This document shows, one piece after another, positions 1 through 64,000 of a stretch of DNA of 64,000 nt (position 1 is its first letter; each line of letters opens with the position of its first letter). The stretch is from contig DATKGN010000006.1 of assembly GCA_035510735.1 (NCBI GenBank), positions 1,429-65,428 of the forward strand, in the 5' to 3' direction. The notes beneath the pieces are model-generated. The model saw only the letters and a program-made list of their open reading frames with translations, had not been told where the DNA came from and searched no databases. The position numbers and the translations under genes are program-made. The stretch is from Patescibacteria group bacterium. Lineage in GTDB: Bacteria; Patescibacteriota; Microgenomatia; UBA10105; UBA927.

Positions 1-79
1 ATGGAGTTACGGCTGAAATCTGGGAGGATACGGAATAAAACAGCCCCATACTTTCGCATGAGGCTGTTTATACTTGCTG

Positions 80-457
80 CTATAATTTAGCTTTTGGCAT
101 TACCCGACTGATTGGTTGCTCATCAAAATATCTATCGCGCTCAATACCTAGTCCAAACTTGCCGCGGTAACTTTCAAGCTCTGATAGAGCAAACGACCCC
201 CATTCATCGTTCCAGTCTCCAAAAATGGAAACATATCCGAAAAACTCTTTAGTTTCCGGATCGTATTCGGTTGCGTACCAGGTGCCAGCTCCTGCTGGAT
301 TGAAAAACTTAGCGATTACGACCGGATCGGCTACTTCTTCCTGTCTTCCGACTTTCTCGAATCTTTTTAATAGTCCTTTTGTTAATAGTTGCATTAATTG
401 TTCACCCCCTTTCTTTTGCTGCTTCCGGAAAATTAATGTATTTGGAAGCATGCCCAT
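80..457 (-). CDS. DUF2958-family protein (typical of plasmids/conjugative elements)
   Basis: Translation contains GTWYATEYDPET..FFGYVS..EWGSFALSELESYRG..GLGIERDRYF, matching DUF2958 consensus as I recall it. Confidence 0.65.
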   Translation of the reverse strand: MGMLPNTLIFRKQQKKGGEQLMQLLTKGLLKRFEKVGRQEEVADPVVIAKFFNPAGAGTWYATEYDPETKEFFGYVSIFGDWNDEWGSFALSELESYRGKFGLGIERDRYFDEQPISRVMPKAKL

Positions 458-708
458 GCTTCCAATACTTGGAATTCTTCATGGCGGGGTGAGTTGGGCA
501 AGGGCAAGCGAAGCGAAGTTTATTGGAGGCGAAGCCGGAAACCCTTGCCAAACGAGGGGCAAGACCCCTATTGTGTGTTAATCCAATGGTATTTAGATGA
601 CAGGTTTCTTCTTCTGATACCGACAGAGTGAAGAAGTTTTAGCCATAACGTACTATAATAGTTAACAGCGCTCGGTACCAAAATAAATTCCGAGATATCG
701 AAATAATC

Positions 709-2949
709 ATGAAACTTACAGACAACGAAAAACGAGATGTAATTAAATATTTAGAGGCAGGAAAGCCACTTCCTGAAAAATATCGTTTTCTTCTTTTCGA
801 TGACGATCGTGAGGTTGAACTCGTATGGAACGGCAAAACAGACGAAGTAACAAATGTAGTATTGCCTTTTCAAACAATAGAACAGATTGACGAACCAAGG
901 AGCGACGCTAAATTTGGCATGCAGGAGACACTTTTTGATACTTCAGGCAGACAGATAACAGGATGGACTAATAAACTTATATGGGGCGATAACAAACTTA
1001 TTCTTTCCTCATTAAAGAATGGGCCTCTTAGGAAAGAAATTGAAGCGCAGGGTGGGTTAAAACTTATCTATATTGATCCTCCGTTTGATGTTGGCGCGGA
1101 CTTTTCTATGGATATTGAAATTGGTGGCGAAGAATTCATTAAAAAACCATCAGTGATCGAAGAAATTGCTTACCGCGACACTTGGGGCAAAGGTGCAGAC
1201 AGCTTTATTTCAATGATTTATGAGCGTCTTCGACTAATGTATGATTTGCTAGCAGAGAATGGAAGTATTTATATTCATTGTGACTGGAGAGTAAATTCAT
1301 ATATGCGTTTAGTTTTAGATGAAATTTTTAATTATTTTATTGCTGAAATTGCTTGGCAAAAATTAAGATCAGTCAAATCTCAAAGCTTACATTTTTCAAA
1401 TATTAAAGACAGTATATTTATATATTCAAAATCAGATAGGTATGTGTTTAACCCTCAATTTACACCAAAGGACGAAAAATTATTAGAGACTCATTACCGT
1501 CATATTGAAGCGGAGACGGGGCGTCGTTATAACCTTGCTGATTTTACACAAAATGGGAGCGGTCAACCTAGAAAGTTTGGAGAGAGAATTATTTCACCGC
1601 CACCAAATAAGCATTGGATTTGGAGTCAAGAAAAAATTGATGAGGGTATTAAAAATGGAATGATTATGTTTTCAAAAACTGGTACACCGTATGTAAAAAG
1701 GTATTTTGATACAGGTGAGGGCACCAGAGTTGGAGATATTTGGGATGACATTTTTCCAGTTAATCAAGTCGCCGCAGAAAGACTAGATTATCCAACTCAA
1801 AAGCCCGAACTACTTCTGGAAAGAATTATTAAAGCATCTTCTAATGAAGGTGATCTTGTTGCAGATTTTTTCTGTGGATCTGGAACTACACTAGCAGTAG
1901 CAGAGCGATTAGGTAGGAAATGGATTGGTGCTGATTTGGGAAAGTTTGGAATTCATACTTCAAGGAAAAGATTAATTGGTGTTCAACGGGAGCTTAAAAA
2001 AGAAGGAAAAGATTTCCGGGCGTTTGAAATATTAAATGTCGGAAGATATGAAAGGGAGAACTTTTTAGCGGTTAATGATGATTTGCGCACAGAAGAAAGA
2101 GAAAAACAAGCTGAACGAAAAGAAAAAGAATTCGTCAAACTAATACTTTCTGCATACAAAGCAGAACCTGTTGAAGGCTTTATAAATATTTCAGGTAAAA
2201 AACGAGATCGTTTGGTTGCAGTTGGCCCGATAAGTACTCCCGTCTCCTCAAAACTTATTCGGGATATTGTGAGTGAATGTAAAGATAAAAAACTCACGAA
2301 AGTTGATGTACTTGGTTTTGATTATGAGATGGGGATGGACCTACAGGAATATAAAGATCAGGGAATTGATATTGTTTTCCGAATAATACCAAGAGAAGTG
2401 TTTGATAAAAAGGCGGTTGAAAAAGATCAAGTCAAGTTTTACGACGTAGCCTACATAGTAGCAAAACCAATAATAAAAGGGAAAGCGAATAGTAAAGAAT
2501 TATCGATTGAATTAACTGACTTTTCAGTATTTTACAATCAGGACGCAACAGAAGAAACAACAGAAGCACTTCGTCCTGGTGGTGAAAAAGTTATTGTTGA
2601 AAATGGACAGGTAGTAAAAATATCAAAAGATAAAGCCTCAGAAATCGTGTCAAAGGAAATTTTGACTAAAAAGTGGAGTGATTGGATTGATTATTGGGCA
2701 GTGGATTATAATTTCGCAAGTAGAAAAGAAATTGTTGCCGAAATTGATAAAGATGGTAACACTATTGAACGCTGGACTGGCGATTACATTTTTGATAATG
2801 AATGGCAGAGCTTTAGAACCAAGAAAAACAGGAACCTTGAGTTAGTTTCAGCGCCAAAAGAAGTTACCAAAGGCACTTATAAGGTGGCTGTAAAGGTTGT
2901 AGACATATTTGGCAATGACACAACAAGAGTTATGGAGGTGACTGTTTAA
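709..2949 (+). CDS. mod: Type III restriction-modification Mod subunit, N6-adenine DNA methyltransferase (beta class)
   Basis: Motif IV DPPF (IYIDPPFD) precedes motif I FxGxG (ADFFCGSGTT), the beta-class order typical of Type III Mod; res gene follows 1 nt downstream. Confidence 0.85.
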   Translation: MKLTDNEKRDVIKYLEAGKPLPEKYRFLLFDDDREVELVWNGKTDEVTNVVLPFQTIEQIDEPRSDAKFGMQETLFDTSGRQITGWTNKLIWGDNKLILSSLKNGPLRKEIEAQGGLKLIYIDPPFDVGADFSMDIEIGGEEFIKKPSVIEEIAYRDTWGKGADSFISMIYERLRLMYDLLAENGSIYIHCDWRVNSYMRLVLDEIFNYFIAEIAWQKLRSVKSQSLHFSNIKDSIFIYSKSDRYVFNPQFTPKDEKLLETHYRHIEAETGRRYNLADFTQNGSGQPRKFGERIISPPPNKHWIWSQEKIDEGIKNGMIMFSKTGTPYVKRYFDTGEGTRVGDIWDDIFPVNQVAAERLDYPTQKPELLLERIIKASSNEGDLVADFFCGSGTTLAVAERLGRKWIGADLGKFGIHTSRKRLIGVQRELKKEGKDFRAFEILNVGRYERENFLAVNDDLRTEEREKQAERKEKEFVKLILSAYKAEPVEGFINISGKKRDRLVAVGPISTPVSSKLIRDIVSECKDKKLTKVDVLGFDYEMGMDLQEYKDQGIDIVFRIIPREVFDKKAVEKDQVKFYDVAYIVAKPIIKGKANSKELSIELTDFSVFYNQDATEETTEALRPGGEKVIVENGQVVKISKDKASEIVSKEILTKKWSDWIDYWAVDYNFASRKEIVAEIDKDGNTIERWTGDYIFDNEWQSFRTKKNRNLELVSAPKEVTKGTYKVAVKVVDIFGNDTTRVMEVTV

Positions 2950-2950
2950 T

Positions 2951-5659
2951 ATGGCACTACACAAGGATTTTCCTCAAGACCCATATGTAATACTCGACCC
3001 GAGTATTAGATGGTTTCCGGCAGAGGAAGATTTGCGTGAAAAGGGAGGGCTAGAAAAATTACTTCCCCCATTGGTCGCTGATTTGCGTATTAAGGTAAAA
3101 GGCTGGAGAGATAAACATTATGAGGGAGCAAACGATACTTCTAGAGCTCTACTTAATTGGTGGTTTAAAGAAGAACATATTATTTACGACCAACATGGAA
3201 CCGCTTCGAAATTCCAATACTATTTTGCCCAACGGGAAGCGTTGGAAACAGTTATATGGCTTTATGAAGTTGCCAAAGTAAAAGATAAATATGATCTTAT
3301 TCGCTATAACTCCACAGGCGTGTTAAGTGCCGGAATGTTTACCGAAGACTGGTTGCGTTTTGTAATTAAAATGGCAACCGGCGCTGGGAAGACAAAAGTC
3401 ATGAGTTTACTTATCGCTTGGGCATATTTTCATAAAAAGTATGAACAGGACTCTCGCCTGGCAAAAAACTTTCTTTTAATTACACCCAACGTCATCGTGT
3501 TTGAAAGAATTAAAAATGATTTCGAGGGATTAAAAATCTTTTTTTCTGATCCGGTTTTACCTGAAAACGGATATCAAGGACAAAATTGGCAAGATGATTT
3601 CCAAGTGACATTACATCTGCAGGACGAGATAAAAACTATTTCTGATACAGGGAATATATTTTTGACCAACATCCACAGAGTATTCGAAGGAAATATCAAA
3701 GATGCTAGTTTGGATGATGAGGATACCTCTTCATATTTTTTGGGTCATAAACCGGTCACAAAAACAAACGATTCAACAGTCGATTTGGGAATGATTGTCC
3801 GTGATATTGATGAACTAATTGTTATCAATGATGAAGCCCACCATATTCATGATGAGAACATGGCTTGGTATAAATCGATATTAGATATCGACAACAGGCT
3901 AAAACAAAAAGGTTCGGGACTTGCTTTGCAACTGGATATGACAGCAACGCCAAAGAAGAATGATGGCTCGATATTTGTGCAAACGATAACGGACTATCCC
4001 CTTGTTGAGGCCATTCATCAAAGAATTGTCAAAAATCCTGTTATTCCTGACGCCGCCAGTCAAGGGAAACTAAAAGAGAATCAAAGCGCACTGTTTAGTG
4101 AAAAATATCGTGATTACATTAATCTCGGAATCGAGGAATGGCGTAAAACCTATGAGACCCTGAAACCTATGGGTAAGAAGTCAATTCTTTTTATCATGAC
4201 TGATGATACTAAAAACTGTGATGAGGTTGCTGAGTACATAAAGACAAGTTTTTTTGACTTGAAAGATGCAGTTCTGACCATTCATACCAATAAAAGCGGT
4301 GAGATATCTGAAAGTGTTACCGGTAAAAATATCGATGAATTAAATTTACTCAGAAAACAGGCCAATGAAATCGATAGTTGGGAAAGTCCTTTCAAAGTGA
4401 TTGTTTCCGTCATGATGCTGAAAGAAGGCTGGGATGTAAAGAATGTCACTACAATTGTCGGTCTTCGACCTTACGCTGCCGATTCCAAAATTCTTCCGGA
4501 ACAAACACTAGGACGTGGTCTCAGAAGGATGTTTTTTGGACAAAGCGATGTCGAAGAATATGTCAGCGTAATTGGTACACCAATGTTCATGGAGTTTGTG
4601 GAGTCGATTAATAGAGAGGGTGTTATTTTGGAAAGAAGAGAAATGGGAGAAGGATCTAAGGCGATTGCCCCAACAGTCATTGAAGTTGATAAAGAAAATC
4701 CTAATAAAAACATTGAAAAATTGGATATCGAGATTCCGGTTATGACCCCAAGAATACAAAGAGAATATAAAAATCTCGCGAGTTTAGATGTTTCCTTGTT
4801 TGGTAACCCTAAAGTTAAAGTTAAAACTTTTACTGAGGAAGAAAAACGGGAAATTGTATTTAAAGACGTAGTTGATGAAAAAACACACCACACGACTGTT
4901 CTGACTGGTGACGTGGAACCTGATTACAGAAGTGTCGTTGGTTTCTTTGCTCAAGCAATAATGCGTGAATTACGTCTGTTTGGTTGTTACGATATTTTAT
5001 TTGGAAATGTTAAAGATTTTATTCAGAATTATTTGTTTGAGACTCCGGTTGATTTGGAAGATCTAAATGTTCTGAGAAATTTATCAGAAGTTGAGTACAT
5101 AAAGCTCATTAAAGATTCTTTTAAAAAGGCAATAAACAACCTAACTGTTCAAGATAGTGGCGATACAGAAATCAAGAACTACATTAAAGTTAGTGAATCA
5201 CGACCGTTTGTTGTTAATGATAAGGCATACTTATTACCCAAGAAATCCGTTTTCAATAAAATTGTTGGTGATAGTAATTTTGAACTAACTTTTGCTGATT
5301 TCATTGAGAATTGTGACGATGTAATTTCCTTCTCAAAAAACTTTCAAAATAAGGAAGCTAGTGCTTTGAGAATCGAATATAAAAACTCGGAAGGTTTTAT
5401 TGCCACTTATTATCCGGACTTTTTTGTGAAAAAGGACGATAAGACTGTTTATATAGTCGAAACAAAAGGTCGCGAGGAAGAGGACGATAAATTGAAATTC
5501 GAAAGATTGCAAAAGTGGTGTGGGGATGTAAACAACCGGCAAACCAGAGTGGAATATAAAGCTTTATACATTAAGCAGGAAGAATGGGAAAAATACAAAC
5601 CAAAAAGTTTTGATGAGACAGTGAGGTTATTTAGTAGATCAATTGATAATAATGCATGA
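2951..5659 (+). CDS. res: Type III restriction enzyme Res subunit (SF2 helicase + C-terminal PD-(D/E)xK endonuclease)
   Basis: Walker A MATGAGKTKV, DEAH box VINDEAHH, helicase motif VI-like QTLGRGLRR, C-terminal YPDFFVK..IVETKG nuclease motif; adjacent to mod. Confidence 0.85.
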   Translation: MALHKDFPQDPYVILDPSIRWFPAEEDLREKGGLEKLLPPLVADLRIKVKGWRDKHYEGANDTSRALLNWWFKEEHIIYDQHGTASKFQYYFAQREALETVIWLYEVAKVKDKYDLIRYNSTGVLSAGMFTEDWLRFVIKMATGAGKTKVMSLLIAWAYFHKKYEQDSRLAKNFLLITPNVIVFERIKNDFEGLKIFFSDPVLPENGYQGQNWQDDFQVTLHLQDEIKTISDTGNIFLTNIHRVFEGNIKDASLDDEDTSSYFLGHKPVTKTNDSTVDLGMIVRDIDELIVINDEAHHIHDENMAWYKSILDIDNRLKQKGSGLALQLDMTATPKKNDGSIFVQTITDYPLVEAIHQRIVKNPVIPDAASQGKLKENQSALFSEKYRDYINLGIEEWRKTYETLKPMGKKSILFIMTDDTKNCDEVAEYIKTSFFDLKDAVLTIHTNKSGEISESVTGKNIDELNLLRKQANEIDSWESPFKVIVSVMMLKEGWDVKNVTTIVGLRPYAADSKILPEQTLGRGLRRMFFGQSDVEEYVSVIGTPMFMEFVESINREGVILERREMGEGSKAIAPTVIEVDKENPNKNIEKLDIEIPVMTPRIQREYKNLASLDVSLFGNPKVKVKTFTEEEKREIVFKDVVDEKTHHTTVLTGDVEPDYRSVVGFFAQAIMRELRLFGCYDILFGNVKDFIQNYLFETPVDLEDLNVLRNLSEVEYIKLIKDSFKKAINNLTVQDSGDTEIKNYIKVSESRPFVVNDKAYLLPKKSVFNKIVGDSNFELTFADFIENCDDVISFSKNFQNKEASALRIEYKNSEGFIATYYPDFFVKKDDKTVYIVETKGREEEDDKLKFERLQKWCGDVNNRQTRVEYKALYIKQEEWEKYKPKSFDETVRLFSRSIDNNA

Positions 5660-5729
5660 AATTTACTCGGAAAGCTTAAGAGATCCTTTGAGAGGTTTTT
5701 AAATATTTCAAGTGAATGACTGAATTAAA

Positions 5730-6740
5730 ATGATTAAAAAAATAGACAACAAAGAACTGAGAGAAATAATTCAAAGTGGCCACCTAAACGTGCTTGTTGG
5801 TTCTGGGTGTTCTTTAAATTACCTATCAACTTTAAAGGGTATAGAAGATAAGATGAACGTCGAAGCAACCAAAGAATCCGCTCAAAAAGATTATTACAAG
5901 TTGATAAAAAAATCTAAAGCAATCTTATATGAATCACTTGAAACGAATGCTGCTGAAAAGATAAAATTAAGCGACACAAAGGAAAATTATGATTCATTTC
6001 TTACGTTCTGGGCAGACACTGTATCCAAAAGATCTCTTCATATAGTCAATAAACAGGTAAACTTTTTTACAACTAATTTTGACATGTTTATGGAAGATTC
6101 TTGCGAAAGATTAGGGGTTCCTTACAATGATGGGTTCACTGGGCAAATCAATCCGATTTTCAGCGTTGCAAATTTTAATAAAATACAGAAATATAAGAGT
6201 TTACAGTTTGATAACACTTCTGACATACCTCTATTTAATCTAATAAAGCTACATGGATCTGTCTCATGGGTTGCAAAAGGTGAGAAAATTACCTACTCAG
6301 ACAGTTCTCATATCCCAGATAATTTGGCTACCAAATCAGGATCTGATTTTAGTAAACAATACAGAAAAATTGCAGTGATTAATCCTAATGCAGAAAAACA
6401 TTTTGAAACAGTTCTTGATACAAACTATGCTTCAATGTTAAGAAAGTTTACTCTAGAACTTGAGAAGGAAAACAGTGTTTTGGTCGTTGTTGGTTTTTCT
6501 TTAGAGGATAAACATATCAAAGATCTTCTCTATGGTGTCATGAAATCAAATCCTACTTTGATAGTAGTCTATTTTTCTTACTCTCAGTATGACGAGACGC
6601 TCGACAAACTAGAAGAAAAAAAGAATTCAAATTTATATATAATTTCACCTGAAAATAATTTTTCTTTTGAAAAAAGTGTTAAATACCTCTCTGAAGTTTT
6701 TGCACCCCAAAGAGACGATATACAACATGATGAAGAATAG
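5730..6740 (+). CDS. SIR2-like (SIR2_2 family) defence protein, partner of HerA
   Basis: NVLVGSGCS, TTNFD (cf. conserved TTNYD) and KLHGSVSW motifs of the SIR2_2 family; 3' end overlaps the HerA-like gene. Confidence 0.75.
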   Translation: MIKKIDNKELREIIQSGHLNVLVGSGCSLNYLSTLKGIEDKMNVEATKESAQKDYYKLIKKSKAILYESLETNAAEKIKLSDTKENYDSFLTFWADTVSKRSLHIVNKQVNFFTTNFDMFMEDSCERLGVPYNDGFTGQINPIFSVANFNKIQKYKSLQFDNTSDIPLFNLIKLHGSVSWVAKGEKITYSDSSHIPDNLATKSGSDFSKQYRKIAVINPNAEKHFETVLDTNYASMLRKFTLELEKENSVLVVVGFSLEDKHIKDLLYGVMKSNPTLIVVYFSYSQYDETLDKLEEKKNSNLYIISPENNFSFEKSVKYLSEVFAPQRDDIQHDEE

Positions 6741-8637
6741 CTTCAATCTACAAGATACCCTAGTCAGCAACTCAATATTTGTTATTGGGAGTGTCTTCAG
6801 TGTTAAGGGAAAAGATATTGTAATCAAGGTTAACAAAGATAAAAACCTTCCTCACCTGTTTTTTAAGGGTAAAACAATTAAGAATGTGTCTGTTGGGCTA
6901 TCTAATTATGTAAAAATAACCAAGGGCTTTACTGAGATTATATGCAAGGTTGAAGGTGAATTTTTAGAGGAAGATAAATTTCAAGCAAGTAAAAAATACA
7001 TAAACGAAAAACAAAAAATAGAACGATTCCTCAATGTATCGGTTTTTGGTTTTTATGATAGTGATAATCGATTCCAACATGGCATTAAGGAAATGCCATT
7101 AATCGGTAGTGAGTGTAAATTGCTCACAAGAGATGAATTTGAAATTTTACATCAATTATCTAATGGAACTGAGTTATCAATAAATCTAGGATCACTAATC
7201 GATGAGGAAACCCAAAGCATTAACCTCTCTATAAAGAAATTATTTGCTGGACATATTGGCATATTTGGTAATACCGGATCTGGAAAATCGAATACCTTAG
7301 CAAGGATGTATACAGAGTTATTTAAGTTGCCAAATTTAAATGATAACTTTAATAAAAAATCTAAGTTTATTTTTATAGATTTTAATGGAGAATATTCTAA
7401 AGATAGTGATGATCAAATTTTAACAGCAAATAAAGTTGTCTATAAATTACGAACAAAGGATAATAATGGCTCCAAATACCCAATTTCCAAAGCAGAAATT
7501 GAAAAAATGGAACTTTTATCCATATTGCTTAATGCTACTGAAAAAACACAACAACCATTCTTACATAGAGCTATAGACAGAGACTGGTATGACAACGACA
7601 ACGATGACCATCACAAGGAAGTTCAAAGTATAAACCAAAAGTTAAAAGACATCCTTTTGATGAAAAATAAAGAGTTTAATGTTCCTTTTTTGAAGAAATA
7701 CGTAAAAGACTTTGAACAACTAGGTTTTAAAGTCGTTAATGATAACAAAAATATTGACGATTTGAAATATCATGGTAATGATAATTGTACTTTCTATACT
7801 GGTCAAGGAACTACTGCTGTTTACGCAGATACAAACGAAGGTCATTTTATAGGGGTTGATGGATATTTTAACGTATCTATCTCTACAACTGAAGGTTTGA
7901 GTGACTTGCAAAAAATACAATTCAAAATAATAGACCAATATTACTTTGAGATTTTAAATGGATATGCAAATGATGAACACATCAATCCCCTTATGGGTAG
8001 ATTGAAAAAGCGATTTGACATGTTATCTAAGGTAGTTGAAATTAAGGACTCTTCTCAAACCAACGGAGAAAATGTTGATGTAACACCTTGTAATATAGAG
8101 GTAATTGATCTTAAAAATGTCAATTTTGAACTTAAAAAAGTTGTTCCATTACTTATTTGTAAAACAAACTACGATGAACAAAAAAATAGAAGGGATACCG
8201 ATAAAGAGAATTCTCTTCATATCATAATTGATGAGGCACATAGCATTTTGTCGGAAAACTCAAACAGAGAGGCTGAATCCTGGAAGGATTATAGACTCGA
8301 AACATTCGAGGAAATTATAAAAGAAGGTAGAAAGTTTGGAGTTTTCCTTACAATTGCAAGCCAACGACCGTCTGACATATCGCCAACTATTATTTCGCAG
8401 TTACATAATTATTTTATTCACAAATTAATGAATGAAAATGATTTGAAATCGATTAATAGAGCTGTTAGTTATTTAGATAAACTTTCCTTCGATTCAATAT
8501 CAAATCTTTCTACGGGATGCTGTTTCATCGCAGGACAAATGACACAATTTCCATTGTCAGTAAAAGTAAAACTGCTTGATAAAAATATTCGACCACAAAG
8601 TGAAACAATCGACTTAGATAAATTATGGAAACAATAA
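6727..8637 (+). CDS. HerA/FtsK-like ATPase of SIR2-HerA system
   Basis: Walker A GNTGSGKSNT, Walker B IIIDEAHS, C-terminal ASQRPSD region typical of HerA (DUF87). ORF track starts at TTG 6667; ATG at 6727 gives a 14-nt overlap with the SIR2 gene. Confidence 0.75.
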   Translation: MMKNSFNLQDTLVSNSIFVIGSVFSVKGKDIVIKVNKDKNLPHLFFKGKTIKNVSVGLSNYVKITKGFTEIICKVEGEFLEEDKFQASKKYINEKQKIERFLNVSVFGFYDSDNRFQHGIKEMPLIGSECKLLTRDEFEILHQLSNGTELSINLGSLIDEETQSINLSIKKLFAGHIGIFGNTGSGKSNTLARMYTELFKLPNLNDNFNKKSKFIFIDFNGEYSKDSDDQILTANKVVYKLRTKDNNGSKYPISKAEIEKMELLSILLNATEKTQQPFLHRAIDRDWYDNDNDDHHKEVQSINQKLKDILLMKNKEFNVPFLKKYVKDFEQLGFKVVNDNKNIDDLKYHGNDNCTFYTGQGTTAVYADTNEGHFIGVDGYFNVSISTTEGLSDLQKIQFKIIDQYYFEILNGYANDEHINPLMGRLKKRFDMLSKVVEIKDSSQTNGENVDVTPCNIEVIDLKNVNFELKKVVPLLICKTNYDEQKNRRDTDKENSLHIIIDEAHSILSENSNREAESWKDYRLETFEEIIKEGRKFGVFLTIASQRPSDISPTIISQLHNYFIHKLMNENDLKSINRAVSYLDKLSFDSISNLSTGCCFIAGQMTQFPLSVKVKLLDKNIRPQSETIDLDKLWKQ

Positions 8638-8673
8638 TTTAAATAAAGAGTCCATCTTAAAAGATTTCTTTGA

Positions 8674-9453
8674 GTGTATAAAAGTAATTTAAATAATATG
8701 TCCAAATACTACAATCCCAACCGAACACGTAATTTATATAACTCCGATTCTTTGGAGACTTTCCGTATCAGCCGGAGTAAAATTGACCTTTTTATCAATT
8801 GTCCTCGTTGTTTTTATCTTGATCGTAGGTTAGGAGTCGCTCAACCACCTGGATATCCATTTTCTCTCAATACTGCTGTCGATAAGCTTCTCAAGAAGGA
8901 ATTTGACAGGCATAGAGCCAATGGGACAGCCCATCCCCTAATGAAAGTTTATGGAATTGATGCCGTGCCTTTGTCACACGAAAAAATAAATGAATGGCGG
9001 GATTCACTTAGAGCAGGGATAACTTTTAAGATTGATAGCGAAAATGTAGTCATAACCGGCGGGGTTGATGATGTCTGGGTCAAACCCGATGGTGAATTTA
9101 TCATTGTTGATTACAAAGCTACTTCCAAAGAAGAAGAAGTGACGTTAGATGCTGACTGGCAAATCGGCTATAAACGCCAAATGGAGATATACCAGTGGTT
9201 ATTCCGAAAGAATGGCTTTCGCGTCTCCACAACTGGTTATTTTGTGTATTGTAATGGCAATACTGACAAAGAAGCTTTTGACGGTAAACTGGAATTTGAT
9301 ATTAAGATTATTCCATATGTTGGTGATTATTCCTGGGTCGAGAAGACCGTCCATGAGGCTATTGAATGTTTAAAAAGTGATACTCTTCCGGAATCCGGAG
9401 ACGATTGTGATTACTGTAAATATCGAAAAGCCGTTAGCCGTTTTGAAAAATAG
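8674..9453 (+). CDS. Cas4-like PD-(D/E)xK nuclease with Cys cluster (DUF83-like), stand-alone
   Basis: N-terminal CPRCFYL, VDDVW..IVDYKAT nuclease core, YKRQMEIYQWL and C-terminal CDYCKY, the Cas4/AddB-like Fe-S nuclease pattern. GTG start at 8674; alternative ATG at 8698. No cas1/cas2 or CRISPR array nearby. Confidence 0.6.
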   Translation: MYKSNLNNMSKYYNPNRTRNLYNSDSLETFRISRSKIDLFINCPRCFYLDRRLGVAQPPGYPFSLNTAVDKLLKKEFDRHRANGTAHPLMKVYGIDAVPLSHEKINEWRDSLRAGITFKIDSENVVITGGVDDVWVKPDGEFIIVDYKATSKEEEVTLDADWQIGYKRQMEIYQWLFRKNGFRVSTTGYFVYCNGNTDKEAFDGKLEFDIKIIPYVGDYSWVEKTVHEAIECLKSDTLPESGDDCDYCKYRKAVSRFEK

Positions 9454-9456
9454 ATC

Positions 9457-9816
9457 ATGGACAAAGAACATCATGATAGTTTTGGAGATTTCTTAGGAGC
9501 ACTTTTCCAATTATTTTTACTAGGTGCGATTATATATTTTCTGTTTTTAGTCATTTGGGGAATTTTCAAGTTAGTTTTGTGGTTACTCAAACGTATTTGG
9601 CAATTAATAACGTGGGTATGGTTTCAGATTAGAAAACACGCCGTCTTACAATACAGAATAAATAGGCTAAACTTGGCCACTCATGCTTTTCTTTTGAGAC
9701 ACGGCAAGATTAATCGAATTATGTTATGTATCCGTACCTATTTCTTAATCTTTTGGACAAGTCGACCATCCGAGTTATTTAATAAACTGAGCAAATCAAT
9801 AGATACGAACGTTTAA
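9457..9816 (+). CDS. small Trp-rich membrane protein, hypothetical
   Basis: ATG 3 nt after preceding stop; strongly hydrophobic N-terminal segment (LGALFQLFLLGAIIYFLFLVIWGIFKLVLWLL). Confidence 0.45.
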   Translation: MDKEHHDSFGDFLGALFQLFLLGAIIYFLFLVIWGIFKLVLWLLKRIWQLITWVWFQIRKHAVLQYRINRLNLATHAFLLRHGKINRIMLCIRTYFLIFWTSRPSELFNKLSKSIDTNV

Positions 9817-9844
9817 AAAATATTGACCGTATTAATTAATATTT

Positions 9845-10357
9845 ATGGCAATAATTAGTAATAAATACTCACTGAAAAAAGCTTGTTTAAGAAATTCAAA
9901 AAACTTACTTAAGGAATCAACAAGATTACTTAACCGAAAAAAGTATGCGTGGGCTACCTTTCTAGCTATAACCTCCTTCGAAGAAAGTCAAAAGTTAGGT
10001 CTTTTACACATGCTTGAGGCTAATTACTTATCTGAATCTAAATTTAATAAATTTTGGCGAAGTCATGAGTATAAAATAAGGTCAAAAGATGCACGTATAA
10101 GATTTAATTTCGATACCAGCGAAAAAATAAAACCTACGTTAGTTTTAGGATCAAAACAAGAAGCTCATGAGGTTATGAATATGCGAGAAAGTTGTTTATA
10201 CGTCGATTTTGCCGAAAAGTCGATATCTGAGCCTCTCAAAATCAACATAGCGATTGCTATACAATATATCAATGAAGCAACCAGAGAGCTAGAGTCCGCT
10301 AACTTTTTAGAGTTGTTACAAAAAAGGTTACATAGAGTACTTAAAGTTAAAAAATAA
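9845..10357 (+). CDS. AbiV-like abortive-infection family protein (tentative)
   Basis: N-terminal helix pattern C..N...LL.E...LL......A.FLA..S.EE..K, as I recall for the AbiV family; size 170 aa fits. Confidence 0.4.
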   Translation: MAIISNKYSLKKACLRNSKNLLKESTRLLNRKKYAWATFLAITSFEESQKLGLLHMLEANYLSESKFNKFWRSHEYKIRSKDARIRFNFDTSEKIKPTLVLGSKQEAHEVMNMRESCLYVDFAEKSISEPLKINIAIAIQYINEATRELESANFLELLQKRLHRVLKVKK

Positions 10358-10361
10358 AACT

Positions 10362-11138
10362 ATGAATGACGATCAATTAAGTTTAACAAAGAAGAAATTT
10401 CCGATACTGTTTTCCTTTTCTCAAGATTACACAGGCAGTGATTACAATGACATCAGGCAATTATTTAGAGATAAGCCAGTCTTAATTTTTGGTGAAGACT
10501 ACTGGTCAAAATATGAGCAATCCCTTCAATCTTTAACTGAAAAAGACAAACAATATTTGTTCGGTAAACTTAAAACCTTAACTAAAAGAATTGATGAAAA
10601 GGCGGGTTGGCCTCATTTCGAAGAAAGACTAAATGAAGCATTGGCTTATAGATATCTTCAAAAAAATGGTTACAAAAAAATACGGTTTATTGACGAAAAC
10701 ACTAAGAATGGACGAAAACCAGATTTAGAAATCCTAAATGCGAATGACTCACTTAATGGACTAGTGGAGGTAAAAACCATTAGATTCTCCCTTGACGAAT
10801 ATGCAGCCGTCAAAAAGGAATTAGAAACAGGTAAAGGAAGATTTTTGCCAATGCAAGTGAACAAAAATCTTTATAAAAAAATTACCGATGATCTAGATAA
10901 AGCAGTAAAACAACTGACTTACCAGGGTTCCGCATCAATATCTTTACGGAGAATTTATCTTTTTCTTAATTTAGACGCCGGAGTCTTAATGGATCTCATA
11001 TTTACCCCAGATAGCGATTTACAAAACTTTATTTGTCAAACTAAAAAAACTTTGGATAAGAATAATCATATTGACTTAAAAACGTATTTACTTGGTGGTA
11101 TTCCCGGAGAGCCAAAAGAGCTCAAATGCAAAGGCTAA
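10362..11138 (+). CDS. hypothetical protein with PD-(D/E)xK-like motif
   Basis: GRKPDLEIL...GLVEVKTI resembles a PD..(D/E)xK restriction-endonuclease-fold core; starts 4 nt after the AbiV-like gene. Confidence 0.4.
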   Translation: MNDDQLSLTKKKFPILFSFSQDYTGSDYNDIRQLFRDKPVLIFGEDYWSKYEQSLQSLTEKDKQYLFGKLKTLTKRIDEKAGWPHFEERLNEALAYRYLQKNGYKKIRFIDENTKNGRKPDLEILNANDSLNGLVEVKTIRFSLDEYAAVKKELETGKGRFLPMQVNKNLYKKITDDLDKAVKQLTYQGSASISLRRIYLFLNLDAGVLMDLIFTPDSDLQNFICQTKKTLDKNNHIDLKTYLLGGIPGEPKELKCKG

Positions 11139-11165
11139 TCCTGCGTTGATGTATACTATTCCTGT

Positions 11166-11390
11166 ATGCTTAACCCACAGGATGAAAAGACTAGGCAGGA
11201 CATTGCGTCGAAATTGAAAAAGTACCGTCTCAAAAAAGGCTTGTTTCAAACCGATGTAGCTAAGAAAGCTGGTTTGAACAGCAATTTTTACTCGAAAGTT
11301 GAACGCGGTGATGCTATTCCATCTGTGATTACACTTAAAAAGATTTTGGGGGCGCTTGGGGTTAAATCTTCAGAAATTCTCTCGTTTTAA
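11166..11390 (+). CDS. XRE-family helix-turn-helix transcriptional regulator
   Basis: Classic HTH_3 pattern LKKYRLKKGLFQTDVAKKAGLNSNFYSKVERGDAIPSVITLKKI. Confidence 0.75.
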   Translation: MLNPQDEKTRQDIASKLKKYRLKKGLFQTDVAKKAGLNSNFYSKVERGDAIPSVITLKKILGALGVKSSEILSF

Positions 11391-11608
11391 TTCTTCTTCA
11401 TTTCTATCTCGTGCAGAAGTTCTTTGTATTCCTTTTCAAGTTCTTCCGGTTCAAAATGAGCCATGGTGTGATAATGGGCTTTGAGATGCTCCAGTAAAGC
11501 CATCGCCATTTCCGGTGTAGCATGTTCGGGGTCAGTGGCTTTCAAAAATTTGAGAACACCGTCGATATCTTTTTCGTTTAACTGATACCCACCTGTCTTT
11601 GTCGTCAT
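11387..11608 (-). CDS. small hypothetical protein downstream of serine recombinase
   Basis: 73-aa ORF, helical/acidic composition, co-oriented 8 nt downstream of the recombinase. Confidence 0.35.
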   Translation of the reverse strand: MTTKTGGYQLNEKDIDGVLKFLKATDPEHATPEMAMALLEHLKAHYHTMAHFEPEELEKEYKELLHEIEMKKN

Positions 11609-11616
11609 GCGAGTTA

Positions 11617-13086
11617 TTATACCTCAAATAAGGGATTAATTTTTGGATAGCTCAATCCGGGATAATTCCAAACGAAACCGCGTGGAAATATGGTACTTAA
11701 AATTGCTTTTTGATTATCAACGGATATATGCATATATGTGTTGTATATATTCTCTAGATTGGAATTCATATATGTAATACAGGTTGAAAGCGTATATTCC
11801 TGTAGAAAAGATTTTTTAATCGATAACTTTATTCGGTCAATATTATCGCTCAATAGCGCGTTTTGCTCGCAAAATACCTCGTCTGTATAGAGACCGGATA
11901 AATGTTTATGGACGAGGTTCGTTCGCATAGCGATAAGTTTGCCTACGAGTTGTTCTCTTTTTGCCTTATACATCCTGATTTTCGAGTACCGTCTTTCATA
12001 TTCCTCCTGTAGGAGTTTATAAATAATCACACGACCAAGCTTGGACAGCTTCATTCTCGTTAATAGTGACTTTAATAACTTATGGAGCTTTTCGGCCGGT
12101 ACATACGGCGAATGACACAATTGCGATTTGTAACACCAATAATATGGATACTTCTTCAAGTGACCACTACACCATGAGCCGGTAAATCCGAGTCCGCATT
12201 TTCCGCACTTTACTATTCGACGTAATGGAAAATCAACATTCGGTGGATTTCGAAGCACCAAGGATGGTTTATTATGTCGACCGTCGAGTATTGCCTGAAC
12301 TTTCTCAAACAGCTCTTTTGAAACCATAGGCTCATGTTGCCCGTGGACCTCTTCGTTGTATCGCTTGGAAACAAGAAAACCGGCATAAAATTTTGAGCGA
12401 AATATCCGGTGTACCGTTTGACGCCGGATAAGATACTTTTGGTTGTTAATAGTGGTTCGTAATCCCCAAGAATTCATGATGTTCGTCATCTCACGAAGTG
12501 ACTTTGTACCCGTGGCCATCAATTCCCAGGCTTTTTTCACCTGATCCCAGACTTTGGTATCTTTAAAGACATATCCTTCATGGCGGATATATCCTAATTG
12601 TGCCTTTCCGGAACAAAGCAATCCTGATTGAAACCGTGCGTGCATACCGTTTCTTGCACGCTCACTTTTCATCTCATTATCAAGTTGTGCAATTCCTGCA
12701 TAAAAATTACCAATGAATTTGCCCATAGGAGTATCATCAACCGGCTCTGTTGCTGAAATAAGTTTAATTCCCATTCTATTCAGTTTCTCCTTTATGATGA
12801 GGTAGTCTGTCATCTGCCGAGACAAACGATCGGTTTTGTAAAATACAACAGCCTGAACATCTTTTGTATGCCGTCGGCAATATTCGAGAAGTTTGATCAG
12901 TTCAATTCTACCTGTGATAGTTTTTGCGGATTTTCCTTCTTCACGATATACCTGCGTAACGACATAACCTAACCGATCAGTTTCGCGCCTGCACACTTCT
13001 TCCTGTGTGCCCATAGAATAGTTATCGACCTGTTCCTCTGTTGATACCCGAAGATAAAGAATTGCTTGTTTTTGTGTTAGTTTCAT
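11617..13086 (-). CDS. large serine recombinase (resolvase/integrase family)
   Basis: N-terminal resolvase domain with catalytic Ser (YLRVSTEEQ), DRLSR motif, recombinase domain and C-terminal zinc ribbon (CGKCG...WCSGH...YWCYKSQLC). Confidence 0.85.
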   Translation of the reverse strand: MKLTQKQAILYLRVSTEEQVDNYSMGTQEEVCRRETDRLGYVVTQVYREEGKSAKTITGRIELIKLLEYCRRHTKDVQAVVFYKTDRLSRQMTDYLIIKEKLNRMGIKLISATEPVDDTPMGKFIGNFYAGIAQLDNEMKSERARNGMHARFQSGLLCSGKAQLGYIRHEGYVFKDTKVWDQVKKAWELMATGTKSLREMTNIMNSWGLRTTINNQKYLIRRQTVHRIFRSKFYAGFLVSKRYNEEVHGQHEPMVSKELFEKVQAILDGRHNKPSLVLRNPPNVDFPLRRIVKCGKCGLGFTGSWCSGHLKKYPYYWCYKSQLCHSPYVPAEKLHKLLKSLLTRMKLSKLGRVIIYKLLQEEYERRYSKIRMYKAKREQLVGKLIAMRTNLVHKHLSGLYTDEVFCEQNALLSDNIDRIKLSIKKSFLQEYTLSTCITYMNSNLENIYNTYMHISVDNQKAILSTIFPRGFVWNYPGLSYPKINPLFEV

Positions 13087-13265
13087 ACGTCTATATTAGT
13101 AAGTAGTTCATCAAGTGTTTTTCCTTCAAATATTTGCTGTTCTACAGTATTGAGCCAAACATCAACCAAATATTGTAGTTCGGAAATAGTTGTTTGAATT
13201 TCGTCGTCATTCATCTGAATGCCGTCTTTCTGTAACAGTTCGCGGATTTCGTCTAATTTATCCAT
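13083..13265 (-). CDS. small acidic hypothetical protein (possible recombination directionality/accessory factor)
   Basis: 60-aa ORF overlapping the recombinase start by 4 nt, 3 nt downstream of the PLD gene. Confidence 0.35.
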   Translation of the reverse strand: MDKLDEIRELLQKDGIQMNDDEIQTTISELQYLVDVWLNTVEQQIFEGKTLDELLTNIDV

Positions 13266-13268
13266 AGT

Positions 13269-13766
13269 TCAATAAATAAATCTACTTAATTTTAGATACT
13301 CAAACATTTCTTGTGACATACTGCTACTTTGGATTCTGCGCATTATTTCACGGCTGCACGTTTGGGAGAGAATGTTGAGGCTACCTTCCCAGAGTACTTT
13401 CCGATCAATGATAGCCAGTTTCCGGTGGGAGTATTCGTTGCTGATTAATACTTGGATTCCCATTGTTTCAAATTGCCTGATCTCACATTCAGCCTGTCGT
13501 TTGAGATTAGGATCGTGGTCGTCCGGATCACGGGTAATAACGTAAACTTTGACTTTCCTTCGAACCAGCTCCGCAAAGACCGCTGTCAGATGAAATACGC
13601 GTTGGGAGGTAATGAATGGGCTTTCGATGATAACTTCCGTTCTGGAGCGTTTAAGATCGGCTATAAACCGTTTGTAGAACGTGGTCTCGTCGAACAGTTG
13701 AGATTGGACAAGGTCGGGTGACAGATGGAACAGTTTTTTAACACCAGACAGGACAAGGTTATTCAT
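13269..13766 (-). CDS. phospholipase D-family (single HKD) nuclease, Nuc-like
   Basis: Exact HxKx4Dx6GSxN motif (HRKLAIIDRKVLWEGSLN); 165 aa like dimeric Nuc/BfiI-type endonucleases; RBS AAGGAGG 4 nt upstream of ATG. Confidence 0.7.
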   Translation of the reverse strand: MNNLVLSGVKKLFHLSPDLVQSQLFDETTFYKRFIADLKRSRTEVIIESPFITSQRVFHLTAVFAELVRRKVKVYVITRDPDDHDPNLKRQAECEIRQFETMGIQVLISNEYSHRKLAIIDRKVLWEGSLNILSQTCSREIMRRIQSSSMSQEMFEYLKLSRFIY

Positions 13767-13908
13767 GATCCTCCTTTTTCCCGTTTAAATCGGGTATAAT
13801 AACAATAACTTTGCCGTCACAGTAGGTAAATCCGAGTTTCTGAAGTTTTTCGTACGTAGCCAGGAGACTTGGGAGTATAGTGTTCCACCTACGGGACAGC
13901 TCGCTCAC
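13759..13908 (-). CDS. candidate small ORF (49 aa, GTG start) overlapping the PLD start
   Basis: Protein-like translation VSELSRRWNTILPSLLATYEKLQKLGFTYCDGKVIVIIPDLNGKKEDHE; no SD; below ORF-track length cutoff. Confidence 0.2.
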   Translation of the reverse strand: MSELSRRWNTILPSLLATYEKLQKLGFTYCDGKVIVIIPDLNGKKEDHE

Positions 13909-13947
13909 AAAGAAATTGAGGTTAATTATTCAGTATTGAATTTAGGT

Positions 13948-14142
13948 TTAATAGGGTTGGGTAATACTCGTTGGTTCTATAACCATAAATCTACTTAGAG
14001 GATTCGTAAATACTTCCGGAATATTATCTGGCACACACCACCATCCGCAGGTAAGAGTATTTCCTTTCGGACCAATTTCACCCAAACTCTTCGGTAAAAC
14101 GGTGCCGATCTCATTTAGAAAATCCATATCTTCCTGAGTCAA
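13948..14142 (-). CDS. hypothetical, probably the 3' part of a frameshifted PRTase-like gene
   Basis: TTG-start 64-aa ORF; its frame stays open and protein-like upstream into the 216-aa ORF region. Confidence 0.3.
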   Translation of the reverse strand: MTQEDMDFLNEIGTVLPKSLGEIGPKGNTLTCGWWCVPDNIPEVFTNPLSRFMVIEPTSITQPY

Positions 14143-14789
14143 TACATCCTCAAGTAACGGAATTTTTTGAGAATCTGCAACCCATACGTCAACATAATTC
14201 TCTTTAGCCTTTTCTCTGCCCAGGCACTTGAATACAATACGTATGCGTGAACTTTAGGATATCGTCCTTTACCAGAAGCCTCCCAGACAAGATCGAGTAT
14301 CTGATTCTTGACATGGGCAGTAGAAATTAACCAGTCTTCAATAATGTATAAATTGGTTTTTCCTCTGATCATTTTCGGTGTCACGCTAAGCCCTTCGCCT
14401 GTTGATATTTCGCTTGCTGCTTTTTTCAACCCCAGACCGCATAATTGTTCGTAAATCCAATGGCTACTCCTGCTAACAGGAAAATAGATGTAATGAAATG
14501 GCCCCTCTTGAGCTTTTTCGGTTAATGCAACCGCCATTTTTTTTAGATTCGTATCAAATGATTCTTTACTGATAAAATGGAATCCGTCTGCTAATCTATT
14601 AAGAAAAAGCTCCGGTGGGTTTGCTTCTAATATCGCCGTGGCACCCTGAACACTCCTGTCATAGGTTGTTGGAATATGTTTGTCTAGCAGAATCTGCGCA
14701 AATTGTTGAGGAGTTAAAGGCTCATTTGGAATAGGCAGTCGATCAGCTAGTCTACCTGAGTTCTCTACTCTGTAGGTTTGTTCTGCCAT
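14139..14789 (-). CDS. phosphoribosyltransferase (PRTase type I)-like domain protein, possibly disrupted
   Basis: NLYIIEDWLISTAHV resembles the PRPP-binding motif (cf. pyrE in this window, NVLVIEDLVSTGKS) but with Gly/Lys replaced. Confidence 0.35.
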   Translation of the reverse strand: MAEQTYRVENSGRLADRLPIPNEPLTPQQFAQILLDKHIPTTYDRSVQGATAILEANPPELFLNRLADGFHFISKESFDTNLKKMAVALTEKAQEGPFHYIYFPVSRSSHWIYEQLCGLGLKKAASEISTGEGLSVTPKMIRGKTNLYIIEDWLISTAHVKNQILDLVWEASGKGRYPKVHAYVLYSSAWAEKRLKRIMLTYGLQILKKFRYLRMY

Positions 14790-14907
14790 AAATTATTTAT
14801 AATTCGTGAAAATTTTGTTGCTCATAGAGAGTATAGATGATTTTAGCACCCAGGATCAACACCTATGAACGCGTACTGATGAAACGAAAAGATAAAACTC
14901 CAAAAAA

Positions 14908-15408
14908 TTAAAATCTCTCAAGAAAGCCGAAATGATCGTATTTATTAAGTAGACTATTAACACCTCTTTCGCCCTCGCTGAGACCGTCAATCTTTTCTAA
15001 AGGTGGTAACTCGAGAGTTGTTTTATGGGGTCGTAATCCCGATTCAATAACTACGTTTTCGGCAGCTAATATATGAAAACTTGTGATCTGCTTACTCTCT
15101 TTTAGTATACCTTGATTCATAGACCTTTCGAGCGCATGGATGAGACGCGAATAATATTCCATAAGCTGGATTGAATTTTGATCTCCACTGCTTGCCAATT
15201 CATCGACAACTCCTACCCCTCCACTCTCATGGATAAGAAGGGAAACGACGGAAAGTTCCTCAAAACGAGGATGACGAAGAATTTCAAGTATTCGGGGATA
15301 CGGATCTGACATTCCATCTCTTTTAACGTTTCTAGAATAGCGTTTTATGGTGCTAACTGTTGTAGTGCCATCAAAGTTTGGAAACGCAAGGTCAATTTGC
15401 TTACGCAT
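14908..15408 (-). CDS. hypothetical protein
   Basis: 166-aa ORF, no recognised motif. Confidence 0.35.
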   Translation of the reverse strand: MRKQIDLAFPNFDGTTTVSTIKRYSRNVKRDGMSDPYPRILEILRHPRFEELSVVSLLIHESGGVGVVDELASSGDQNSIQLMEYYSRLIHALERSMNQGILKESKQITSFHILAAENVVIESGLRPHKTTLELPPLEKIDGLSEGERGVNSLLNKYDHFGFLERF

Positions 15409-15485
15409 TTAAATATTATAGGATTATACAGATTATAAAGCAAATTCTGCCTTCGCTCCGAATATCTCGATTTGAAATAATTTAG

Positions 15486-15530
15486 GCGGGATTGGTTCAG
15501 GGTTCGAATCTCCCGCGTGCGGGATCTCGC
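15486..15530 (+). other. tRNA-like fragment: T-arm consensus GGTTCGAATC inside a GCGGGAT...TCCCGC mini-hairpin, followed by a second GCGGGAT
   Basis: Canonical T-loop sequence GGTTCGAATC is present, but D and anticodon arms are missing and the 7-nt acceptor partner is absent upstream; lies at the junction between AT-rich island and core genes. Confidence 0.3.
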
Positions 15531-15590
15531 TTCGCTCAATACGACGTGTTTCGCTTGCTCAACCGTGCGGGCTCACAAGAGAAGGTGTGA

Positions 15591-17252
15591 TCATTTGCTT
15601 GCTTCCAAAAAACGGTAGGCGAGGGAATCGTCGCTTCGATGGATTTCGGCTACGGTATGAAACCCCGGCAAGACCGGGCATTTTCCATAATCGACAAACA
15701 AAACGTGCCCTGAATATACGGCACCGTCCGTTTTGGTCGGACACTCGCTCTCCACGAATGAAATAGTGCCAAGTTGGTCCAGCCGCATATCATCTCTGAA
15801 TTTACCAATGATATTTGCGCTGAAATTTTTCGTATAAAACGCATAATACAAAGGGAACCTGTCGTACACGGGCGCCACAATGCGGGTATATTGGCCGACT
15901 TTTTGCTTCATGAGGGTAACCGCTTCACGGTCGCCGTCGTTTCGAAATACGCTGTCGGTCTTGTCTGAATGAGCATAGTACTGGTTCCAAAAATAGATGC
16001 TTTCGAGTGCGACACAGGAGATAAGGATGCCGCTCAAAAACTTCGGGTGTTTGATCAGTCCAACTAATCCTTCAAATCCGATTCCTGCCAATACGAGCAG
16101 CGGAAAAACCATGGTCAACGAGCGGTGCGCATGAGGTGAAAAATCGACGGTTAATGCGGCTGCAATAGGCGCGATGAGAAGTAAGTACAGGATAAATACG
16201 AGCGGAAATCGGGACTTTGCGGGAGGACGCCAAAAACAAACACCCAAAAAAAGCGGGATAAGCGATAAATAGATTAAGCCCTGCTCGGGCACGTTAAAAT
16301 AGCGATATTGCCCGCCCGATAGCAAAAAAAGGTATGACGGCGAGAAATACGACAGATACTGCGTAAAAAACTCACGGGTATACAAAACGATTTTATTATG
16401 AAAAACGCGCGCCTGCAGAATATGACCCTGCCCCAACTGGTCAGACAGCATCCGTCCCCTGGCTGCAACCCCAGCCGCGACGTCCGGACTCGTAAATAAC
16501 CCGGTCTGCCGGAGCCTCGCCTGTCCCCACACAGTCGATGCAATGGCGAGCGTGACGGCAAACAAAACGACGGTCAGGGTCAGCAGATGACGGCGCATGT
16601 TATTGTTTTTCCGGATAGCGTCAAAAACAAAGGGGACAAGGGTAAGAGGCGCAATGATGCGATACGAAGGATAGAGAAAATACGTTACGAACAACAGGAA
16701 TCCCGCAAACCATATGGTTTTTATGTCCTTCCGTTCATACCCTACGACCAGATAATACGCGGCCCATACGTAGATAAATAATCCTAAAATTCCCTCCGAC
16801 GTGGTTCGTGACAAAACGACGCTCCACGGGGTAACAGCCAAGAGAAATGCGCTTACCAGTCCCGCGCGCTTGCTGCCCATCACGGCGTGCACAAATGCAA
16901 ACAGCGGGAAAATGGTCAGCGCGCCCGCAAGGGCGATCGGGAATCTACCAGCAAATTCATTAATACCAAAGACGAAGGTCGAAAGACCGGAAACATAGAA
17001 TGGAATGACCGGTGGATAGTCGCCGAATTTATTAAAGTAGAGCAACGGGAAAAAATTGCCGTACACGTCTTTCCCGTGGGTAAGAATAAAACGACCGATG
17101 TAGGTGTTCGTCATTTCCTCGACGTAAAATCCGTGCGGCAGGATTCCCAGTTTGAACAGCCGCATAAAACACGCGAGGAAAAAAATAATAAGGAGAACCT
17201 GAAAGTCCCGGGTTTTTAGCAGTTTAATGATTTTTTCCATATTTACCGGCAT
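15591..17252 (-). CDS. membrane glycosyltransferase of the ArnT/PMT (GT39/GT83-like) family
   Basis: 553 aa, many TM segments, N-terminal loop region typical of 4-amino-arabinose / dolichyl-phosphate-mannose transferase family. Confidence 0.55.
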   Translation of the reverse strand: MPVNMEKIIKLLKTRDFQVLLIIFFLACFMRLFKLGILPHGFYVEEMTNTYIGRFILTHGKDVYGNFFPLLYFNKFGDYPPVIPFYVSGLSTFVFGINEFAGRFPIALAGALTIFPLFAFVHAVMGSKRAGLVSAFLLAVTPWSVVLSRTTSEGILGLFIYVWAAYYLVVGYERKDIKTIWFAGFLLFVTYFLYPSYRIIAPLTLVPFVFDAIRKNNNMRRHLLTLTVVLFAVTLAIASTVWGQARLRQTGLFTSPDVAAGVAARGRMLSDQLGQGHILQARVFHNKIVLYTREFFTQYLSYFSPSYLFLLSGGQYRYFNVPEQGLIYLSLIPLFLGVCFWRPPAKSRFPLVFILYLLLIAPIAAALTVDFSPHAHRSLTMVFPLLVLAGIGFEGLVGLIKHPKFLSGILISCVALESIYFWNQYYAHSDKTDSVFRNDGDREAVTLMKQKVGQYTRIVAPVYDRFPLYYAFYTKNFSANIIGKFRDDMRLDQLGTISFVESECPTKTDGAVYSGHVLFVDYGKCPVLPGFHTVAEIHRSDDSLAYRFLEASK

Positions 17253-17459
17253 TGTACATCAGGGTGGTCCGAAAACATATGCCAGTGTTTCTCCTTCCAT
17301 AGAGTACTTGATACGGTCAAGTAATTATGGCGGAATACGCAGTGTTCCAAATCTTGATACGTTGATGCAATAACAGAAAACACACCGTATATCATGATAA
17401 TGCTTCAGATTGACAAAGTGTTTTGTTGTACTGTAGATTACAGAAGAAAGGAATCCTCT

Positions 17460-17882
17460 ATGAAAACAGATAACAAGAAGACCACGACATTCACACAGGG
17501 GGAACGGGACGCCATGAAGGCGCGCGTCCAGGAACTGCGTGGGGCCGAGGTGGACGGAGAAAAAGTAGTACTCGCGAAGATCGCCGAGATGAAAGAACCG
17601 GATCACGCCATGGCTAAACAGCTCCATGCAATCGTCAAAGCCAGTACCCCAGGCCTCACCCCGAGGCTCTGGTACGGGATGCCCGCGTATGCCAAGAACG
17701 GCAAGGTTGTCTGTTTCTTCCAAAGCGGTGCTAAGTTCAAAACGAGGTACGCGACGTTGGGCTTCAGCGACGCGGCAAAACTCGATGACGACGCTATGTG
17801 GCCAACCGCCTCTGCGCTAACGAAGTTGACTGCAGCCGAAGAGGCAAGGATTGCCGCACTCGTGAAGAGGGCGGTTAGCTAA
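17460..17882 (+). CDS. DUF1801 (YdhG-like) domain protein
   Basis: ATG 17460 with AAGGA upstream; WYGMPAY..GKVVCFF pattern; GC-rich. Confidence 0.5.
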
Positions 17883-17898
17883 AGAAAGGAAATCAAAT

Positions 17899-18282
17899 AT
17901 GTCTAACAAAGTTATGAGTAAACCAATGAATATTCTGCTATGGGTGCTTCAGATTTTACTAGCCTTCTACAATGCCGTAGGGGGTATCTATATGATAGGG
18001 CATTACAAAATACTTGCCTATCTGTGGATCGTTAATGCTTTGCCCGCACCGGCTTGGGTAGCCCTTGGTGTACTTCAAGTCCTATTTGCGTTGGGTTTAG
18101 TTTTGCCCGGATCTCGACTGAAGCTACCCAAATTCACCCCCATCTCAGCGGTTGGCTTAGCCATCATATCGCTCTTGGGCAGTATGCTATACGATGCATA
18201 CGCCGGCTCAGGCATGATCTGGGTGGTGGTGCCTGCCGCTTTACTTACCTTCGTGGCATATGAGAGAGGACGCTCAAAGTAA
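17899..18282 (+). CDS. small integral membrane protein (DoxX-like?)
   Basis: 127 aa with 3-4 hydrophobic helices. Confidence 0.4.
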   Translation: MSNKVMSKPMNILLWVLQILLAFYNAVGGIYMIGHYKILAYLWIVNALPAPAWVALGVLQVLFALGLVLPGSRLKLPKFTPISAVGLAIISLLGSMLYDAYAGSGMIWVVVPAALLTFVAYERGRSK

Positions 18283-18296
18283 AGGTAAAACATAAC

Positions 18297-18671
18297 ATGA
18301 AACCGGAAGAACAAATAGATGAACTCATTGCAGGACTGAACGACTGGCGAGGAGCGATGCTTGCAAAACTACGCAAAATCATTCTTGATGCTGACCCCAA
18401 GATAATCGAAGAGTGGAAATGGATGGGTTCTCCGTGTTGGTCAAAAGGCGGGCTCATCTGTGTGGCGAACGCGCACAAGGATAAGGTAAAAGTGACCTTT
18501 TCTCAGGGCGCAAACATCCCCGATCCGGACAAGCTCTTTAACAACGGACTTGAAGGCAATAAATGGCGGGCGATTGATCTCTACGAGGGCGATACAATCA
18601 ATGAGCGTTCACTGAAAAACCTCATCCGTGCGGCCGCGGCCCACAACATTGCAAAAAAATCGACAAAGTGA
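18297..18671 (+). CDS. DUF1801 (YdhG-like) domain protein, paralogue of 17460..17882
   Basis: WKWMGSPCW..GLICVAN mirrors WYGMPAY..KVVCFF of the upstream gene. Confidence 0.5.
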   Translation: MKPEEQIDELIAGLNDWRGAMLAKLRKIILDADPKIIEEWKWMGSPCWSKGGLICVANAHKDKVKVTFSQGANIPDPDKLFNNGLEGNKWRAIDLYEGDTINERSLKNLIRAAAAHNIAKKSTK

Positions 18672-18767
18672 CCCACTTCGAGATGACAGGTTCAATAGTT
18701 TAGGCCGTCATAATGGCCTATAATTTGATCTTCCTCGGCGAAAATGATATAATTTTAGCCTCACTAT

Positions 18768-19145
18768 ATGGCAAACGAGACGCTAGATTTAGCTCCGAGA
18801 CAGCCGGCAATCGCTCCGGAGAAACTCCTTCTCCCCAATGGGCTATACGCAAACAAATACTCGCTTCAGCAATTAGCCTTTGATGGAGGTCTTCCTGTGC
18901 CGGAAATAATAACAGAACAACAGCTGGCGGAAAACGACATAAGACGGAAAAAGGCATACGACAAAGACCCGGATGAATTTTATACTAACTACTGGCAGTA
19001 CAGTGTGTATTGTCGGGGCTTTTTCGAGCAGCCGGTCGATATGTGGACTGTTGATACCCTTCCGACGAATAGTGATTATGCATCTGCAGATAAGCCGGCG
19101 TTTCAAAAAATGATGAAGGACGCAAGTAACAAAGCCTTCTCTTAA
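18768..19145 (+). CDS. hypothetical protein
   Basis: 125-aa ORF, no recognised motif. Confidence 0.35.
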   Translation: MANETLDLAPRQPAIAPEKLLLPNGLYANKYSLQQLAFDGGLPVPEIITEQQLAENDIRRKKAYDKDPDEFYTNYWQYSVYCRGFFEQPVDMWTVDTLPTNSDYASADKPAFQKMMKDASNKAFS

Positions 19146-19269
19146 ATATCATCTCAAAACAAACTTTGACCTCATAACCGTTCCTAAACCGAGATCATAT
19201 CTTCAGCGCGCAGTTCCTGAGGGATATTACTTTTCTACATTAACGCGGGGCAATGAACTGTTCTGCATA

Positions 19270-19823
19270 TTTGTAAGTCAGGAAAGACGACGAAGCGTTA
19301 ACTGGCTATATTATGGTAATGGTCGCGTTGCCGATTATTCAGCTGGCATCGGAGAAAACCTCCTTGAATATTTCGATGAGGAGCTACTTCCCATAGCGCA
19401 ACGGACCGATAATCTGTTGAATCATGCTCTGATAGGTGCATTTGATTATAAGTACGATTTTCTTCAAACATCAGAGGGACGTTTCTTATCCAATCACGCG
19501 TCGCTTCACAAAAAACTGACGAACAAACCATATTTAGGGATATCGAGCGCATCGCGAAACTAAAGGAAAATGGCGTACGGGAAATACACCTTGAAATCGG
19601 CGATGTTAACAAATCATCAAAGGTTATTCCTAAGGACGAATCCTACATTCTTACCTTAACCAATAACCTGCATGTCGGAAAAGCGGATTTATATAAAATT
19701 AATTTTAGCAATATGAAAGGCCTTTGCTTGCCAAGAGGGTTGAGGGGCGGCCTCCTTGAGCATAACGGCTATAACATCATCGCCTATGCGCTGTACTGGG
19801 GCCTCCCGATAGCGTTCGTATAG
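19270..19823 (+). pseudogene. frameshifted gene remnant (frameshift at A6 tract 19510..19515)
   Basis: Two protein-like reading frames (...GIGENLLEYFDEELLPIAQRTDNLLNHALIGAFDYKYDFLQTSEGRFLSNHASLHKK / TDEQTIFRDIERIAKLKENGVREIHLEIGDVNKSSKV...YALYWGLPIAFV*) join at the homopolymer; no ORF called here by the track. Confidence 0.4.
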
Positions 19824-19877
19824 AAGTACATAAATTCTGGCTCACCGATTTGGAACAAAAAGTGAATCGAGTGGAGT

Positions 19878-20576
19878 TTAGCTGCTATTTCCGACATCGG
19901 GCTCATACTTTTCTTTAAGTGCCTTCATCTCCTGTTTTAATTCACTTATCCTTAGTTCTCTTCCTGTCATGAGTTGATTCATTTCTGCAAGTTCATCAAT
20001 TTTCTGTTGAAGGGCTGCTGCTGCTTTTCGATTTTCCGTCACGTCATGAAAATTCCATACCCGACCGATAATATTATCTCCCACTTTGAGGGGAACTGAA
20101 TTCCTTTCAAATATCCTGCCGTCTTTAAATTCCAAAACTTCCTTACTAACCGCTTCCGGTTGACTGTATAATTCCTTCACTTTGGCCATAAAAACGTCAG
20201 GATGAATCAATTCGCCAATCGCAAAAGCCAACGCTTTATCATCATCATGCGATGCTATAGGTTCCCGCGGCATGTGCCACATTTCGATGAATCGTTCGTT
20301 ATAACTGAAAATTTTACCTTTGCCGTCCACCACGAGAACTCCGTCGCTGTTTGCTTCGAATGTGGCTTTCAGTTGAGAAATGTATTCGCTGAGTTCACGT
20401 GAGCTCAATTCCATCGACCGATCGGAAAGTGCCCGGTCATCGTCAAAATGTTTATAGGTATCGCTCACGGACTGTAACAGCGGCATTACCTCTTTCGGGA
20501 CCGCCTCAAGACTGCCGAAAATTTTGAGAATCTGGCGTGTGAGCGTCCGGTGAAATTGAATGGTTGTTTCATCCAT
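19878..20576 (-). CDS. PAS-domain signalling protein with N-terminal coiled coil
   Basis: PAS-like segment (GKIFSYNERFIEMWHMP...) and heptad-rich N-terminus. Confidence 0.5.
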   Translation of the reverse strand: MDETTIQFHRTLTRQILKIFGSLEAVPKEVMPLLQSVSDTYKHFDDDRALSDRSMELSSRELSEYISQLKATFEANSDGVLVVDGKGKIFSYNERFIEMWHMPREPIASHDDDKALAFAIGELIHPDVFMAKVKELYSQPEAVSKEVLEFKDGRIFERNSVPLKVGDNIIGRVWNFHDVTENRKAAAALQQKIDELAEMNQLMTGRELRISELKQEMKALKEKYEPDVGNSS

Positions 20577-20587
20577 AGATCCACGTT

Positions 20588-21739
20588 TTACAGCACTTCA
20601 TGAAACATCGTCACTGTCATCGTCTGATTATGAAGCTGACACTGATCAGCCGCAGCAGCGGTAGGGCACAATTCTCCGTAGGAATAGAATCCTGTTATCA
20701 CTGCCTTCTTTCCGATAACGTTTTGCACTGCCTCGATTTCTTCCTCCGTACGCTCCTGCAGAATGAGCTTTCTTCCGACGCAACTTACAAGTATCGCAAG
20801 CTCCACTTCGTTGTTCTCTAACCGCTTTATACTTAAATTGGCCGCCTCACCCGCTCCATCGATCACACGATCAAAATTTGCCCTCATTAATTGTGCAGGC
20901 GTCCCTTGCGGCATGTCACCGGCGAATGTCATGCTTTGTGCGGCTTCATCTACCGCAAGAATTGTCCGGACAATATTGGTTTCGCCGTTTTTGGTTTTCA
21001 CACGCAAACTCAAAGGAAATAGTAATCCGCTTCCGGGTAGTTCTTTCGTTTTCTCTCCTAAATACTCTTTATACAGCGCCAATGCCGGCTTATCATCCAG
21101 TTCATATAAAACGTTATCGCTCGATTTTGTAATAATACGCTCAGGACCAAACGAATCCCAACCGCCGAAACTTCCATATCCGACGCGAAGAGCTGTGCCG
21201 TAAAATCCGATGACAACGACCTTCCCTGAAACCGGCGGCCCGTCAAGCCCAACGACTGTTTCTTTGAATGCTGCTCCATCGCCTACTAATCCTCCTGTTA
21301 CGGATATATCAGGAGGCAGATTGTTTCGTAAACCGTCGACGAGTTTCGTGCCGTTAATTTTGAGCCCTTCAGAAAACACCATCACATGAACCAGTCCGTC
21401 GTGGGGTATCGAACCCGCCAGGGTTTTTCCTGCCTGTTCGCTTTCCGTAGCTTTCGAAACCATCGTTTGCCCAAACTCTAAACGTGTTTTGGCAAACGAA
21501 ACAGCCGTGAGGCAAAGCGAGTCATCCAGTACCTGAGTACCGATAATTTCACCGGCGGTAGAACAAAGTAAGATGTGCGCTTTCGGATACCAGGATTGGA
21601 TGAGAGACAGTTGAGCTGCATCTTTGACCATTTTGGTGCTGCCAAAAACCATCACCCACTGTGCGCTGTCTTTTATGTCTGACGAGGAAAGTTCAACCCA
21701 ACCGCTCGCTTGTTGCCATTTTTTTTGTTGTATTTGCAT
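20588..21739 (-). CDS. FIST-domain signalling protein
   Basis: Architecture and motifs consistent with FIST N/C domains; adjacent to the PAS protein. Confidence 0.5.
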   Translation of the reverse strand: MQIQQKKWQQASGWVELSSSDIKDSAQWVMVFGSTKMVKDAAQLSLIQSWYPKAHILLCSTAGEIIGTQVLDDSLCLTAVSFAKTRLEFGQTMVSKATESEQAGKTLAGSIPHDGLVHVMVFSEGLKINGTKLVDGLRNNLPPDISVTGGLVGDGAAFKETVVGLDGPPVSGKVVVIGFYGTALRVGYGSFGGWDSFGPERIITKSSDNVLYELDDKPALALYKEYLGEKTKELPGSGLLFPLSLRVKTKNGETNIVRTILAVDEAAQSMTFAGDMPQGTPAQLMRANFDRVIDGAGEAANLSIKRLENNEVELAILVSCVGRKLILQERTEEEIEAVQNVIGKKAVITGFYSYGELCPTAAAADQCQLHNQTMTVTMFHEVL

Positions 21740-21911
21740 ATTTCGCCTCCATACTCATGGTATACTATACCAATACGATGTCAATGAAAGATACATGAGT
21801 GGAAATGCGGGTTGGGATAAATCCAGGCAGAATATTGTGTGGTACCTCGCTTTACTCAATCATTGGACTCACCACTGGATTTATGTTTAATTGGTGTTGT
21901 ATCATACAATT

Positions 21912-22550
21912 ATGACGAAAAACGAAAAGGCACTGGAGGTATTCAAAAGACTCTCCAAAGCCATTCCGAATCCGAAAGTGGAACTGAATTTTAAAACGCC
22001 GTTCGAACTTCTGGTCGCAACGATATTGGCGGCTCAGTGTACCGATAAACTCGTCAATACCGTTACTCCCGCTTTGTTTAAGAAATATCCGACCCCTAAA
22101 GATATGGCCGCCGCATCAGCGTCTGATATCGACGCGTTCATCATCAAAGTCACGTTTCATTCCAATAAAGCGAAAAATATCCAGGCTGCTTCCAACATGA
22201 TTATGGACACATATCACGGTATCGTTCCTAAAACTATGGAAGAACTTGATGCGCTTCCGGGTGTCGCACGGAAAACAGCGAATGTCGTTTTGGGAAGTGC
22301 GTTTGGTATCGCGTCTGGAATCGTCATTGATACGCACGGTATCCGGCTTTCGAATAAATTAGGACTCACAACCGAAAAGGACCCCGTCAAAATCGAACAG
22401 GATCTTATGAAACTCATTCCCAAAGATAAATGGATCGATTTCGGACATTTGCTTACCCTCCACGGACGGTATGTGTGCACAGCCCGCCCGCATACATGCG
22501 AAAACTGCCCCCTAGGCGATCTGTGCCCGGAATATGCTAAAAATATATAG
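21912..22550 (+). CDS. nth: endonuclease III (DNA glycosylase/AP lyase)
   Basis: ELNFKTPFELLVATILAAQCTD, HhH-GPD region, C-terminal 4Fe-4S cysteines C-x6-C-x2-C-x5-C; ORF track start 21891. Confidence 0.85.
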   Translation: MTKNEKALEVFKRLSKAIPNPKVELNFKTPFELLVATILAAQCTDKLVNTVTPALFKKYPTPKDMAAASASDIDAFIIKVTFHSNKAKNIQAASNMIMDTYHGIVPKTMEELDALPGVARKTANVVLGSAFGIASGIVIDTHGIRLSNKLGLTTEKDPVKIEQDLMKLIPKDKWIDFGHLLTLHGRYVCTARPHTCENCPLGDLCPEYAKNI

Positions 22551-22552
22551 CC

Positions 22553-22888
22553 TTACGCGGTTTCACACCTATTTCTTGCGGCAAAGGCGAAGAAGTAAAA
22601 ATAGCGTTGCCACTCAGATGCCTGCTGGTGATATTGATTGTCTCCTATAAAATAATCCAGCCAAAGCTCCCTGGCCCTCGCTATTTCGCGCCTGCCCGCT
22701 CCATGGCGGCTATCAGCAAGCGTCAGGTCAAAAAGTTCTAAGGCCCGAACATTGGCTTGGGAAGCGTAGGGAATATTATTTTTCGCTTTCCATTGTATGG
22801 CCCGCTCAACCTCGCTTCCGATATTGGCCATTTGCTCAACGAGTGACAACCTCCTCCACCGACCTCCCGATAAATCCTTGTGCTGCAT
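22553..22888 (-). CDS. hypothetical protein
   Basis: 111-aa ORF, no confident motif. Confidence 0.3.
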   Translation of the reverse strand: MQHKDLSGGRWRRLSLVEQMANIGSEVERAIQWKAKNNIPYASQANVRALELFDLTLADSRHGAGRREIARARELWLDYFIGDNQYHQQASEWQRYFYFFAFAARNRCETA

Positions 22889-22891
22889 ATT

Positions 22892-23230
22892 TTATCGTAT
22901 TAATGCCGCAATGACGGCGCGTATTTCTTTTTGAAGATGTATATCTTGAATATTTCTACTCATGTTGCCTTCACTAGGACGGACGTTAATCATCGAGTCA
23001 AATTCTATAAAATCATCGCCGTCAAGATCGGGATACAGATTCACTCCCCAGACATCAGTCTGTTGGGAACCCTGAGATAATAATAAGGCCTCTTCATCAG
23101 CATGTAGACTAGCATCAATTGCCATAACATGACGTTTCACATCCACAACCGCTTTGACGAGATCTCCAAATCCGCGTTTCGCCATTTTTCGAAGTTCTTC
23201 TTTTGTAGTCGGCGAGTCAACAATTAACAT
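22892..23230 (-). CDS. hypothetical conserved small protein
   Basis: Start moved to internal Met (MLIVDSPTT...) because the first 22 codons of the track ORF look non-coding and overlap the divergent gene. Confidence 0.35.
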   Translation of the reverse strand: MLIVDSPTTKEELRKMAKRGFGDLVKAVVDVKRHVMAIDASLHADEEALLLSQGSQQTDVWGVNLYPDLDGDDFIEFDSMINVRPSEGNMSRNIQDIHLQKEIRAVIAALIR

Positions 23231-23299
23231 GAGGGTATTATAACAGAAAGAAAATGAGTAAATATCACGCGAGAGATGAGTAATTGCTATAATCACTCT

Positions 23300-24172
23300 A
23301 TGAAGCTTATTATCATTACCTTCACGCTCCTAGTCGCGTTGATGATTATCGCGTTTCTATATACGTGGTATAGATTTCGAAAGTCTATCTACATTCACAC
23401 GACGGAAAATCAAGAACTACTGAATAAATATCCTCTAGAGCATATTGAGGTGAACCTCACCACAAAAGACCGACTTCAAATCTCATCTTGGTATATTCCG
23501 GTTCCTCATCCGAAAGCTGTTGTCATTTTAATCCCGGGATTTACGGATAAGAATGGCGGCAAAGCGCTTATGCTTCCGCATGCAGCGTATTTAAAAGATG
23601 CCGGCTACTCTTCGATGCTTCTTGACCTCCGATCTACCGGTGAGAGCAGCGGCGCTAAATCTTATTTAGGAATCAAAGAATGGCAGGACGTTGAAGCTGC
23701 ATATGATTACCTAAAAAATCAACCTGAAAATAAAGATACGAAAATCGGGTTTTTTGGTATATCCATGGGTGCGGCAACGGCGATAATTACCACAGGAAAA
23801 ACAGGAAAGGGTGATTTCATCATCGCTTCCGTCCCATACGCCTCATTTGACGGTCTTTTTGCCTTTCAGCTGTCTAAAGATCATTTACCATCAGTACTGT
23901 TACCGCTCCTCAAGCTCGCAGCAGCAATTGAATTCGGGCTCTCATACAACACATATAACCCTTCCCGTCTTATAAAAAATATTCACATCCCGGTATTTAT
24001 AATCGCGGCGAAACAGGATAAAGATGTTGGGTATGCTGGAGCCGCAGACCTGTATCAGCTTGCCAACAAACCGAAATATTTTTGGGCGCCGAATTCACAA
24101 CACGATGTGCATCTCGAGCAACCGGAAAAATTTCAAAATAGAGTATTGTCATTTTTGGAAATGTTGAATTAA
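23300..24172 (+). CDS. alpha/beta-fold hydrolase with N-terminal membrane anchor
   Basis: N-terminal TM helix, nucleophile elbow GISMG; track start 23276. Confidence 0.55.
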   Translation: MKLIIITFTLLVALMIIAFLYTWYRFRKSIYIHTTENQELLNKYPLEHIEVNLTTKDRLQISSWYIPVPHPKAVVILIPGFTDKNGGKALMLPHAAYLKDAGYSSMLLDLRSTGESSGAKSYLGIKEWQDVEAAYDYLKNQPENKDTKIGFFGISMGAATAIITTGKTGKGDFIIASVPYASFDGLFAFQLSKDHLPSVLLPLLKLAAAIEFGLSYNTYNPSRLIKNIHIPVFIIAAKQDKDVGYAGAADLYQLANKPKYFWAPNSQHDVHLEQPEKFQNRVLSFLEMLN

Positions 24173-24183
24173 CGTAGAATAGT

Positions 24184-24753
24184 ATGAAAAACCCGATTGA
24201 ATACGACAATATCATTATTCTTCACGGCTGCCCGGCAACATCCACAAACATCATTCCGAAGAATCAACGGTGGATGAACTGGTTGGCGGAACAATTGAGG
24301 GAAAAGGGATATAACGCTACTGCCCCTGATATGCCTACCCCGTGGGCCCCGAAATATGAAGTATGGAAAAAAGAATTTGAAAAATACCAAATAACTAAAA
24401 ATAGCCTACTAGTCGGCCATAGCTGCGGAGCAGCGTTTTTCGTACGGTGGCTTCTTGATACCGGCAGAAAGGTTAAAAAGCTTATTCTTGTCGCTCCCGC
24501 AAAAATTTCCGAAACGGACGCGGATTCGAGACAGGATTTGTATCGATTTGATCTTCCTATGGATGCTTCACATATCGCAGATGAAATCGTAGTATTTACA
24601 TCCAACGATTTCCCCCATCATCTCAAATCACTTGAACTATACAAAAAGGCCCTTAAACCCCGTGTCGTTAAGCTGGAAAACAAGGGACACTTCCTCATTT
24701 TCACCATGGGCACAAACGAATTTCCAGAGCTTTTGGATGAAATTATCGGCTGA
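24184..24753 (+). CDS. alpha/beta hydrolase, YdeN/RBBP9-like serine hydrolase
   Basis: IIILHGCPAT... and nucleophile motif GHSCG; ~190 aa. Confidence 0.55.
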   Translation: MKNPIEYDNIIILHGCPATSTNIIPKNQRWMNWLAEQLREKGYNATAPDMPTPWAPKYEVWKKEFEKYQITKNSLLVGHSCGAAFFVRWLLDTGRKVKKLILVAPAKISETDADSRQDLYRFDLPMDASHIADEIVVFTSNDFPHHLKSLELYKKALKPRVVKLENKGHFLIFTMGTNEFPELLDEIIG

Positions 24754-24768
24754 AGAACACCCTCAGTC

Positions 24769-25311
24769 TTACGGACAGACGGAGGAGATAGTGTATTGTG
24801 CGGTGGCAGTTCCCGTACTACCATATACGATGACGGTATAATGACCGCAGTGCGATAAATTGATAAAATCCGTCAGAATATCGGTTGATCCATTGCCACC
24901 TATATAGGTTCCGGTATAATCTCCGCCGTTTAGAACGAGTAAATGTAATTTGACCCGTGAATCAGGCGCAAATCCCGTTCCTTTTACTTCTATATCCGTC
25001 AACCATCCGTAACAGCTTGAACCGGGTGTACATTCATGAACCTGAACATTCGTAATACTCGGCTGCGGGACGGGAGTAGGAGTCGGCGTAGGCCTCGGGG
25101 TCTGACTTGGCGTTGGTGTCGGGGTTACTCTGGGTGTCGGACTTGGCGTTGGTGTCGGGGTGACTTTAGGAGTTGGTGACGGTTTTTCATGGCACTCATC
25201 ACGGTCCATTCTCACGACGTGGCCGTTGGGTTGTTTGCAATCAACTAAATGGCCACCGGATACGAAATGGGAATAGGCCACCAGAACTGCAATAAGAAAT
25301 CCTTTGAACAT
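24769..25311 (-). CDS. secreted/lipo-protein with Pro-Thr-rich linker
   Basis: Signal peptide-like N-terminus, PTPTPSPTPRVTPTPTPSQTPRPTPTPTP low-complexity tract. Confidence 0.45.
   Translation of the reverse strand: MFKGFLIAVLVAYSHFVSGGHLVDCKQPNGHVVRMDRDECHEKPSPTPKVTPTPTPSPTPRVTPTPTPSQTPRPTPTPTPVPQPSITNVQVHECTPGSSCYGWLTDIEVKGTGFAPDSRVKLHLLVLNGGDYTGTYIGGNGSTDILTDFINLSHCGHYTVIVYGSTGTATAQYTISSVCP
25085..25190. repeat. coding tandem repeat (PT-linker codons)
   Basis: tcggacttggcgttggtgtcgggg unit repeated; encodes the PTPT tract. Confidence 0.6.
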
Positions 25312-25391
25312 AAATTGCAGTGTAATAAAATCCTATAGTTTTGTCAACAAGACAAATATCCCAATACATATTTGTGCTATTCTGTCCTTAT

Positions 25392-26276
25392 ATGACTTCC
25401 CAAAATAAACTTTTCGGCTTCGTTTCACTCCTGTCTGTCGGCTGCATTCTGTCGTTTTTTGGTTTATTCTCGAGAATCTTAAGTTCGTATACAGGAAATC
25501 CCATGCAGCTATTTCTGAGGGCATTTTTTATCACCCTTATTATCACTCCGTACATCCTGTCCAAAAGAAAAACCATAAACTTGCCTAAGGGGAAGCCGCT
25601 TCCTTTCTTCGTATTTTTGGTATCATTTCCGCTATATATCTTATTTTTCACGATCAGCGTGAACACCATAAAAGTCGCAAATGCATTTTTCTACATATTT
25701 ATCAGTACAACGATAACGTCATATGTGATTGGTAATATATATTTTAAGGAAAAAATAACAAAGCGGGAAATAATCGCATCTTTATTACTTCTTGCAGGAT
25801 TATTTCTGTTTGCCTTTCCTTTTACGTTTTTGCACTCTGCGGTCGGGATATTGGCAGGAATTTTCGGAGGGATACTCTCGGGCATCAGTAACGCAACGCG
25901 GAAATTCTATGACGGGAAAATTAACCGATGGTTCACGATATTCCTACAAATGCTGGTCGGTACGGTTATCGGAGCCGCCCTCGCACTATTCACTCACGGG
26001 ACGCAAATAATCAACTGGAATTTGTATGCGTCCGTTATTTTATTTCTTTTTGTCATCCTGAACGTCGCTGCGCAATACTTACTTTTTGTCGGCCTTAAGA
26101 ATTTTGATCTGAATTTGAGTTCGGTTGTGTTAGCATCTCAGCTTCTATTTGTTCTTCTGGTCGGCGCTATATTCCTTAAAGAATTGCCGACAACAACCGA
26201 ATTATTGGCTTCAATAATCGTGTTAACAGCAATTATTCTTTCAAAAGTAAACGTGCCAATGTTAAAATTAAGCTAA
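25392..26276 (+). CDS. EamA/DMT-family transporter
   Basis: ~10 TM helices, two EamA-like halves; track start 25341. Confidence 0.55.
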   Translation: MTSQNKLFGFVSLLSVGCILSFFGLFSRILSSYTGNPMQLFLRAFFITLIITPYILSKRKTINLPKGKPLPFFVFLVSFPLYILFFTISVNTIKVANAFFYIFISTTITSYVIGNIYFKEKITKREIIASLLLLAGLFLFAFPFTFLHSAVGILAGIFGGILSGISNATRKFYDGKINRWFTIFLQMLVGTVIGAALALFTHGTQIINWNLYASVILFLFVILNVAAQYLLFVGLKNFDLNLSSVVLASQLLFVLLVGAIFLKELPTTTELLASIIVLTAIILSKVNVPMLKLS

Positions 26277-26320
26277 TTGGACACGCTAATTTTTGACAAA
26301 ATTGAACGAAAGACTATAAT

Positions 26321-27274
26321 TTGGGCTGCATGAACGCCGAAAGAGTAATTGTCACTGATACTGGGGCCTCAATAACACCTCAACAAGCCACAGAAATGGG
26401 AGTTTCACTTATCCCTCTCCATATTATTTGGCCCGACGGATCAGACGAACTGGATACTTCTTATTCAAATAATCTCAAAGATTTTTATAACAAAATGCAG
26501 GATTTTATGGATAAAGGCGCACGTCCTCCGACCACTGCAGCACCATCGGTATTAGAATTTTCCAATCTCTATAACGATCTCCTTACGCATGGAGCAAAAG
26601 AAATCGGATCAGTACATATGATGAGTACAAAAAGCGGAACGTACAGCAATGCCACCGTAGCTGCGGAAGCCGTAATGAAGGCACACAAAGACGTGAAAAT
26701 TCGCGCCATAGACGCCAAATCCTTTTCTCTCGCGGAGTTGCTTCAGGTGAAAACGGCAATTGAACTACAAAATAACGGAGCACCACTGGAAGAAATCGAT
26801 AGAATCCTCACGAGGGATGCAGATAAAAACATGTCCGTATATGTTGCGATCAATTCGCTAAAGAATCTCGCCGCAAGCGGCCGCGTGTCAAAAGGGAAAG
26901 AATGGGCAACATCTCTTCTCAATATTAAAGTCATCGTTCATCTTATCGATAATGATTTGGAAAGCTATCAGCTCATACATGGTGGGAAAGCGGCTAGAAG
27001 AATGATCGTGCAGGATCTTATGGATGACGTTGAGACAAGAAAAGCGCCTCCATCAAAAATCGGCGTCATTTACACATATAATCCGGAAATCGGCGATGAA
27101 TTAGTTGATATGTTGGGTGGTGTTTTGCGAAAACCCGGAGAACCTACTGATAGCGAACATCCTCGAGCAGAACTTGTCGGACCTGTTGACGCCCTCGGTC
27201 TTATGGCAATCCACTCCGGTCCCAACGCCGGCGCCGTCGCCGCCGTTTGGAAAGATGTCGATCCACAGGCATAA
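26321..27274 (+). CDS. DegV-family fatty-acid-binding protein
   Basis: [30 protein letters not shown]-terminus and overall DegV architecture; alternative start 26330. Confidence 0.7.
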
Positions 27275-27315
27275 ATCACACGAGTCTTTACATTTATGGT
27301 ATTCTATACACGAGC

Positions 27316-27786
27316 ATGAAAAAACTCCATAAAGCAGTTATCGGCATTGTCGGCAGTCTGACATTTATCTCAGGTGCAGTTCCCGGCGTCCACGCGGCAA
27401 CCACGTCGCAAGGATATAGCACTACAACGGTAACGCGATCAAATACCTATCAGGATTCACTCATAAATGGGAGGCCGACAGCAACCCCGACGCCAACGCC
27501 TGCAGTAGTACCCACGTCAAATGGTATATTACGTTACATTCCATTGCCTTCCGTCAAACCGACCGCAACGCCGACACCAAAACCAACACCGAAGCCCACA
27601 CCCAAACCAACACCGAAACCGACTCCGAAGGGATCTCCGACACCAAAGGTGTCGCCAAAACCCACGCCCAAGCCAACACCGAAGGTTTCGCCGAAAATGG
27701 ATACAATTACTTCATCGGTCGTGAACACAGTAACTTCGACGTTCCAAAATATAGTCGATACCCTGAAGAATCTGTTTAAGTTTTAA
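27316..27786 (+). CDS. secreted protein with (T/S)PKPTPKP repeats
   Basis: Signal peptide [27 protein letters not shown], then [46 protein letters not shown]. Confidence 0.5.
27540..27700. repeat. coding tandem repeat (period ~12 nt, TPKP codons)
   Basis: ccgaagcccacacccaaaccaacaccgaaaccgactccgaag-type units. Confidence 0.6.
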
Positions 27787-28797
27787 TCAGCGATCCTCGA
27801 GAAGATGCCGTTTGTAAAGTGCTTCGTTGTACACGAAATCGTATCCGCCGATATAATTCACTTCCACCCCGCCGAATTTGCGTTTGAAGACCGAAAACCC
27901 CTGCCAAGGATGCGTTTCCGTATCCTCGCCGGGAGCTAAACCGTAAAAATCATACCATGCTAACCCCCGTTTTTTCGCATCCCTGATAATTTCCCAATGC
28001 AGGAGGTACGGAGCCATCATATTTTTTTTCTTCTCAGATGATGCACCGTAAAGAAACGTCGCCACGTGGCCGTAATACAACACCATCGCCGTCCCTAGGA
28101 TTTCGTTTCCAAGCACGGCAAAATAGATGACTGCGTCCGTCTCACGGACAAGTAAGTCGGCTAAACATAAGAAATAATCTTCATCTTTCCCGTCAAACCC
28201 CGTACGTTTCACAAACGGAGTATAGAGACGAAGGAAGTCATTGATTCCGTCGGGCAATGTTGTTTTCGTAATGCGCACATCATTCTTGGTTGCAACCTTT
28301 ATGTTGTATCTGCATTTTGGCTTCATCTCACGTAACAGTTCATTATCAGACTTGTGAAGATCAATAAGAAGCGTCCGGAGAGGAAGCTGATCAACAGGAG
28401 CTTTCCGAAATCTTGAAAAATACGCAGGAATACTCGTTAATTTCGGTTCAATCGAAAGATGCGACGTGCGATTTTCGCCCGTCAAATCCGCGACTGTATC
28501 GATTTCTGAAATAAGCATATGAAACATAGTTTCCGCTTTTTCCGGGTTATTGTACGGCAAAACCGGTCCTTCGGTAATTTCTATCGTATTTCTTCCTTTA
28601 TAGTGTGCGTATTTTGAAATAATCGTGCCACCAACAAGTTTGTCTTTCTCTACTATGCCGATCTTGTAGGATTGCCAGCCCAAGAGGTTCTTAAACTCTG
28701 TCCACCAGAACGACTGCATATAGCCTGATGCGGGATTTGTTTTGGTCAGATGTTCCCACTCATCACGCCTCGATTCGTCAATATAGATAAGCTTCAT
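27787..28797 (-). CDS. FemAB-family peptidoglycan peptide-bridge aminoacyltransferase
   Basis: 336 aa, FemAB-like GNAT duplicated fold. Confidence 0.6.
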   Translation of the reverse strand: MKLIYIDESRRDEWEHLTKTNPASGYMQSFWWTEFKNLLGWQSYKIGIVEKDKLVGGTIISKYAHYKGRNTIEITEGPVLPYNNPEKAETMFHMLISEIDTVADLTGENRTSHLSIEPKLTSIPAYFSRFRKAPVDQLPLRTLLIDLHKSDNELLREMKPKCRYNIKVATKNDVRITKTTLPDGINDFLRLYTPFVKRTGFDGKDEDYFLCLADLLVRETDAVIYFAVLGNEILGTAMVLYYGHVATFLYGASSEKKKNMMAPYLLHWEIIRDAKKRGLAWYDFYGLAPGEDTETHPWQGFSVFKRKFGGVEVNYIGGYDFVYNEALYKRHLLEDR

Positions 28798-28828
28798 AAC
28801 AATAATGTAACCGAGTATACTATAAAGT

Positions 28829-30181
28829 ATGCCCTATCGGACAATGGATTCGATACATGACTTCTCACACCTCCATGAGCGGCCCCACCCTCATGAGCGG
28901 CTCTTCCGGAGTGAAGTAATTGAACGGGTGATCAAAGAGGTCGCATGTGATATAGCTGATCCCGATATCAGAAAAATGTTTTCCCAGTGTTTCCCCAACG
29001 CCCTTGATACCACGGTCTATTACCACGAGAATGAAAATGGAGGAGGACAAGACTCATTTATCGTAACCGGCGATATACCGGCTATGTGGCTACGGGACAG
29101 CACCAACCAGATTTGGCCATATCTGCGCTATATAAATGACGATCCGGAACTTAAGAATCTATTCATTGGACTTATTCACCGTCAGGCACGAAGTATCGCC
29201 ATAGATCCATATGCGAACGCATTTGAGCAAAATTTTGAAATCTGGGAACGGAAGTATGAGCTTGACAGCCTCTGTTCATTTTTCCGATTATCAAGCGGCT
29301 ACTTTGAAACAACTGGCGATATCGCTCCTTTTAATAATCACTGGTTAAACGCGGTTAATAAGAGCCTCCAAGTCATCCATCTCGAGCAAAATACGCTCAA
29401 TAAGGAAAATTTGGAGCTCCTCTTCACATACCGCACGAAATCCGGCCACCACCATCCTGCTATCCGTCTCATGGGATACGGCTATCCCGGACGGCACTCT
29501 GGACTCTCACGGTGCGTATTCCGCCCGTCTGACGATGAGACCGTATTTCCGTATCACATCGCGGCAAACGCAATGGCTGTCGTCTTTTTACGGAAAATCG
29601 CTGTAATTCTCGATAAAATTTCTGCATTTGAAACCGCAAAACTCGCTTCGACGCTCGCTCACCAAATCGATGAAGGGATTAAACACTTAGGCGTTGTCCA
29701 TCATAAACATTTCGAGGAAATCTATGCATACGAAGTCGACGGTTTCGGATCGGCCTGCATCATGGATGATCCGAACGTTCCGAGTTTACTCAGTCTGCCA
29801 TACCTCGGATATACAACCGTCGATGACCCCATATATCAACATACGAGAGCGCTTGCCCTAAGCGACTGGAATTCGTTTTTCACTCACGGGAAGATTGCCT
29901 GCGGTATCAGCTCGCCGCACGTAGGTGTTTGTGATAAATTCTGGCCGATGGCAACGATCGTCCAGGCGCTCACGTCGACGGACCCCGACGAAATCAAATC
30001 CTGTCTCGCAATCCTCAAAAAAACACATGCAGGGACATTTTTTATCCATGAAAGCGTCCATGTGGATGATTCGCACCACTACACACGCCACTGGTTCTCC
30101 TGGGCAAATTCACTGTTCGGGGAACTCATTCTCACACTTCGGGAAACACACCCTGAGGTACTCCACACGATTTTACCCTGA
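28829..30181 (+). CDS. glycoside hydrolase family 125 (exo-alpha-1,6-mannosidase-like)
   Basis: [18 protein letters not shown] signature of GH125/DUF1237. Confidence 0.7.
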
Positions 30182-31924
30182 CCGGTAAATGACGTTCTCT
30201 TTTACTTCACGTGCATGCGTACCAAATACGGCGTATTGTCCGATCATCCGGGTTCCGCTTGCAACCCGAAGAGCGCCGCCTTTCCAAAATTTTTTCACAG
30301 CTGCAACCCACAAATGAGGATCTTCAGCGACTGTAAACGCGCGATCGAGATTCGTATAATAACTCGTAATCTCCTCATCGCTGTCGGTCGGTCCCTCGAT
30401 TCTGAAGTATGAATCCGGTTTAAGCTGCCAATACCATCCGTCCGGCGTTGAAACATGAGTAATAAACTTGGGCTTCATGCCGGATGTTTGACATGCCTCC
30501 GTCCCCACGATGGGTGTATTGGTCAAATTATGCCCTGCGGGAAGTAGCATAAGCGCGAGTTCTTCGTCCCACTGGGGTAAAAAATGAATTCTTTCCATGA
30601 ACAATTTGTCGCTCGGAATCATGTTTAAAACAAACTCAAGCATCGCCTTTCCCTCATCATCTTTAGGGTGGGCTTTACCGGCAATAAACATGTGCTGCAT
30701 AGGGTGCTTATCAAGAGTGTTCCATAATACGTCTGGTTTACGAAACAACATGTCGCGGCGTTTATACCCAGCCACCCGCCGCGGATCAATGGAAATAAGT
30801 ACACCTCGGGGCAGTGTCACAATGTGGCCAGATTGATCAACTCTGTTTCCAGCGGCAAGATAAGCACCTAACCCTGCAACCGCAAGACCGTGCAGATTAA
30901 TAATCTCATCATCATCTAAACGATCTATGGCTTCGTCAAAACCCTTCTCGACGGGTAAATCGAATTGGTCGATGACGCCGCGCCTGCGAAGAAAATCCAT
31001 TGCAACCTTATCCCACCTATCTCCGTACACCCCATTGGTGATTGCAGTAAATTCAAACGGACGATTATAGTGGGCTTGAAAACTATTTACCGCTGTTTTG
31101 GCGTGAATTTCGCTGACCGCATTGTATCGGCCAGCCAAATGCAGTGCCAAATCCGTGAGTATTAACTCGTTTCCATGATCACGCATAAAGGACGCCAATT
31201 GACTCTTTACCTCGTTGCTTTTTAAATTACTGAATATAAACGTGTCGCACTGATCCCATGTAAATCTTCCTAGTGCCGCCGGCACCAGTGTGTGATTGGA
31301 AAGTATTGTTTTCTCCCTAAGTTTTTGTAGCTCCCGGTCAAACGCTTCCTTCGAATCTCCCGCATCAAGGACAGCATAATCAAGAACGGCAAGCGCCTCT
31401 AAAACAGCAGCCGATTCGTTGAGCCTATGATATGCGGGTTCGCCCATAGTCCCCTTCTCAATAAGTTCGCGGATGACCTGAGCTGCGCCAAATCCCAATA
31501 CCGCCTCGTGCCAAAGACGCGCATTGCTCCACGGTTCTTCAGGGTATACTTCACCAGCGACACGAAACAGAAGGAGTTGCCCCCGGTCGCTGCCGATCGG
31601 ATACTGGTAAACTTCGATGGGATTATCTTTTCCCCACGCCCCACTGACGACCGGATGAAACAGCATCCTGACCATTCCGACATCTGTCGGAGAGGGCATC
31701 GCTTCTTCGACATCCTCCTGATGGAAGCGGCCATTGATATCGATACCTAACTTTTGGATCTTCCGCTTGTCATATGCCAGTCCGAAGCCGACAAACGGCA
31801 CCCCCCATTTGATATATTCAAGAAGAGTATCACCGAGAAGATATCCTAATCCGCCATTTGCCACCATCGCTGCGATGCCCCACTCCATGGAAACATCGAT
31901 AATCCTATGCTGCGGGTTAAGCAC
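30173..31924 (-). CDS. alpha-glucan (glycogen/maltodextrin) phosphorylase, GT35
   Basis: PLP-site-like [12 protein letters not shown] (cf. EASGTSNMK), [17 protein letters not shown] (cf. GGKAAPGY) region. Confidence 0.7.
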
Positions 31925-31943
31925 CTCGCCGACTTCAGGTATC

Positions 31944-32375
31944 CTATGAAGTTATCGTAGGTACACTATAAATAGGTTCAGGAGGATTGGTATTTATCAC
32001 AATAATCAATCGATGAATTGTAAACAGTCCTGATGGGGTAATCTCCACAATCGCCGATTGGTTAAATTGCATCGACTTATTCACGTCGTTCTGAAACTCT
32101 CTTAGCAGAGCATTTTCAAGTGTACGTACAGTACCTGAAACCGGCACAAATGGTGTAATAGACGCGAAATGTTTCTGAGGAAGACCCACAACGTCAATAT
32201 CATCATCAGGAGTACCTCCCATACGCGGGAACTCCGGTAACTCCGGTGAACCCATATGTATCGCGCCCACAAGCACACGTTCGGAGTTTACGCCGTAGGT
32301 CTGATCGTACAATAACCTATTATTCTCTCCGTATGCACTTATTTCTATCGACATTCTTCCGTCTTCAAGAGTCAT
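31944..32375 (-). CDS. hypothetical protein
   Basis: 143-aa ORF. Confidence 0.35.
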   Translation of the reverse strand: MTLEDGRMSIEISAYGENNRLLYDQTYGVNSERVLVGAIHMGSPELPEFPRMGGTPDDDIDVVGLPQKHFASITPFVPVSGTVRTLENALLREFQNDVNKSMQFNQSAIVEITPSGLFTIHRLIIVINTNPPEPIYSVPTITS

Positions 32376-32418
32376 ATATTTGAAACTATCTTAAATAGTA
32401 ACATTAATTAAATGTATT

Positions 32419-33219
32419 TCATGCCTCTTTACTCATATCTTCAAGAACTTCTTGAAATCTGCTATCCGGTATAATCTGATCTGCGGGCAAATAACTATAT
32501 CCCTTATGGCTGTTGATATACTTCTTCTCCCTTGCAATACGCTCCCCTTTAAACGTACCATCACGACCAGGTTTTTCATTATTGCAATGATGATCAATTC
32601 TAATCGCATTAATATGTCGTTTATTATGCCTGTTCAAAAAAACAACAAGTTGTTCGCTTATATCAACAAATAATCGAACCCACCGGAAATACCCCAAACC
32701 CATTCGTTCTTCAAGATAAGTCTCCCGCGACTGATCATCAGGCGGGCCAAATCGTCCTGCATGAAAATCCCTCATTATTAAATATGTATCATCCGGATTG
32801 TGTGAATCTCTCATAGCTTCAATGCTCGATACCGCGAGTATTGGCGGCGTTTTTATAGGTGATCGGGGAATATTTCCGGTCAGCCAATCACGAACACTCT
32901 TTTTAGGTTGCATGAGTTTCTCCGTTTTCGGATGCAAAGGATAATCCTGGTAGATGAACAAAAAAGAATTAGCCTCAAGTCGCATACCCACGGGAAAATC
33001 TGTAAATTCAGGAAATGTATAGACTGAAGCTATCCCTAAAAAGTGGTACCGGGATTTATCAGCTGCTGACTCATCTCTATAGATTTCAGGGTGATCTACG
33101 TATTTCGAAAGAGACCCTAGCGCTATAGGACGGGTAATTTGCCACGTCTTTCTCATTGTTTCTTGTAATTCCGTATCTAATTGAAAATACGTAGGAAGGT
33201 GAGAGGATTCGTTAATCAT
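32419..33219 (-). CDS. hypothetical protein
   Basis: 266-aa ORF; His-rich C-terminal segment, no confident family. Confidence 0.35.
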   Translation of the reverse strand: MINESSHLPTYFQLDTELQETMRKTWQITRPIALGSLSKYVDHPEIYRDESAADKSRYHFLGIASVYTFPEFTDFPVGMRLEANSFLFIYQDYPLHPKTEKLMQPKKSVRDWLTGNIPRSPIKTPPILAVSSIEAMRDSHNPDDTYLIMRDFHAGRFGPPDDQSRETYLEERMGLGYFRWVRLFVDISEQLVVFLNRHNKRHINAIRIDHHCNNEKPGRDGTFKGERIAREKKYINSHKGYSYLPADQIIPDSRFQEVLEDMSKEA

Positions 33220-33294
33220 AATACTATTATAGGTCTATACCAATAAATAATCAACTACACGATTGATAGTCAGGCATGTGAAGAATTCTCAAGT

Positions 33295-33675
33295 CTATCC
33301 CGTGACGGAGCAAATATGATTGAAGAAAACGACGGTTGATTGATCAATATCAAATTCGATGCCAATGACGTCAATCCGCTCCGCTTCGGGAAGATTAGGA
33401 TGCTTCACAACATAATACTGTGCCGTCTGAATCACTTCACGAAGCTTCCTCGGAGTAACGGACTCCTCCGGTGCGCCAAATGCATGTCCGATTCTCGTTT
33501 TAACTTCAACAAATATGAGTGTATTATCTTTAACACAAATAATATCTATTTCGCCGTAGCGCGCTTTGAAGTTGCGGTCAATGATGCGATACCCGTGTTT
33601 TTGAAGATACGTAACGGCTAAATCTTCGCCAAGTTTACCGAGTTGCTGCTTGTGGGGCGGCAGGTGAAATTTCAT
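33295..33675 (-). CDS. YraN-family (UPF0102) endonuclease
   Basis: [21 protein letters not shown]...[21 protein letters not shown]; 5' end as called overlaps rplS, so the true start is probably an internal TTG/GTG. Confidence 0.7.
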
Positions 33676-34054
33676 CTATTTTAGTAGCTGCTTTCCCAGT
33701 CCTGCGGCGCAAATAATAGAGTTTCGCACGCCGGACATCGCCACGCTTTTTGATCTCAATTTTCTTAATCCAAGGGGAAACAAGCGGGAAAATACGTTCT
33801 ATTCCGACGCTTGCGGTACCGATCCGGCGGACCGTAAACATAATATTCACCCCGTCTCCTTTTATGCCGATAACGATCCCTTCAAATACCTGTGTACGTT
33901 CGTGTGTCTCTTCGTGAACTTCCCGTTTGGTTTTTCCTGAGACTTGTTCTTTCTCAATAAGTTTATAATGTACGCGAACCGTGTCGCCGACATGGATGTC
34001 AACTTTTTTCTCTTTCTCTCCCTCACCACTTACCCAGGTAGCGTAATTTGCCAT
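33635..34054 (-). CDS. rplS: 50S ribosomal protein L19
   Basis: [13 protein letters not shown]...[17 protein letters not shown]. Confidence 0.85.
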
Positions 34055-34062
34055 AGTTTTCT

Positions 34063-34090
34063 TGTCATCCCCGACCTCGATCGGGGATCC
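34063..34090. repeat. short member of the TGTCAT-hairpin repeat family (TGTCAT + CCCCGA/TCGGGG stem), 8 nt upstream of the rplS ATG
   Basis: tgtcatccccgacctcgatcggggatcc. Confidence 0.5.
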
Positions 34091-34183
34091 TTCTTTCTAT
34101 AAATAGATTCCCACCGGAGTTTATCACGCACCTGATGCGGGGCGGAATGACACAAAATGTATTATACAATAAGTGACTTGAAG

Positions 34184-35827
34184 CTACAAGGCTAGGATGT
34201 ATTGGAGGAAAATCGGGTGGGGGTCAAGAGGTCTTGACCGGTATTCCGGGTGATATTGCGTTCCGATGAAGAACGGGTGAGTCGTTTTAGGCAATTCTAC
34301 AATCTCAACAAGATTTTCAACGACGGAGCGGCCCGCTAATATCATTCCGCCTTTTTCAAAATCTGTCGCATATTTGTCGTTAAATTCATACCGATGCCGA
34401 TGGCGTTCCCAAACAGTCCGTTTAACACTGTCGTCATATGCCTTATATTTCGTATAACTCCGATCGGCAATCGTGCCCTCTTTTACCTGGCATTCCCAAC
34501 GTCCTAGCCGCATCGTACCTCCATATGCACGACGCTTCAATATCTCCTCCTGACCATGAATCATATGGATAACCGGATGGGGAGTATTGCTATCACACTC
34601 AAGGGTATTGGCCTTCTCGTATCCCAGGACGTTTCGTGCATACTCAACGACAGCCAGCTGCATGCCATAACAAAGCCCCAAATACGGAATTTTATTGACC
34701 CGGGCAAAGTGAACCGCTTTAATTTTGCCTTCAACACCGCGCGGCCCCCAGCCAATAGGGACGATAATCCCATCCGCGTCTTTGAGCTCATCGTGATCGC
34801 CCTTCTCCAGCCGTTCGGCCTGAATCCATCGGACATCAACGTCAATGCCCTCCGCCCAGCTCGCATGATCAATCGCATCCATAAGTGCTGCGTAACTATC
34901 CCGCAGCTGATACTCACCGGTAGCAAAATATTTGCCGACAATCGCAACCGTTTTTTTCTTTGACTTTTTAGCAATGACTTTCTCAATCATGGTGTTCCAC
35001 TTACTGATATCAAGCTTTCGTAGCGGTAACCCTAGCATATCCAATATCATTTCATCCATTTTCTGTTTCGCGAGATGTGGCGCTGTTGAATAGGGTGTTT
35101 TCATATCCACACTGTCAATGACGTGGTCGCCGTCCACACCACAAAAGAGTGCGAACCGTTCGCGGCGGCGTTCATCCATGGGTTTTTCAGCGCGAGCCAC
35201 GATGAAATCTGGTTGTATACCCATGCCATTGAGCATCTTCACAGATAACTGCGTTGGCTTCGTCTTGGGTTCGCCCAAGTGGCTGGGAGTAGGAAGGTAG
35301 CTTACATGGACGTGAACAACGGAATTTTTCCGGTTACGCGTGAGAATCCGCGATGCTTCATAGTAAAGGACATTCTGATATTCCCCTGTCGTACCTCCGA
35401 GTTCAACGATAATGATATCCGATTGTTCTTTTTCTCCGGCTTCTCGAATCCGGGTCAATATTTCATCAGTGACGTGGGGGATTGCCTCGACATCTTCGCC
35501 GTTGTATCCGAAATTCCGCTCACGATGGATAACAGCCTGATAGACCTGACCCATCGTAATAAAATTATGGCGGTACATGTTTTTACTCAAAAACTTCTCA
35601 TAGGTGCCCATATCCATATCTGCTTCTGTCCCGTCATCCATGAGGAACGGGTCACCGTGTTCGATCGGATTGATAAGACCTGCGTCAATATTGAGATAAT
35701 TTTCACATTTTACGGGGGTGACTGAGTATCCTCGACTTTGAAGAAGAAGGGCGATTGATGCTGTTGTGACGCCTTTTCCTAAACCGGAAATCACGCCACC
35801 AGAAACGAAAATATATTTGGTGGGCAT
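34184..35827 (-). CDS. pyrG: CTP synthase
   Basis: MPTKYIFVSGGVISGLGKG N-terminus, glutamine amidotransferase C-domain (GLCYGMQ). Confidence 0.9.
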   Translation of the reverse strand: MPTKYIFVSGGVISGLGKGVTTASIALLLQSRGYSVTPVKCENYLNIDAGLINPIEHGDPFLMDDGTEADMDMGTYEKFLSKNMYRHNFITMGQVYQAVIHRERNFGYNGEDVEAIPHVTDEILTRIREAGEKEQSDIIIVELGGTTGEYQNVLYYEASRILTRNRKNSVVHVHVSYLPTPSHLGEPKTKPTQLSVKMLNGMGIQPDFIVARAEKPMDERRRERFALFCGVDGDHVIDSVDMKTPYSTAPHLAKQKMDEMILDMLGLPLRKLDISKWNTMIEKVIAKKSKKKTVAIVGKYFATGEYQLRDSYAALMDAIDHASWAEGIDVDVRWIQAERLEKGDHDELKDADGIIVPIGWGPRGVEGKIKAVHFARVNKIPYLGLCYGMQLAVVEYARNVLGYEKANTLECDSNTPHPVIHMIHGQEEILKRRAYGGTMRLGRWECQVKEGTIADRSYTKYKAYDDSVKRTVWERHRHRYEFNDKYATDFEKGGMILAGRSVVENLVEIVELPKTTHPFFIGTQYHPEYRSRPLDPHPIFLQYILAL

Positions 35828-35832
35828 AGTCT

Positions 35833-35862
35833 AAGATACCAAAAGTGAGGCTACCGTGTCAA
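35833..35862 (-). promoter_or_regulatory. candidate sigma70-like promoter for pyrG (TTGACA-N18-TATCTT), -10 ending 5 nt before the ATG (leaderless-type)
   Basis: Hexamers read on the minus strand; spacing only. Confidence 0.3.
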
Positions 35863-35884
35863 AGGGTAAAAGTCAATAGGCTTT

Positions 35885-36038
35885 TGTCATTCCCGCTCGT
35901 ATTCTTTGTCATTCTCGTGCCCGCCCGCCGGCGAGGCAGGAAAGCGAGGATCGGTATTCTCGTTAAGGCCTTCAACATTGGATCCCCGATCCCAACTGCG
36001 CCAAGGCTACGCCGGGCGAGGCAGGTCGGGGATGACAT
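35885..36038. repeat. GC-rich palindromic intergenic element, TGTCAT...ATGACA termini (family copy, ~154 nt) between upp stop and pyrG
   Basis: tgtcattcccgc...tgtcattctcgtgcccgcccgccggcgaggcagg ... gccgggcgaggcaggtcggggatgacat; arms are reverse complements. Confidence 0.6.
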
Positions 36039-36670
36039 TATAATTGTTCAGTTCCGAAGTACCGATCCCCGAAATCCCCAAGCCCCGGCACGATATACGC
36101 CAAGTCATTGAGTTTCTCATCGATAGCTGCAGTAATAACCGGTACATCCGGGTGGTGATCACAGAACCTCTTAATACCCTCCGGAGCAGATACAATAGAA
36201 ACGCTGATAATTCGCTTCGCTCCTTTTTGTTTCACCGCGGTCACGGTATCATCCATTGATCCGCCGGTTGCAAGCATCGGGTCAATGACAAAAACGATGT
36301 GCGTTGAAAAAATCTTCGGAATTTTTTTGTAATATTCACGGGCAATTGCCGTTTTTTCATCCCGCTCCAGACCGATAAATCCGACGGACATGGAGGGTAA
36401 AAGTTCGCGCATAGCAGTGAGCATCGCAAGCCCCGCCCGGAGAACCGGCACAACGACTACTTCGTCACTCAATTTTTTCCCGATAAACGGTGAAAGCGGT
36501 GTCTCGATCTGTTTATCCGTCGTCTTTACGTTTTTCAGCGCTTCAACGAGAAGCACTTTGGAAACAACGTCAGCGTGACGCCGAAACTCTTCCGTCCGCG
36601 TTGTTTTGTCACGTAGAATCGTAAGGGAATGATCTATGAGCGGGTGAGACACGACGGTTACGTTTTTCAT
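36038..36670 (-). CDS. upp: uracil phosphoribosyltransferase
   Basis: Full-length similarity to Upp incl. VIDPMLATGGS and C-terminal YIVPGLGDFGDRYFGT. Confidence 0.85.
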   Translation of the reverse strand: MKNVTVVSHPLIDHSLTILRDKTTRTEEFRRHADVVSKVLLVEALKNVKTTDKQIETPLSPFIGKKLSDEVVVVPVLRAGLAMLTAMRELLPSMSVGFIGLERDEKTAIAREYYKKIPKIFSTHIVFVIDPMLATGGSMDDTVTAVKQKGAKRIISVSIVSAPEGIKRFCDHHPDVPVITAAIDEKLNDLAYIVPGLGDFGDRYFGTEQL

Positions 36671-36673
36671 ACG

Positions 36674-37339
36674 TTACTCAAACCCCATCTCATGACCCCA
36701 TGTTTTGGGGTTTGAGAGGAAGCTATAAACGCTTTTACTTTGTTCCACTGTAATATAATTCTCGGCAGCAGCAGTTTCAATAACGGTTTGAATATTGGTG
36801 AGTGTTAAGAGTTCGATATTTAAATTTGTCACGGTTTCAACAAAACCCGCAATTGTCGACGTCGTTATCGCGAGACACTGGGATACCTTACCGCCTGCCT
36901 CCCGTATTGCATTAACATTAAGCGCAATACTTTTCCCTGTAGAAACAAGATCTTCAATAACGAGCACATTACTCCCTGATGCAAACTCGCCTTCAATCAA
37001 ATTTTCTTTCCCATGCTCTTTTTTGGAAGATCGCACATACACCATCGGTAATTTAAGTTCATACGCTAACACTGACGCATGTGGAATTGCCGCCGTTGCC
37101 GTACCTGAAAGCACATCGGGTTGTTGCTTTACATATTGTTTAATCACCTTGACATAGTTATTAATAACAACGTTCCACTCCGGATAATGGGAAATAAGCA
37201 ATCGATTATCTGTATATATAGGAGCAAGTAAGCCGCTAACATACCGGAAGGGTTTTTGGGTATTAATGGTTACCGCTTTTATCTCAAGTAGGCCTTTGGC
37301 AACTTCCTGCGCTATCTTTTTGTCAACAATTGTATCCAT
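36674..37339 (-). CDS. pyrE: orotate phosphoribosyltransferase
   Basis: PRPP motif NVLVIEDLVSTGKS; pyr operon context. Confidence 0.75.
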   Translation of the reverse strand: MDTIVDKKIAQEVAKGLLEIKAVTINTQKPFRYVSGLLAPIYTDNRLLISHYPEWNVVINNYVKVIKQYVKQQPDVLSGTATAAIPHASVLAYELKLPMVYVRSSKKEHGKENLIEGEFASGSNVLVIEDLVSTGKSIALNVNAIREAGGKVSQCLAITTSTIAGFVETVTNLNIELLTLTNIQTVIETAAAENYITVEQSKSVYSFLSNPKTWGHEMGFE

Positions 37340-37354
37340 ACGTAAAAGTATATA

Positions 37355-38173
37355 TTATCTGTACTGATTTATCTGATCACGTAGTTTTAGAGCCTCTTCG
37401 CGGGCTTTTTGTGCAAAATCCGCACCCGTTGAGGCGAAAAGGATTCCTCGCGATGAATTGATAATAGCGTTTCGTCCATGTCTGTCAACACCGGCCTTCA
37501 CTGTTTTCTTCGCGTCTCCGCCTTGAGTGCCAACACCAGGGATAAGGATCGGCATGTCGCCGGCTATACGTCGCACAATACTAAGTTCGGTAGGGTAGGT
37601 GGCCCCCACCACCAAACCGCAGTTCCCATTAGCATTCCAGTTCTTAGAAAAATTTTCGGCGACAATCTGATAAAGTGGTTTTCCTTTAACCATCAGGTCT
37701 TGAAATTCCCCGGCGCCGGGGTTTGACGTTCTGCATAGTATCAAAATCCCCTTTTCTTTTTGATCGAGAAAGGGTTTGAGCGCTTCGCCCCCCAGGTACG
37801 GCTGAAGCGTAACTGCATCACCTCCGAGATAATCAAACACAAACTTCGCATATCCGACATTTGTATTACCGATGTCAGCGCGTTTGGCATCAATAATGAT
37901 AACGACGTCGGGATAATGGGCCTTGAGATAATCACACGTCATCTTCATCGCTTCAACGCCGGCTACCCCCCGCGCTTCATAAAATGCCGTATTGAGCTTA
38001 TAGGCGCAAACCAAATCCTGTGTGGCATAAATAATTGCTTTATTAAATGTCGTTTGCGGGTGCGGCCCGTTTCTGATACGCTCGGGAATTTTATCGATAT
38101 CGCTATCCAACCCGATACACAGAAGCGAATTATTTTTTGCAACGATCGCATCTAATTTTTGTCGAAATGTCAT
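37355..38173 (-). CDS. pyrF: orotidine-5'-phosphate decarboxylase (type 2)
   Basis: LCIGLDSD...IIIDAKRADIGNT motifs. Confidence 0.8.
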   Translation of the reverse strand: MTFRQKLDAIVAKNNSLLCIGLDSDIDKIPERIRNGPHPQTTFNKAIIYATQDLVCAYKLNTAFYEARGVAGVEAMKMTCDYLKAHYPDVVIIIDAKRADIGNTNVGYAKFVFDYLGGDAVTLQPYLGGEALKPFLDQKEKGILILCRTSNPGAGEFQDLMVKGKPLYQIVAENFSKNWNANGNCGLVVGATYPTELSIVRRIAGDMPILIPGVGTQGGDAKKTVKAGVDRHGRNAIINSSRGILFASTGADFAQKAREEALKLRDQINQYR

Positions 38174-38751
38174 GGTTTCCTCCCTTTTACTTCAGTCAAC
38201 ATACGCTCAACGAGTACTCCCGGAGAATTTTCAAAAAACACCACTGCCTTATTTGGTTTTTGAATCTTAGTGTGAAGTTCGCGCAGTCCGTCAGCGACTC
38301 CGCCGGTTCCGGTTAAAACACCTATTACTTTCTCCATATCATAGAGGTTGGTAAACTCATTCATGGTCCCCCACCTACCTGATACGATTATACCGCCATC
38401 ACAATGTGCCGTTGACATGATGTTACGGTATTTTTTCCTCGCCATTTCGTCACGTGCGAGTTCAAAACTTTCCGGCATGTAAATAAGTTTGGCATACATC
38501 GATACATCAATATTTGGATAGACTTTCTGATGGTCTTCTTTGGATAGCTCAGGAGAAAACCCCCATATTTCAATTGGACTGACCGAACGGGCCGTATTTG
38601 CAACCTCGTATGGGACTCCGGCGCAGGCCCCGTTGATTAAGATGATTGAATCCCCTATTTTTCCAAGTTCCATCCCCAGGCTCTTTGCGATCTGTGTCGC
38701 CCTAGGAGATTCATTAACCGCGGAACCGAAAATACCGATTTTGATTTTCAT
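38170..38751 (-). CDS. LOG-family / TIGR00725-type Rossmann protein (nucleotide phosphoribohydrolase-like)
   Basis: IGIFGSA...PYEVANTA...GGIIVSGRWGTMNEF resembles LOG/YvdD family; ATGA overlap with pyrF. Confidence 0.5.
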   Translation of the reverse strand: MKIKIGIFGSAVNESPRATQIAKSLGMELGKIGDSIILINGACAGVPYEVANTARSVSPIEIWGFSPELSKEDHQKVYPNIDVSMYAKLIYMPESFELARDEMARKKYRNIMSTAHCDGGIIVSGRWGTMNEFTNLYDMEKVIGVLTGTGGVADGLRELHTKIQKPNKAVVFFENSPGVLVERMLTEVKGRKP

Positions 38752-38756
38752 ATCTG

Positions 38757-39176
38757 TTACTTGGCGGAAAACAATAAAATGATTCCAAAACTGGATAGTA
38801 ATAGGCCTAAGATTGCCTGTAACGATAGTTTTTCCCGAAGCAACAAGACCCCTAATATTGCTACAAGTGCGACACCACCTACTCGTAATATGGGCATCAC
38901 CGTAGATACCCCGGGGCCGATTTCCAGGGTTTTAAATGAAAAAAGCGTAAACAGTGACACGAACACGCCACCGAGTAACGCGAACATCAAACCCTGTTGA
39001 TTTGTTTCGACCTTGCGGCTGAACAAAAGATAAACAACGACCGTGGTTACAAACGACCCGATTTGAAATATAAGATTGGTAAAATACGGATCCTTGAGCT
39101 GCGATCCGAGTTTACGTAAGATATCGGATATCCCGATAAAACCTACCGCCACAAGTGCGTTTGCAATCCAGTTCAT
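38757..39176 (-). CDS. small EamA-like (4-TM) membrane protein
   Basis: 139 aa, four hydrophobic helices. Confidence 0.45.
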   Translation of the reverse strand: MNWIANALVAVGFIGISDILRKLGSQLKDPYFTNLIFQIGSFVTTVVVYLLFSRKVETNQQGLMFALLGGVFVSLFTLFSFKTLEIGPGVSTVMPILRVGGVALVAILGVLLLREKLSLQAILGLLLSSFGIILLFSAK

Positions 39177-39179
39177 AAA

Positions 39180-40106
39180 TTATGTATGGGCTGCGCCAAC
39201 TATCCCTTTGAGACTTTTAAGCCCTTCTTTCTCCATATACTGCCGGAGGCCTGATTTAATCTCTTCAAAAACGCCGACCCCTTTAAAGTATGTTGCGGTT
39301 CCCACACCCACAAGTGTGGCTCCTGCCATGATGGCTTCAAGAGCATCCTGCGTTGTTGTGATTCCGCCCATACCGATTATCGGAATCTTCACCGCCTCAT
39401 AGATATCATAGATGCATCTAATTGTCATCGTTTTAATACCCGGTCCCGACACTCCGCCTCGTTTGGCACCTAAGACCGGCTTCTTCCTGACAATATCGAT
39501 AACCATCCCGGGCCCGAATGTGTTCACGGCAACAATGCCGTCAGCGCCCGCGGCCTCGCATGCTTTGGCAACCTCGGCGATACTTGGTACATTTGGCGTT
39601 AATTTTGCTAAGACCGGCACCTTGCCCATTATTTTTTTCACTGCGCGGACAGCAGCTGCTGATGAATCAGCTCCGATCCCCAGAGGCTTACCCATATCAT
39701 CTTCGACATTCGGACAGCTTAGGTTAAGTTCAAAAAGAGCGTTTCCGATAACCGGCAAAAAACCTTCGGCAAACCGTTCAAAATCGCGGACGGTTGTTGC
39801 AAATACGCTTACGATAACCGGAACAGGTGAAGTTTTTATAAATTCGGCAACGAGTGGTATGCCTTTTTCAAGCCCCGGCCCCCTCAAACCCACTGAGTTA
39901 AGAAATGCATTTTCAGTTTTGAGAACCCGTGGGAGCGGATTGCCTTCTCTCGGCTCCGGAGTCAGTGATTTCGTCGTCACCGCGCCCACACCGGACTTTG
40001 CAAACCGGTCATGATCGCGCGGAATTTCCTGCGCGATACCGGAGGGCAATACCAACGGGTTTGGAAATATGACGCCGCAATAATCTATCGATAAAATATC
40101 ACCCAT
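39180..40106 (-). CDS. pyrD: dihydroorotate dehydrogenase catalytic subunit (class 1)
   Basis: GVIFPNPLVLPSG...NSVGLRGPGL, FMN-binding TIM barrel pattern. Confidence 0.8.
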   Translation of the reverse strand: MGDILSIDYCGVIFPNPLVLPSGIAQEIPRDHDRFAKSGVGAVTTKSLTPEPREGNPLPRVLKTENAFLNSVGLRGPGLEKGIPLVAEFIKTSPVPVIVSVFATTVRDFERFAEGFLPVIGNALFELNLSCPNVEDDMGKPLGIGADSSAAAVRAVKKIMGKVPVLAKLTPNVPSIAEVAKACEAAGADGIVAVNTFGPGMVIDIVRKKPVLGAKRGGVSGPGIKTMTIRCIYDIYEAVKIPIIGMGGITTTQDALEAIMAGATLVGVGTATYFKGVGVFEEIKSGLRQYMEKEGLKSLKGIVGAAHT

Positions 40107-40121
40107 ATATATACCAACATC

Positions 40122-41162
40122 CTATACTATCTTTCCGCCATCAACAAGTAGCTTCCCGCGTAAAACGACCCGTTCAATACAGCCACTCAACTCCCACCCG
40201 TCAAACGGAGACCATCCGCATTTCGTTTCATAGCCTGTACTTCCAACTACATAGGGTTTTACGGGATCAAGCTCAATAAATGTGTTAGGTTGGTCAGGTA
40301 TCGTAAATATTTTCTTGGGTTTCGTGTATAAAAGGTCAATCATTTTGTCCGTTGTCAGTTTTTTTTCGACAATTGCATGCACAAGTAATGGAATTGTCGT
40401 TTCTAAACCTGGCACTCCAAAGCAAGGAGTGCTATGCACCTTCTCTTCTTTCGTATGTGGAGCGTGATCACTCTCTATAATGTCGATGATTCCCGTTTGT
40501 ATTGACTCCCACAACATCTCCTGGTCCTGTTTGCTTCCGATTGGCGGTTTAAAGAGAGCGAATGCGCCGAGTTTCGCAACATCGCCCTCTGTTAAAAACA
40601 AATGATGGGGCGTGACACCGCAGGTGATAATAAGATTATGTTCTTTCGCCGTTTTGACCCGACCAACGTCATCCTGCGTTACGACATGACATATGTGGAT
40701 GCGACGATGGTAATGAGCAGCTAAATCGACACACTCACCTAATATATCGCCCTGTGCATGGACAAGTATTGGCTTATCCGACTCCCACGCCGCGAAAATT
40801 GCATCAAGGGCAACTGGATCGGTGATCATAAGATCACCCGTCGTCTTCCCGCAGTATACCTTGAGACCAAATACATGTGGATCGCGTATTACCGCCCCAA
40901 ATGAAGCGAGATTGTGTCCGTCCGTCCCGAAGTGGAAACCGGTATCACACAGCGCTTTTGAATCCGCAAGGGAAACTTTTTCATTGAGGCGTTCGGAGCT
41001 TATTGTGGGGCAGCCCGGATTATTGGGCATATCACAAACAAATGTGAATCCGCCCTTAATTGCCGCCCTACTGCCGCTGGCAAAGTCTTCTTTATTCGTC
41101 GCGCCGGGCTCACGGAGGTGCACATGCATATCGATAAATCCCGGAAACCGTTGGAGTGCCAT
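40122..41162 (-). CDS. pyrC: dihydroorotase
   Basis: FIDMHVHLREPG metal-binding motif; pyr context. Confidence 0.8.
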   Translation of the reverse strand: MALQRFPGFIDMHVHLREPGATNKEDFASGSRAAIKGGFTFVCDMPNNPGCPTISSERLNEKVSLADSKALCDTGFHFGTDGHNLASFGAVIRDPHVFGLKVYCGKTTGDLMITDPVALDAIFAAWESDKPILVHAQGDILGECVDLAAHYHRRIHICHVVTQDDVGRVKTAKEHNLIITCGVTPHHLFLTEGDVAKLGAFALFKPPIGSKQDQEMLWESIQTGIIDIIESDHAPHTKEEKVHSTPCFGVPGLETTIPLLVHAIVEKKLTTDKMIDLLYTKPKKIFTIPDQPNTFIELDPVKPYVVGSTGYETKCGWSPFDGWELSGCIERVVLRGKLLVDGGKIV

Positions 41163-41173
41163 AGTTTATTTTT

Positions 41174-41259
41174 TGTCATTGCGAGTCGAGTCATCGAGAC
41201 GTGGCAATCTCTTTATATTTTAGAGATTGCTTCGCCGTCTGAACGGACTCCCAATGACA
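41174..41259. repeat. palindromic intergenic element TGTCATTGCGAG...CAATGACA (family copy) between pyrB stop and pyrC start
   Basis: tgtcattgcgagtcgagtcatcgagacgtggcaatctct ttatatttt agagattgcttcgccgtctgaacggactcccaatgaca; nested palindrome gcaatctct/agagattgc. Confidence 0.65.
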
Positions 41260-41266
41260 GACCATG

Positions 41267-42205
41267 CTATTTCTTCAACACTAAGGAAAGTAACGCCATC
41301 CGCACGTACATACCGTTTTGCATTTGTTCCCGTAAGTACAGCGCCCGCGGATCAGTGTCCACATCGGGAGCAATCTCGCCGACTCGGGGGAGCGGGTGCA
41401 TGAGTATTGCCGACTTTTTTAATTTCCCCATAATCCCGCGGTTTATGATGAACCGGTGCTTCAGGCGTTCATATGTTTTCAAATCGGTAAACCGCTCTTT
41501 TTGTACACGGGTGACATACAAGACATCCGTATCAGATAGCACATCATTAAGCACCGCTGTCTCTTGTGTAACGATTCCTTGATCGTTCAGGACAGTCACG
41601 AATTCTTTCGGTATCATAAGTTCTGGAGGGGAAACAAAATTAATCTTTTTGGGGCGATACAACCGGAGTAATGTCGAAAGTGAATGGATAGTCCGACCAT
41701 TCAGCATGTCTCCGACAAATGTAATCGTGAGACCGCTTAGAGAACCGAAATGATTATGTATAGTATAAAAATCAAGGAGCGCCTGAGTCGGATGCTCGCC
41801 CGTTCCATCGCCCGCGTTAATGACCGGTTTCTCAGTTGCCGCTGCAGCGATATCGGCCGCACCAACTTCAGGGTGTCTCACAACAATGACATCTGAATAA
41901 CTTGCAAATGTCCGGACGGTATCTTCGAGCGTTTCTCCTTTTGCAACCGACGAGTAGACAACGCCCTGGAGCGGTATAAATCCACCGCCAAGGCGCTGCA
42001 TCGACGCTATGAATGATCCGAATGTCCGGCTGCTTGGCTCATAAAACAACGCGGTCATGAGTTTTCCATGTAAAAGATCTGAGGCTCCCTTCGTTTGTAC
42101 TAATTCCTGCATCTGCCGAGTTCTTTCAATAATCACTTCTATATCCTCTTTCGTAAATTGTGATGTGCTTAAGATGTCCGACTGATAGAGGGTTTGGTGT
42201 TTCAT
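41267..42205 (-). CDS. pyrB: aspartate carbamoyltransferase catalytic subunit
   Basis: STRT motif (YEPSSRTFGSF), HPLP region. Start set to ATG at 42205, 1 nt after the carB stop; track start 42220 would overlap carB. Confidence 0.85.
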   Translation of the reverse strand: MKHQTLYQSDILSTSQFTKEDIEVIIERTRQMQELVQTKGASDLLHGKLMTALFYEPSSRTFGSFIASMQRLGGGFIPLQGVVYSSVAKGETLEDTVRTFASYSDVIVVRHPEVGAADIAAAATEKPVINAGDGTGEHPTQALLDFYTIHNHFGSLSGLTITFVGDMLNGRTIHSLSTLLRLYRPKKINFVSPPELMIPKEFVTVLNDQGIVTQETAVLNDVLSDTDVLYVTRVQKERFTDLKTYERLKHRFIINRGIMGKLKKSAILMHPLPRVGEIAPDVDTDPRALYLREQMQNGMYVRMALLSLVLKK

Positions 42206-42206
42206 A

Positions 42207-45200
42207 TTATATGTACTCATTCCATGCTAATACTTTTAGATCACTTAGGGTATACCTGTGCATGGATTCAATGAATAACCGTGCGGACTCTGCGTTGGTA
42301 AATATCGGAATCGCAAGATCAATCGACATCCGCCGCATAAGATATCCGTCGGTAAACCCGCGGGTGACGCGGCTCCGGCTCGCGTCCGTAAATCGTTCAG
42401 GCAAAACGACGGAAAAACCAATTTTTCGTGCTTTCAATAAATCAGCATAATGCGGGTGAAGTCCTTCATGAAGCTTATGGACTTTTACTGAACTGACCCC
42501 CTCCCCCCGTAAAAAATCGTTCGTTCCTGCCGTCGCATATAATGTGTAGCCCATCGAGCGAAGGAGCTTTGCAGCGGCGAGAAAATTTTGTTTTTGTGCC
42601 GACCCGCCTAAGCTTAAAAATACTGCTTTATGCTCCGGATACCTGGTTCCTGTGGCAAGGAGCGCCTTGAGATACGCCTCATGGATATCTGCCCCGAACG
42701 CTGCGACTTCTCCGGTTGAACTCATTTCAACGCGGAGTACCGGATCGGCGCCTCGTAGACGCTTGAATGAAAACTGCGGAACTTTAACCGTAACATGATG
42801 CATCCTCTTCATAATAATTGGTTTAACTTTTTTTCCAAGTGCAACCCTGGTCGCGAGTGTTATGAAGTTAACACCTGTGGCTTTACTGACAAATGGAATA
42901 CTCCTTGAAGCACGGAGGTTGCACTCAATAACGAAGGGGCGCGATTTATGAACCAAAAACTGGATATTGAACGGGCCGCTCACCTTAAGCTCTTTGACAA
43001 TCGCTTCTGCATCTTTCTTAATAACCGCCTGCATATCTTCAGACAGCGTCATTGGTGGCAAAACAAGCGTGGCGTCTCCAGAGTGAACACCCCCGTTTTC
43101 AACGTGTTCCGATAGTGCGTAAACGATGAGCCTTCCGTGATCCGCAACTCCATCGAAATCGCATTCTGTTGCTCCTTCTATAAATTTTGTCATAACAAGG
43201 GAACTATTCCTTGTATCAGCGTCAACGCCCGCCAGATATTCTTCTAATTGCTTTTCAGCTTCAATAACAAGCATGGCTTTCCCGGATAATACGAATGAAG
43301 GGCGAATGAGAACCGGAAAACCGATTTTCTTTGCCATTTTGAGCGACTGATCAAATGATTTGGCCTCACTCCATTCGGGTTGTGCGATACCGAGATGGTC
43401 AAGGAGTTTACTGAAGACTTGGCGATCCTCAGCTTTCATAATCGTTTTGGCGTCGGATCCGAGGAGTGGAATTTTGTGTTCAGCAAGCTTCAATGCGAGA
43501 TTATTCGGGATCTGTCCGCCGACCGCGACGATAAACGGAGACCTCTCTTTATCATATATGTCCATGACCCTCTCAAGCGTCAGTTCTTCGAAATAGAGAT
43601 AATCCGTATTATCATAATCAGTTGATACGGTTTCAGGATTGCAGTTGATCATGACCGTTTTTTTACCAAATTTCTTAAGCGTCATAACGGTGTTGACTGC
43701 ACACCAATCAAATTCAACCGACGTACCTATGGAGTACGGGCCGCCTCCCAACACAATGACTTTATCCTCGGGCGCCGGCTCATAATCTGAGGACCGGGCG
43801 GCATACGTCATGTACAGATAATTTGTTTTCGCTGGGAATTCACCGGCCATCGTATCGATATGTTTAATGAAGGGTACGATGCCCATCATTACCCTTACGG
43901 ACCGGACGTCATCTTCTGTCGATTTCCGAAATAGTGCTATCTGTTTATCAGAAAACCCCTGGCGTTTTGCATCGGCGAGCAAATCGGAAGATAACTCTTT
44001 TTCACTGACTAACCGTACGTACGTATCAACAACTCTCCGCAGGGAATACAAAAACCATGGATCAATTCCGGTTAATGCATAAATTTCCTCGACCGAGATA
44101 CCTCGTGCGAGCGCGGCAGAGACAATAAATAGTCTCTTGGCGTCAGGTTTTTTCAACCGCTTTTTAATCGTACTTTTATCAAGACCCATAAGGCTCGGAT
44201 CGATGACTCCTTCATAACCTTGATTGATCATCCGGACGGCTTTTTGTATGGCTTCCTTAAATGTCCGCGCAATACTCATCACTTCTCCGACGCTTTTCAT
44301 CTCACTTCCGATATGCAGATCGACATTTGTATATTTCTCAAGATCCCAACGGGGAATTTTGACGACGACGTAATCAAGAGCGGGCTCAAAAAAAGCGGAA
44401 GTCTTCTTTGTCACAGAGTTCTCGAGCTCGGGGAGTTTCCTCCCAAGAGCCAGTTTTGCAGCGATATACGCGAGAGGGTATCCCGTGGCTTTGGAAGCAA
44501 GAGCGCTTGAGCGGGAAAGTCGTGCATTCACTTCGATGATGCGATAGTCCCCGTTTTTCGGGTTAAGTGCATATTGGATATTACACTCGCCCACGATTTT
44601 AAACTCACGGATTGTGTCAATCGCAATTTGGCGAAGGTTGTAATATTCATCATTGGTGAGCGTCTGCGAGGGCGCGATAACAATTGATTCACCGGTATGG
44701 ATGCCGACCGGATCAAAATTCTCCATATTGCAGACTGTTATGCAGTTATCATCCTGATCCCGTACGACTTCATATTCCACTTCCTTCCACCCGTAGAGAC
44801 ACTCTTCAAGAATCACCTGGGAATTCGTCGCGAATGCGTTGGTTAATAATTCGGAAAGTATCTGTTTATTTTCAGCAACCCCGCTGCCTGTGCCCCCGAG
44901 CGCGTATCCCGTACGAAGCATGATCGGGTACCCGAAGCTTCCCGCAATCGCCAATCCTTCCTCTACACTTTTGGCAATTTTTCCTTTGGCTGTTTTAAGA
45001 CCGATACGCTCAAGGCGTTTCGCAAATAATTCTCTGTCCTCCGTATCAATTACTGCTTCTATAGGAGTGCCCAAAATATCTACATGGTATTTTGTAAGTA
45101 CTCCGCTGTTATGAAGTTCTATACCGCAATTGAGGGCAGTCTGTCCTCCGAATGAGAGAAGAATACCATCAGGCTTTTCTTTTGCGATGACACGTTCGAC

Positions 45201-45410
45201 AAAATCAGAGGTAACGGGTAAAAAATAGACACTATCGGCTAGCCCTTCGGAGGTCTGAATGGTCGCGATATTCGGATTAATAAGGATGACCGTTTTGCCT
45301 TCTTCTTTGAGCGCTTTTATCGCCTGAGTGCCTGAGTAGTCAAATTCACCAGCCTCGCCTATTTTAAGCGCTCCTGATCCTAATATGAGTACTTTTTGTA
45401 TCTGTTTCAT
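42207..45410 (-). CDS. carB: carbamoyl-phosphate synthase large subunit (with C-terminal MGS-like domain)
   Basis: Duplicated ATP-grasp halves, N-terminal KVLILGSGALKIGEAGEFDYSG. Start at second Met, giving ATGA overlap with the carA stop. Confidence 0.9.
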   Translation of the reverse strand: MKQIQKVLILGSGALKIGEAGEFDYSGTQAIKALKEEGKTVILINPNIATIQTSEGLADSVYFLPVTSDFVERVIAKEKPDGILLSFGGQTALNCGIELHNSGVLTKYHVDILGTPIEAVIDTEDRELFAKRLERIGLKTAKGKIAKSVEEGLAIAGSFGYPIMLRTGYALGGTGSGVAENKQILSELLTNAFATNSQVILEECLYGWKEVEYEVVRDQDDNCITVCNMENFDPVGIHTGESIVIAPSQTLTNDEYYNLRQIAIDTIREFKIVGECNIQYALNPKNGDYRIIEVNARLSRSSALASKATGYPLAYIAAKLALGRKLPELENSVTKKTSAFFEPALDYVVVKIPRWDLEKYTNVDLHIGSEMKSVGEVMSIARTFKEAIQKAVRMINQGYEGVIDPSLMGLDKSTIKKRLKKPDAKRLFIVSAALARGISVEEIYALTGIDPWFLYSLRRVVDTYVRLVSEKELSSDLLADAKRQGFSDKQIALFRKSTEDDVRSVRVMMGIVPFIKHIDTMAGEFPAKTNYLYMTYAARSSDYEPAPEDKVIVLGGGPYSIGTSVEFDWCAVNTVMTLKKFGKKTVMINCNPETVSTDYDNTDYLYFEELTLERVMDIYDKERSPFIVAVGGQIPNNLALKLAEHKIPLLGSDAKTIMKAEDRQVFSKLLDHLGIAQPEWSEAKSFDQSLKMAKKIGFPVLIRPSFVLSGKAMLVIEAEKQLEEYLAGVDADTRNSSLVMTKFIEGATECDFDGVADHGRLIVYALSEHVENGGVHSGDATLVLPPMTLSEDMQAVIKKDAEAIVKELKVSGPFNIQFLVHKSRPFVIECNLRASRSIPFVSKATGVNFITLATRVALGKKVKPIIMKRMHHVTVKVPQFSFKRLRGADPVLRVEMSSTGEVAAFGADIHEAYLKALLATGTRYPEHKAVFLSLGGSAQKQNFLAAAKLLRSMGYTLYATAGTNDFLRGEGVSSVKVHKLHEGLHPHYADLLKARKIGFSVVLPERFTDASRSRVTRGFTDGYLMRRMSIDLAIPIFTNAESARLFIESMHRYTLSDLKVLAWNEYI

Positions 45411-46474
45411 TTTTTGAATAATGAAAATACCCACTTTGTATCAAATGGTCCGGGATTACCTTCCGGATGAAACTGGGTTGTCCAAATTTTTTGTTTATCG
45501 CATTTTAATCCTTCATTCGTCCCGTCATTTAAATTAATAAACCATTCGGATACTCCGTGAGGAATCGTCCTCCTATCTACGGCATACCCATGATTCTGGC
45601 TCGTCACATAGGCTTTTCCTGTTGTCACATCCTGACACGGCTGGTTCAGCCCGCGGTGACCGTACGGTAGTTTATACGTATCGGCGCCAAGCGCCAACGC
45701 AGCGAGCTGATGACCCAGGCACACACCAACAAATGGGATATGACGGTCAATAACCTGTCTTATATGTTCTATGGTCACCTTGCAGTCTTTCGGATCTCCC
45801 GGACCATTTGAACATACAACACCGTCGATCGAATCAGCATAAATAAGAGGATCCTCGTTCCACGGGATACGTATAACTTCGTAACCGTTGGCAAGGAGCT
45901 CCCGCAGAATTCCGTGCTTCACTCCGCAATCAATAAGAACAATACGCTTACCGGAATACTCTCGCGGCATATATTTGATGGTTTCCGACAAACTCGCTTT
46001 CGGCACAAGATCAGTTAATACAGAATCATCCCATGAAAAGCTTTTTGAACGCGAAATCATGCCGCGCATGACGCCCTTCTCACGGATTTTTTGAGTCAGC
46101 GCCCGGGTATCAATATGGGAAATGGCAGGAACATGGGAGGAAGTAAGCCACGACGATAAGGATTGTGCCATTTGGTAGTGAGACGGTGTTTCAATGTCAG
46201 ATGACATGATGACTCCCTGAGGCCACACGCGTTCTGACTCAAAGTTCGCCATCAGATGGGCATCCATATGAATTGGCGCAGGTACGCCATAATTGCCGAT
46301 AAGAGGGTATGTAAAAATTAACAGTTGTCCGCCAAACGACGGATCGGTGAGACTCTGCGGGTAGCCGGTCATACCGGTCGTAAAAACGACTTCACCGCAG
46401 GTGTCTCCATCATACCCAACGCTTTCCCCTTCAATAATTTCACCGTCTTCAAGTAGTAAATAGTTTTTTTTCAT
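45407..46474 (-). CDS. carA: carbamoyl-phosphate synthase small subunit (glutamine amidotransferase)
   Basis: GVCLGHQL catalytic Cys motif, C-terminal His/Glu region. Confidence 0.9.
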   Translation of the reverse strand: MKKNYLLLEDGEIIEGESVGYDGDTCGEVVFTTGMTGYPQSLTDPSFGGQLLIFTYPLIGNYGVPAPIHMDAHLMANFESERVWPQGVIMSSDIETPSHYQMAQSLSSWLTSSHVPAISHIDTRALTQKIREKGVMRGMISRSKSFSWDDSVLTDLVPKASLSETIKYMPREYSGKRIVLIDCGVKHGILRELLANGYEVIRIPWNEDPLIYADSIDGVVCSNGPGDPKDCKVTIEHIRQVIDRHIPFVGVCLGHQLAALALGADTYKLPYGHRGLNQPCQDVTTGKAYVTSQNHGYAVDRRTIPHGVSEWFINLNDGTNEGLKCDKQKIWTTQFHPEGNPGPFDTKWVFSLFKK

Positions 46475-46523
46475 TATCGATAAAAAAATCCCGCTTTCGC
46501 GGGGTTACTATGAGTGAAAATTA

Positions 46524-47516
46524 TCATATACCGAGGGCAATTCGCCCATTAATGGTTGCAATATTAACGGCTTTGGCGATATCGGTAAATCGATTGCCAC
46601 ACATGAGCAAACTTAATTCCTGCCACATATCGCCATCACAGAATGGCACCATGTAGTCACAAATATTATCAGTACCAAGTGCGACAGTGATTCCTGCAGG
46701 GACTAATTCATCTATCGGGGTTAATGAATTATGAAACGGCATCAGAGTTTCATTGCGTTTACTATCAATCCATGCGATGGGACAACTCACCATCATGAGG
46801 CCGGCTTTTTTCATTTTTCTATACAGCTTTAGGCGATATTCTTTTGGGTGTGCTGCTATAGAAATTCCGTGAATTGCAACGACTCTCCCCTGCATACCAT
46901 GTGCGATTGTTTTATCGCAAAGAAGTTCGGTTTCGGTATCATTCACCGTATTGAACTGATCGACATGCACATGCACCATCTTGTTATATTTTTTGGCAGT
47001 CGAAAGCAATATATCCATATGCTCTGCGCCTTTTTTGTAATCCACTTCATCCCTCCGTGGTAATCCACCAATGATATCCACCATCTGGGCAGCCACATCA
47101 AACCACTTACGTGCTTCAGGATTAATAATTCCTTTAAGGGTTTGATTGATAAATTTTATGTTAATATCTTTCTTATAGTGTTCCCTGGCTCTGAGGGCGG
47201 CCCGAATAGCACGATCTTCACATACGGGGTCAACATCTATAAACGATCCTAAGGCGGTCACCCCCTGAGCGAGCATCACTTCAATGGCTTTTGATATCCT
47301 ATCGTAGTAATCATTTTCTGTCGCATCTTTTTTCACAGCATCGACCAAATCCCACTTTTCCTCTAATGAATGATTTTTATAAATATCCAGAGTATCAGGA
47401 TTTATCGTAAATGCCCGGTCTGCATGCGCATGAGCGTTCACCCATCCTCCCTGCTTTTTTATTTCAGAAAGCATCAGTGGCTTAAAATTCCAGACTTGCG
47501 TTTTATCTGATTTCAT
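46524..47516 (-). CDS. amidohydrolase-superfamily protein, cytosine-deaminase-like
   Basis: NAHAHADRAF (HxH metal site) and HVHVD motifs; start moved to internal Met (MKSDKTQV...) to avoid overlap with argG. Confidence 0.5.
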   Translation of the reverse strand: MKSDKTQVWNFKPLMLSEIKKQGGWVNAHAHADRAFTINPDTLDIYKNHSLEEKWDLVDAVKKDATENDYYDRISKAIEVMLAQGVTALGSFIDVDPVCEDRAIRAALRAREHYKKDINIKFINQTLKGIINPEARKWFDVAAQMVDIIGGLPRRDEVDYKKGAEHMDILLSTAKKYNKMVHVHVDQFNTVNDTETELLCDKTIAHGMQGRVVAIHGISIAAHPKEYRLKLYRKMKKAGLMMVSCPIAWIDSKRNETLMPFHNSLTPIDELVPAGITVALGTDNICDYMVPFCDGDMWQELSLLMCGNRFTDIAKAVNIATINGRIALGI

Positions 47517-47535
47517 AATCCTGCTTCCGTCATAT

Positions 47536-49155
47536 TTATGATTTATGAAGCTGAGCCGAATACAATTTTTCAATAAGGCTTTCCGCAACATTAATTGTCG
47601 TTACGAGTGTAGTGTTAAATTTAATTGCGTATTCACGGATCGTCTGTCCGTCGGTCTTTTCCTTCGTCTTCGTGCCTGACGGGATGTTGATAATAAGGTC
47701 AAACCGGTTAGCAGCCAGCAAATCCGCAAGATTCGGTTTGAGGTGCGGCTGGGAGATCTTATTGACCAATATAGCTTCAATCCCGTGGATCTTCAGGAAC
47801 TTATGCGTCTTATATGTCGCGTACAGTTTATAGCGAAGTTCTGAGAGCCTTCGAATCGTTGATAATAATTTTATTTTGTTGCTCCGTTTGCCGATAGACA
47901 GAAGCACCGTTTTCTCGGCGCGTTGGGAAAGGCGCATCTGAAGCGTGTAGAGTTCGATAAATCCTGCCGATGCGTTTTGATTGAACGCTCCCGAGGTCAT
48001 GAATGTCGCAAGCTTTTCCTGGAAGATCGTATTGGGGGTCTCGACAGCAACCGCTTCGCAAGAACCCTTAAACAACCGTAATTTAACTTTACCGGTCACT
48101 TTCTGATTCATTTTATCGATGAATGCGTTAAGATCGTCAAACAACGGTTCGTACCACTTGGCACCGTAACAAAGGTATGCCCATTTGGTATCGATCGTCG
48201 ACTTAAATTCATTTTCTTCTCGGGTGGACACATACTTCTCAAGATCCCGGTGGGCAGTTATGATAATTTCAGCAGCCGGCGCTTCATACAACCCCCGTAC
48301 CTTTAACCCAACGACCCGGTCCTCTATGAGATGAACAATACCGACCCCGTATTTGGCACCGACCTTATTTAACTCGAGGATGATATCCGTCAATTTCATC
48401 TGATTGCCGTTGACCGCAACCGGCAGACCTTTAATAAACTCAAGTTCGACAATTTCCGGCTTATCAGGTGCTTCCCATGGGGGCGTCGTGATCTGGAGAA
48501 TTTTTTCCATCGGTGGAATGAGCGCCGGATTTTCAATCTCTCCGCCCTCACCCGTCACTCCCCACATGTTGTCATCGTAGGAATACGGTTTTTGCACTGT
48601 CTGTTTGACTTCGATGCCGTGCTTTTTGGCGTATACTAATTCTTCATCCCTGCCCATAGACCATTCGCGGACCGGCGCAATGATTTTGATATCGGGGTTA
48701 AGCGCGAGCGCGGTGCCTTCAATCCGGACCTGATCATTCCCTTTGCCGGTGCATCCGTGCGCTATCGCATCGGCTCCTTCACGTGCCGCAATTTTTACCG
48801 CCCATTTCGCAAGAAGAGGCCGCCCGATCGGAGTGGATAGATGGTAACGACCCTGATAACTGGCATTTGCTTTTATACCCTTCGCAATATATTCTTCAGC
48901 GAATTCATCTTTAGCATCAATCACATATGCATTGATCGCTCCCAGTTTGAGCGCTTTTTTACGGATCTGCTCCAAATCATCGGTTAACTGACCGATATCT
49001 ATAGTAAGGGCAACAATCTGGGCTTTATATTCGTCAGCAATCCACTTAAGCATGACCGATGTGTCCAATCCTCCCGAATATAAAAGAACGACTTTTTTGA
49101 CTTCTCCTTTTTTCGCCTCATACGAGGATACTTTGATGTAATCCTGCTTATGCAT
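47536..49155 (-). CDS. argG: argininosuccinate synthase fused to a C-terminal MGS-like domain
   Basis: N-terminal PP-loop VVLLYSGGLDTSV and full ArgG body; C-terminal ~130 aa KLYATYKTHKFLKIHGIEAILVNK...FDLIINIPSG...TTLVTTINVAESLIE parallels the CarB C-terminal MGS-like domain present in this window. Confidence 0.8.
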   Translation of the reverse strand: MHKQDYIKVSSYEAKKGEVKKVVLLYSGGLDTSVMLKWIADEYKAQIVALTIDIGQLTDDLEQIRKKALKLGAINAYVIDAKDEFAEEYIAKGIKANASYQGRYHLSTPIGRPLLAKWAVKIAAREGADAIAHGCTGKGNDQVRIEGTALALNPDIKIIAPVREWSMGRDEELVYAKKHGIEVKQTVQKPYSYDDNMWGVTGEGGEIENPALIPPMEKILQITTPPWEAPDKPEIVELEFIKGLPVAVNGNQMKLTDIILELNKVGAKYGVGIVHLIEDRVVGLKVRGLYEAPAAEIIITAHRDLEKYVSTREENEFKSTIDTKWAYLCYGAKWYEPLFDDLNAFIDKMNQKVTGKVKLRLFKGSCEAVAVETPNTIFQEKLATFMTSGAFNQNASAGFIELYTLQMRLSQRAEKTVLLSIGKRSNKIKLLSTIRRLSELRYKLYATYKTHKFLKIHGIEAILVNKISQPHLKPNLADLLAANRFDLIINIPSGTKTKEKTDGQTIREYAIKFNTTLVTTINVAESLIEKLYSAQLHKS

Positions 49156-49177
49156 AAAAAAAGAGCCGTTAGGCTCT
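49156..49177 (-). terminator. intrinsic terminator-like hairpin (AGAGCC-TAAC-GGCTCT + T6/7) ending at the argG ATG
   Basis: Perfect 6-bp stem and U-tract read on the minus strand; stop codon of the upstream small ORF lies in the loop. Confidence 0.5.
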
Positions 49178-49222
49178 ATCCTTTTGGCAACATGTGAACT
49201 GGGTAATAAGAATATGACTCAT
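49169..49222 (-). CDS. candidate 17-codon leader ORF upstream of argG (MSHILITQFTCCQKDRA)
   Basis: AGGAA 6 nt upstream of ATG; stop TAA sits in the terminator loop 14 nt before the argG ATG. Confidence 0.3.
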   Translation of the reverse strand: MSHILITQFTCCQKDRA

Positions 49223-49238
49223 ACAATTCCTAGAGCCT

Positions 49239-49267
49239 AGTCTATCGCAGAAATCCCGAGGTGTCAA
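49239..49267 (-). promoter_or_regulatory. candidate promoter for argG leader (TTGACA-N17-TAGACT)
   Basis: Hexamers and spacing on minus strand. Confidence 0.3.
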
Positions 49268-49381
49268 TACAAAACCGTCTTTTTTGTAAGGAAAAGTGCA
49301 AAAATGATCAAGTATGAACCAATAACTCGTCATTTTATTGAAATAATAGATATAATTCACTATTTTAACAAAAGTGAGATA

Positions 49382-49885
49382 CTATAACGTACGACCGTGA
49401 TATGAAGGATGTGAAGTGGTTTTACTGATCCCTCCGAGATTTTTACGGAAGAGCGCATAGAAAATATCTCCCTTCGTGACAAGACCGACTACCTCGTCTT
49501 TTTCGGACAGAACCGGCATTTGGCTAAGTCGTCGCGCAATCATTCGCGACAACGCCCGCATAACCGGCGAATCCGCTCTGGTAAAAACCACACGGGTCCG
49601 CATGACATCTCGGGCTTTTGTATTCCCGAGTTCCCGGACCTTACTTTCCATCTGTTCAAAATCTTCAAAACTCGTTATGTCTTCAAAATACTCCTGATAA
49701 TTGGGAAAAAGCGCTTCAAGTAAATCTTCTTTGGCGATAATACCTATAAGCTTTTTTTTAACATCGACAACGGGGATGGAATTCATGTGTTTCTTAAACA
49801 GCGATCTCCAGAGTTCCCGGATAGTCGTGTCCGGTGTCGCCGTAAACACATGTTGGCTCATGACTTGACGAACTTTCATATGCAC
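49382..49885 (-). CDS. CBS-domain pair protein
   Basis: Two CBS-like repeats (IPVVDVKKKLIGIIAKEDLL; MPVLSEKDEVVGLVTKGDIF). Confidence 0.6.
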   Translation of the reverse strand: MHMKVRQVMSQHVFTATPDTTIRELWRSLFKKHMNSIPVVDVKKKLIGIIAKEDLLEALFPNYQEYFEDITSFEDFEQMESKVRELGNTKARDVMRTRVVFTRADSPVMRALSRMIARRLSQMPVLSEKDEVVGLVTKGDIFYALFRKNLGGISKTTSHPSYHGRTL

Positions 49886-50017
49886 CTCTTTTCTGCTTCT
49901 TAAAGGAGAAGCGATTCGATGATATGCGGTTTAAGTCAAAAATAATTTCTCAAGCGACGTTGGGCCGTTTGAAAGTGTAGTGTATCGATTATATATCTGT
50001 CAACCCCGCGACAATAA

Positions 50018-50452
50018 TTAGTGGTTGGATGAAGAAATCGGCGTTCGTTGACGATGACGTCTATATACTTTAAGTTCCAGTAGTGACCGCCTAAGCATTG
50101 CTTGGGCTGTAGCAAGCTCATCACCGGTAGCACGCCCGGCAATAACATTTTTAGCTGCTTCCTGTGCTTTTTTAATTTCCGTTTCATTGAGCTCATGCGC
50201 ATGAACGGCACGCGACACGAGAATCGAAACTTTGCTTTGAGCAACTTCCATGAAGCCGCCGCCGATAGCGAGCAGATACTCTTTCGGTCCGACGGTAATT
50301 TTAATCTCACCCTCACTAAGCGATGAAAAGAGCGGCTCGTGATGCGCAAGGACGCCGATTGAACCATTCTGTGTCGGCACAACCACACTATCAACTTCTT
50401 CAGCAAAAGCCTGCCGCTGTGGGGTGATGATCTCAAGTAAAAATTTTGTCAT
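50018..50452 (-). CDS. atpC: F0F1 ATP synthase subunit epsilon
   Basis: LEIITPQRQAF...VVVPTQNGSIGVLAHHEPL. Confidence 0.85.
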   Translation of the reverse strand: MTKFLLEIITPQRQAFAEEVDSVVVPTQNGSIGVLAHHEPLFSSLSEGEIKITVGPKEYLLAIGGGFMEVAQSKVSILVSRAVHAHELNETEIKKAQEAAKNVIAGRATGDELATAQAMLRRSLLELKVYRRHRQRTPISSSNH

Positions 50453-50454
50453 AT

Positions 50455-50518
50455 CGTTAAGCGTAAATAGTTAAGCGTAAACCGCGATTGACGATTAACG
50501 GTTAACGAATAACGAACT
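50455..50518. repeat. intergenic short tandem/direct repeats between atpD and atpC (TTACGCTTAAC x2; CGTTA(A)(C) reiterations)
   Basis: cgttaagcgtaaatagttaagcgtaaaccgcgattgacgattaacggttaacgaataacgaac. Confidence 0.5.
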
Positions 50519-50519
50519 T

Positions 50520-52812
<2,293 letters not shown>

Positions 52813-52816
52813 GTTA

Positions 52817-54328
52817 TCAAGCCGTGAATGTCTTTTTAAACTCAGAAACTGCATTTTTTAATCCTGTTTCGATTTCCGGCGTAATCGTTTTTTCTTTGGT
52901 TATCGCCGTCAACACTTTTTTGTGTGACCGTTCAACATACGTTAAGAATTCTTTTTCAAACCGTGATATGTCGGGAACCGGAACGTCATCAAGGTATCCG
53001 TTTGAACCCGCCCACATACTTGCAACCTGCTGTGCCATCGAAAGCGGCGCACCCCTTCCCTGCTTTAACAGTTCCATCATCCGGGCACCCCGTGCAATCT
53101 GTTTTTTGGTTGTCTCATCAACATCAGTCGAAAACTGTGCGAAAGCCGCAAGCGACCGATATTGGGCAAGGTCCAGCTTAAGGCTGCCCGCTACTTTTTT
53201 CATCGCCTTCACCTGCGCGGCTCCTCCGACACGGGAAACCGAAAATCCGACGTTAATAGCGGGCCTCTGTCCTGCGTTAAATAAATCAGACTCCAAAAAG
53301 AGCTGACCGTCGGTAATAGAGATAACGTTGGTCGGAATGTATGCTGAGATATCATTTGCCTGCGTTTCGATAATAGGAAGCGCCGTAATTGATCCTCCGC
53401 CGTGTGCCGCGTCCAGTCGGCATGCGCGCTCCAAAAGCCGGCTGTGAAGATAGAACACATCTCCCGGATAGGCTTCTCGGCCGCTTGGACGCTTCAAAAT
53501 AAGGGAAATCTGGCGGTATGCCCATGCATGTTTGGTCAAATCATCGTAGATGATAAGGACATCTTTACCCTTATCCATGAAATACTCAGCCATGGCACAT
53601 CCTGCATAGGGTGCGATATATTGATACGCAGCGGAATCGGCTGCCGAGGCCGCTACAATGATCGTATGTGCCATCGCTTTATGTTCGGCAAGCTCAGTTG
53701 CCACCTGCACGATACGCGACGTCTTTTGACCGACAGCGACGTAAATACAGATCACTCCCTCTTCTTTTTGATTGATGATCGTATCGACGACAACCGAGGT
53801 CTTCCCCGTATTGCGGTCTCCGATAATGAGTTCACGTTGTCCACGGCCGACAGGGATCATGGCATCGATCGCCTTGATACCGGTTTGAAGGGGAGTATTG
53901 ACCGGTTGACGAACAACGACGCCCGGAGCAATCTTCTCAAGAGGATAGAATTTTTTCGCCGTAATTTTCCCTTTACCGTCAATCGGGTCTCCGATTGGGT
54001 TAATAACGCGGCCTAAAAATGCCTCATCGACTGGCACGGACAATAATTGTCCGGTTGCTTTCACTTCATCGCCCTGTTTTAACTTGAGATAATCACCTAA
54101 AATAATGGCTCCGATTGAATCTTCTTCGAGGTTAATGGCAAATCCGTAAATTTCGTGTGGAAACTCAAGCCGTTCAAGATACGCGACATTTGGAAGCCCG
54201 CTGATTTTTGCAACGCCGTCACTGATGGACGTAATATATCCGACGTGCTTTGACGTCATCTTCGGCTCGAAGGACTCCATCTTTTTGGCGAGATCTTTTG
54301 CAATTTGTTGTGTGATATCGTTTTTCAT
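52817..54328 (-). CDS. atpA: F0F1 ATP synthase subunit alpha
   Basis: Walker A GDRNTGKT, alpha signature. Confidence 0.9.
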
Positions 54329-54335
54329 ATGTTTT

Positions 54336-54692
54336 TTATTGATTTAACAGAAGGGCCAGCTGTTCAAGTTGACCTCTCATTGTCGTATCCACGATCCAGT
54401 CCCCCACCTGAATCCGCAGACCTGCAATGATGAGAGGGTTAACGGTACTTTCCAACTGTACTTCGTGTCCCAGTAATTTGACAAGAGCCTTCACGAGCCG
54501 CGCTTTTTCCTCTTCAGTAAGAGCGACGCTCGTTTCCACTTTGGCAATTTTTTCCTTCTTGGCGGTCGCCGTCACTTTCCCCAAAAACGCCTGCACCTTC
54601 GGTAACACTGCTTTTGATCGGTCTTCATGACGGAGATAATTGACAACCCCGTCAACGAGTCCGCGTGCATCTTTGGTTAAAGGTGTATCCAT
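54336..54692 (-). CDS. atpH: F0F1 ATP synthase subunit delta (short form, 118 aa)
   Basis: Position between atpF and atpA; helical OSCP-like C-terminal part only. Confidence 0.6.
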
Positions 54693-54694
54693 AG

Positions 54695-55195
54695 TTAAAC
54701 CGATTTCATCGACTCCAGCTCACTCACGTGTTTGGCTATCATCGCGTGTTTTTCTTCGTTGGACAAAACTCCCGTCAACAGCCGTTTAGCCATCGCGATA
54801 GCAAGCTCGACTGCGCTGGCCTGAACCTGCTTTTGCATCGCAAGCCGCTCATGATCGATATCCGCCCGGGCTTTGAGAAGGATCACTTCCGCTTCCTTAT
54901 GCGCTTCGGCAATAATTTCCTTTTCCTCTTCTTTGGCCTGTTTCCGAGCTTCCTCAATAATGTCCTGACCCTCTTTTCGGACCGTGACGAGCATTTTCTG
55001 CTTTTTCTCTTCAAATTTTTCTTCCTCTTCGCGCATCTTCGCTGTCAGATTGAGGCCTTCAGCGATCTCTTTCTTCCGTTTTTCAAGCATACCGAGAATC
55101 GGTTTATATAAAAGCTTTGACAGCACAAACACTATAATCGCAAAGTTGACGATTTGTGCGATCAGTAATTTTGGTTCAATTCCTAATTTATCCAT
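54695..55195 (-). CDS. atpF: F0F1 ATP synthase subunit b
   Basis: N-terminal TM helix then long charged coiled coil. Confidence 0.8.
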   Translation of the reverse strand: MDKLGIEPKLLIAQIVNFAIIVFVLSKLLYKPILGMLEKRKKEIAEGLNLTAKMREEEEKFEEKKQKMLVTVRKEGQDIIEEARKQAKEEEKEIIAEAHKEAEVILLKARADIDHERLAMQKQVQASAVELAIAMAKRLLTGVLSNEEKHAMIAKHVSELESMKSV

Positions 55196-55288
55196 AAATG
55201 TTCCTTTCTATAACATCTGGCACATCAATGCCATTTTACCATCCCGCTTAGGGCGGGATGAGAAAACATCATTGTTTCCACTCACTCT

Positions 55289-55522
<234 letters not shown>

Positions 55523-55540
55523 TCACCTCCGATCAAAATT

Positions 55541-56272
55541 TTATGCGTGCTCCTCTCCGTGTGATACGGCGACATTGAGAAATACTGCGGTCAGCATTGA
55601 GAAAACAAGCGCCTGGATGAACCCGACGAATAATTCCAGGGTTAAGAAAGGGAGCGGCACGAGGAACGGCATGAGGAATGCCATAACTGCAAGGAGGACT
55701 TCGCCTGCAAAAATATTGCCGAATAACCGGAACGCAAACGAAATGACTTTCGACAGTTCAGACACAAGCTCAAGAATACCCAGGAGAAACATAATAGGGT
55801 TTGAAAAATTGATAAAGCGCGAACTGTAATGAAATCCGACTACCTTAAACCCGAAGTACTGAATTGCGATAACCGCAACGAGCGCGAGTCCGATCGTCAT
55901 ATTAAGATCAGCGGTTGCAGCCCTTAGGAGCGGTACAAATTCTTCACCATGGAAAAATCCAATGGTTCCGAAACCGGGCAAAAGCCCCAACCAGTTTGCT
56001 GTAATGATAAAAAGGAAAAAGCTTGCAACCAACGGGAAAAACTTATTGATATGCTTCTCTCCCGTAACGGACTTAAAAAAGTCATAGAGGCCTCCGATCA
56101 ACACTTCCGCAATTACCTGTATTCCCGATGGGATCATTTGAAGATTTCGTGTCGCAGCCCAGGAAAAAATAATGAGAACCGCCATGGTCACCCATGTTGC
56201 AAGAAGCGAATTGGTGATCGGCATTCCGAGAATGCTTCCGATTCTTTCCGCTGCAAGCGATATGTGTAGCAT
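55541..56272 (-). CDS. atpB: F0F1 ATP synthase subunit a
   Basis: 243 aa, 5-6 TM, conserved Arg region (FRLFGNIFAGE). Confidence 0.85.
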   Translation of the reverse strand: MLHISLAAERIGSILGMPITNSLLATWVTMAVLIIFSWAATRNLQMIPSGIQVIAEVLIGGLYDFFKSVTGEKHINKFFPLVASFFLFIITANWLGLLPGFGTIGFFHGEEFVPLLRAATADLNMTIGLALVAVIAIQYFGFKVVGFHYSSRFINFSNPIMFLLGILELVSELSKVISFAFRLFGNIFAGEVLLAVMAFLMPFLVPLPFLTLELFVGFIQALVFSMLTAVFLNVAVSHGEEHA

Positions 56273-56333
56273 ATATTCCTTAATTTGTTTACGATTGTGT
56301 TAATACCCGAACAAATTTTATTTGAAGGGTATA

Positions 56334-56675
56334 TTATTTTTTTTGATTCAATAGTTCACGGATAGTCTGTATAAATCCGACAACTGAAATGACGATGCCG
56401 ACAAAAAGTAATAAGAGGGTTGCTTTTGGGTACGTTGATAGTCTTCTATCAATGTATGCCCCGAGTAACCCCCCACCGACAATCGGCAGCGCGATCGCAT
56501 ATCCGATTTGACCGACAAACCCGAGATAGAACCATGCACCAGTATCTTCTTTCCTCTTCTTTTTAGGTGAATTCCCGCTTACTTCAACAATCCCGTTAAT
56601 ATCCTTTATGTGAAGCCGATATGATTCTTTCTTCGGTCCTTTTTGTTCTCCAAACTTTTCTATTTTCGTATTCAT
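56334..56675 (-). CDS. atpZ: AtpZ/AtpI-family protein (ATP synthase operon gene 1)
   Basis: Small 2-TM protein at the head of the atp operon (FYLGFVGQIGYAIALPIVGGGLLGAYID). Confidence 0.6.
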   Translation of the reverse strand: MNTKIEKFGEQKGPKKESYRLHIKDINGIVEVSGNSPKKKRKEDTGAWFYLGFVGQIGYAIALPIVGGGLLGAYIDRRLSTYPKATLLLLFVGIVISVVGFIQTIRELLNQKK

Positions 56676-56899
56676 TGTAGTAAATGAAAGCCTACTCCGT
56701 CAATGCGTAACCGTGATGCATGTGTGTAAGGTAGGTTACATTTAGGCACGGGCATATTGAAGCCTTGAGCACCTTCAGCCCTAGGATTCTTTTATTGTAT
56801 ATCAATCTTCTTCATTATCACAAAGCTGAAATTCCACGAAGCGGCATTAACAACGCTCCCATCCGGGGTTGGTGACTCCCGGGATACCGCGTAGTGGGA

Positions 56900-59800
56900 T
56901 TATTCTGTTGAATAGGTTTGAGCTGAGAGTAAATTCGCATCATCAATGAGGATGGTGAGCCGGTCGTCTTTCTCGTCGATTTTACCGCCCACCGTCACGA
57001 TCTGGTCCATCTGCCAATAATCCATCGTCCGCGCATACACCTTAGGGAATACGACTATTTCAATTATTCCGGTCAGATCCTCGAGCTTCACGAAGGCCAT
57101 CTCATGGTTGCCGGCTTTTGTCGTAATCCGCTTCACATTGACGACAATTCCGCCGACTGATACCCGTTCACCGACCCTATTAACGTTGATATCGGCAATT
57201 GAGGTTAAGGAAAGCGTGCTTAGCTGCTTCCGGTACGGTTCCAAAGGATGCATCGTGAGGTAAAATCCCAATAATTCCTTTTCGTACGCCAGAAGCTCAG
57301 ACTGGGCGATCTCCGGCACTTGAGGGAGAATGTCAGAGAGAATCTGTTTTGCATCATCTTCGGCAAACAACCCGACCTGACCTGATGCGACCTGTTTTTT
57401 TTGCTTATGAACCTGGTCAAGAACCGCCGGAAGGAACGCAAGGAGTGCCGCGCGTTTCCCGAATGCATCCATGGCGCCGGCTTTGATGAGACTCTCAAGC
57501 ACTTTCTTATTGACCTTGCCGGTTTCCACACGGCCCAAGAAATCCCCGATTCCCACGAATTTACCGGCAGCGCGGGCGGCAAGGATGACTTCGATTGCCG
57601 CTTCACCCACATTCTTGACCGCAGACAGTCCGAAACGGATCTTTTCATTCTCTATCGTAAACTCCACGTCCGATGAATTCACGTCTGGAGGGAGGAGCGC
57701 GATTCCGGTCCTCCGGCACTCGGCAACGATACTTGAGATCTTATCGTCGCGTGCCGGCCCCGTATTTGCCCGGGACTCAGCAGCCAATACCGCAGTCATG
57801 TATTCAACTGGATAATTGGCTTTGAGGTACGCTGTCTGATAGGCAATCATGGCGTAACATGCCGCATGCGCTTTGTTAAATCCGTAGCCGGCGAAGGGCT
57901 CAATGAGATTGAAAATCTCCTCAGCGCCCTGCCTGGCCATCCCGTTTTTGATACATCCTTCGACAAATTTCTCCTTCTGTTTCTTCATTTCCGAAGGAAT
58001 CTTTTTGCCTACTGCCTTCCGAAGCTTATCGGCGTCCCCCCACGAGTAACCGGCCAGGGTGATGGCGGTCAAAAGCACGTCGTCCTGGTAGGCGATAATC
58101 CCGTAGGATTGTTTCAAAACATCCTTAAGCCGGGGGTCCGGGTACATAATCTGTGTGGGATCGTGTTTCCGCCGTATAAATTCGGGGATGACCTGCATGG
58201 GTCCGGGCCGGAAAAGGGCGACCATCGCCATGACATCGAAGATGTTGGTGGGCCGTAATTCCTTGATGTAGCGCCGCATGCCCGCCGACTCAAGCTGGAA
58301 TACGCCTGTTGTCTCGCCGCTTGAAAGCATTTTGTAGGTCTTCGCGTCGTTAAGCGGGATTGAGGATAAGTTAATCGTCTCCCCGCGCACTTGTTTAATA
58401 AATTTGAGGGCCTGTGTCATGATCGTCAGGTTCCGTAAGCCCAAAAAGTCCATCTTGAGAAGCCCCACGCCGTCTTCGCCTACGGTATACATATCGTATT
58501 GGGTCACAATCCGCTCGCCCTTACTCTCACGCTGGAGCGGTGTATACTCGACGATCGCCTTGTCGGCGATGACAACGCCTGCTGCATGAACCGACGCATG
58601 GCGTGCAACGCCTTCGAGCTTCCGCGCGACATCAAGAAGCCGCTTGGTCTCCGGTTCACTTTGGTACGCCAGAGCGAGCTCTGGCGCCTGCTGGATAGCT
58701 TTATCGATTGTCATCGCACTTCCCTGAAATCCCATGGGAATCATCTTTGAAATCCTATCCGGCTGTGCATAGGGCATCCCGAGCGCCCGGCCGGCATCAC
58801 GGACGGCACCGCGCGCCTCCATCGTGCCGAAGGTGATAATCTGGGCGACCTTGTCCGAACCATACCGCTGTGTGACGTATTTGATGACTTCATCACGCCT
58901 ATCATCAGCAAAATCAAGGTCGATATCGGGGGGGCTAGGGCGGAATGGATTTAAAAACCGCTCAAACGGGAGGTTAAAGAATAAGGGATCAATGCCGGTG
59001 ATGTTGAGGATAAACGAAATAACTGACCCCGCAGCCGATCCGCGTCCGGGTCCGACCCCGATCCCGTTATTCTTAGCCCAGTTGACGAAATCCTGGACGA
59101 TAAGGAAATACGTCGAATAGCCCTTGGTATTGATAATGTCGAGCTCGTAATTGATCCGTTCCCGTACCGCTTCCGTCATCTTTGGATATTTCGTAGGCGC
59201 CCGGTCCCAAACCATTTTACGTAGGTACGAAGCCGGCGTCTCTCCCGCTTCAAGCGGATACTGCGGCAAAATCCATTTTCCGACAGATAAGGTGATGTCG
59301 CACATGGATGCGATCTTGACGGTATTTTCAATCGCCTCAGGATATTGGATGAAAAGTCCGCGCATCTCTTCGGGCGAACGCATATAAAAATCAGGCGACT
59401 CAAGCATCGAGAGCGGCCGGTCCTTCTCTATCATCGTGTGCTGGGTCTGGACGCAAAGGAGAATTTCCTGCGCCTCCGCATCTTCGGGGTCTACATAATG
59501 AATGTCGTTGGTCGCGACCAAGGGAAGGCCAAGCTTGCGCGACAGCGCAACGAGCTTCTCATTGATTTCGTCCTGGAGGGGAATATGGGGGTGTTTCTGA
59601 AGCTCTATATAATAATGATCGCTGCCGAAAAGCTCGCTATACTTCCTCGCCGTATCCTCTGCCTCTTTGTCTTTCCCCTCACGCAGGAGTACGGATATCT
59701 GCCCCTGAAGACACGCGCTGGTGCAGATGATCCCTTCGTGATATTTGGTCAGAAGTTCGAAGTCGATGCGCGGTTTGTAGTAGTAGCCTTCAAGGTGCGC

Positions 59801-60124
59801 GATCGTGACGAGCTTCATGAGGTTCTTGTATCCTTCCTCGTTTTTGGCAAGGAGAATGAGATGGTATGGGTCGGTATCAATCTTTCCCTCTTTATCGAGG
59901 TGGCTCCGGCGGGCAATATACGTCTCCACTCCTAAAATCGGTTTAATGCCCGCGGCTTTGGCTTTAAGGTAAAACTTGAAGGAGCCGTACATGGCGCCGT
60001 GATCGGTGAGGGCCAAGGCATCCATCCCGAACGATTTGGCGCGCTCAATAAGGTGGTCCAATTTCCCCAGTCCATCAAGGAGTGAAAATTCGCTGTGCGT
60101 GTGCAAGTGTACAAAATCTCCCAT
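56900..60124 (-). CDS. dnaE: DNA polymerase III alpha subunit
   Basis: PHP N-terminus FVHLHTHSEFSLLDG, polymerase core, OB-fold tail. Start placed at MGDFVHLH (60124); alternative upstream ATG at 60142 (MTTALIMGDF) lies inside the hairpin repeat. Confidence 0.85.
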   Translation of the reverse strand: MGDFVHLHTHSEFSLLDGLGKLDHLIERAKSFGMDALALTDHGAMYGSFKFYLKAKAAGIKPILGVETYIARRSHLDKEGKIDTDPYHLILLAKNEEGYKNLMKLVTIAHLEGYYYKPRIDFELLTKYHEGIICTSACLQGQISVLLREGKDKEAEDTARKYSELFGSDHYYIELQKHPHIPLQDEINEKLVALSRKLGLPLVATNDIHYVDPEDAEAQEILLCVQTQHTMIEKDRPLSMLESPDFYMRSPEEMRGLFIQYPEAIENTVKIASMCDITLSVGKWILPQYPLEAGETPASYLRKMVWDRAPTKYPKMTEAVRERINYELDIINTKGYSTYFLIVQDFVNWAKNNGIGVGPGRGSAAGSVISFILNITGIDPLFFNLPFERFLNPFRPSPPDIDLDFADDRRDEVIKYVTQRYGSDKVAQIITFGTMEARGAVRDAGRALGMPYAQPDRISKMIPMGFQGSAMTIDKAIQQAPELALAYQSEPETKRLLDVARKLEGVARHASVHAAGVVIADKAIVEYTPLQRESKGERIVTQYDMYTVGEDGVGLLKMDFLGLRNLTIMTQALKFIKQVRGETINLSSIPLNDAKTYKMLSSGETTGVFQLESAGMRRYIKELRPTNIFDVMAMVALFRPGPMQVIPEFIRRKHDPTQIMYPDPRLKDVLKQSYGIIAYQDDVLLTAITLAGYSWGDADKLRKAVGKKIPSEMKKQKEKFVEGCIKNGMARQGAEEIFNLIEPFAGYGFNKAHAACYAMIAYQTAYLKANYPVEYMTAVLAAESRANTGPARDDKISSIVAECRRTGIALLPPDVNSSDVEFTIENEKIRFGLSAVKNVGEAAIEVILAARAAGKFVGIGDFLGRVETGKVNKKVLESLIKAGAMDAFGKRAALLAFLPAVLDQVHKQKKQVASGQVGLFAEDDAKQILSDILPQVPEIAQSELLAYEKELLGFYLTMHPLEPYRKQLSTLSLTSIADINVNRVGERVSVGGIVVNVKRITTKAGNHEMAFVKLEDLTGIIEIVVFPKVYARTMDYWQMDQIVTVGGKIDEKDDRLTILIDDANLLSAQTYSTE

Positions 60125-60136
60125 AATTAGTGCGGT

Positions 60137-60219
60137 TGTCATTGCGAGCCCGTTCTTACGGCGAAGCAATCCCTCCCTGCGCAGGCAGGTCAAATACAAA
60201 AATCTTCGCTCGCAACGAC
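60137..60219. repeat. palindromic element TGTCATTGCGAGC...GCTCGCAACGAC (family copy) covering the dnaE 5' end
   Basis: gtcattgcgagcccgttcttacggcgaagcaatccctcc...cttcgctcgcaacgac; left arm nearly identical to the right arm of the 41174..41259 copy. Confidence 0.6.
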
Positions 60220-60240
60220 CGATCGAACGCTGTTCGTACA

Positions 60241-60271
60241 ATAGCTAAAACCTATGGGAGATGCAAGAGGA
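60241..60271. repeat. 31-bp perfect direct repeat, left copy (ATAGCTAAAACCTATGGGAGATGCAAGAGGA)
   Basis: Identical 31-mer recurs at 62156..62186. Confidence 0.9.
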
Positions 60272-60309
60272 AATCACATCTACATCGTTAACGATTTTGT
60301 TGAATACTT

Positions 60310-62106
60310 CTACGTTTTTCCACCCGTATATATAGCGTTAATATCCATTTTTCGTAAGAGCAGCTCTAATCCTTCTCTCGATAATCCGTTTGTTTTTGCT
60401 AGTGGCCGCATTTGTTTTCTCACAGATAAACCTTGATCTATACGACTAATAAGATTATTGCAGAACAACAATTCACGCGCGGACAATGAGCTACGTTTTT
60501 CTAATAACTTTTTGGCTCCCTCATATACCGATACTACGAAATCCGGTTTCTGTTCCAAATAGTGTCTGAGATTATCGATATTTGATCTATGATTAGAACG
60601 TAATAAACCCTGACTTTGAAGAGTATCAAGGTTTGCATATCGCCCAGTTGAATCAGCTGTGGTAAGCAATTGAAAAAGCTTCCATGAATCCTGCGTTAAA
60701 TTGGCGAGATCAAATTTTGTGACAGTAGATTTACGATGCAACAAATAATGGTGAGCTGAATTATTCCTTATCCTGTTTCCGTTTGTGTCACAAAATATTT
60801 GTATTCTGTTGGATAGTAACCCGCGAATTTTCCTTAGGATATATGTTGTTTGCGTGCTATCAGGGAGCTGTTTTTTAATCTGAGAAATATATTCATATGC
60901 ATATCTATTATGTTCATCTTTTTCAAACATCATTCTTACGAAGGATCTTTCAAGATCCGTTAAGCTCCCAAATAGTTTTTTTGTTTCTTCGGGTGTCAAT
61001 TGTTCTAATTCCAAACGCAAAGGTTGATGCCTTGCGTAATAATTAAATCTACTGATTTCAAAATCCGCTTCAATTGCCGAAACATACCCTTTTATATTCA
61101 CCGGGTCATCTGGAATAACCTTAGTGCTCCCTAGTCTCTCTGCATATGCTTGTACACCCTTATTAAAGTCTCCATGCAGTTGCCAACGATTTAAATGTAA
61201 GCGTGCAAAAAACTCTGGTTTTTTTGTTTCCGAATACACATAACCCATACAATATAATATTGCAAACGACTGATGAGGCTGTAATTCTGATAACAAGTTA
61301 AAAATCTGCCGTATAGTTAACTGCTTGGACACCTCAGCAAACCGCTGTCGAAGAGAATTAGCAGAGGGTATACCTACCGAACCTGAGTCTTCAGACGTTG
61401 GCAGTGACTGAAAATCATTTTGCCCTTTTTGTACCAGCGCTTTAATTTCTGGGCCTATGACGTCATCATCCGGAGGCGCGCCATCTTCAATCCAAGCAAC
61501 AAGTGCTTTTTTTTGTGAAGCTGATAATGAGTCAACAACCTGTGATATTTCATTCAGAGATTCCCGTTGTTCCACGATCTGTTCCGGTGTCATTGATTCA
61601 TCAGGAAATATAAAGTCGTCATCTCCACCGTCATCAAAATCATCGTGGTGGACCATTCTGATCCTGTCGGTTGCCTGAATCTCTCTAAAATTATTTACTC
61701 TACTCATGATAGGCATTATGCGGAATATATACCTATCCATTTGGTGAATAAAATCTTCTTCGTCTCGAACAGTATCAACCTTCTTATACTTTCTTAACCA
61801 ATCCTCAACCCGCGGTTGATACTGCTCCGTAATCTCATCATCGAGAATGTGGTGTTTTTTAAACTTACTGAAACTGTTATAAATATATTGTTCAAATCGG
61901 AACAGACCCTCCCGCACATCCGTTTCAGTGTACACATGGTCCGCGTATGATTGCAGATCATAGAGTATATCGCCCATTCTCACATTATGAACATCGACGA
62001 AGGGAACAGAGTAGAGATGAGACACTCTTCTCGCGGAACCTACTATAGACTGCATGTCGGCAAATTGAAGCTCTTTAACGGATTCTTTTTTAATTACTTC
62101 GTTCAT
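60310..62106 (-). CDS. hypothetical 598-aa protein (orphan, no recognised domain) carried on the segment bounded by the 31-bp direct repeats
   Basis: Long uninterrupted ORF, acidic DDFDDGGDDD tract, no motif I can assign. Confidence 0.5.
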   Translation of the reverse strand: MNEVIKKESVKELQFADMQSIVGSARRVSHLYSVPFVDVHNVRMGDILYDLQSYADHVYTETDVREGLFRFEQYIYNSFSKFKKHHILDDEITEQYQPRVEDWLRKYKKVDTVRDEEDFIHQMDRYIFRIMPIMSRVNNFREIQATDRIRMVHHDDFDDGGDDDFIFPDESMTPEQIVEQRESLNEISQVVDSLSASQKKALVAWIEDGAPPDDDVIGPEIKALVQKGQNDFQSLPTSEDSGSVGIPSANSLRQRFAEVSKQLTIRQIFNLLSELQPHQSFAILYCMGYVYSETKKPEFFARLHLNRWQLHGDFNKGVQAYAERLGSTKVIPDDPVNIKGYVSAIEADFEISRFNYYARHQPLRLELEQLTPEETKKLFGSLTDLERSFVRMMFEKDEHNRYAYEYISQIKKQLPDSTQTTYILRKIRGLLSNRIQIFCDTNGNRIRNNSAHHYLLHRKSTVTKFDLANLTQDSWKLFQLLTTADSTGRYANLDTLQSQGLLRSNHRSNIDNLRHYLEQKPDFVVSVYEGAKKLLEKRSSLSARELLFCNNLISRIDQGLSVRKQMRPLAKTNGLSREGLELLLRKMDINAIYTGGKT

Positions 62107-62155
62107 GATGTATGAGGCAGATTTTGGCGGTTAAAATCATCGTAATAGTTTCACG

Positions 62156-62186
62156 ATAGCTAAAACCTATGGGAGATGCAAGAGGA
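62156..62186. repeat. 31-bp perfect direct repeat, right copy
   Basis: Identical to 60241..60271. Confidence 0.9.
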
Positions 62187-62203
62187 TGTTAAGGAGATTG
62201 GCT

Positions 62204-63067
62204 ATGCTATACTGCGTTGTAAATAGTATGAATGCATACTTTGAACTAATTCTTGCATCGATCATATTTGCTTCCGGGGGCGTGTTCGTAAAAATCCTGC
62301 ACCTCCCGTCAACGACGCTGACCTTTTTCCGTGTCGGTGTCCCGACAATCGTACTTTTTATCTACCTGACAGCAAAGAAGATTCCGCTTTTTCGGGGAAA
62401 TAATAAACTTGTTCTCATCGCTTCCGCTCTTAACGCCGTCCGACTTCTCATGTACTTCATCGCATATACGATGGCGACGATTGGAAACGCGTCACTGATG
62501 ACCGCGACAACACCGATCTTCATATTTATCTACAGCTATTTCTTCCTGAAAGAAAAAATCAGCAGGAAACGCTTTTTCCTCCTTGCGCTCGCGATATCAG
62601 GCGCTGTCGTCCTCTACAGCAACCAACCGATCTCATTCGGGAACAAAGATTTTATCGGCATGACGTTTGCACTCCTCTCAACGGCTCTCTATGCATTTAC
62701 AGTAATTATCTTTAAAAAGGAACTCTCACGATATACAAAAGCAGAAACCATTTTTTACCAGAACGTCGTCGGAGCGTTTGTGTTTTTACCATTCCTTTTC
62801 ATCAACCATCCGGCTCCGGTGCTTTGGCAAATATCTTTGGCTTCAGTATCCGGATTACTCATAGGCATCGTGGGTTTTATCTTCTACTTCGCGGCCCTCA
62901 AGAAAGTTGCGGCATCCGCCGTATCGCTGGCATCAATCGATAGTGTCATCGCCGTCCTCTTCGGTATTCTCTTCTTCAAAGAGCATCTGACGCCCAACAT
63001 GGTCATCGGCGGCGCCTGCATCCTCACGGCGTCGCTCTTTATCCAAAAAGAAATGAGAAAAACTTGA
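62204..63067 (+). CDS. EamA/DMT-family transporter
   Basis: 10 TM, duplicated EamA halves; start at ATG 62204 with AAGGAG 7 nt upstream (track start 62186 lies in the repeat). Confidence 0.6.
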   Translation: MLYCVVNSMNAYFELILASIIFASGGVFVKILHLPSTTLTFFRVGVPTIVLFIYLTAKKIPLFRGNNKLVLIASALNAVRLLMYFIAYTMATIGNASLMTATTPIFIFIYSYFFLKEKISRKRFFLLALAISGAVVLYSNQPISFGNKDFIGMTFALLSTALYAFTVIIFKKELSRYTKAETIFYQNVVGAFVFLPFLFINHPAPVLWQISLASVSGLLIGIVGFIFYFAALKKVAASAVSLASIDSVIAVLFGILFFKEHLTPNMVIGGACILTASLFIQKEMRKT

Positions 63068-63124
63068 TCCGACAAGATTGAAAGAAAGAACGTTCAATAT
63101 ACTTTTGATATACTGTACGCATAC

Positions 63125-63499
63125 ATGGACACAGAATTAAAACAATTACTCGCGACCGACAAATCATTTTCCGACCTGTCAAAAGAAAAAGGCGCGGCTG
63201 AAGCATTCTCTCGGTATCTTGTGAAGGACGCCACCATGCTCCCGAATAATGGAACCCCAATTGTAGGAATCGCCGCGATATATAAATCCATGAGCCTGGG
63301 AAAGAATGAAGTATTAACCTGGGAACCAAAGGGTGGGGATGTTTCAAAAATAGCGGACATGGGCTACACCTGGGGTATATTTAATCTTTCATTAGCTAAT
63401 GGGAAAATAGAAACAGGTAAATACTTAAATGTTTGGCGAAAACAAGATGATGGATCTTGGAAGGTAGAGGTAGATATGGGGAATAATAATCCCGCTTAA
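63125..63499 (+). CDS. NTF2-like/SnoaL-like (DUF4440-type) small protein
   Basis: C-terminal VWRKQDDGSWKV pattern typical of NTF2-like fold proteins. Confidence 0.4.
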   Translation: MDTELKQLLATDKSFSDLSKEKGAAEAFSRYLVKDATMLPNNGTPIVGIAAIYKSMSLGKNEVLTWEPKGGDVSKIADMGYTWGIFNLSLANGKIETGKYLNVWRKQDDGSWKVEVDMGNNNPA

Positions 63500-63678
63500 G
63501 AATCAGTCAATAAGTTGCTTCGTTAAGTAATCCATCACTTTCTTCTTATCCCCTTTTCCTTTAAGAGTCTTTAGCACGTTGCCGAAGAGGAACATTTCAT
63601 CTGCTCTTAGCCCGTTTTGAATCGACACTTCTGCTTCCACTCCTATAATTACCCTATGAAAGGAATGAGAGAAGGAAA

Positions 63679-63987
63679 TTAATTCAGTAACCCCGCAATC
63701 TCAAATTCATTAGATCCTAATGTTTTTTTCATGAGTTTATCCCTGGCAATAGGTGATAAAGTAATTATTTGACTATAGCTCGTAGCGCTTGATCTTTCTC
63801 TATCACCTATTACCGTTTGCGTACCTTTTGTAGTTACGTATTTTTCTGGGACGTTCATTCCTCCGTGACAAATTATTAAATTTCCAGAATCAGAGTCTAT
63901 ATGTAAATTTAAAACTCCACCACCTTTTTTTGGACAACCAGGCACCTCAATGTTTCCTATTAAGCCTTTTTCATTAATTATTTGCAC
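63679..63987 (-). CDS. hypothetical protein (N-terminus may extend past window end)
   Basis: 102-aa ORF close to window edge. Confidence 0.25.
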   Translation of the reverse strand: MQIINEKGLIGNIEVPGCPKKGGGVLNLHIDSDSGNLIICHGGMNVPEKYVTTKGTQTVIGDRERSSATSYSQIITLSPIARDKLMKKTLGSNEFEIAGLLN

Positions 63988-64000
63988 GGTATTGTCTACG

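Follow-up and report, generated by a model that had tools for sequence, protein, structure and literature searches.

The GC-rich palindromes that precede several genes in the window, the 64-kb stretch of DNA analysed here, are very likely hairpin repeats of the NTS/SRM family, present as gene-less copies in short intergenic gaps, and their closeness to start codons would be a side effect. The NTS/SRM repeats and their Ssn nuclease system were described from a few phyla by Chenal et al., Nat Commun 2025 (PMC11893778). Following the characterised members of this family, a basic unit 5'-Y-GTC-[AT...stem...loop...stem...AT]-C-Y-3' would fold in single-stranded DNA (ssDNA), and a single-domain GIY-YIG nuclease of ~95 aa (Ssn/SsnA) would bind the folded unit and cut 5' of GTC. 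The window doublets would be MITE/REPIN-like derivatives lacking a gene, which inserted into very short spacers and then partly decayed.

Four intergenic loci and their hairpin units

The GC-rich palindromes lie within a run of minus-strand genes, in four of its intergenic gaps (34055-34183, 35828-36037, 41163-41266 and 60125-60309), at the places where a preliminary description had read a family of elements. The repeats of that family are real, but the true unit is shorter, directional, and paired or tripled per locus. It measures 25–50 nt and consists of Y-GTC, a hairpin opening with AT and closing with AT, and then C-Y; two or three such units, with their 5' ends outward, occupy each locus (4/4). 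All window units are intergenic; four of them (U1, U3, U7 and U9) are decayed, and single units fold weakly as DNA (z 0.15 to -1.9).

The rplS doublet (34063-34152, 90 nt) pairs two units whose 5' ends point outward; it lies downstream of the rplS -10 box and upstream of the ATG (34054), and is therefore expected to be transcribed as a leader. The box itself, TATAAT with a preceding TG (34161-34166, minus strand), belongs to the context, the doublet beginning 8 nt downstream of it; in most relatives TGnTAnAAT stands 9-12 nt before the rplS ATG. Unit U2, TGTCATCCCCGACCTCGATCGGGGATCC (34063-34090, plus strand), has an 8-bp stem and a DNA fold of -7.7 kcal/mol (z -1.9), while U1, TGTCATTCCGCC...GGTGGGAATCT (34105-34152, minus strand), is of NTS type but decayed, its loop enlarged and its DNA fold weak (z 0.15); its orthologue in relative L125 reads TGTCATTCCCGCGTAGGCGGGAATCT. 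The copy first delimited as 34063-34090 covers just half of this doublet.

The upp/pyrG composite (35885-36037) contains three units and abuts the upp stop codon (36038-36040) on its 3' side, upstream of the pyrG promoter. U3 (35885-35899, plus strand), read directly from the sequence, is a truncated 5' half (TGTCATTCCCGCTCG) and U5, TGTCATCCCCGA...TCGGGGATCC (35980-36037, minus strand), carries a long upper hairpin; between them, U4, TGTCATTCTCG...CGAGGATCG (35907-35953, plus strand), has a GC-rich upper hairpin and a DNA fold of -10.4 kcal/mol (z -1.7). The promoter, TTGACA-18-TGgTATCTT (35833-35862, minus strand), is context rather than element; 5 nt separate its end from the ATG, and it is conserved in relatives L125, L132, L137, L151, L170 and L177.

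The pyrB/pyrC doublet (41174-41259, 86 nt) forms one long hairpin (DNA z -6.7), 7 nt from the pyrB stop and 11 nt from the pyrC ATG, and also folds as RNA at -40 kcal/mol. It pairs U6, TGTCATTGCGAG-[TCGAGTCATCGAGA]-CGTG-GCAATCT (41174-41210, plus strand), of the GCGAG subtype, with U7, TGTCATTGGGAG-[TCCGTTCAGACGG]-CGAA-GCAATCTCT (41222-41259, minus strand), which has one mismatch in its lower stem, and it retains the GCAATCTCT...AGAGATTGC extension known from cassettes. The dnaE doublet (60137-60220, 84 nt; DNA z -3.65) lies 12 nt 5' of the true dnaE start, the ATG at 60124. Its intact left unit U8, TGTCATTGCGAG-[CCCGTTCTTACGG]-CGAA-GCAATCC (60137-60172, plus strand), nearly matches the right unit of the pyrC copy, as had been proposed, with 5 of 37 positions differing; its right unit U9 (60196-60220, minus strand) is a decayed 5' half (GGTCGTTGCGAGCGAAG...).

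The distances first reported between these copies and the gene starts largely hold: from the coding-strand ATGACA to the ATG there are 8 nt for rplS (34055-34062), 11 nt for pyrC (41163-41173) and 12 nt for dnaE (60125-60136), and for pyrG the measured distance is 57 nt (58 nt in the preliminary description). The shared termini stand in part. On the left, exact TGTCATTGCGAG opens two copies (41174 and 60137), but the other two begin TGTCATCCCCGA and TGTCATTCCCGC; on the right, the coding-strand ATGACA ends are present, but the termini read CTCCCAATGACA, CTCGCAACGACC, CGGGGATGACA and GGCGGAATGACA, none of the four being exact CTCGCAATGACA. The open reading frames 35845-36111 and 41118-41582 exist, traverse the repeats and run antisense to real genes, and are spurious, as was suspected. 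Three copies sit inside the pyrimidine cluster (carA-carB-pyrB-pyrC-pyrD..pyrF-pyrE-upp-pyrG): one behind upp, one in the pyrB/pyrC gap and one behind pyrG. The strain of the window organism also occurs in SRR8676592, SRR8693976 and one JGI metagenome contig.

Chance likeness among a few short GC-rich palindromes is refuted as an explanation. It could draw on the lack of enrichment in the window of the 12-mer TGTCATTGCGAG with 2 mismatches (13 vs 9.2 expected) and of TGTCATT alone, but two exact copies of the 12-mer stand against an expectation of 0.01, a count reached in none of 100 shuffles, and the true units are all intergenic. Moreover, the window and ~2 Mb of other loci together hold 412 units vs 29 in reversed-sequence controls, and identical units recur in hundreds of other contigs. 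A loose hairpin scan of the window, noisy at 23 matches in the control, added no copies. The unit structure is conserved while its sequence varies, with compensatory stem variation across the family. Among TGTCAT...ATC[CT] candidates, all three variable lower-stem pairs are complementary in 134 of 665 (10.4 by chance; 21 in a slid control), with six main pair sets, and among 236 distinct inner segments of GCGAG units, 105 contain a perfect stem of >=3 bp (4 of 236 when shuffled), with 58 different stem arms of >=4 bp. Of 145 units that were not pattern-selected, 92% have T/C at position -1 and 92% carry C/T directly behind the closing C. Stem mismatches are too few for a G·T vs A·C asymmetry comparison of the folding strand.

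Probable family membership and nuclease cassettes

The small GIY-YIG nuclease SsnA of Neisseria, with catalytic residues Y6, Y17 and E64, binds and cuts NTS as ssDNA, neither as dsDNA nor as RNA, and cleaves a few nucleotides 5' of GTC (PMC11893778). Mutagenesis identified as critical the three nucleotides on the 5' side of the palindrome and the C on its 3' side, the C most of all for binding; the conserved GTC is needed for cleavage, and a non-G base precedes it, while a pyrimidine follows the C (PMC11893778). The intact window units all read TGTC followed by AT..., and U1, U2 and U4-U8 end ...AT-C. Repeats of the NTS/SRM family lie almost wholly outside genes; in genome loci elsewhere, by crude ORF calls, 129 clusters are intergenic vs 19 inside ORFs. 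The published SRM pattern, HGTCWYN(0-2)YYVSBRHN(0-5)WNVSBRGN(0-2)RNCYNB, derived from 29 genomes with <=5 free central bases (PMC11893778), matches only U2 (34063-34092) of seven window units; U1 and U4-U8 fall outside it because of a longer interior or a GCGAG stem.

The window repeats share with NTS/SRM a directional extragenic hairpin, GTC 5' of a palindrome starting with AT, C-Y on the 3' side and a loop free to vary, as well as, here in the cassettes of other genomes, a nuclease gene of ~95 aa bracketed by inverted units. They differ in that most window units have a GCGAG lower stem, an internal loop GA/CGNN and upper hairpins of up to ~30 nt, and in that the copies are gene-less, partly decayed doublets, no ssn gene lying in the window. 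They also come from an uncultured environmental lineage, whereas the known hosts are Neisseria, Wolbachia and Sphingomonads. NTS cores of canonical or near-canonical form (TGTCATTCCCGCG[AC]A[ACG]GCGGGAATCCAG) occur in relatives L137, L187 and L193 and adjoin GCGAG units in phage contigs, and the L125 orthologue of the rplS doublet carries a near-canonical NTS. The motif ATTCCC-N8-GGGAAT is the Neisseria dRS3 repeat. In Neisseria, dRS3 is a bare 20-bp palindrome and a phage integration target. The ATTCC-type units of L125, L137, L187 and L193 contain this core, and composite intergenic arrays are formed here as in the NIMEs (Neisseria intergenic mosaic elements); the window's ATTCC-type unit, U1, is degenerate by comparison, and no dRS3 core is present in the GCGAG units. 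A literature search with the repeat sequence and the peptides from its mistranslation returned nothing useful.

In other genomes, GCGAG units bracket PF01541 GIY-YIG genes of 96-98 aa in 10/10 cassettes examined. Listing ORFs with units on both sides revealed such genes; five cassettes are those of L282, L240, L311, L323 and L324, and five were reached from the protein alone, in 5/5 look-ups (P0019, P0027, P0067, P0098 and P0032); in the P0032 cassette (L332) the contig edge falls partway into the downstream unit. The GCGAG-cassette proteins are 43-51% identical to those bracketed by canonical NTS (E 1e-25 to 5e-32) and contain invariant Y7, Y18 and E66, spaced as the catalytic residues of SsnA. 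Judged by this sequence evidence, they are homologues of the NTS-bracketed nucleases and Ssn-like, and may belong to the Ssn clade (CDD cd10448). The nuclease falls into at least 8000 protein clusters; NCBIfam has no model for the cassette nucleases, and a PDB search with the nuclease profile found distant UPF0213 proteins as nearest (E 8e-5) and no SsnA structure. By tblastn, the 64-kb window contains no ssn/GIY-YIG gene of the cassette type, and ~0.9 Mb of relatives' loci contain no cassette-type homologue, the single hit being a distant GIY-YIG gene associated with tRNA-Lys. Scanning phage contigs by protein yielded two loci only.

Doublets of '+-' orientation outnumber '-+' by 26 vs 2 in genomes and 12 vs 2 in phage contigs, and the window doublets have the same orientation as the units that bracket ssn in unit-ssn-unit cassettes. 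Because of this same inverted, 5'-outward arrangement, the doublets may be read as gene-less derivatives of the cassettes. An Ssn enzyme may act on the window copies, and Ssn or the cassettes may mobilise the doublets.

Distribution and insertion polymorphism

Units of the GCGAG type occur in >15 bacterial phyla among the matches listed, and in at least 120 phage-like contigs, some contigs holding many copies, including tandem arrays. Colonisation of phage genomes by units is dense and strand-uniform.

Comparison of orthologous gaps marks the window elements as insertions, since these gaps are empty in relatives. Specifically, the pyrB|pyrC gap is 18 nt in L125, against 18 nt plus the 86-nt element in the window. 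The pyrG|rplS gap is mostly 10-38 nt in ~45 relatives, including the closest, L124, and an orthologous doublet is present in L125; the upp|pyrG gaps of relatives, 30-145 nt, lack the composite. Additionally, a full cassette occupies the gyrB|gyrA gap of L330, placed precisely after the stop codon and ahead of the ribosome-binding site, where L340 and L341 have 14 nt; the inserted segment exceeds the TGTCAT...ATGACA core by 21 nt and 10 nt. These are the first insertion polymorphisms for both the doublet (pyrB|pyrC, pyrG|rplS) and the full cassette (gyrB|gyrA). Neither a target-site duplication nor a precise excision footprint is seen at the four window sites or the L330 site, the available empty sites being too diverged for base-precise mapping.

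The suggestion of a MITE-like element therefore stands in several respects: the copies are gene-less inverted doublets, missing from relatives' orthologous gaps, and their inverted ends and orientation are those of a gene-carrying parent, the GIY-YIG cassette; a target-site duplication is the part not seen. As with the Correia elements of Neisseria, these are small non-coding palindromic intergenic insertions that may land in leaders or between cistrons, but their autonomous partner is not a DDE-transposase insertion sequence, their ends are structured as hairpin units and not as simple terminal inverted repeats, and no target duplication accompanies them.

Alternative readings and implications

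The preliminary description offered two accounts of the nearness to start codons, a MITE-like element targeting 5' UTRs and a shared regulatory or structural RNA element, and neither the targeting nor the RNA account is borne out. Tabulated outside the window (198 co-directional intergenic cases in other genomes and phage contigs, by crude ORF calls), elements lie nearer the downstream start than the upstream stop in merely 38-43%, and they also occupy convergent and divergent gaps; single units are sense or antisense to genes in ratios of 48:46 and 24:18. This absence of a start-codon or transcribed-strand bias disfavours both. It remains unlikely that the palindromes are cis-acting RNA hairpins, in 5' UTRs or between cistrons, which adjust how the rplS, pyrC and dnaE mRNAs are translated or how stable they are, and which are kept before start codons for that purpose. 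Three of the four copies do end 8-12 nt before an ATG, the rplS doublet is a probable leader shared with L125, and the pyrC doublet is stable as RNA; but the pyrG copy lies upstream of its promoter, the element is missing from most orthologous genes, and sequence and size differ among the four copies. No Rfam 15 family is matched at the gathering threshold anywhere in the window, nor under permissive cut-offs of E up to 5 over 33900-41400 and E up to 1 across four unit-rich contigs, and the known partner of the family ignores RNA (PMC11893778). The small distances between element and ATG arise because the recipient gaps are ~18-40 nt long, and the 57 nt at pyrG because the conserved promoter intervenes. 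Genes of this lineage lack a Shine-Dalgarno sequence and often start directly behind a -10 box; surviving insertions therefore leave a short A-rich stretch before the ATG. A secondary effect on the pyrBC, rplS or dnaE mRNAs may follow.

Two further systems share individual features with the repeats. REP/REPIN elements spread by RAYT (a Y1 HUH transposase), or IS200/IS605 ends, are also imperfect extragenic palindromes of 25-50 nt with a conserved 5' flank, whose inverted doublets fold as long hairpins and appear to be the spreading unit; multi-copy contigs with tandem arrays, a cognate gene bracketed by repeats and a presumed ssDNA-hairpin logic are likewise common to both. Such an origin is nevertheless highly improbable, given that the flank here is Y-GTC rather than a GTAG-type tetranucleotide, that the bracketed gene is GIY-YIG rather than a Y1 transposase in all ten cassettes, and that the unit sequence is common to many phyla, unlike species-specific REPs. 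More improbable still is a role in terminating or attenuating transcription of the pyrimidine cluster, in the manner of PyrR for instance. The adjacency of three of the four copies to pyr genes would suit it, but no T-tract follows the hairpins 3' on the coding strand, a window scan calls canonical terminators at 46490-46503 and 49162-49177 and none at the elements, the PyrR element of Rfam is unmatched, the fourth copy lies upstream of dnaE, and units occur in unrelated contexts across many phyla.

The window palindromes would accordingly be selfish or relic repeats rather than regulators, and their start-codon pattern should not be taken for biology. Such repeats matter for annotation because they give rise to many false small proteins and broken assemblies. 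Over the 2025 description, the GCGAG subtype, its nuclease branch, the gene-less doublets and the insertion polymorphism are new. The published search pattern misses this subtype, which appears to have its own branch of Ssn-like nucleases. Together, these four additions make the spread of hairpins by a tiny GIY-YIG ssDNA nuclease directly testable. To our knowledge, nobody has so far demonstrated the mechanism of mobility. Tentatively, cassettes and gene-less doublets may form a true mobile-element class, among the most widespread, which would move by an ssDNA route with a GIY-YIG nuclease of ~97 aa only and have GCGAG as a major branch; if so, they would use a transposition or homing mechanism so far undescribed.

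Directional hairpin units at the four window loci

Between ~30 kb and 62 kb, the minus strand of the window carries the genes, named here from NCBIfam and Pfam: yraN (33295–33675), rplS (33635–34054), pyrG (34184–35827), upp (36038–36670), pyrE, pyrF and pyrD, pyrC (40122–41162), pyrB (41267–42220), carB and dnaE (56900–60124, its true ATG at 60124). Each of the four elements occupies its own gap between co-directional genes. The distances initially described hold: the coding-strand end ATGACA of each element lies 8 nt from the ATG at rplS, 11 nt at pyrC, 12 nt at dnaE and 57 nt at pyrG. The rplS element was initially recorded at half its length; in full it spans 34063–34152. The 12-mer TGTCATTGCGAG, taken in the preliminary description as common to all four copies, is found exactly twice in the window against 0.01 expected and belongs to only two of them; the other two start with TGTCATCCCCGA and TGTCATTCCCGC, and looser versions of the motif show no enrichment in the window.

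Read on both strands, the repeated unit is shorter than the element first noted and is directional, consisting of TGTC, a hairpin beginning and ending in AT, and C. The rplS locus holds U2 (+) and U1 (−), the pyrG locus U3 (+, truncated), U4 (+) and U5 (−), the pyrC locus U6 (+) and U7 (−), and the dnaE locus U8 (+) and U9 (−, decayed), with the 5′ ends of the units facing outward at all four. The GCGAG subtype has the layout TGTC-ATTGC-GAG-(variable hairpin)-CG(AA/TG)-GCAAT-C. The resemblance first seen between the left unit at dnaE and the right unit at pyrC is borne out, U8 and U7 differing at 5 of 37 positions. As DNA, single window units have marginal fold stability (z 0.15 to −1.9), and the pyrC and dnaE doublets, which are inverted unit pairs without a gene, form long hairpins (z −6.7 and −3.65).

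The units keep their structure while varying in sequence. Among 665 candidates defined solely by TGTCAT...ATC[CT], all three variable lower-stem pairs are complementary in 134, against 10.4 expected by chance and 21 in a slid control, and this compensatory variation falls into six main pair sets (TCC/GGA, TGC/GCA, TCT/AGA, CCC/GGG, CCT/AGG and CGC/GCG). The search left the inner segment unconstrained, yet of its 236 distinct sequences 105 form a perfect stem of 3 bp or more closed by G...C, versus 4 of 236 shuffled ones; the inner stems of GCGAG units show 58 distinct arms of 4 bp or longer, with loops that are mostly GNA. Among 145 units chosen independently of the pattern, 92% have T or C directly ahead of GTC and 92% have C or T directly following the closing C. 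Observed units number 412 versus 29 in the reversed-sequence control. Chance similarity is excluded by the 12-mer count, the reversed-sequence control and the lower-stem complementarity.

The window's dihydroorotase at 40122–41162 (−) is short (346 aa), aligning from about position 50 of full-length profiles and scoring under their cut-offs; there is no missing N-terminal piece upstream, because the end of pyrB is only 104 nt away. At 38874–38940 (−), within an EamA-like ORF (38757–39176), the 2dG-II purine riboswitch model matches below threshold (27.4 bits at E 0.003, the gathering score being 60), probably by chance. A low-GC block at 709–8637 (+), with GC of 0.33–0.38 versus 0.44–0.50 elsewhere, codes for a type III restriction-modification pair (N6/N4 methylase and Res helicase) and a HerA-like (DUF87) ATPase, and is probably an acquired defence island.

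A published repeat family and its nuclease cassettes

The unit sequence strings gave no match in the literature. ATTCCC-N8-GGGAAT, known in Neisseria as dRS3, is present in the ATTCC-type units and led to the Ssn system of Chenal et al. 2025 (PMC11893778). There, the Neisseria transformation sequence (NTS) is defined as CGTCATTCCCGCGMAVGCGGGAATCYRG, alongside one variant and a degenerate motif called the "Ssn-related motif" (SRM). SsnA, a 94-aa GIY-YIG protein, binds the hairpin only as single-stranded DNA and cuts a few nucleotides upstream on one strand only, leaving RNA and double-stranded DNA untouched (PMC11893778). Cleavage is governed by the three bases before the palindrome and binding by the C after it, the loop being replaceable; ssn genes typically have SRMs on both sides, a layout resembling that of an IS, and the family occurs widely (PMC11893778). 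This anatomy is the one derived independently here for the units. Among window units, the published SRM pattern is matched by U2 only; the others fall outside that operational definition because of longer interiors or the GCGAG stem. Canonical NTS cores, equal to the consensus save the first base, occur in three relatives (L137, L187 and L193) and also adjoin GCGAG units in phage contigs, and a further relative, L125, carries an orthologue of the rplS doublet containing TGTCATTCCCGCGTAGGCGGGAATCT.

GCGAG units bracket a cognate gene, a single-domain PF01541 GIY-YIG gene of 96–98 aa, in the order unit(+)–gene–unit(−) in all cassettes examined. Motif scans recovered cassettes at loci L282, L240 and L311, a protein-based scan of phage contigs added L323 and L324, and all five look-ups begun from protein hits alone (P0019, P0027, P0067, P0098 and P0032) display the GCGAG-bracketed layout, the contig at the P0032 locus (L332) stopping partway into the downstream unit. 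Invariant residues Y7, Y18 and E66 of these proteins share the spacing of SsnA Y6, Y17 and E64. A search for NTS-N310-340-NTS(inverted) retrieved three NTS-bracketed cassettes, whose proteins (97–103 aa) are 43–51% identical to GCGAG-cassette proteins; the nuclease family numbers 8000 clusters or more (E ≤ 1e-10). Within the 64-kb window, no ssn-type gene was found.

Two further arrangements were seen around GIY-YIG genes. At L311 2690–2860, a GCGAG-bracketed ssn-like gene is split by an unrelated palindromic insertion of ~165 nt. At L141 12720–13098 and L183 7827–8200 (−), a GIY-YIG ORF of ~80 aa with a weak match to a group I intron endonuclease begins directly after a partial 5′ half of tRNA-Lys(UUU) and is followed by an intact tRNA-Lys, which looks like a homing-type insertion into a tRNA gene, distinct from the Ssn cassettes.

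Beyond the window, the pattern TGTCATTGCGAG-N8-30-GCAATC matched at least 120 stretches in a phage-contig collection and at least 120 in one-genome-per-species bacteria. The matches listed, a sample rather than the full distribution, include Alpha-, Gamma- and Deltaproteobacteria, Campylobacterota, Chloroflexota, Planctomycetota, Nitrospirota, Patescibacteria, Bacillota, Cyanobacteria, Bacteroidota, Ignavibacteriota, Armatimonadota, Omnitrophota, Gemmatimonadota, Spirochaetota and Aminicenantes, with isolates of Mucilaginibacter, Chryseobacterium, Hymenobacter, Bradyrhizobium, Nostoc and Helicobacter rodentium. Units there are single, in tandem arrays (period ~40 nt) or in inverted doublets. 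Arrays of 3–5 units in one orientation with a period of ~37–42 nt, at L041 2669–2856, 11850–11964 and 12666–12780 and L067 8304–8491, mix upper-stem variants inside one array and are superficially CRISPR-like, but their gaps are only ~12 nt.

Insertion polymorphism and genomic position

A metagenome scan with PyrG yielded 80 orthologous loci (64–100% identity), across which pyrG-rplS-yraN synteny is kept. The pyrG|rplS gap measures 10–38 nt in ~45 relatives, including the closest (L124, 84% PyrG identity), with a TGnTAnAAT −10 box 9–12 nt before the ATG; a doublet lies between the rplS −10 box and the ATG in the window, in L123 (the same strain) and in L125, and L193 has one unit in the gap. 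Similarly, the pyrB|pyrC gap is 18 nt in L125, and that of the window consists of 7 + 11 = 18 nt plus an 86-nt doublet. The pyrG copy begins immediately after the upp stop, upstream of a promoter that relatives share (TTGAC-N17-18-TGgTATCTT, its end 5 nt ahead of the ATG), and lies 57 nt from the ATG because this promoter intervenes. At another junction, a full cassette in L330 and L331 separates the gyrB stop codon from the ribosome-binding site of gyrA; in L340 and L341 (91–92% identity), the gyrB|gyrA gap is 14 nt. By these gap comparisons the window copies are insertions; the available empty sites are too diverged for base-precise junctions.

Unrelated AT-rich palindromic MITE-like insertions occupy the rplS-upstream spot in L126 (gap after 5118), L184 (after 3545) and L182/L183 (after 11638/6917), and a third hairpin family, CTCTCCC...GGGAGAG, lies in the gyrB|gyrA gap of L339 (2346–2491); stop|start junctions seem to gather hairpin elements of several families. 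Close GyrB/ParE hits (P0121–P0240) are mostly fragments cut at contig ends, a possible sign that assemblies break where repeats fill the gyrB|gyrA junction. The sigma-70-type promoters at window 35833–35862 (−) for pyrG and 34161–34166 (−) for rplS end 5–12 nt before the ATG, a spacing kept over dozens of relatives (L124–L202) without a Shine-Dalgarno sequence. Both genes appear leaderless or nearly so.

With crude, simple ORF calls standing for genes, unit clusters are mostly intergenic rather than within ORFs (129 versus 19 in genomes, 162 versus 51 in phage contigs) and are found in co-directional, convergent and divergent gaps. The start-codon bias suggested by the window does not generalize, as the element is closer to the start than to the stop in only 38–43% of 198 co-directional gaps. 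Single units lie sense and antisense to genes about equally (48:46 and 24:18), and doublets are overwhelmingly '+-' rather than '-+' (26 versus 2 and 12 versus 2), the former being the cassette orientation. On phage-like contigs L015, L018, L041, L067, L076, L090 and L285, all units (5–17 per contig) share one strand, often with one unit per gene boundary. Relative to the genes this strand is sense on some contigs and antisense on others, which suggests a DNA-strand effect over a transcript effect.

Reading of the elements and consequences

The window elements are very probably NTS/SRM-type hairpin repeats present as gene-less doublets. The unit anatomy, the compensatory variation, the tie of the GCGAG subtype to its cognate gene, the homology of its proteins to NTS-bracketed nucleases and the insertion polymorphism are shown directly. 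A regulatory RNA, as the preliminary description allowed, is unlikely: the elements have no Rfam match, the units show no strand bias, and most orthologues are without an element. REP/RAYT repeats are highly improbable, since neither the flank motif nor the bracketed gene fits. The idea of a terminator or pyrimidine attenuator is scarcely tenable, as the elements have no T-tract, whereas other sites in the window do give canonical terminator calls.

An Ssn enzyme presumably acts on the window copies, and the cassette machinery presumably spreads the doublets. Directly ahead of the ATGs stand AGAAAACT, AAAAATAAACT and ACCGCACTAATT; the 8–12 nt remaining there may reflect how much selection permits in a lineage lacking Shine-Dalgarno sequences. 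Transcripts are expected to include the rplS doublet as a leader and the pyrC doublet as a hairpin between cistrons, so that side effects on expression would be possible. The family is already published (2025), and the window adds its occurrence in an uncultured lineage, together with a GCGAG subtype and a doublet form that fall beyond the published operational pattern.

What the first reader, a model, noticed from the sequence alone, without database searches (positions are those of the whole stretch)
60241..62186. Orphan 598-aa gene on a 1.9-kb segment bounded by perfect 31-bp direct repeats between dnaE and an EamA transporter
ATAGCTAAAACCTATGGGAGATGCAAGAGGA occurs at 60241..60271 and 62156..62186. 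Between the copies lies a single minus-strand ORF with no recognisable domains (acidic DDFDDGGDDD tract). The repeat overlaps the 5' region of the downstream transporter gene. Perfect 31-bp flanking repeats are too long for a usual transposon target duplication. They suggest site-specific integration (att-like) or a duplication-mediated insertion of a cassette carrying an uncharacterised gene.
Basis: seen in the sequence. Interest (0 to 1): 0.65.

Follow-up and report, generated by a model that had tools for sequence, protein, structure and literature searches.

The report
Gene cassette inserted with duplicated dnaE promoter
A foreign 1.9-kb single-gene cassette sits inside the promoter of the DNA polymerase gene of an uncultured Patescibacteria bacterium, flanked by two copies of that promoter; two distant relatives of its rare, uncharacterised DNA-binding protein are flanked by similar long repeats, which suggests a mobile element that carries no recognisable transposase.

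Summary
The 31-mer occurs exactly twice (60241-60271 and 62156-62186; 34 nt with one mismatch) and brackets one 598-aa minus-strand ORF in a low-GC segment. The interpretation needs correcting. On the minus strand the repeat is the host's dnaE promoter block (TTGCAT-17-TAT|TGT). Relatives with 83-84% identical DnaE carry one homologous copy just upstream of dnaE. So a 1,884-bp promoterless cassette entered between promoter and dnaE leader with a 31(34)-bp target duplication. One copy now faces the new gene and the other faces dnaE. The segment holds no integrase, transposase, terminal inverted repeats, tRNA or RNA family. The protein is nearly an orphan: seven real remote homologs among 1.84 billion representatives. 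The located ones lie on Patescibacteria-like chromosomal contigs. It is all-helical, with internally repeated modules resembling sigma-70 region 4/LuxR helix-turn-helix domains below threshold. Two of five other testable family loci also have long flanking repeats: 63 bp perfect (yebC -10 box, ribosome-binding site and 15 codons, sense to the gene) and 28/31. The closest known kind is "insertion with long target duplication", described for restriction-modification genes, whose mechanism is unknown. I rate it a new variant of that kind. Who catalyses insertion is unresolved.

The parts
62153..62186 (-). Repeat copy 2. It is a duplicated dnaE promoter block read on the minus strand: -35 TTGCAT at 62181-62176, a 17-nt spacer, and -10 TATCGT at 62158-62153. 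It lies 46 nt upstream of the ORF's ATG (49 nt from the end of the perfect 31-mer) and in sense orientation to it.
   Evidence: Exact 31-mer, 34 nt with 1 mismatch. Homologous to the single dnaE-upstream block of L019/L020 and L014. Promoter function is inferred from conservation and hexamer spacing. The consensus scan did not list it, because it matches only 7 of 12 consensus positions.
60272..62155 (-). Inserted cassette of 1,884 bp: a 49-nt 5' leader, the ORF, and a 38-nt 3' tail. It has no terminal inverted repeats.
   Evidence: Bounded by the repeats. GC 0.34-0.44. Local alignment of its ends scored no better than shuffles, p = 0.11. No Rfam match, no tRNA, no predicted terminator. Its inner ends show no similarity to the dnaE-upstream regions of relatives.
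60310..62106 (-). The 598-aa ORF (P0001; NCBI HUD19637.1, 'hypothetical protein', Patescibacteria group bacterium). It is an all-helical protein with an N-terminal conserved domain, an acidic linker, and tandem modules that resemble sigma-70 region 4/LuxR helix-turn-helix domains.
60238..60271 (-). Repeat copy 1. It is the dnaE promoter block kept in front of dnaE: -35 TTGCAT at 60266-60261, and -10 TATTGT at 60243-60238.
   Evidence: Its downstream flank TATTGTAC matches L014, which has TTGCAA-17-TATTGTAC.
60125..60237 (-). The dnaE leader. It contains a palindromic REP/MITE-like element whose arms are GTCGTTGCGAGC and GCTCGCAATGAC. It is context for the finding and not part of the cassette.
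   Evidence: Sequence. Folds at -40.5 kcal/mol, z = -1.6. A second copy lies at 41175-41258.
56900..60124 (-). dnaE (DNA polymerase III alpha subunit). It is the host gene whose promoter was duplicated.
   Evidence: Pfam domains on record, and the called start corresponds to window 60124.
62228..63067 (+). EamA-family transporter gene, divergent from the cassette. It formed the upstream border of the insertion site before the cassette arrived.
   Evidence: Pfam EamA, E = 5e-31. Gene call.

Best explanation
Shown: a foreign, promoterless, single-gene cassette of 1,884 bp was inserted between the -10 box of the dnaE promoter and the dnaE leader. The insertion duplicated 31 (34) bp of host promoter DNA. 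As a result, promoter copy 2 now faces the inserted gene in sense orientation, and promoter copy 1 still faces dnaE.

Shown: the gene belongs to a very rare family of helical proteins of about 560-1,125 aa, whose members are encoded among housekeeping genes on metagenomic contigs; the two named sources are Patescibacteria. The proteins contain internally repeated modules. These modules resemble sigma-70 region 4/LuxR helix-turn-helix domains, but only below family thresholds. Two other family members are also flanked by long direct repeats.

Inferred: the long duplication reflects how this gene family moves. The likely route is staggered opening of the target about 3 or 6 helical turns apart, joining of the cassette, and gap filling by host repair. 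This is the same outcome as the 'insertion with long target duplication' described for restriction-modification genes.

Inferred, weaker: the encoded multi-HTH protein binds promoter-type DNA and takes part in choosing or opening the target. Alternatively, selection keeps only those insertions that capture one promoter copy and regenerate another. The catalytic step is unknown.
For: - Repeat exact, unique and statistically improbable.
- Low-GC insert.
- The repeat is the conserved dnaE-upstream block. L019/L020 have GATCCTCTTGCATCT...TAAAGT and L014 has CCCCTTGCAA-17-TATTGTAC, each once, directly upstream of dnaE. Copy 2 keeps the host-like upstream base and copy 1 keeps the host-like downstream TATTGTAC.
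- Relatives lack the gene. The gatB-dnaE interval differs in all four genomes compared.
- The family is real. There are seven real remote homologs with conserved motifs along the whole length.
- L005: a 63/63 repeat made of the yebC -10 box, ribosome-binding site and 15 codons, in sense orientation to the family gene.
- L003: a 28/31 repeat flanking the family gene.
- In about 150 kb of held Patescibacteria sequence, the only long high-identity direct repeats are those flanking family genes.
- Family genes have GC 0.37-0.43 whatever the host flanks are (0.31-0.50).
- No integrase, transposase or terminal inverted repeats.
- Helix-turn-helix content: Sigma70_r4_2 in 3 of 7 members, TIGR02937 in 4 of 7, top Foldseek hits are sigma-70 chains, and there is an internal repeat.
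- Precedent for long target duplications without mobility genes: PMC2853133.
Against: - No same-species empty site and no second insertion site of a closely related copy was found. Mobility is therefore inferred, not shown.
- Three family loci (L008, L012, L013) have no flanking repeat.
- In L003 the repeated motif has four copies that also bracket two unrelated genes. It could be a shared regulatory motif or an att-like array rather than a target duplication.
- No catalytic domain is recognisable. All sigma/HTH matches are below curated thresholds. Foldseek E-values are 0.3 or higher with TM about 0.1. Sub-domain profiles found no sigma factor in the PDB.
- Promoter identity rests on conservation and spacing only, with 7 of 12 consensus positions matched, and the consensus scan did not list it.
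Confidence: 0.6

Rival explanations
1. Site-specific (att-type) integration. The circular form of the element carries one copy of the repeat as attP. A recombinase then integrates it at the matching host sequence. The recombinase would be either the multi-HTH protein acting as an unrecognised new type, or a host or trans-acting enzyme.
For: - Perfect identity blocks of 31 and 63 bp at gene 5' ends resemble the way integrative elements rebuild their target genes.
- In L003 four copies of the motif bracket three consecutive genes. Copies 2-4 share a left extension (TTAAGTCT) that copy 1 lacks, as expected for tandem integrations at one att site.
- In L005 there is weak diverged similarity just beyond the 63-bp block, p about 0.02-0.04.
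- The k=31 Logan contig has the same 30 nt at both ends, so a circular form is not excluded.
Against: - No tyrosine or serine recombinase domain in any of 7 members.
- No recombinase among the top 50 Foldseek PDB hits.
- No integrase gene in the neighbourhood.
- The repeat is lineage-specific host promoter DNA.
- In the window no similarity extends beyond the repeat on either side.
- The three repeats share no common core sequence.
Confidence: 0.17
2. Passive capture. The gene is ordinary accessory cargo. Foreign DNA taken up by a naturally competent cell was ligated or copied into a staggered break at a hypervariable hotspot, and host repair produced the duplication. The family's link to repeats reflects only recent acquisition.
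For: - The gatB-dnaE interval is a hotspot with different gene content in each of four related genomes.
- Long target duplications without mobility genes occur mostly in naturally competent species (PMC2853133).
- Half of the testable family loci have no repeat.
Against: - The other genes in the same hotspot (EamA, DUF4440, the 369-aa ORF) are not repeat-flanked.
- Three independent, highly diverged family members carry long repeats, and in the two interpretable cases the orientation relative to a host promoter is the same.
Confidence: 0.18
3. An IS1634/IS1549-like insertion sequence, whose DDE transposase makes long direct repeats of variable length.
For: The size (1.9 kb), the single long ORF and the long variable direct repeats match what is reported for IS1634/IS1549, which make repeats of 8-514 bp (PMC2266710).
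Against: - No DDE_Tnp_1 or any other transposase match in 7 members, even at E up to 1.
- The predicted fold is all-helical with no RNase-H-like sheet.
- No terminal inverted repeats.
- Only a single copy in the window and in all held loci.
Confidence: 0.03
4. Assembly or chimera artefact, or a dispersed genomic repeat unrelated to the gene.
For: The source is a metagenome-assembled genome. A k=31 assembly breaks at the repeat.
Against: - A k=141 contig is identical across both junctions.
- The 31-mer has only two copies in 64 kb and none in the three collections searched.
- The same architecture recurs in unrelated samples for homologs.
Confidence: 0.02

Closest known systems
Insertion with long target duplication of restriction-modification gene complexes (Nobusato et al. 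2000, cited from memory; Furuta, Abe and Kobayashi 2010, PMC2853133)
   Same: A small gene unit is inserted with a direct duplication of more than 30 bp of unique host sequence. Examples in that work are 46, 47 and about 400 bp. There is no transposase or integrase and there are no inverted repeats. Insert GC differs from the host. The mechanism is unknown. It is seen mainly in naturally competent bacteria.
   Different: The cargo here is not a restriction-modification system but a multi-HTH protein of unknown function. The hosts are Patescibacteria. In the two interpretable cases the duplicated DNA is a housekeeping promoter or gene 5' end, in sense orientation to the inserted gene. I did not find that regularity described. 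A same-species empty site, which defines the published cases, is missing here.
IS1634 / IS1549 (IS4-related insertion sequences making long direct repeats of variable length)
   Same: A 1.5-2 kb element with a single ORF. Direct repeats range from tens to hundreds of bp and vary between copies. No mechanistic model exists (PMC2266710).
   Different: Those elements encode a DDE transposase, have terminal inverted repeats and are multicopy. None of these three features is found here.
Integrative elements that rebuild their target gene (att core identity blocks at tRNA or protein-gene ends)
   Same: Flanking direct repeats consist of host gene sequence, so the target gene stays intact.
   Different: No integrase is present. 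The target is a promoter or gene 5' end rather than a 3' end. The element consists of one gene.
Sigma-70 family region 4 / LuxR(GerE)-type helix-turn-helix proteins
   Same: Several modules follow the L..LT..E/Q....L...G pattern. Sub-threshold matches to Sigma70_r4, Sigma70_r4_2, GerE and TIGR02937. Sigma-70 chains are the top structural neighbours.
   Different: There is no detectable region 2 (core binding and -10 recognition). There are three or more tandem repeats of about 120 aa plus a family-specific N-terminal domain. No match reaches a curated threshold.

Membership tests
Insertion with long target duplication (Kobayashi-type) | Insert flanked by direct repeats longer than 30 bp | tested here: met
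   31/31 exact, or 33/34. Homolog loci have 63/63 and 28/31.
Insertion with long target duplication (Kobayashi-type) | The repeat sequence is present once at the homologous site of a genome that lacks the insert | tested here: inconclusive
   Relatives with 83-84% identical DnaE have one homologous promoter block upstream of dnaE and no cassette. They are different species with different upstream neighbours. No same-species empty site was found.
Insertion with long target duplication (Kobayashi-type) | No transposase, integrase, prophage or other mobility genes in or beside the insert | tested here: met
   Pfam, NCBIfam, PHROG and PADLOC searches of the ORF. The neighbours are dnaE, EamA, DUF4440 and a 369-aa ORF with no informative match.
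Insertion with long target duplication (Kobayashi-type) | The repeat is unique, not a dispersed repeat | tested here: met
   Two copies only in 64 kb at up to 3 mismatches. None in the GTDB representative genomes, IMG/VR or JGI contigs. The rest of the 134-kb contig was not available.
IS1634/IS1549 family | DDE transposase (IS4-type) | tested here: not met
   No DDE or transposase family hit in 7 members at E up to 1. The predicted structure is all-helical.
IS1634/IS1549 family | Terminal inverted repeats | tested here: not met
   End-to-end local alignments score no better than shuffles for the window (p = 0.11) and L003 (p = 0.18), and only marginally so for L005 (p = 0.05).
IS1634/IS1549 family | Long direct repeats of variable length at insertion | tested here: met
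   31, 31 and 63 bp.
Integrase-mediated integrative element | Tyrosine or serine recombinase encoded by the element | tested here: not met
   No recombinase domain. No recombinase among the top 50 Foldseek PDB hits.
Integrase-mediated integrative element | A circular or excised form carrying one repeat copy (attP) | not testable with these tools
   This needs read-level data. The k=31 contig with identical ends is uninformative.
Sigma-70 family sigma factor | Region 2 (core binding, -10 recognition) | tested here: not met
   No Sigma70_r2 hit in any member. The N-terminal profile found no sigma factor in the PDB.
Sigma-70 family sigma factor | Region 4 helix-turn-helix | tested here: inconclusive
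   Sigma70_r4_2 in 3 of 7 members (best E = 4.7e-5, 23.4 bits against a cut-off of 25.7). TIGR02937 in 4 of 7 (best E = 6.4e-6). hhalign E = 0.019 with probability 2.4%.
Integron gene cassette | attC recombination site and a nearby IntI integrase | tested here: not met
   No IntI gene in the window neighbourhood. The repeat is direct, is a promoter block, and has no attC-like imperfect palindrome.

The most novel reading that the evidence does not exclude
The tandem sigma-region-4-like HTH protein is itself the targeting and integration factor of a new class of single-gene mobile element with no DDE, HUH, tyrosine or serine recombinase or Cas1 domain. In this reading it recognises promoter DNA and inserts there. 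It generates target duplications of about three or six helical turns (31, 31 and 63 bp), so that it captures one promoter copy for itself and regenerates another for the host gene.
Probability: 0.12. Interest if true: 0.9.

Novelty: new variant of a known kind. Interest (0 to 1): 0.6.

Why it matters
"Insertion with long target duplication" has been documented for restriction-modification genes since 2000, and no mechanism has been established. Here the same footprint recurs around a compact and unrelated gene family in Patescibacteria, whose mobile elements are poorly known.

There is an added regularity. In the two interpretable cases the duplicated DNA is a housekeeping promoter, and the inserted gene is oriented to use it.

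If the association holds in a census, this 1.9-kb, one-gene unit would be a tractable model for how such insertions happen. It would also show how promoterless foreign genes gain expression without silencing essential neighbours such as dnaE.

There is also a practical caution. k=31 assemblies return the cassette as a separate 1,944-bp contig with identical ends, which can be mistaken for a circular element.

Tried and rejected
**Searches that found nothing**
- The 31-mer in GTDB representative genomes, IMG/VR and JGI metagenome contigs: no hit.
- The central 45 nt of the L005 63-bp repeat (L005 10474-10518) in JGI contigs: only the two filled loci, and no empty site.
- Family members in IMG/VR (P0001, P0007), in the GTDB representatives (P0008), and in phage and plasmid records: none.
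- Word-indexed homolog searches with the protein and with the family alignment returned only the query itself.
- An exact-protein look-up of EamA found only the same contig. P0002 was not on record.

**Structure and profile tests**
- The single-sequence AlphaFold model was useless, with pLDDT 36.
- The 7-sequence model reached pLDDT 66, but Foldseek gave no significant hit.
- I noticed by eye a similarity of the N-terminal motif (S.RRV..IF ... DV..DL.SF, W..W.P) to sigma regions 2.1-2.3, and of the FGY module to region 4. Profile searches against PDB sequences did not support either.
- The weak DUF87/HerA hit is below threshold and is not seen in other members.

**Readings I rejected**
- That the repeat is the EamA promoter or ribosome-binding site in antisense. 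This was my first reading, and the alignment with the dnaE upstream regions of relatives replaced it.
- An IS with terminal inverted repeats.
- An RNA element or a tRNA target.
- An extended diverged homology beyond the repeats as evidence for an element-borne att site. There is none in the window or in L003, and it is only marginal in L005.
- A dif/Xer-type site. No 11-6-11 dyad is visible in the repeat. This was checked by eye only.
Full report
**1. Observation**

The 31-mer ATAGCTAAAACCTATGGGAGATGCAAGAGGA is present exactly twice, at 60241-60271 and 62156-62186. There are no further matches at up to three mismatches, and none in 100 shuffles. With one mismatch the repeat runs to 34 nt, from 60238 and 62153. 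It is the only direct repeat of this quality in the 64-kb window. The best degenerate match elsewhere is 22/34.

Between the copies lies one long ORF, 60310-62106 on the minus strand, of 598 aa. GC falls to 0.34-0.44 inside the interval, against 0.49-0.58 in dnaE and about 0.45 in the EamA gene. There is no tRNA, no Rfam family and no terminator-like site.

The arrangement is not an assembly artefact. An ENA MEGAHIT k=141 contig (L001) is identical to the window over the 13.7 kb they share and spans both junctions. A k=31 Logan contig (L002, 1,944 bp, seen in five samples) corresponds exactly to 60242-62185. In other words it breaks at the repeat, as a de Bruijn graph must.

**2. What the repeat is**

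Comparison with relatives shows otherwise.

DnaE homologs at 83-85% identity were found, and three of their contigs were examined. All keep the order gatCAB, then dnaE, then the atp operon. The gatB-dnaE interval differs in every genome:
- nothing, just 83 nt (L014);
- PALP + RidA + a 386-aa ORF (the P0014 contig);
- a 321-aa ORF + DUF4325 (L019/L020);
- a 369-aa ORF + DUF4440 + EamA + the 598-aa ORF (the window).

On the minus strand, which is the strand of both dnaE and the 598-aa ORF, the repeat reads TCCTC-TTGCAT-CTCCCATAGGTTTTAGC-TAT, followed by TGT at copy 1. The relatives carry one homologous block directly upstream of dnaE. L019/L020 have GATCCTCTTGCATCT...(18)...TAAAGT. L014 has CCCCTTGCAA-(17)-TATTGTAC.

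The block has the layout of a sigma-70-type promoter: TTGCA(T/A), 17-18 nt, TA..GT. I infer that it is the dnaE promoter from its conservation, spacing and position. The simple consensus scan did not list it, because it matches only 7 of 12 consensus positions.

Copy 1 (60271 to 60238) keeps the host-like downstream continuation TATTGTAC, as in L014. Copy 2 (62186 to 62153) keeps the host-like upstream base, and its -10 box reads TATCGT. The inner ends of the 1,884-bp segment (CGTGAAAC... and ...GATGTGATT) have no counterpart in relatives.

This is the signature of an insertion between the -10 box and the dnaE leader, with a 31(34)-bp target duplication. After insertion, one promoter copy lies 46 nt upstream of the new gene's ATG in sense orientation. 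The other copy remains in front of dnaE.

**3. The gene**

No family in Pfam, PHROGs, NCBIfam or PADLOC matches above threshold. The word-indexed search of 5.8 billion proteins returned only the protein itself. It is NCBI HUD19637.1, "hypothetical protein", Patescibacteria group bacterium, on a 134-kb contig.

An exhaustive phmmer scan of 1.84 billion cluster representatives found the query itself plus seven other hits. Six are real remote homologs (19-26% identity, one of them aligned end to end); P0006, the seventh, is a translated repeat. A seventh homolog, the 1,125-aa P0009, came from the cluster look-up.

Their alignment shows conserved motifs along the whole length: S.RRV..IF, DV..DL.SF, W..W.P.G, L.L.QIF..L..L..R...A.L..FGY, LT..ER, PRF..NG, L..LT....F...TTPD..GRY, and I..GIP. 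This is therefore a real protein family, though extremely sparse.

Cluster look-ups and contig look-ups place the members on chromosomal contigs among housekeeping genes. One is named Candidatus Gottesmanbacteria.

Sub-threshold matches recur across members:
- Sigma70_r4_2 in 3 of 7 (best E = 4.7e-5);
- Sigma70_r4 in 3 of 7;
- GerE in 2 of 7;
- TIGR02937 (sigma70-ECF) in 4 of 7 (best E = 6.4e-6).

An AlphaFold model built on the 7-sequence alignment is all-helical, with pLDDT 66 overall and about 80 over much of residues 250-590. Its top 14 Foldseek PDB neighbours are all sigma-70 chains, but the scores are not significant: E from 0.3 and TM about 0.1.

hhalign of the family profile against the regions 2-4 of E. 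coli RpoD aligned only region 4, to the L..LT...TTPD..GRY module, with E = 0.019 and probability 2.4%. A self-comparison of the family profile shows an internal tandem repeat of about 120 columns, with E = 2e-5. P0007 carries one extra unit.

No region-2 similarity, nuclease, DDE, HUH, recombinase or Cas1 similarity was detected. I read the protein as a DNA-binding array of sigma-4/LuxR-like helix-turn-helix modules behind a family-specific N-terminal domain and an acidic linker. It fails the membership test for a sigma factor.

**4. The family-level finding**

I tested the flanks of every homolog locus.

*L005 (P0007, 817 aa, groundwater).* The gene is bracketed by a perfect 63-bp direct repeat at 7810-7872 and 10466-10528. 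The repeat consists of the yebC -10 box (TATAAT), ribosome-binding site and first 15 codons. It is in sense orientation to the family gene. The downstream copy continues into intact yebC.

*L003 (P0008).* The gene is bracketed by a 31-nt repeat with three mismatches, at 7867-7897 and 9805-9835.

*L008, L012 and L013.* These have no flanking repeat.

*L011.* The contig ends too close to the gene to be tested.

The three repeat-bounded units measure 1,884, 1,907 and 2,593 bp. Each consists of just the gene with short untranslated ends. They share no end sequences and have no terminal inverted repeats.

Family genes have GC 0.37-0.43 whether the host flanks are 0.31 or 0.50. Across the window and five other loci, no other long high-identity direct repeats were found.

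The link between this family and long flanking repeats is therefore unlikely to be coincidence. In the two interpretable cases the geometry is the same: host promoter copy, then family gene, then host promoter copy, then host gene.

*A complication in L003.* The motif there occurs four times (7867, 9805, 10518, 11535) and also brackets a 218-aa ORF and a 244-aa P-loop ORF. Copies 2-4 share a left extension that copy 1 lacks. There are two possible readings: a regulatory motif shared by neighbouring genes, one copy of which was hit and duplicated, or successive insertions at one att-like site. I cannot decide between them.

**5. Mechanism**

Shown: the insertion, its exact borders, the host origin of the duplicated DNA, the absence of known mobility genes, and the recurrence in the family.

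Inferred: the duplication arose from staggered opening of the target 31 (or 63) bp apart, followed by gap filling.

The lengths 31, 31 and 63 bp are close to three and six helical turns. That is suggestive for a protein built of tandem DNA-binding modules, but with three cases it is only a remark.

There are two ways to explain the promoter geometry:
- *Targeting.* A sigma-4-like array binds promoter DNA.
- *Selection.* A promoterless cassette survives only where it gains a promoter, and it survives upstream of dnaE only if the promoter is regenerated.

I commit to [quoted passage not shown] as the most likely account. The first half is well supported, at about 0.8. The second half is weak, at about 0.3.

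Rivals:
- att-type site-specific recombination, supported by the L003 array and by marginal extra similarity beyond the L005 repeat (p = 0.02-0.04);
- passive capture at a hotspot in a competent organism;
- an IS1634-like element, which fails on the DDE transposase, the inverted repeats and copy number;
- an artefact, which is excluded.

**6. Comparison with what is known**

Furuta, Abe and Kobayashi (PMC2853133) describe restriction-modification units inserted with unique target duplications longer than 30 bp (46, 47 and about 400 bp). These units have no other mobility genes, occur mostly in naturally competent bacteria, and have an unknown mechanism that may be linked to DNA breakage by the gene products. 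This is the closest known kind.

IS1634 and IS1549 also create direct repeats of 8-514 bp with no mechanistic model (PMC2266710). However, they are DDE elements with inverted repeats.

What differs here is the cargo family, the host phylum, and the recurrent capture and regeneration of a housekeeping promoter. Literature searches found no description of this family or this pattern.

**7. Verdict**

Novelty: new variant of a known kind.

Interest: 0.6. The score is limited mainly by three gaps: no same-species empty site, no second insertion site for a closely related copy, and no identified catalytic activity.

Noticed in passing
window 60127-60237 and 41175-41258: A palindromic REP/MITE-like element with arms GTCGTTGCGAGC and GCTCGCAATGAC. 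Its spurious translation gives the 'SLRA...FARNDR' type of peptide. It sits in the dnaE leader, which is about 60 nt longer than in the relatives L014 and L019. A second copy with both arms lies at 41175-41258.
   Followed up: partly
window 60125-64000 and beyond (L001 4063-8857); L014 6918-7000; L019 2774-4156: The gatB-dnaE interval is a hypervariable hotspot. Its content is different in each of four related genomes: nothing; PALP + RidA + a 386-aa ORF; a 321-aa ORF + DUF4325; and a 369-aa ORF + DUF4440 + EamA + the cassette. The whole interval in the window has lower GC than dnaE.
   Followed up: partly
L003 7867-7902, 9805-9840, 10518-10553, 11535-11570: Four copies of a motif of about 36 nt (TAAAGGTACGAGTATAAAGTAACAGAAGGTATGAAG, 69-86% identity to the reference copy). 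They bracket three consecutive genes: the family gene, a 218-aa ORF with no match, and a 244-aa P-loop ORF. The 218-aa ORF is bracketed with exactly 10 nt on each side. This is either a cassette array or a shared regulatory motif.
   Followed up: partly
L005 7828-7917: The upstream copy of the 63-bp repeat creates a 29-aa chimeric ORF. It consists of the first 15 codons of yebC fused to cassette sequence, and it lies ahead of the family gene.
   Followed up: no
L002 (Logan SRR8695230 contig, 1,944 bp) = window 60242-62185: A k=31 assembly returns the cassette as a stand-alone contig whose two ends share the same 30 nt, in five samples. This could be mistaken for a small circular element, and it cannot distinguish the integrated form from a circular form.
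   Followed up: yes
L008 3230-8466 (Candidatus Gottesmanbacteria GCA_001779235.1): The longest family member (P0009, 1,125 aa) lies between a Phd/ParE toxin-antitoxin pair and an IS200/IS605-type Y1 transposase gene. It has no flanking repeat.
   Followed up: no
window 27472-27681: A cluster of imperfect 24-nt repeats (AAACCGACCGCAACGCCGACACCA-like, 71-79% identity). It is probably a low-complexity repetitive coding segment.
   Followed up: no
P0006 (hit): A 280-aa 'protein' made of tandem repeats (EFSEYARHHPVRLRLPPLHRRGIA...) matched residues 331-370 of the query in four stretches. It looks like translated repetitive DNA and I excluded it from the family.
   Followed up: no
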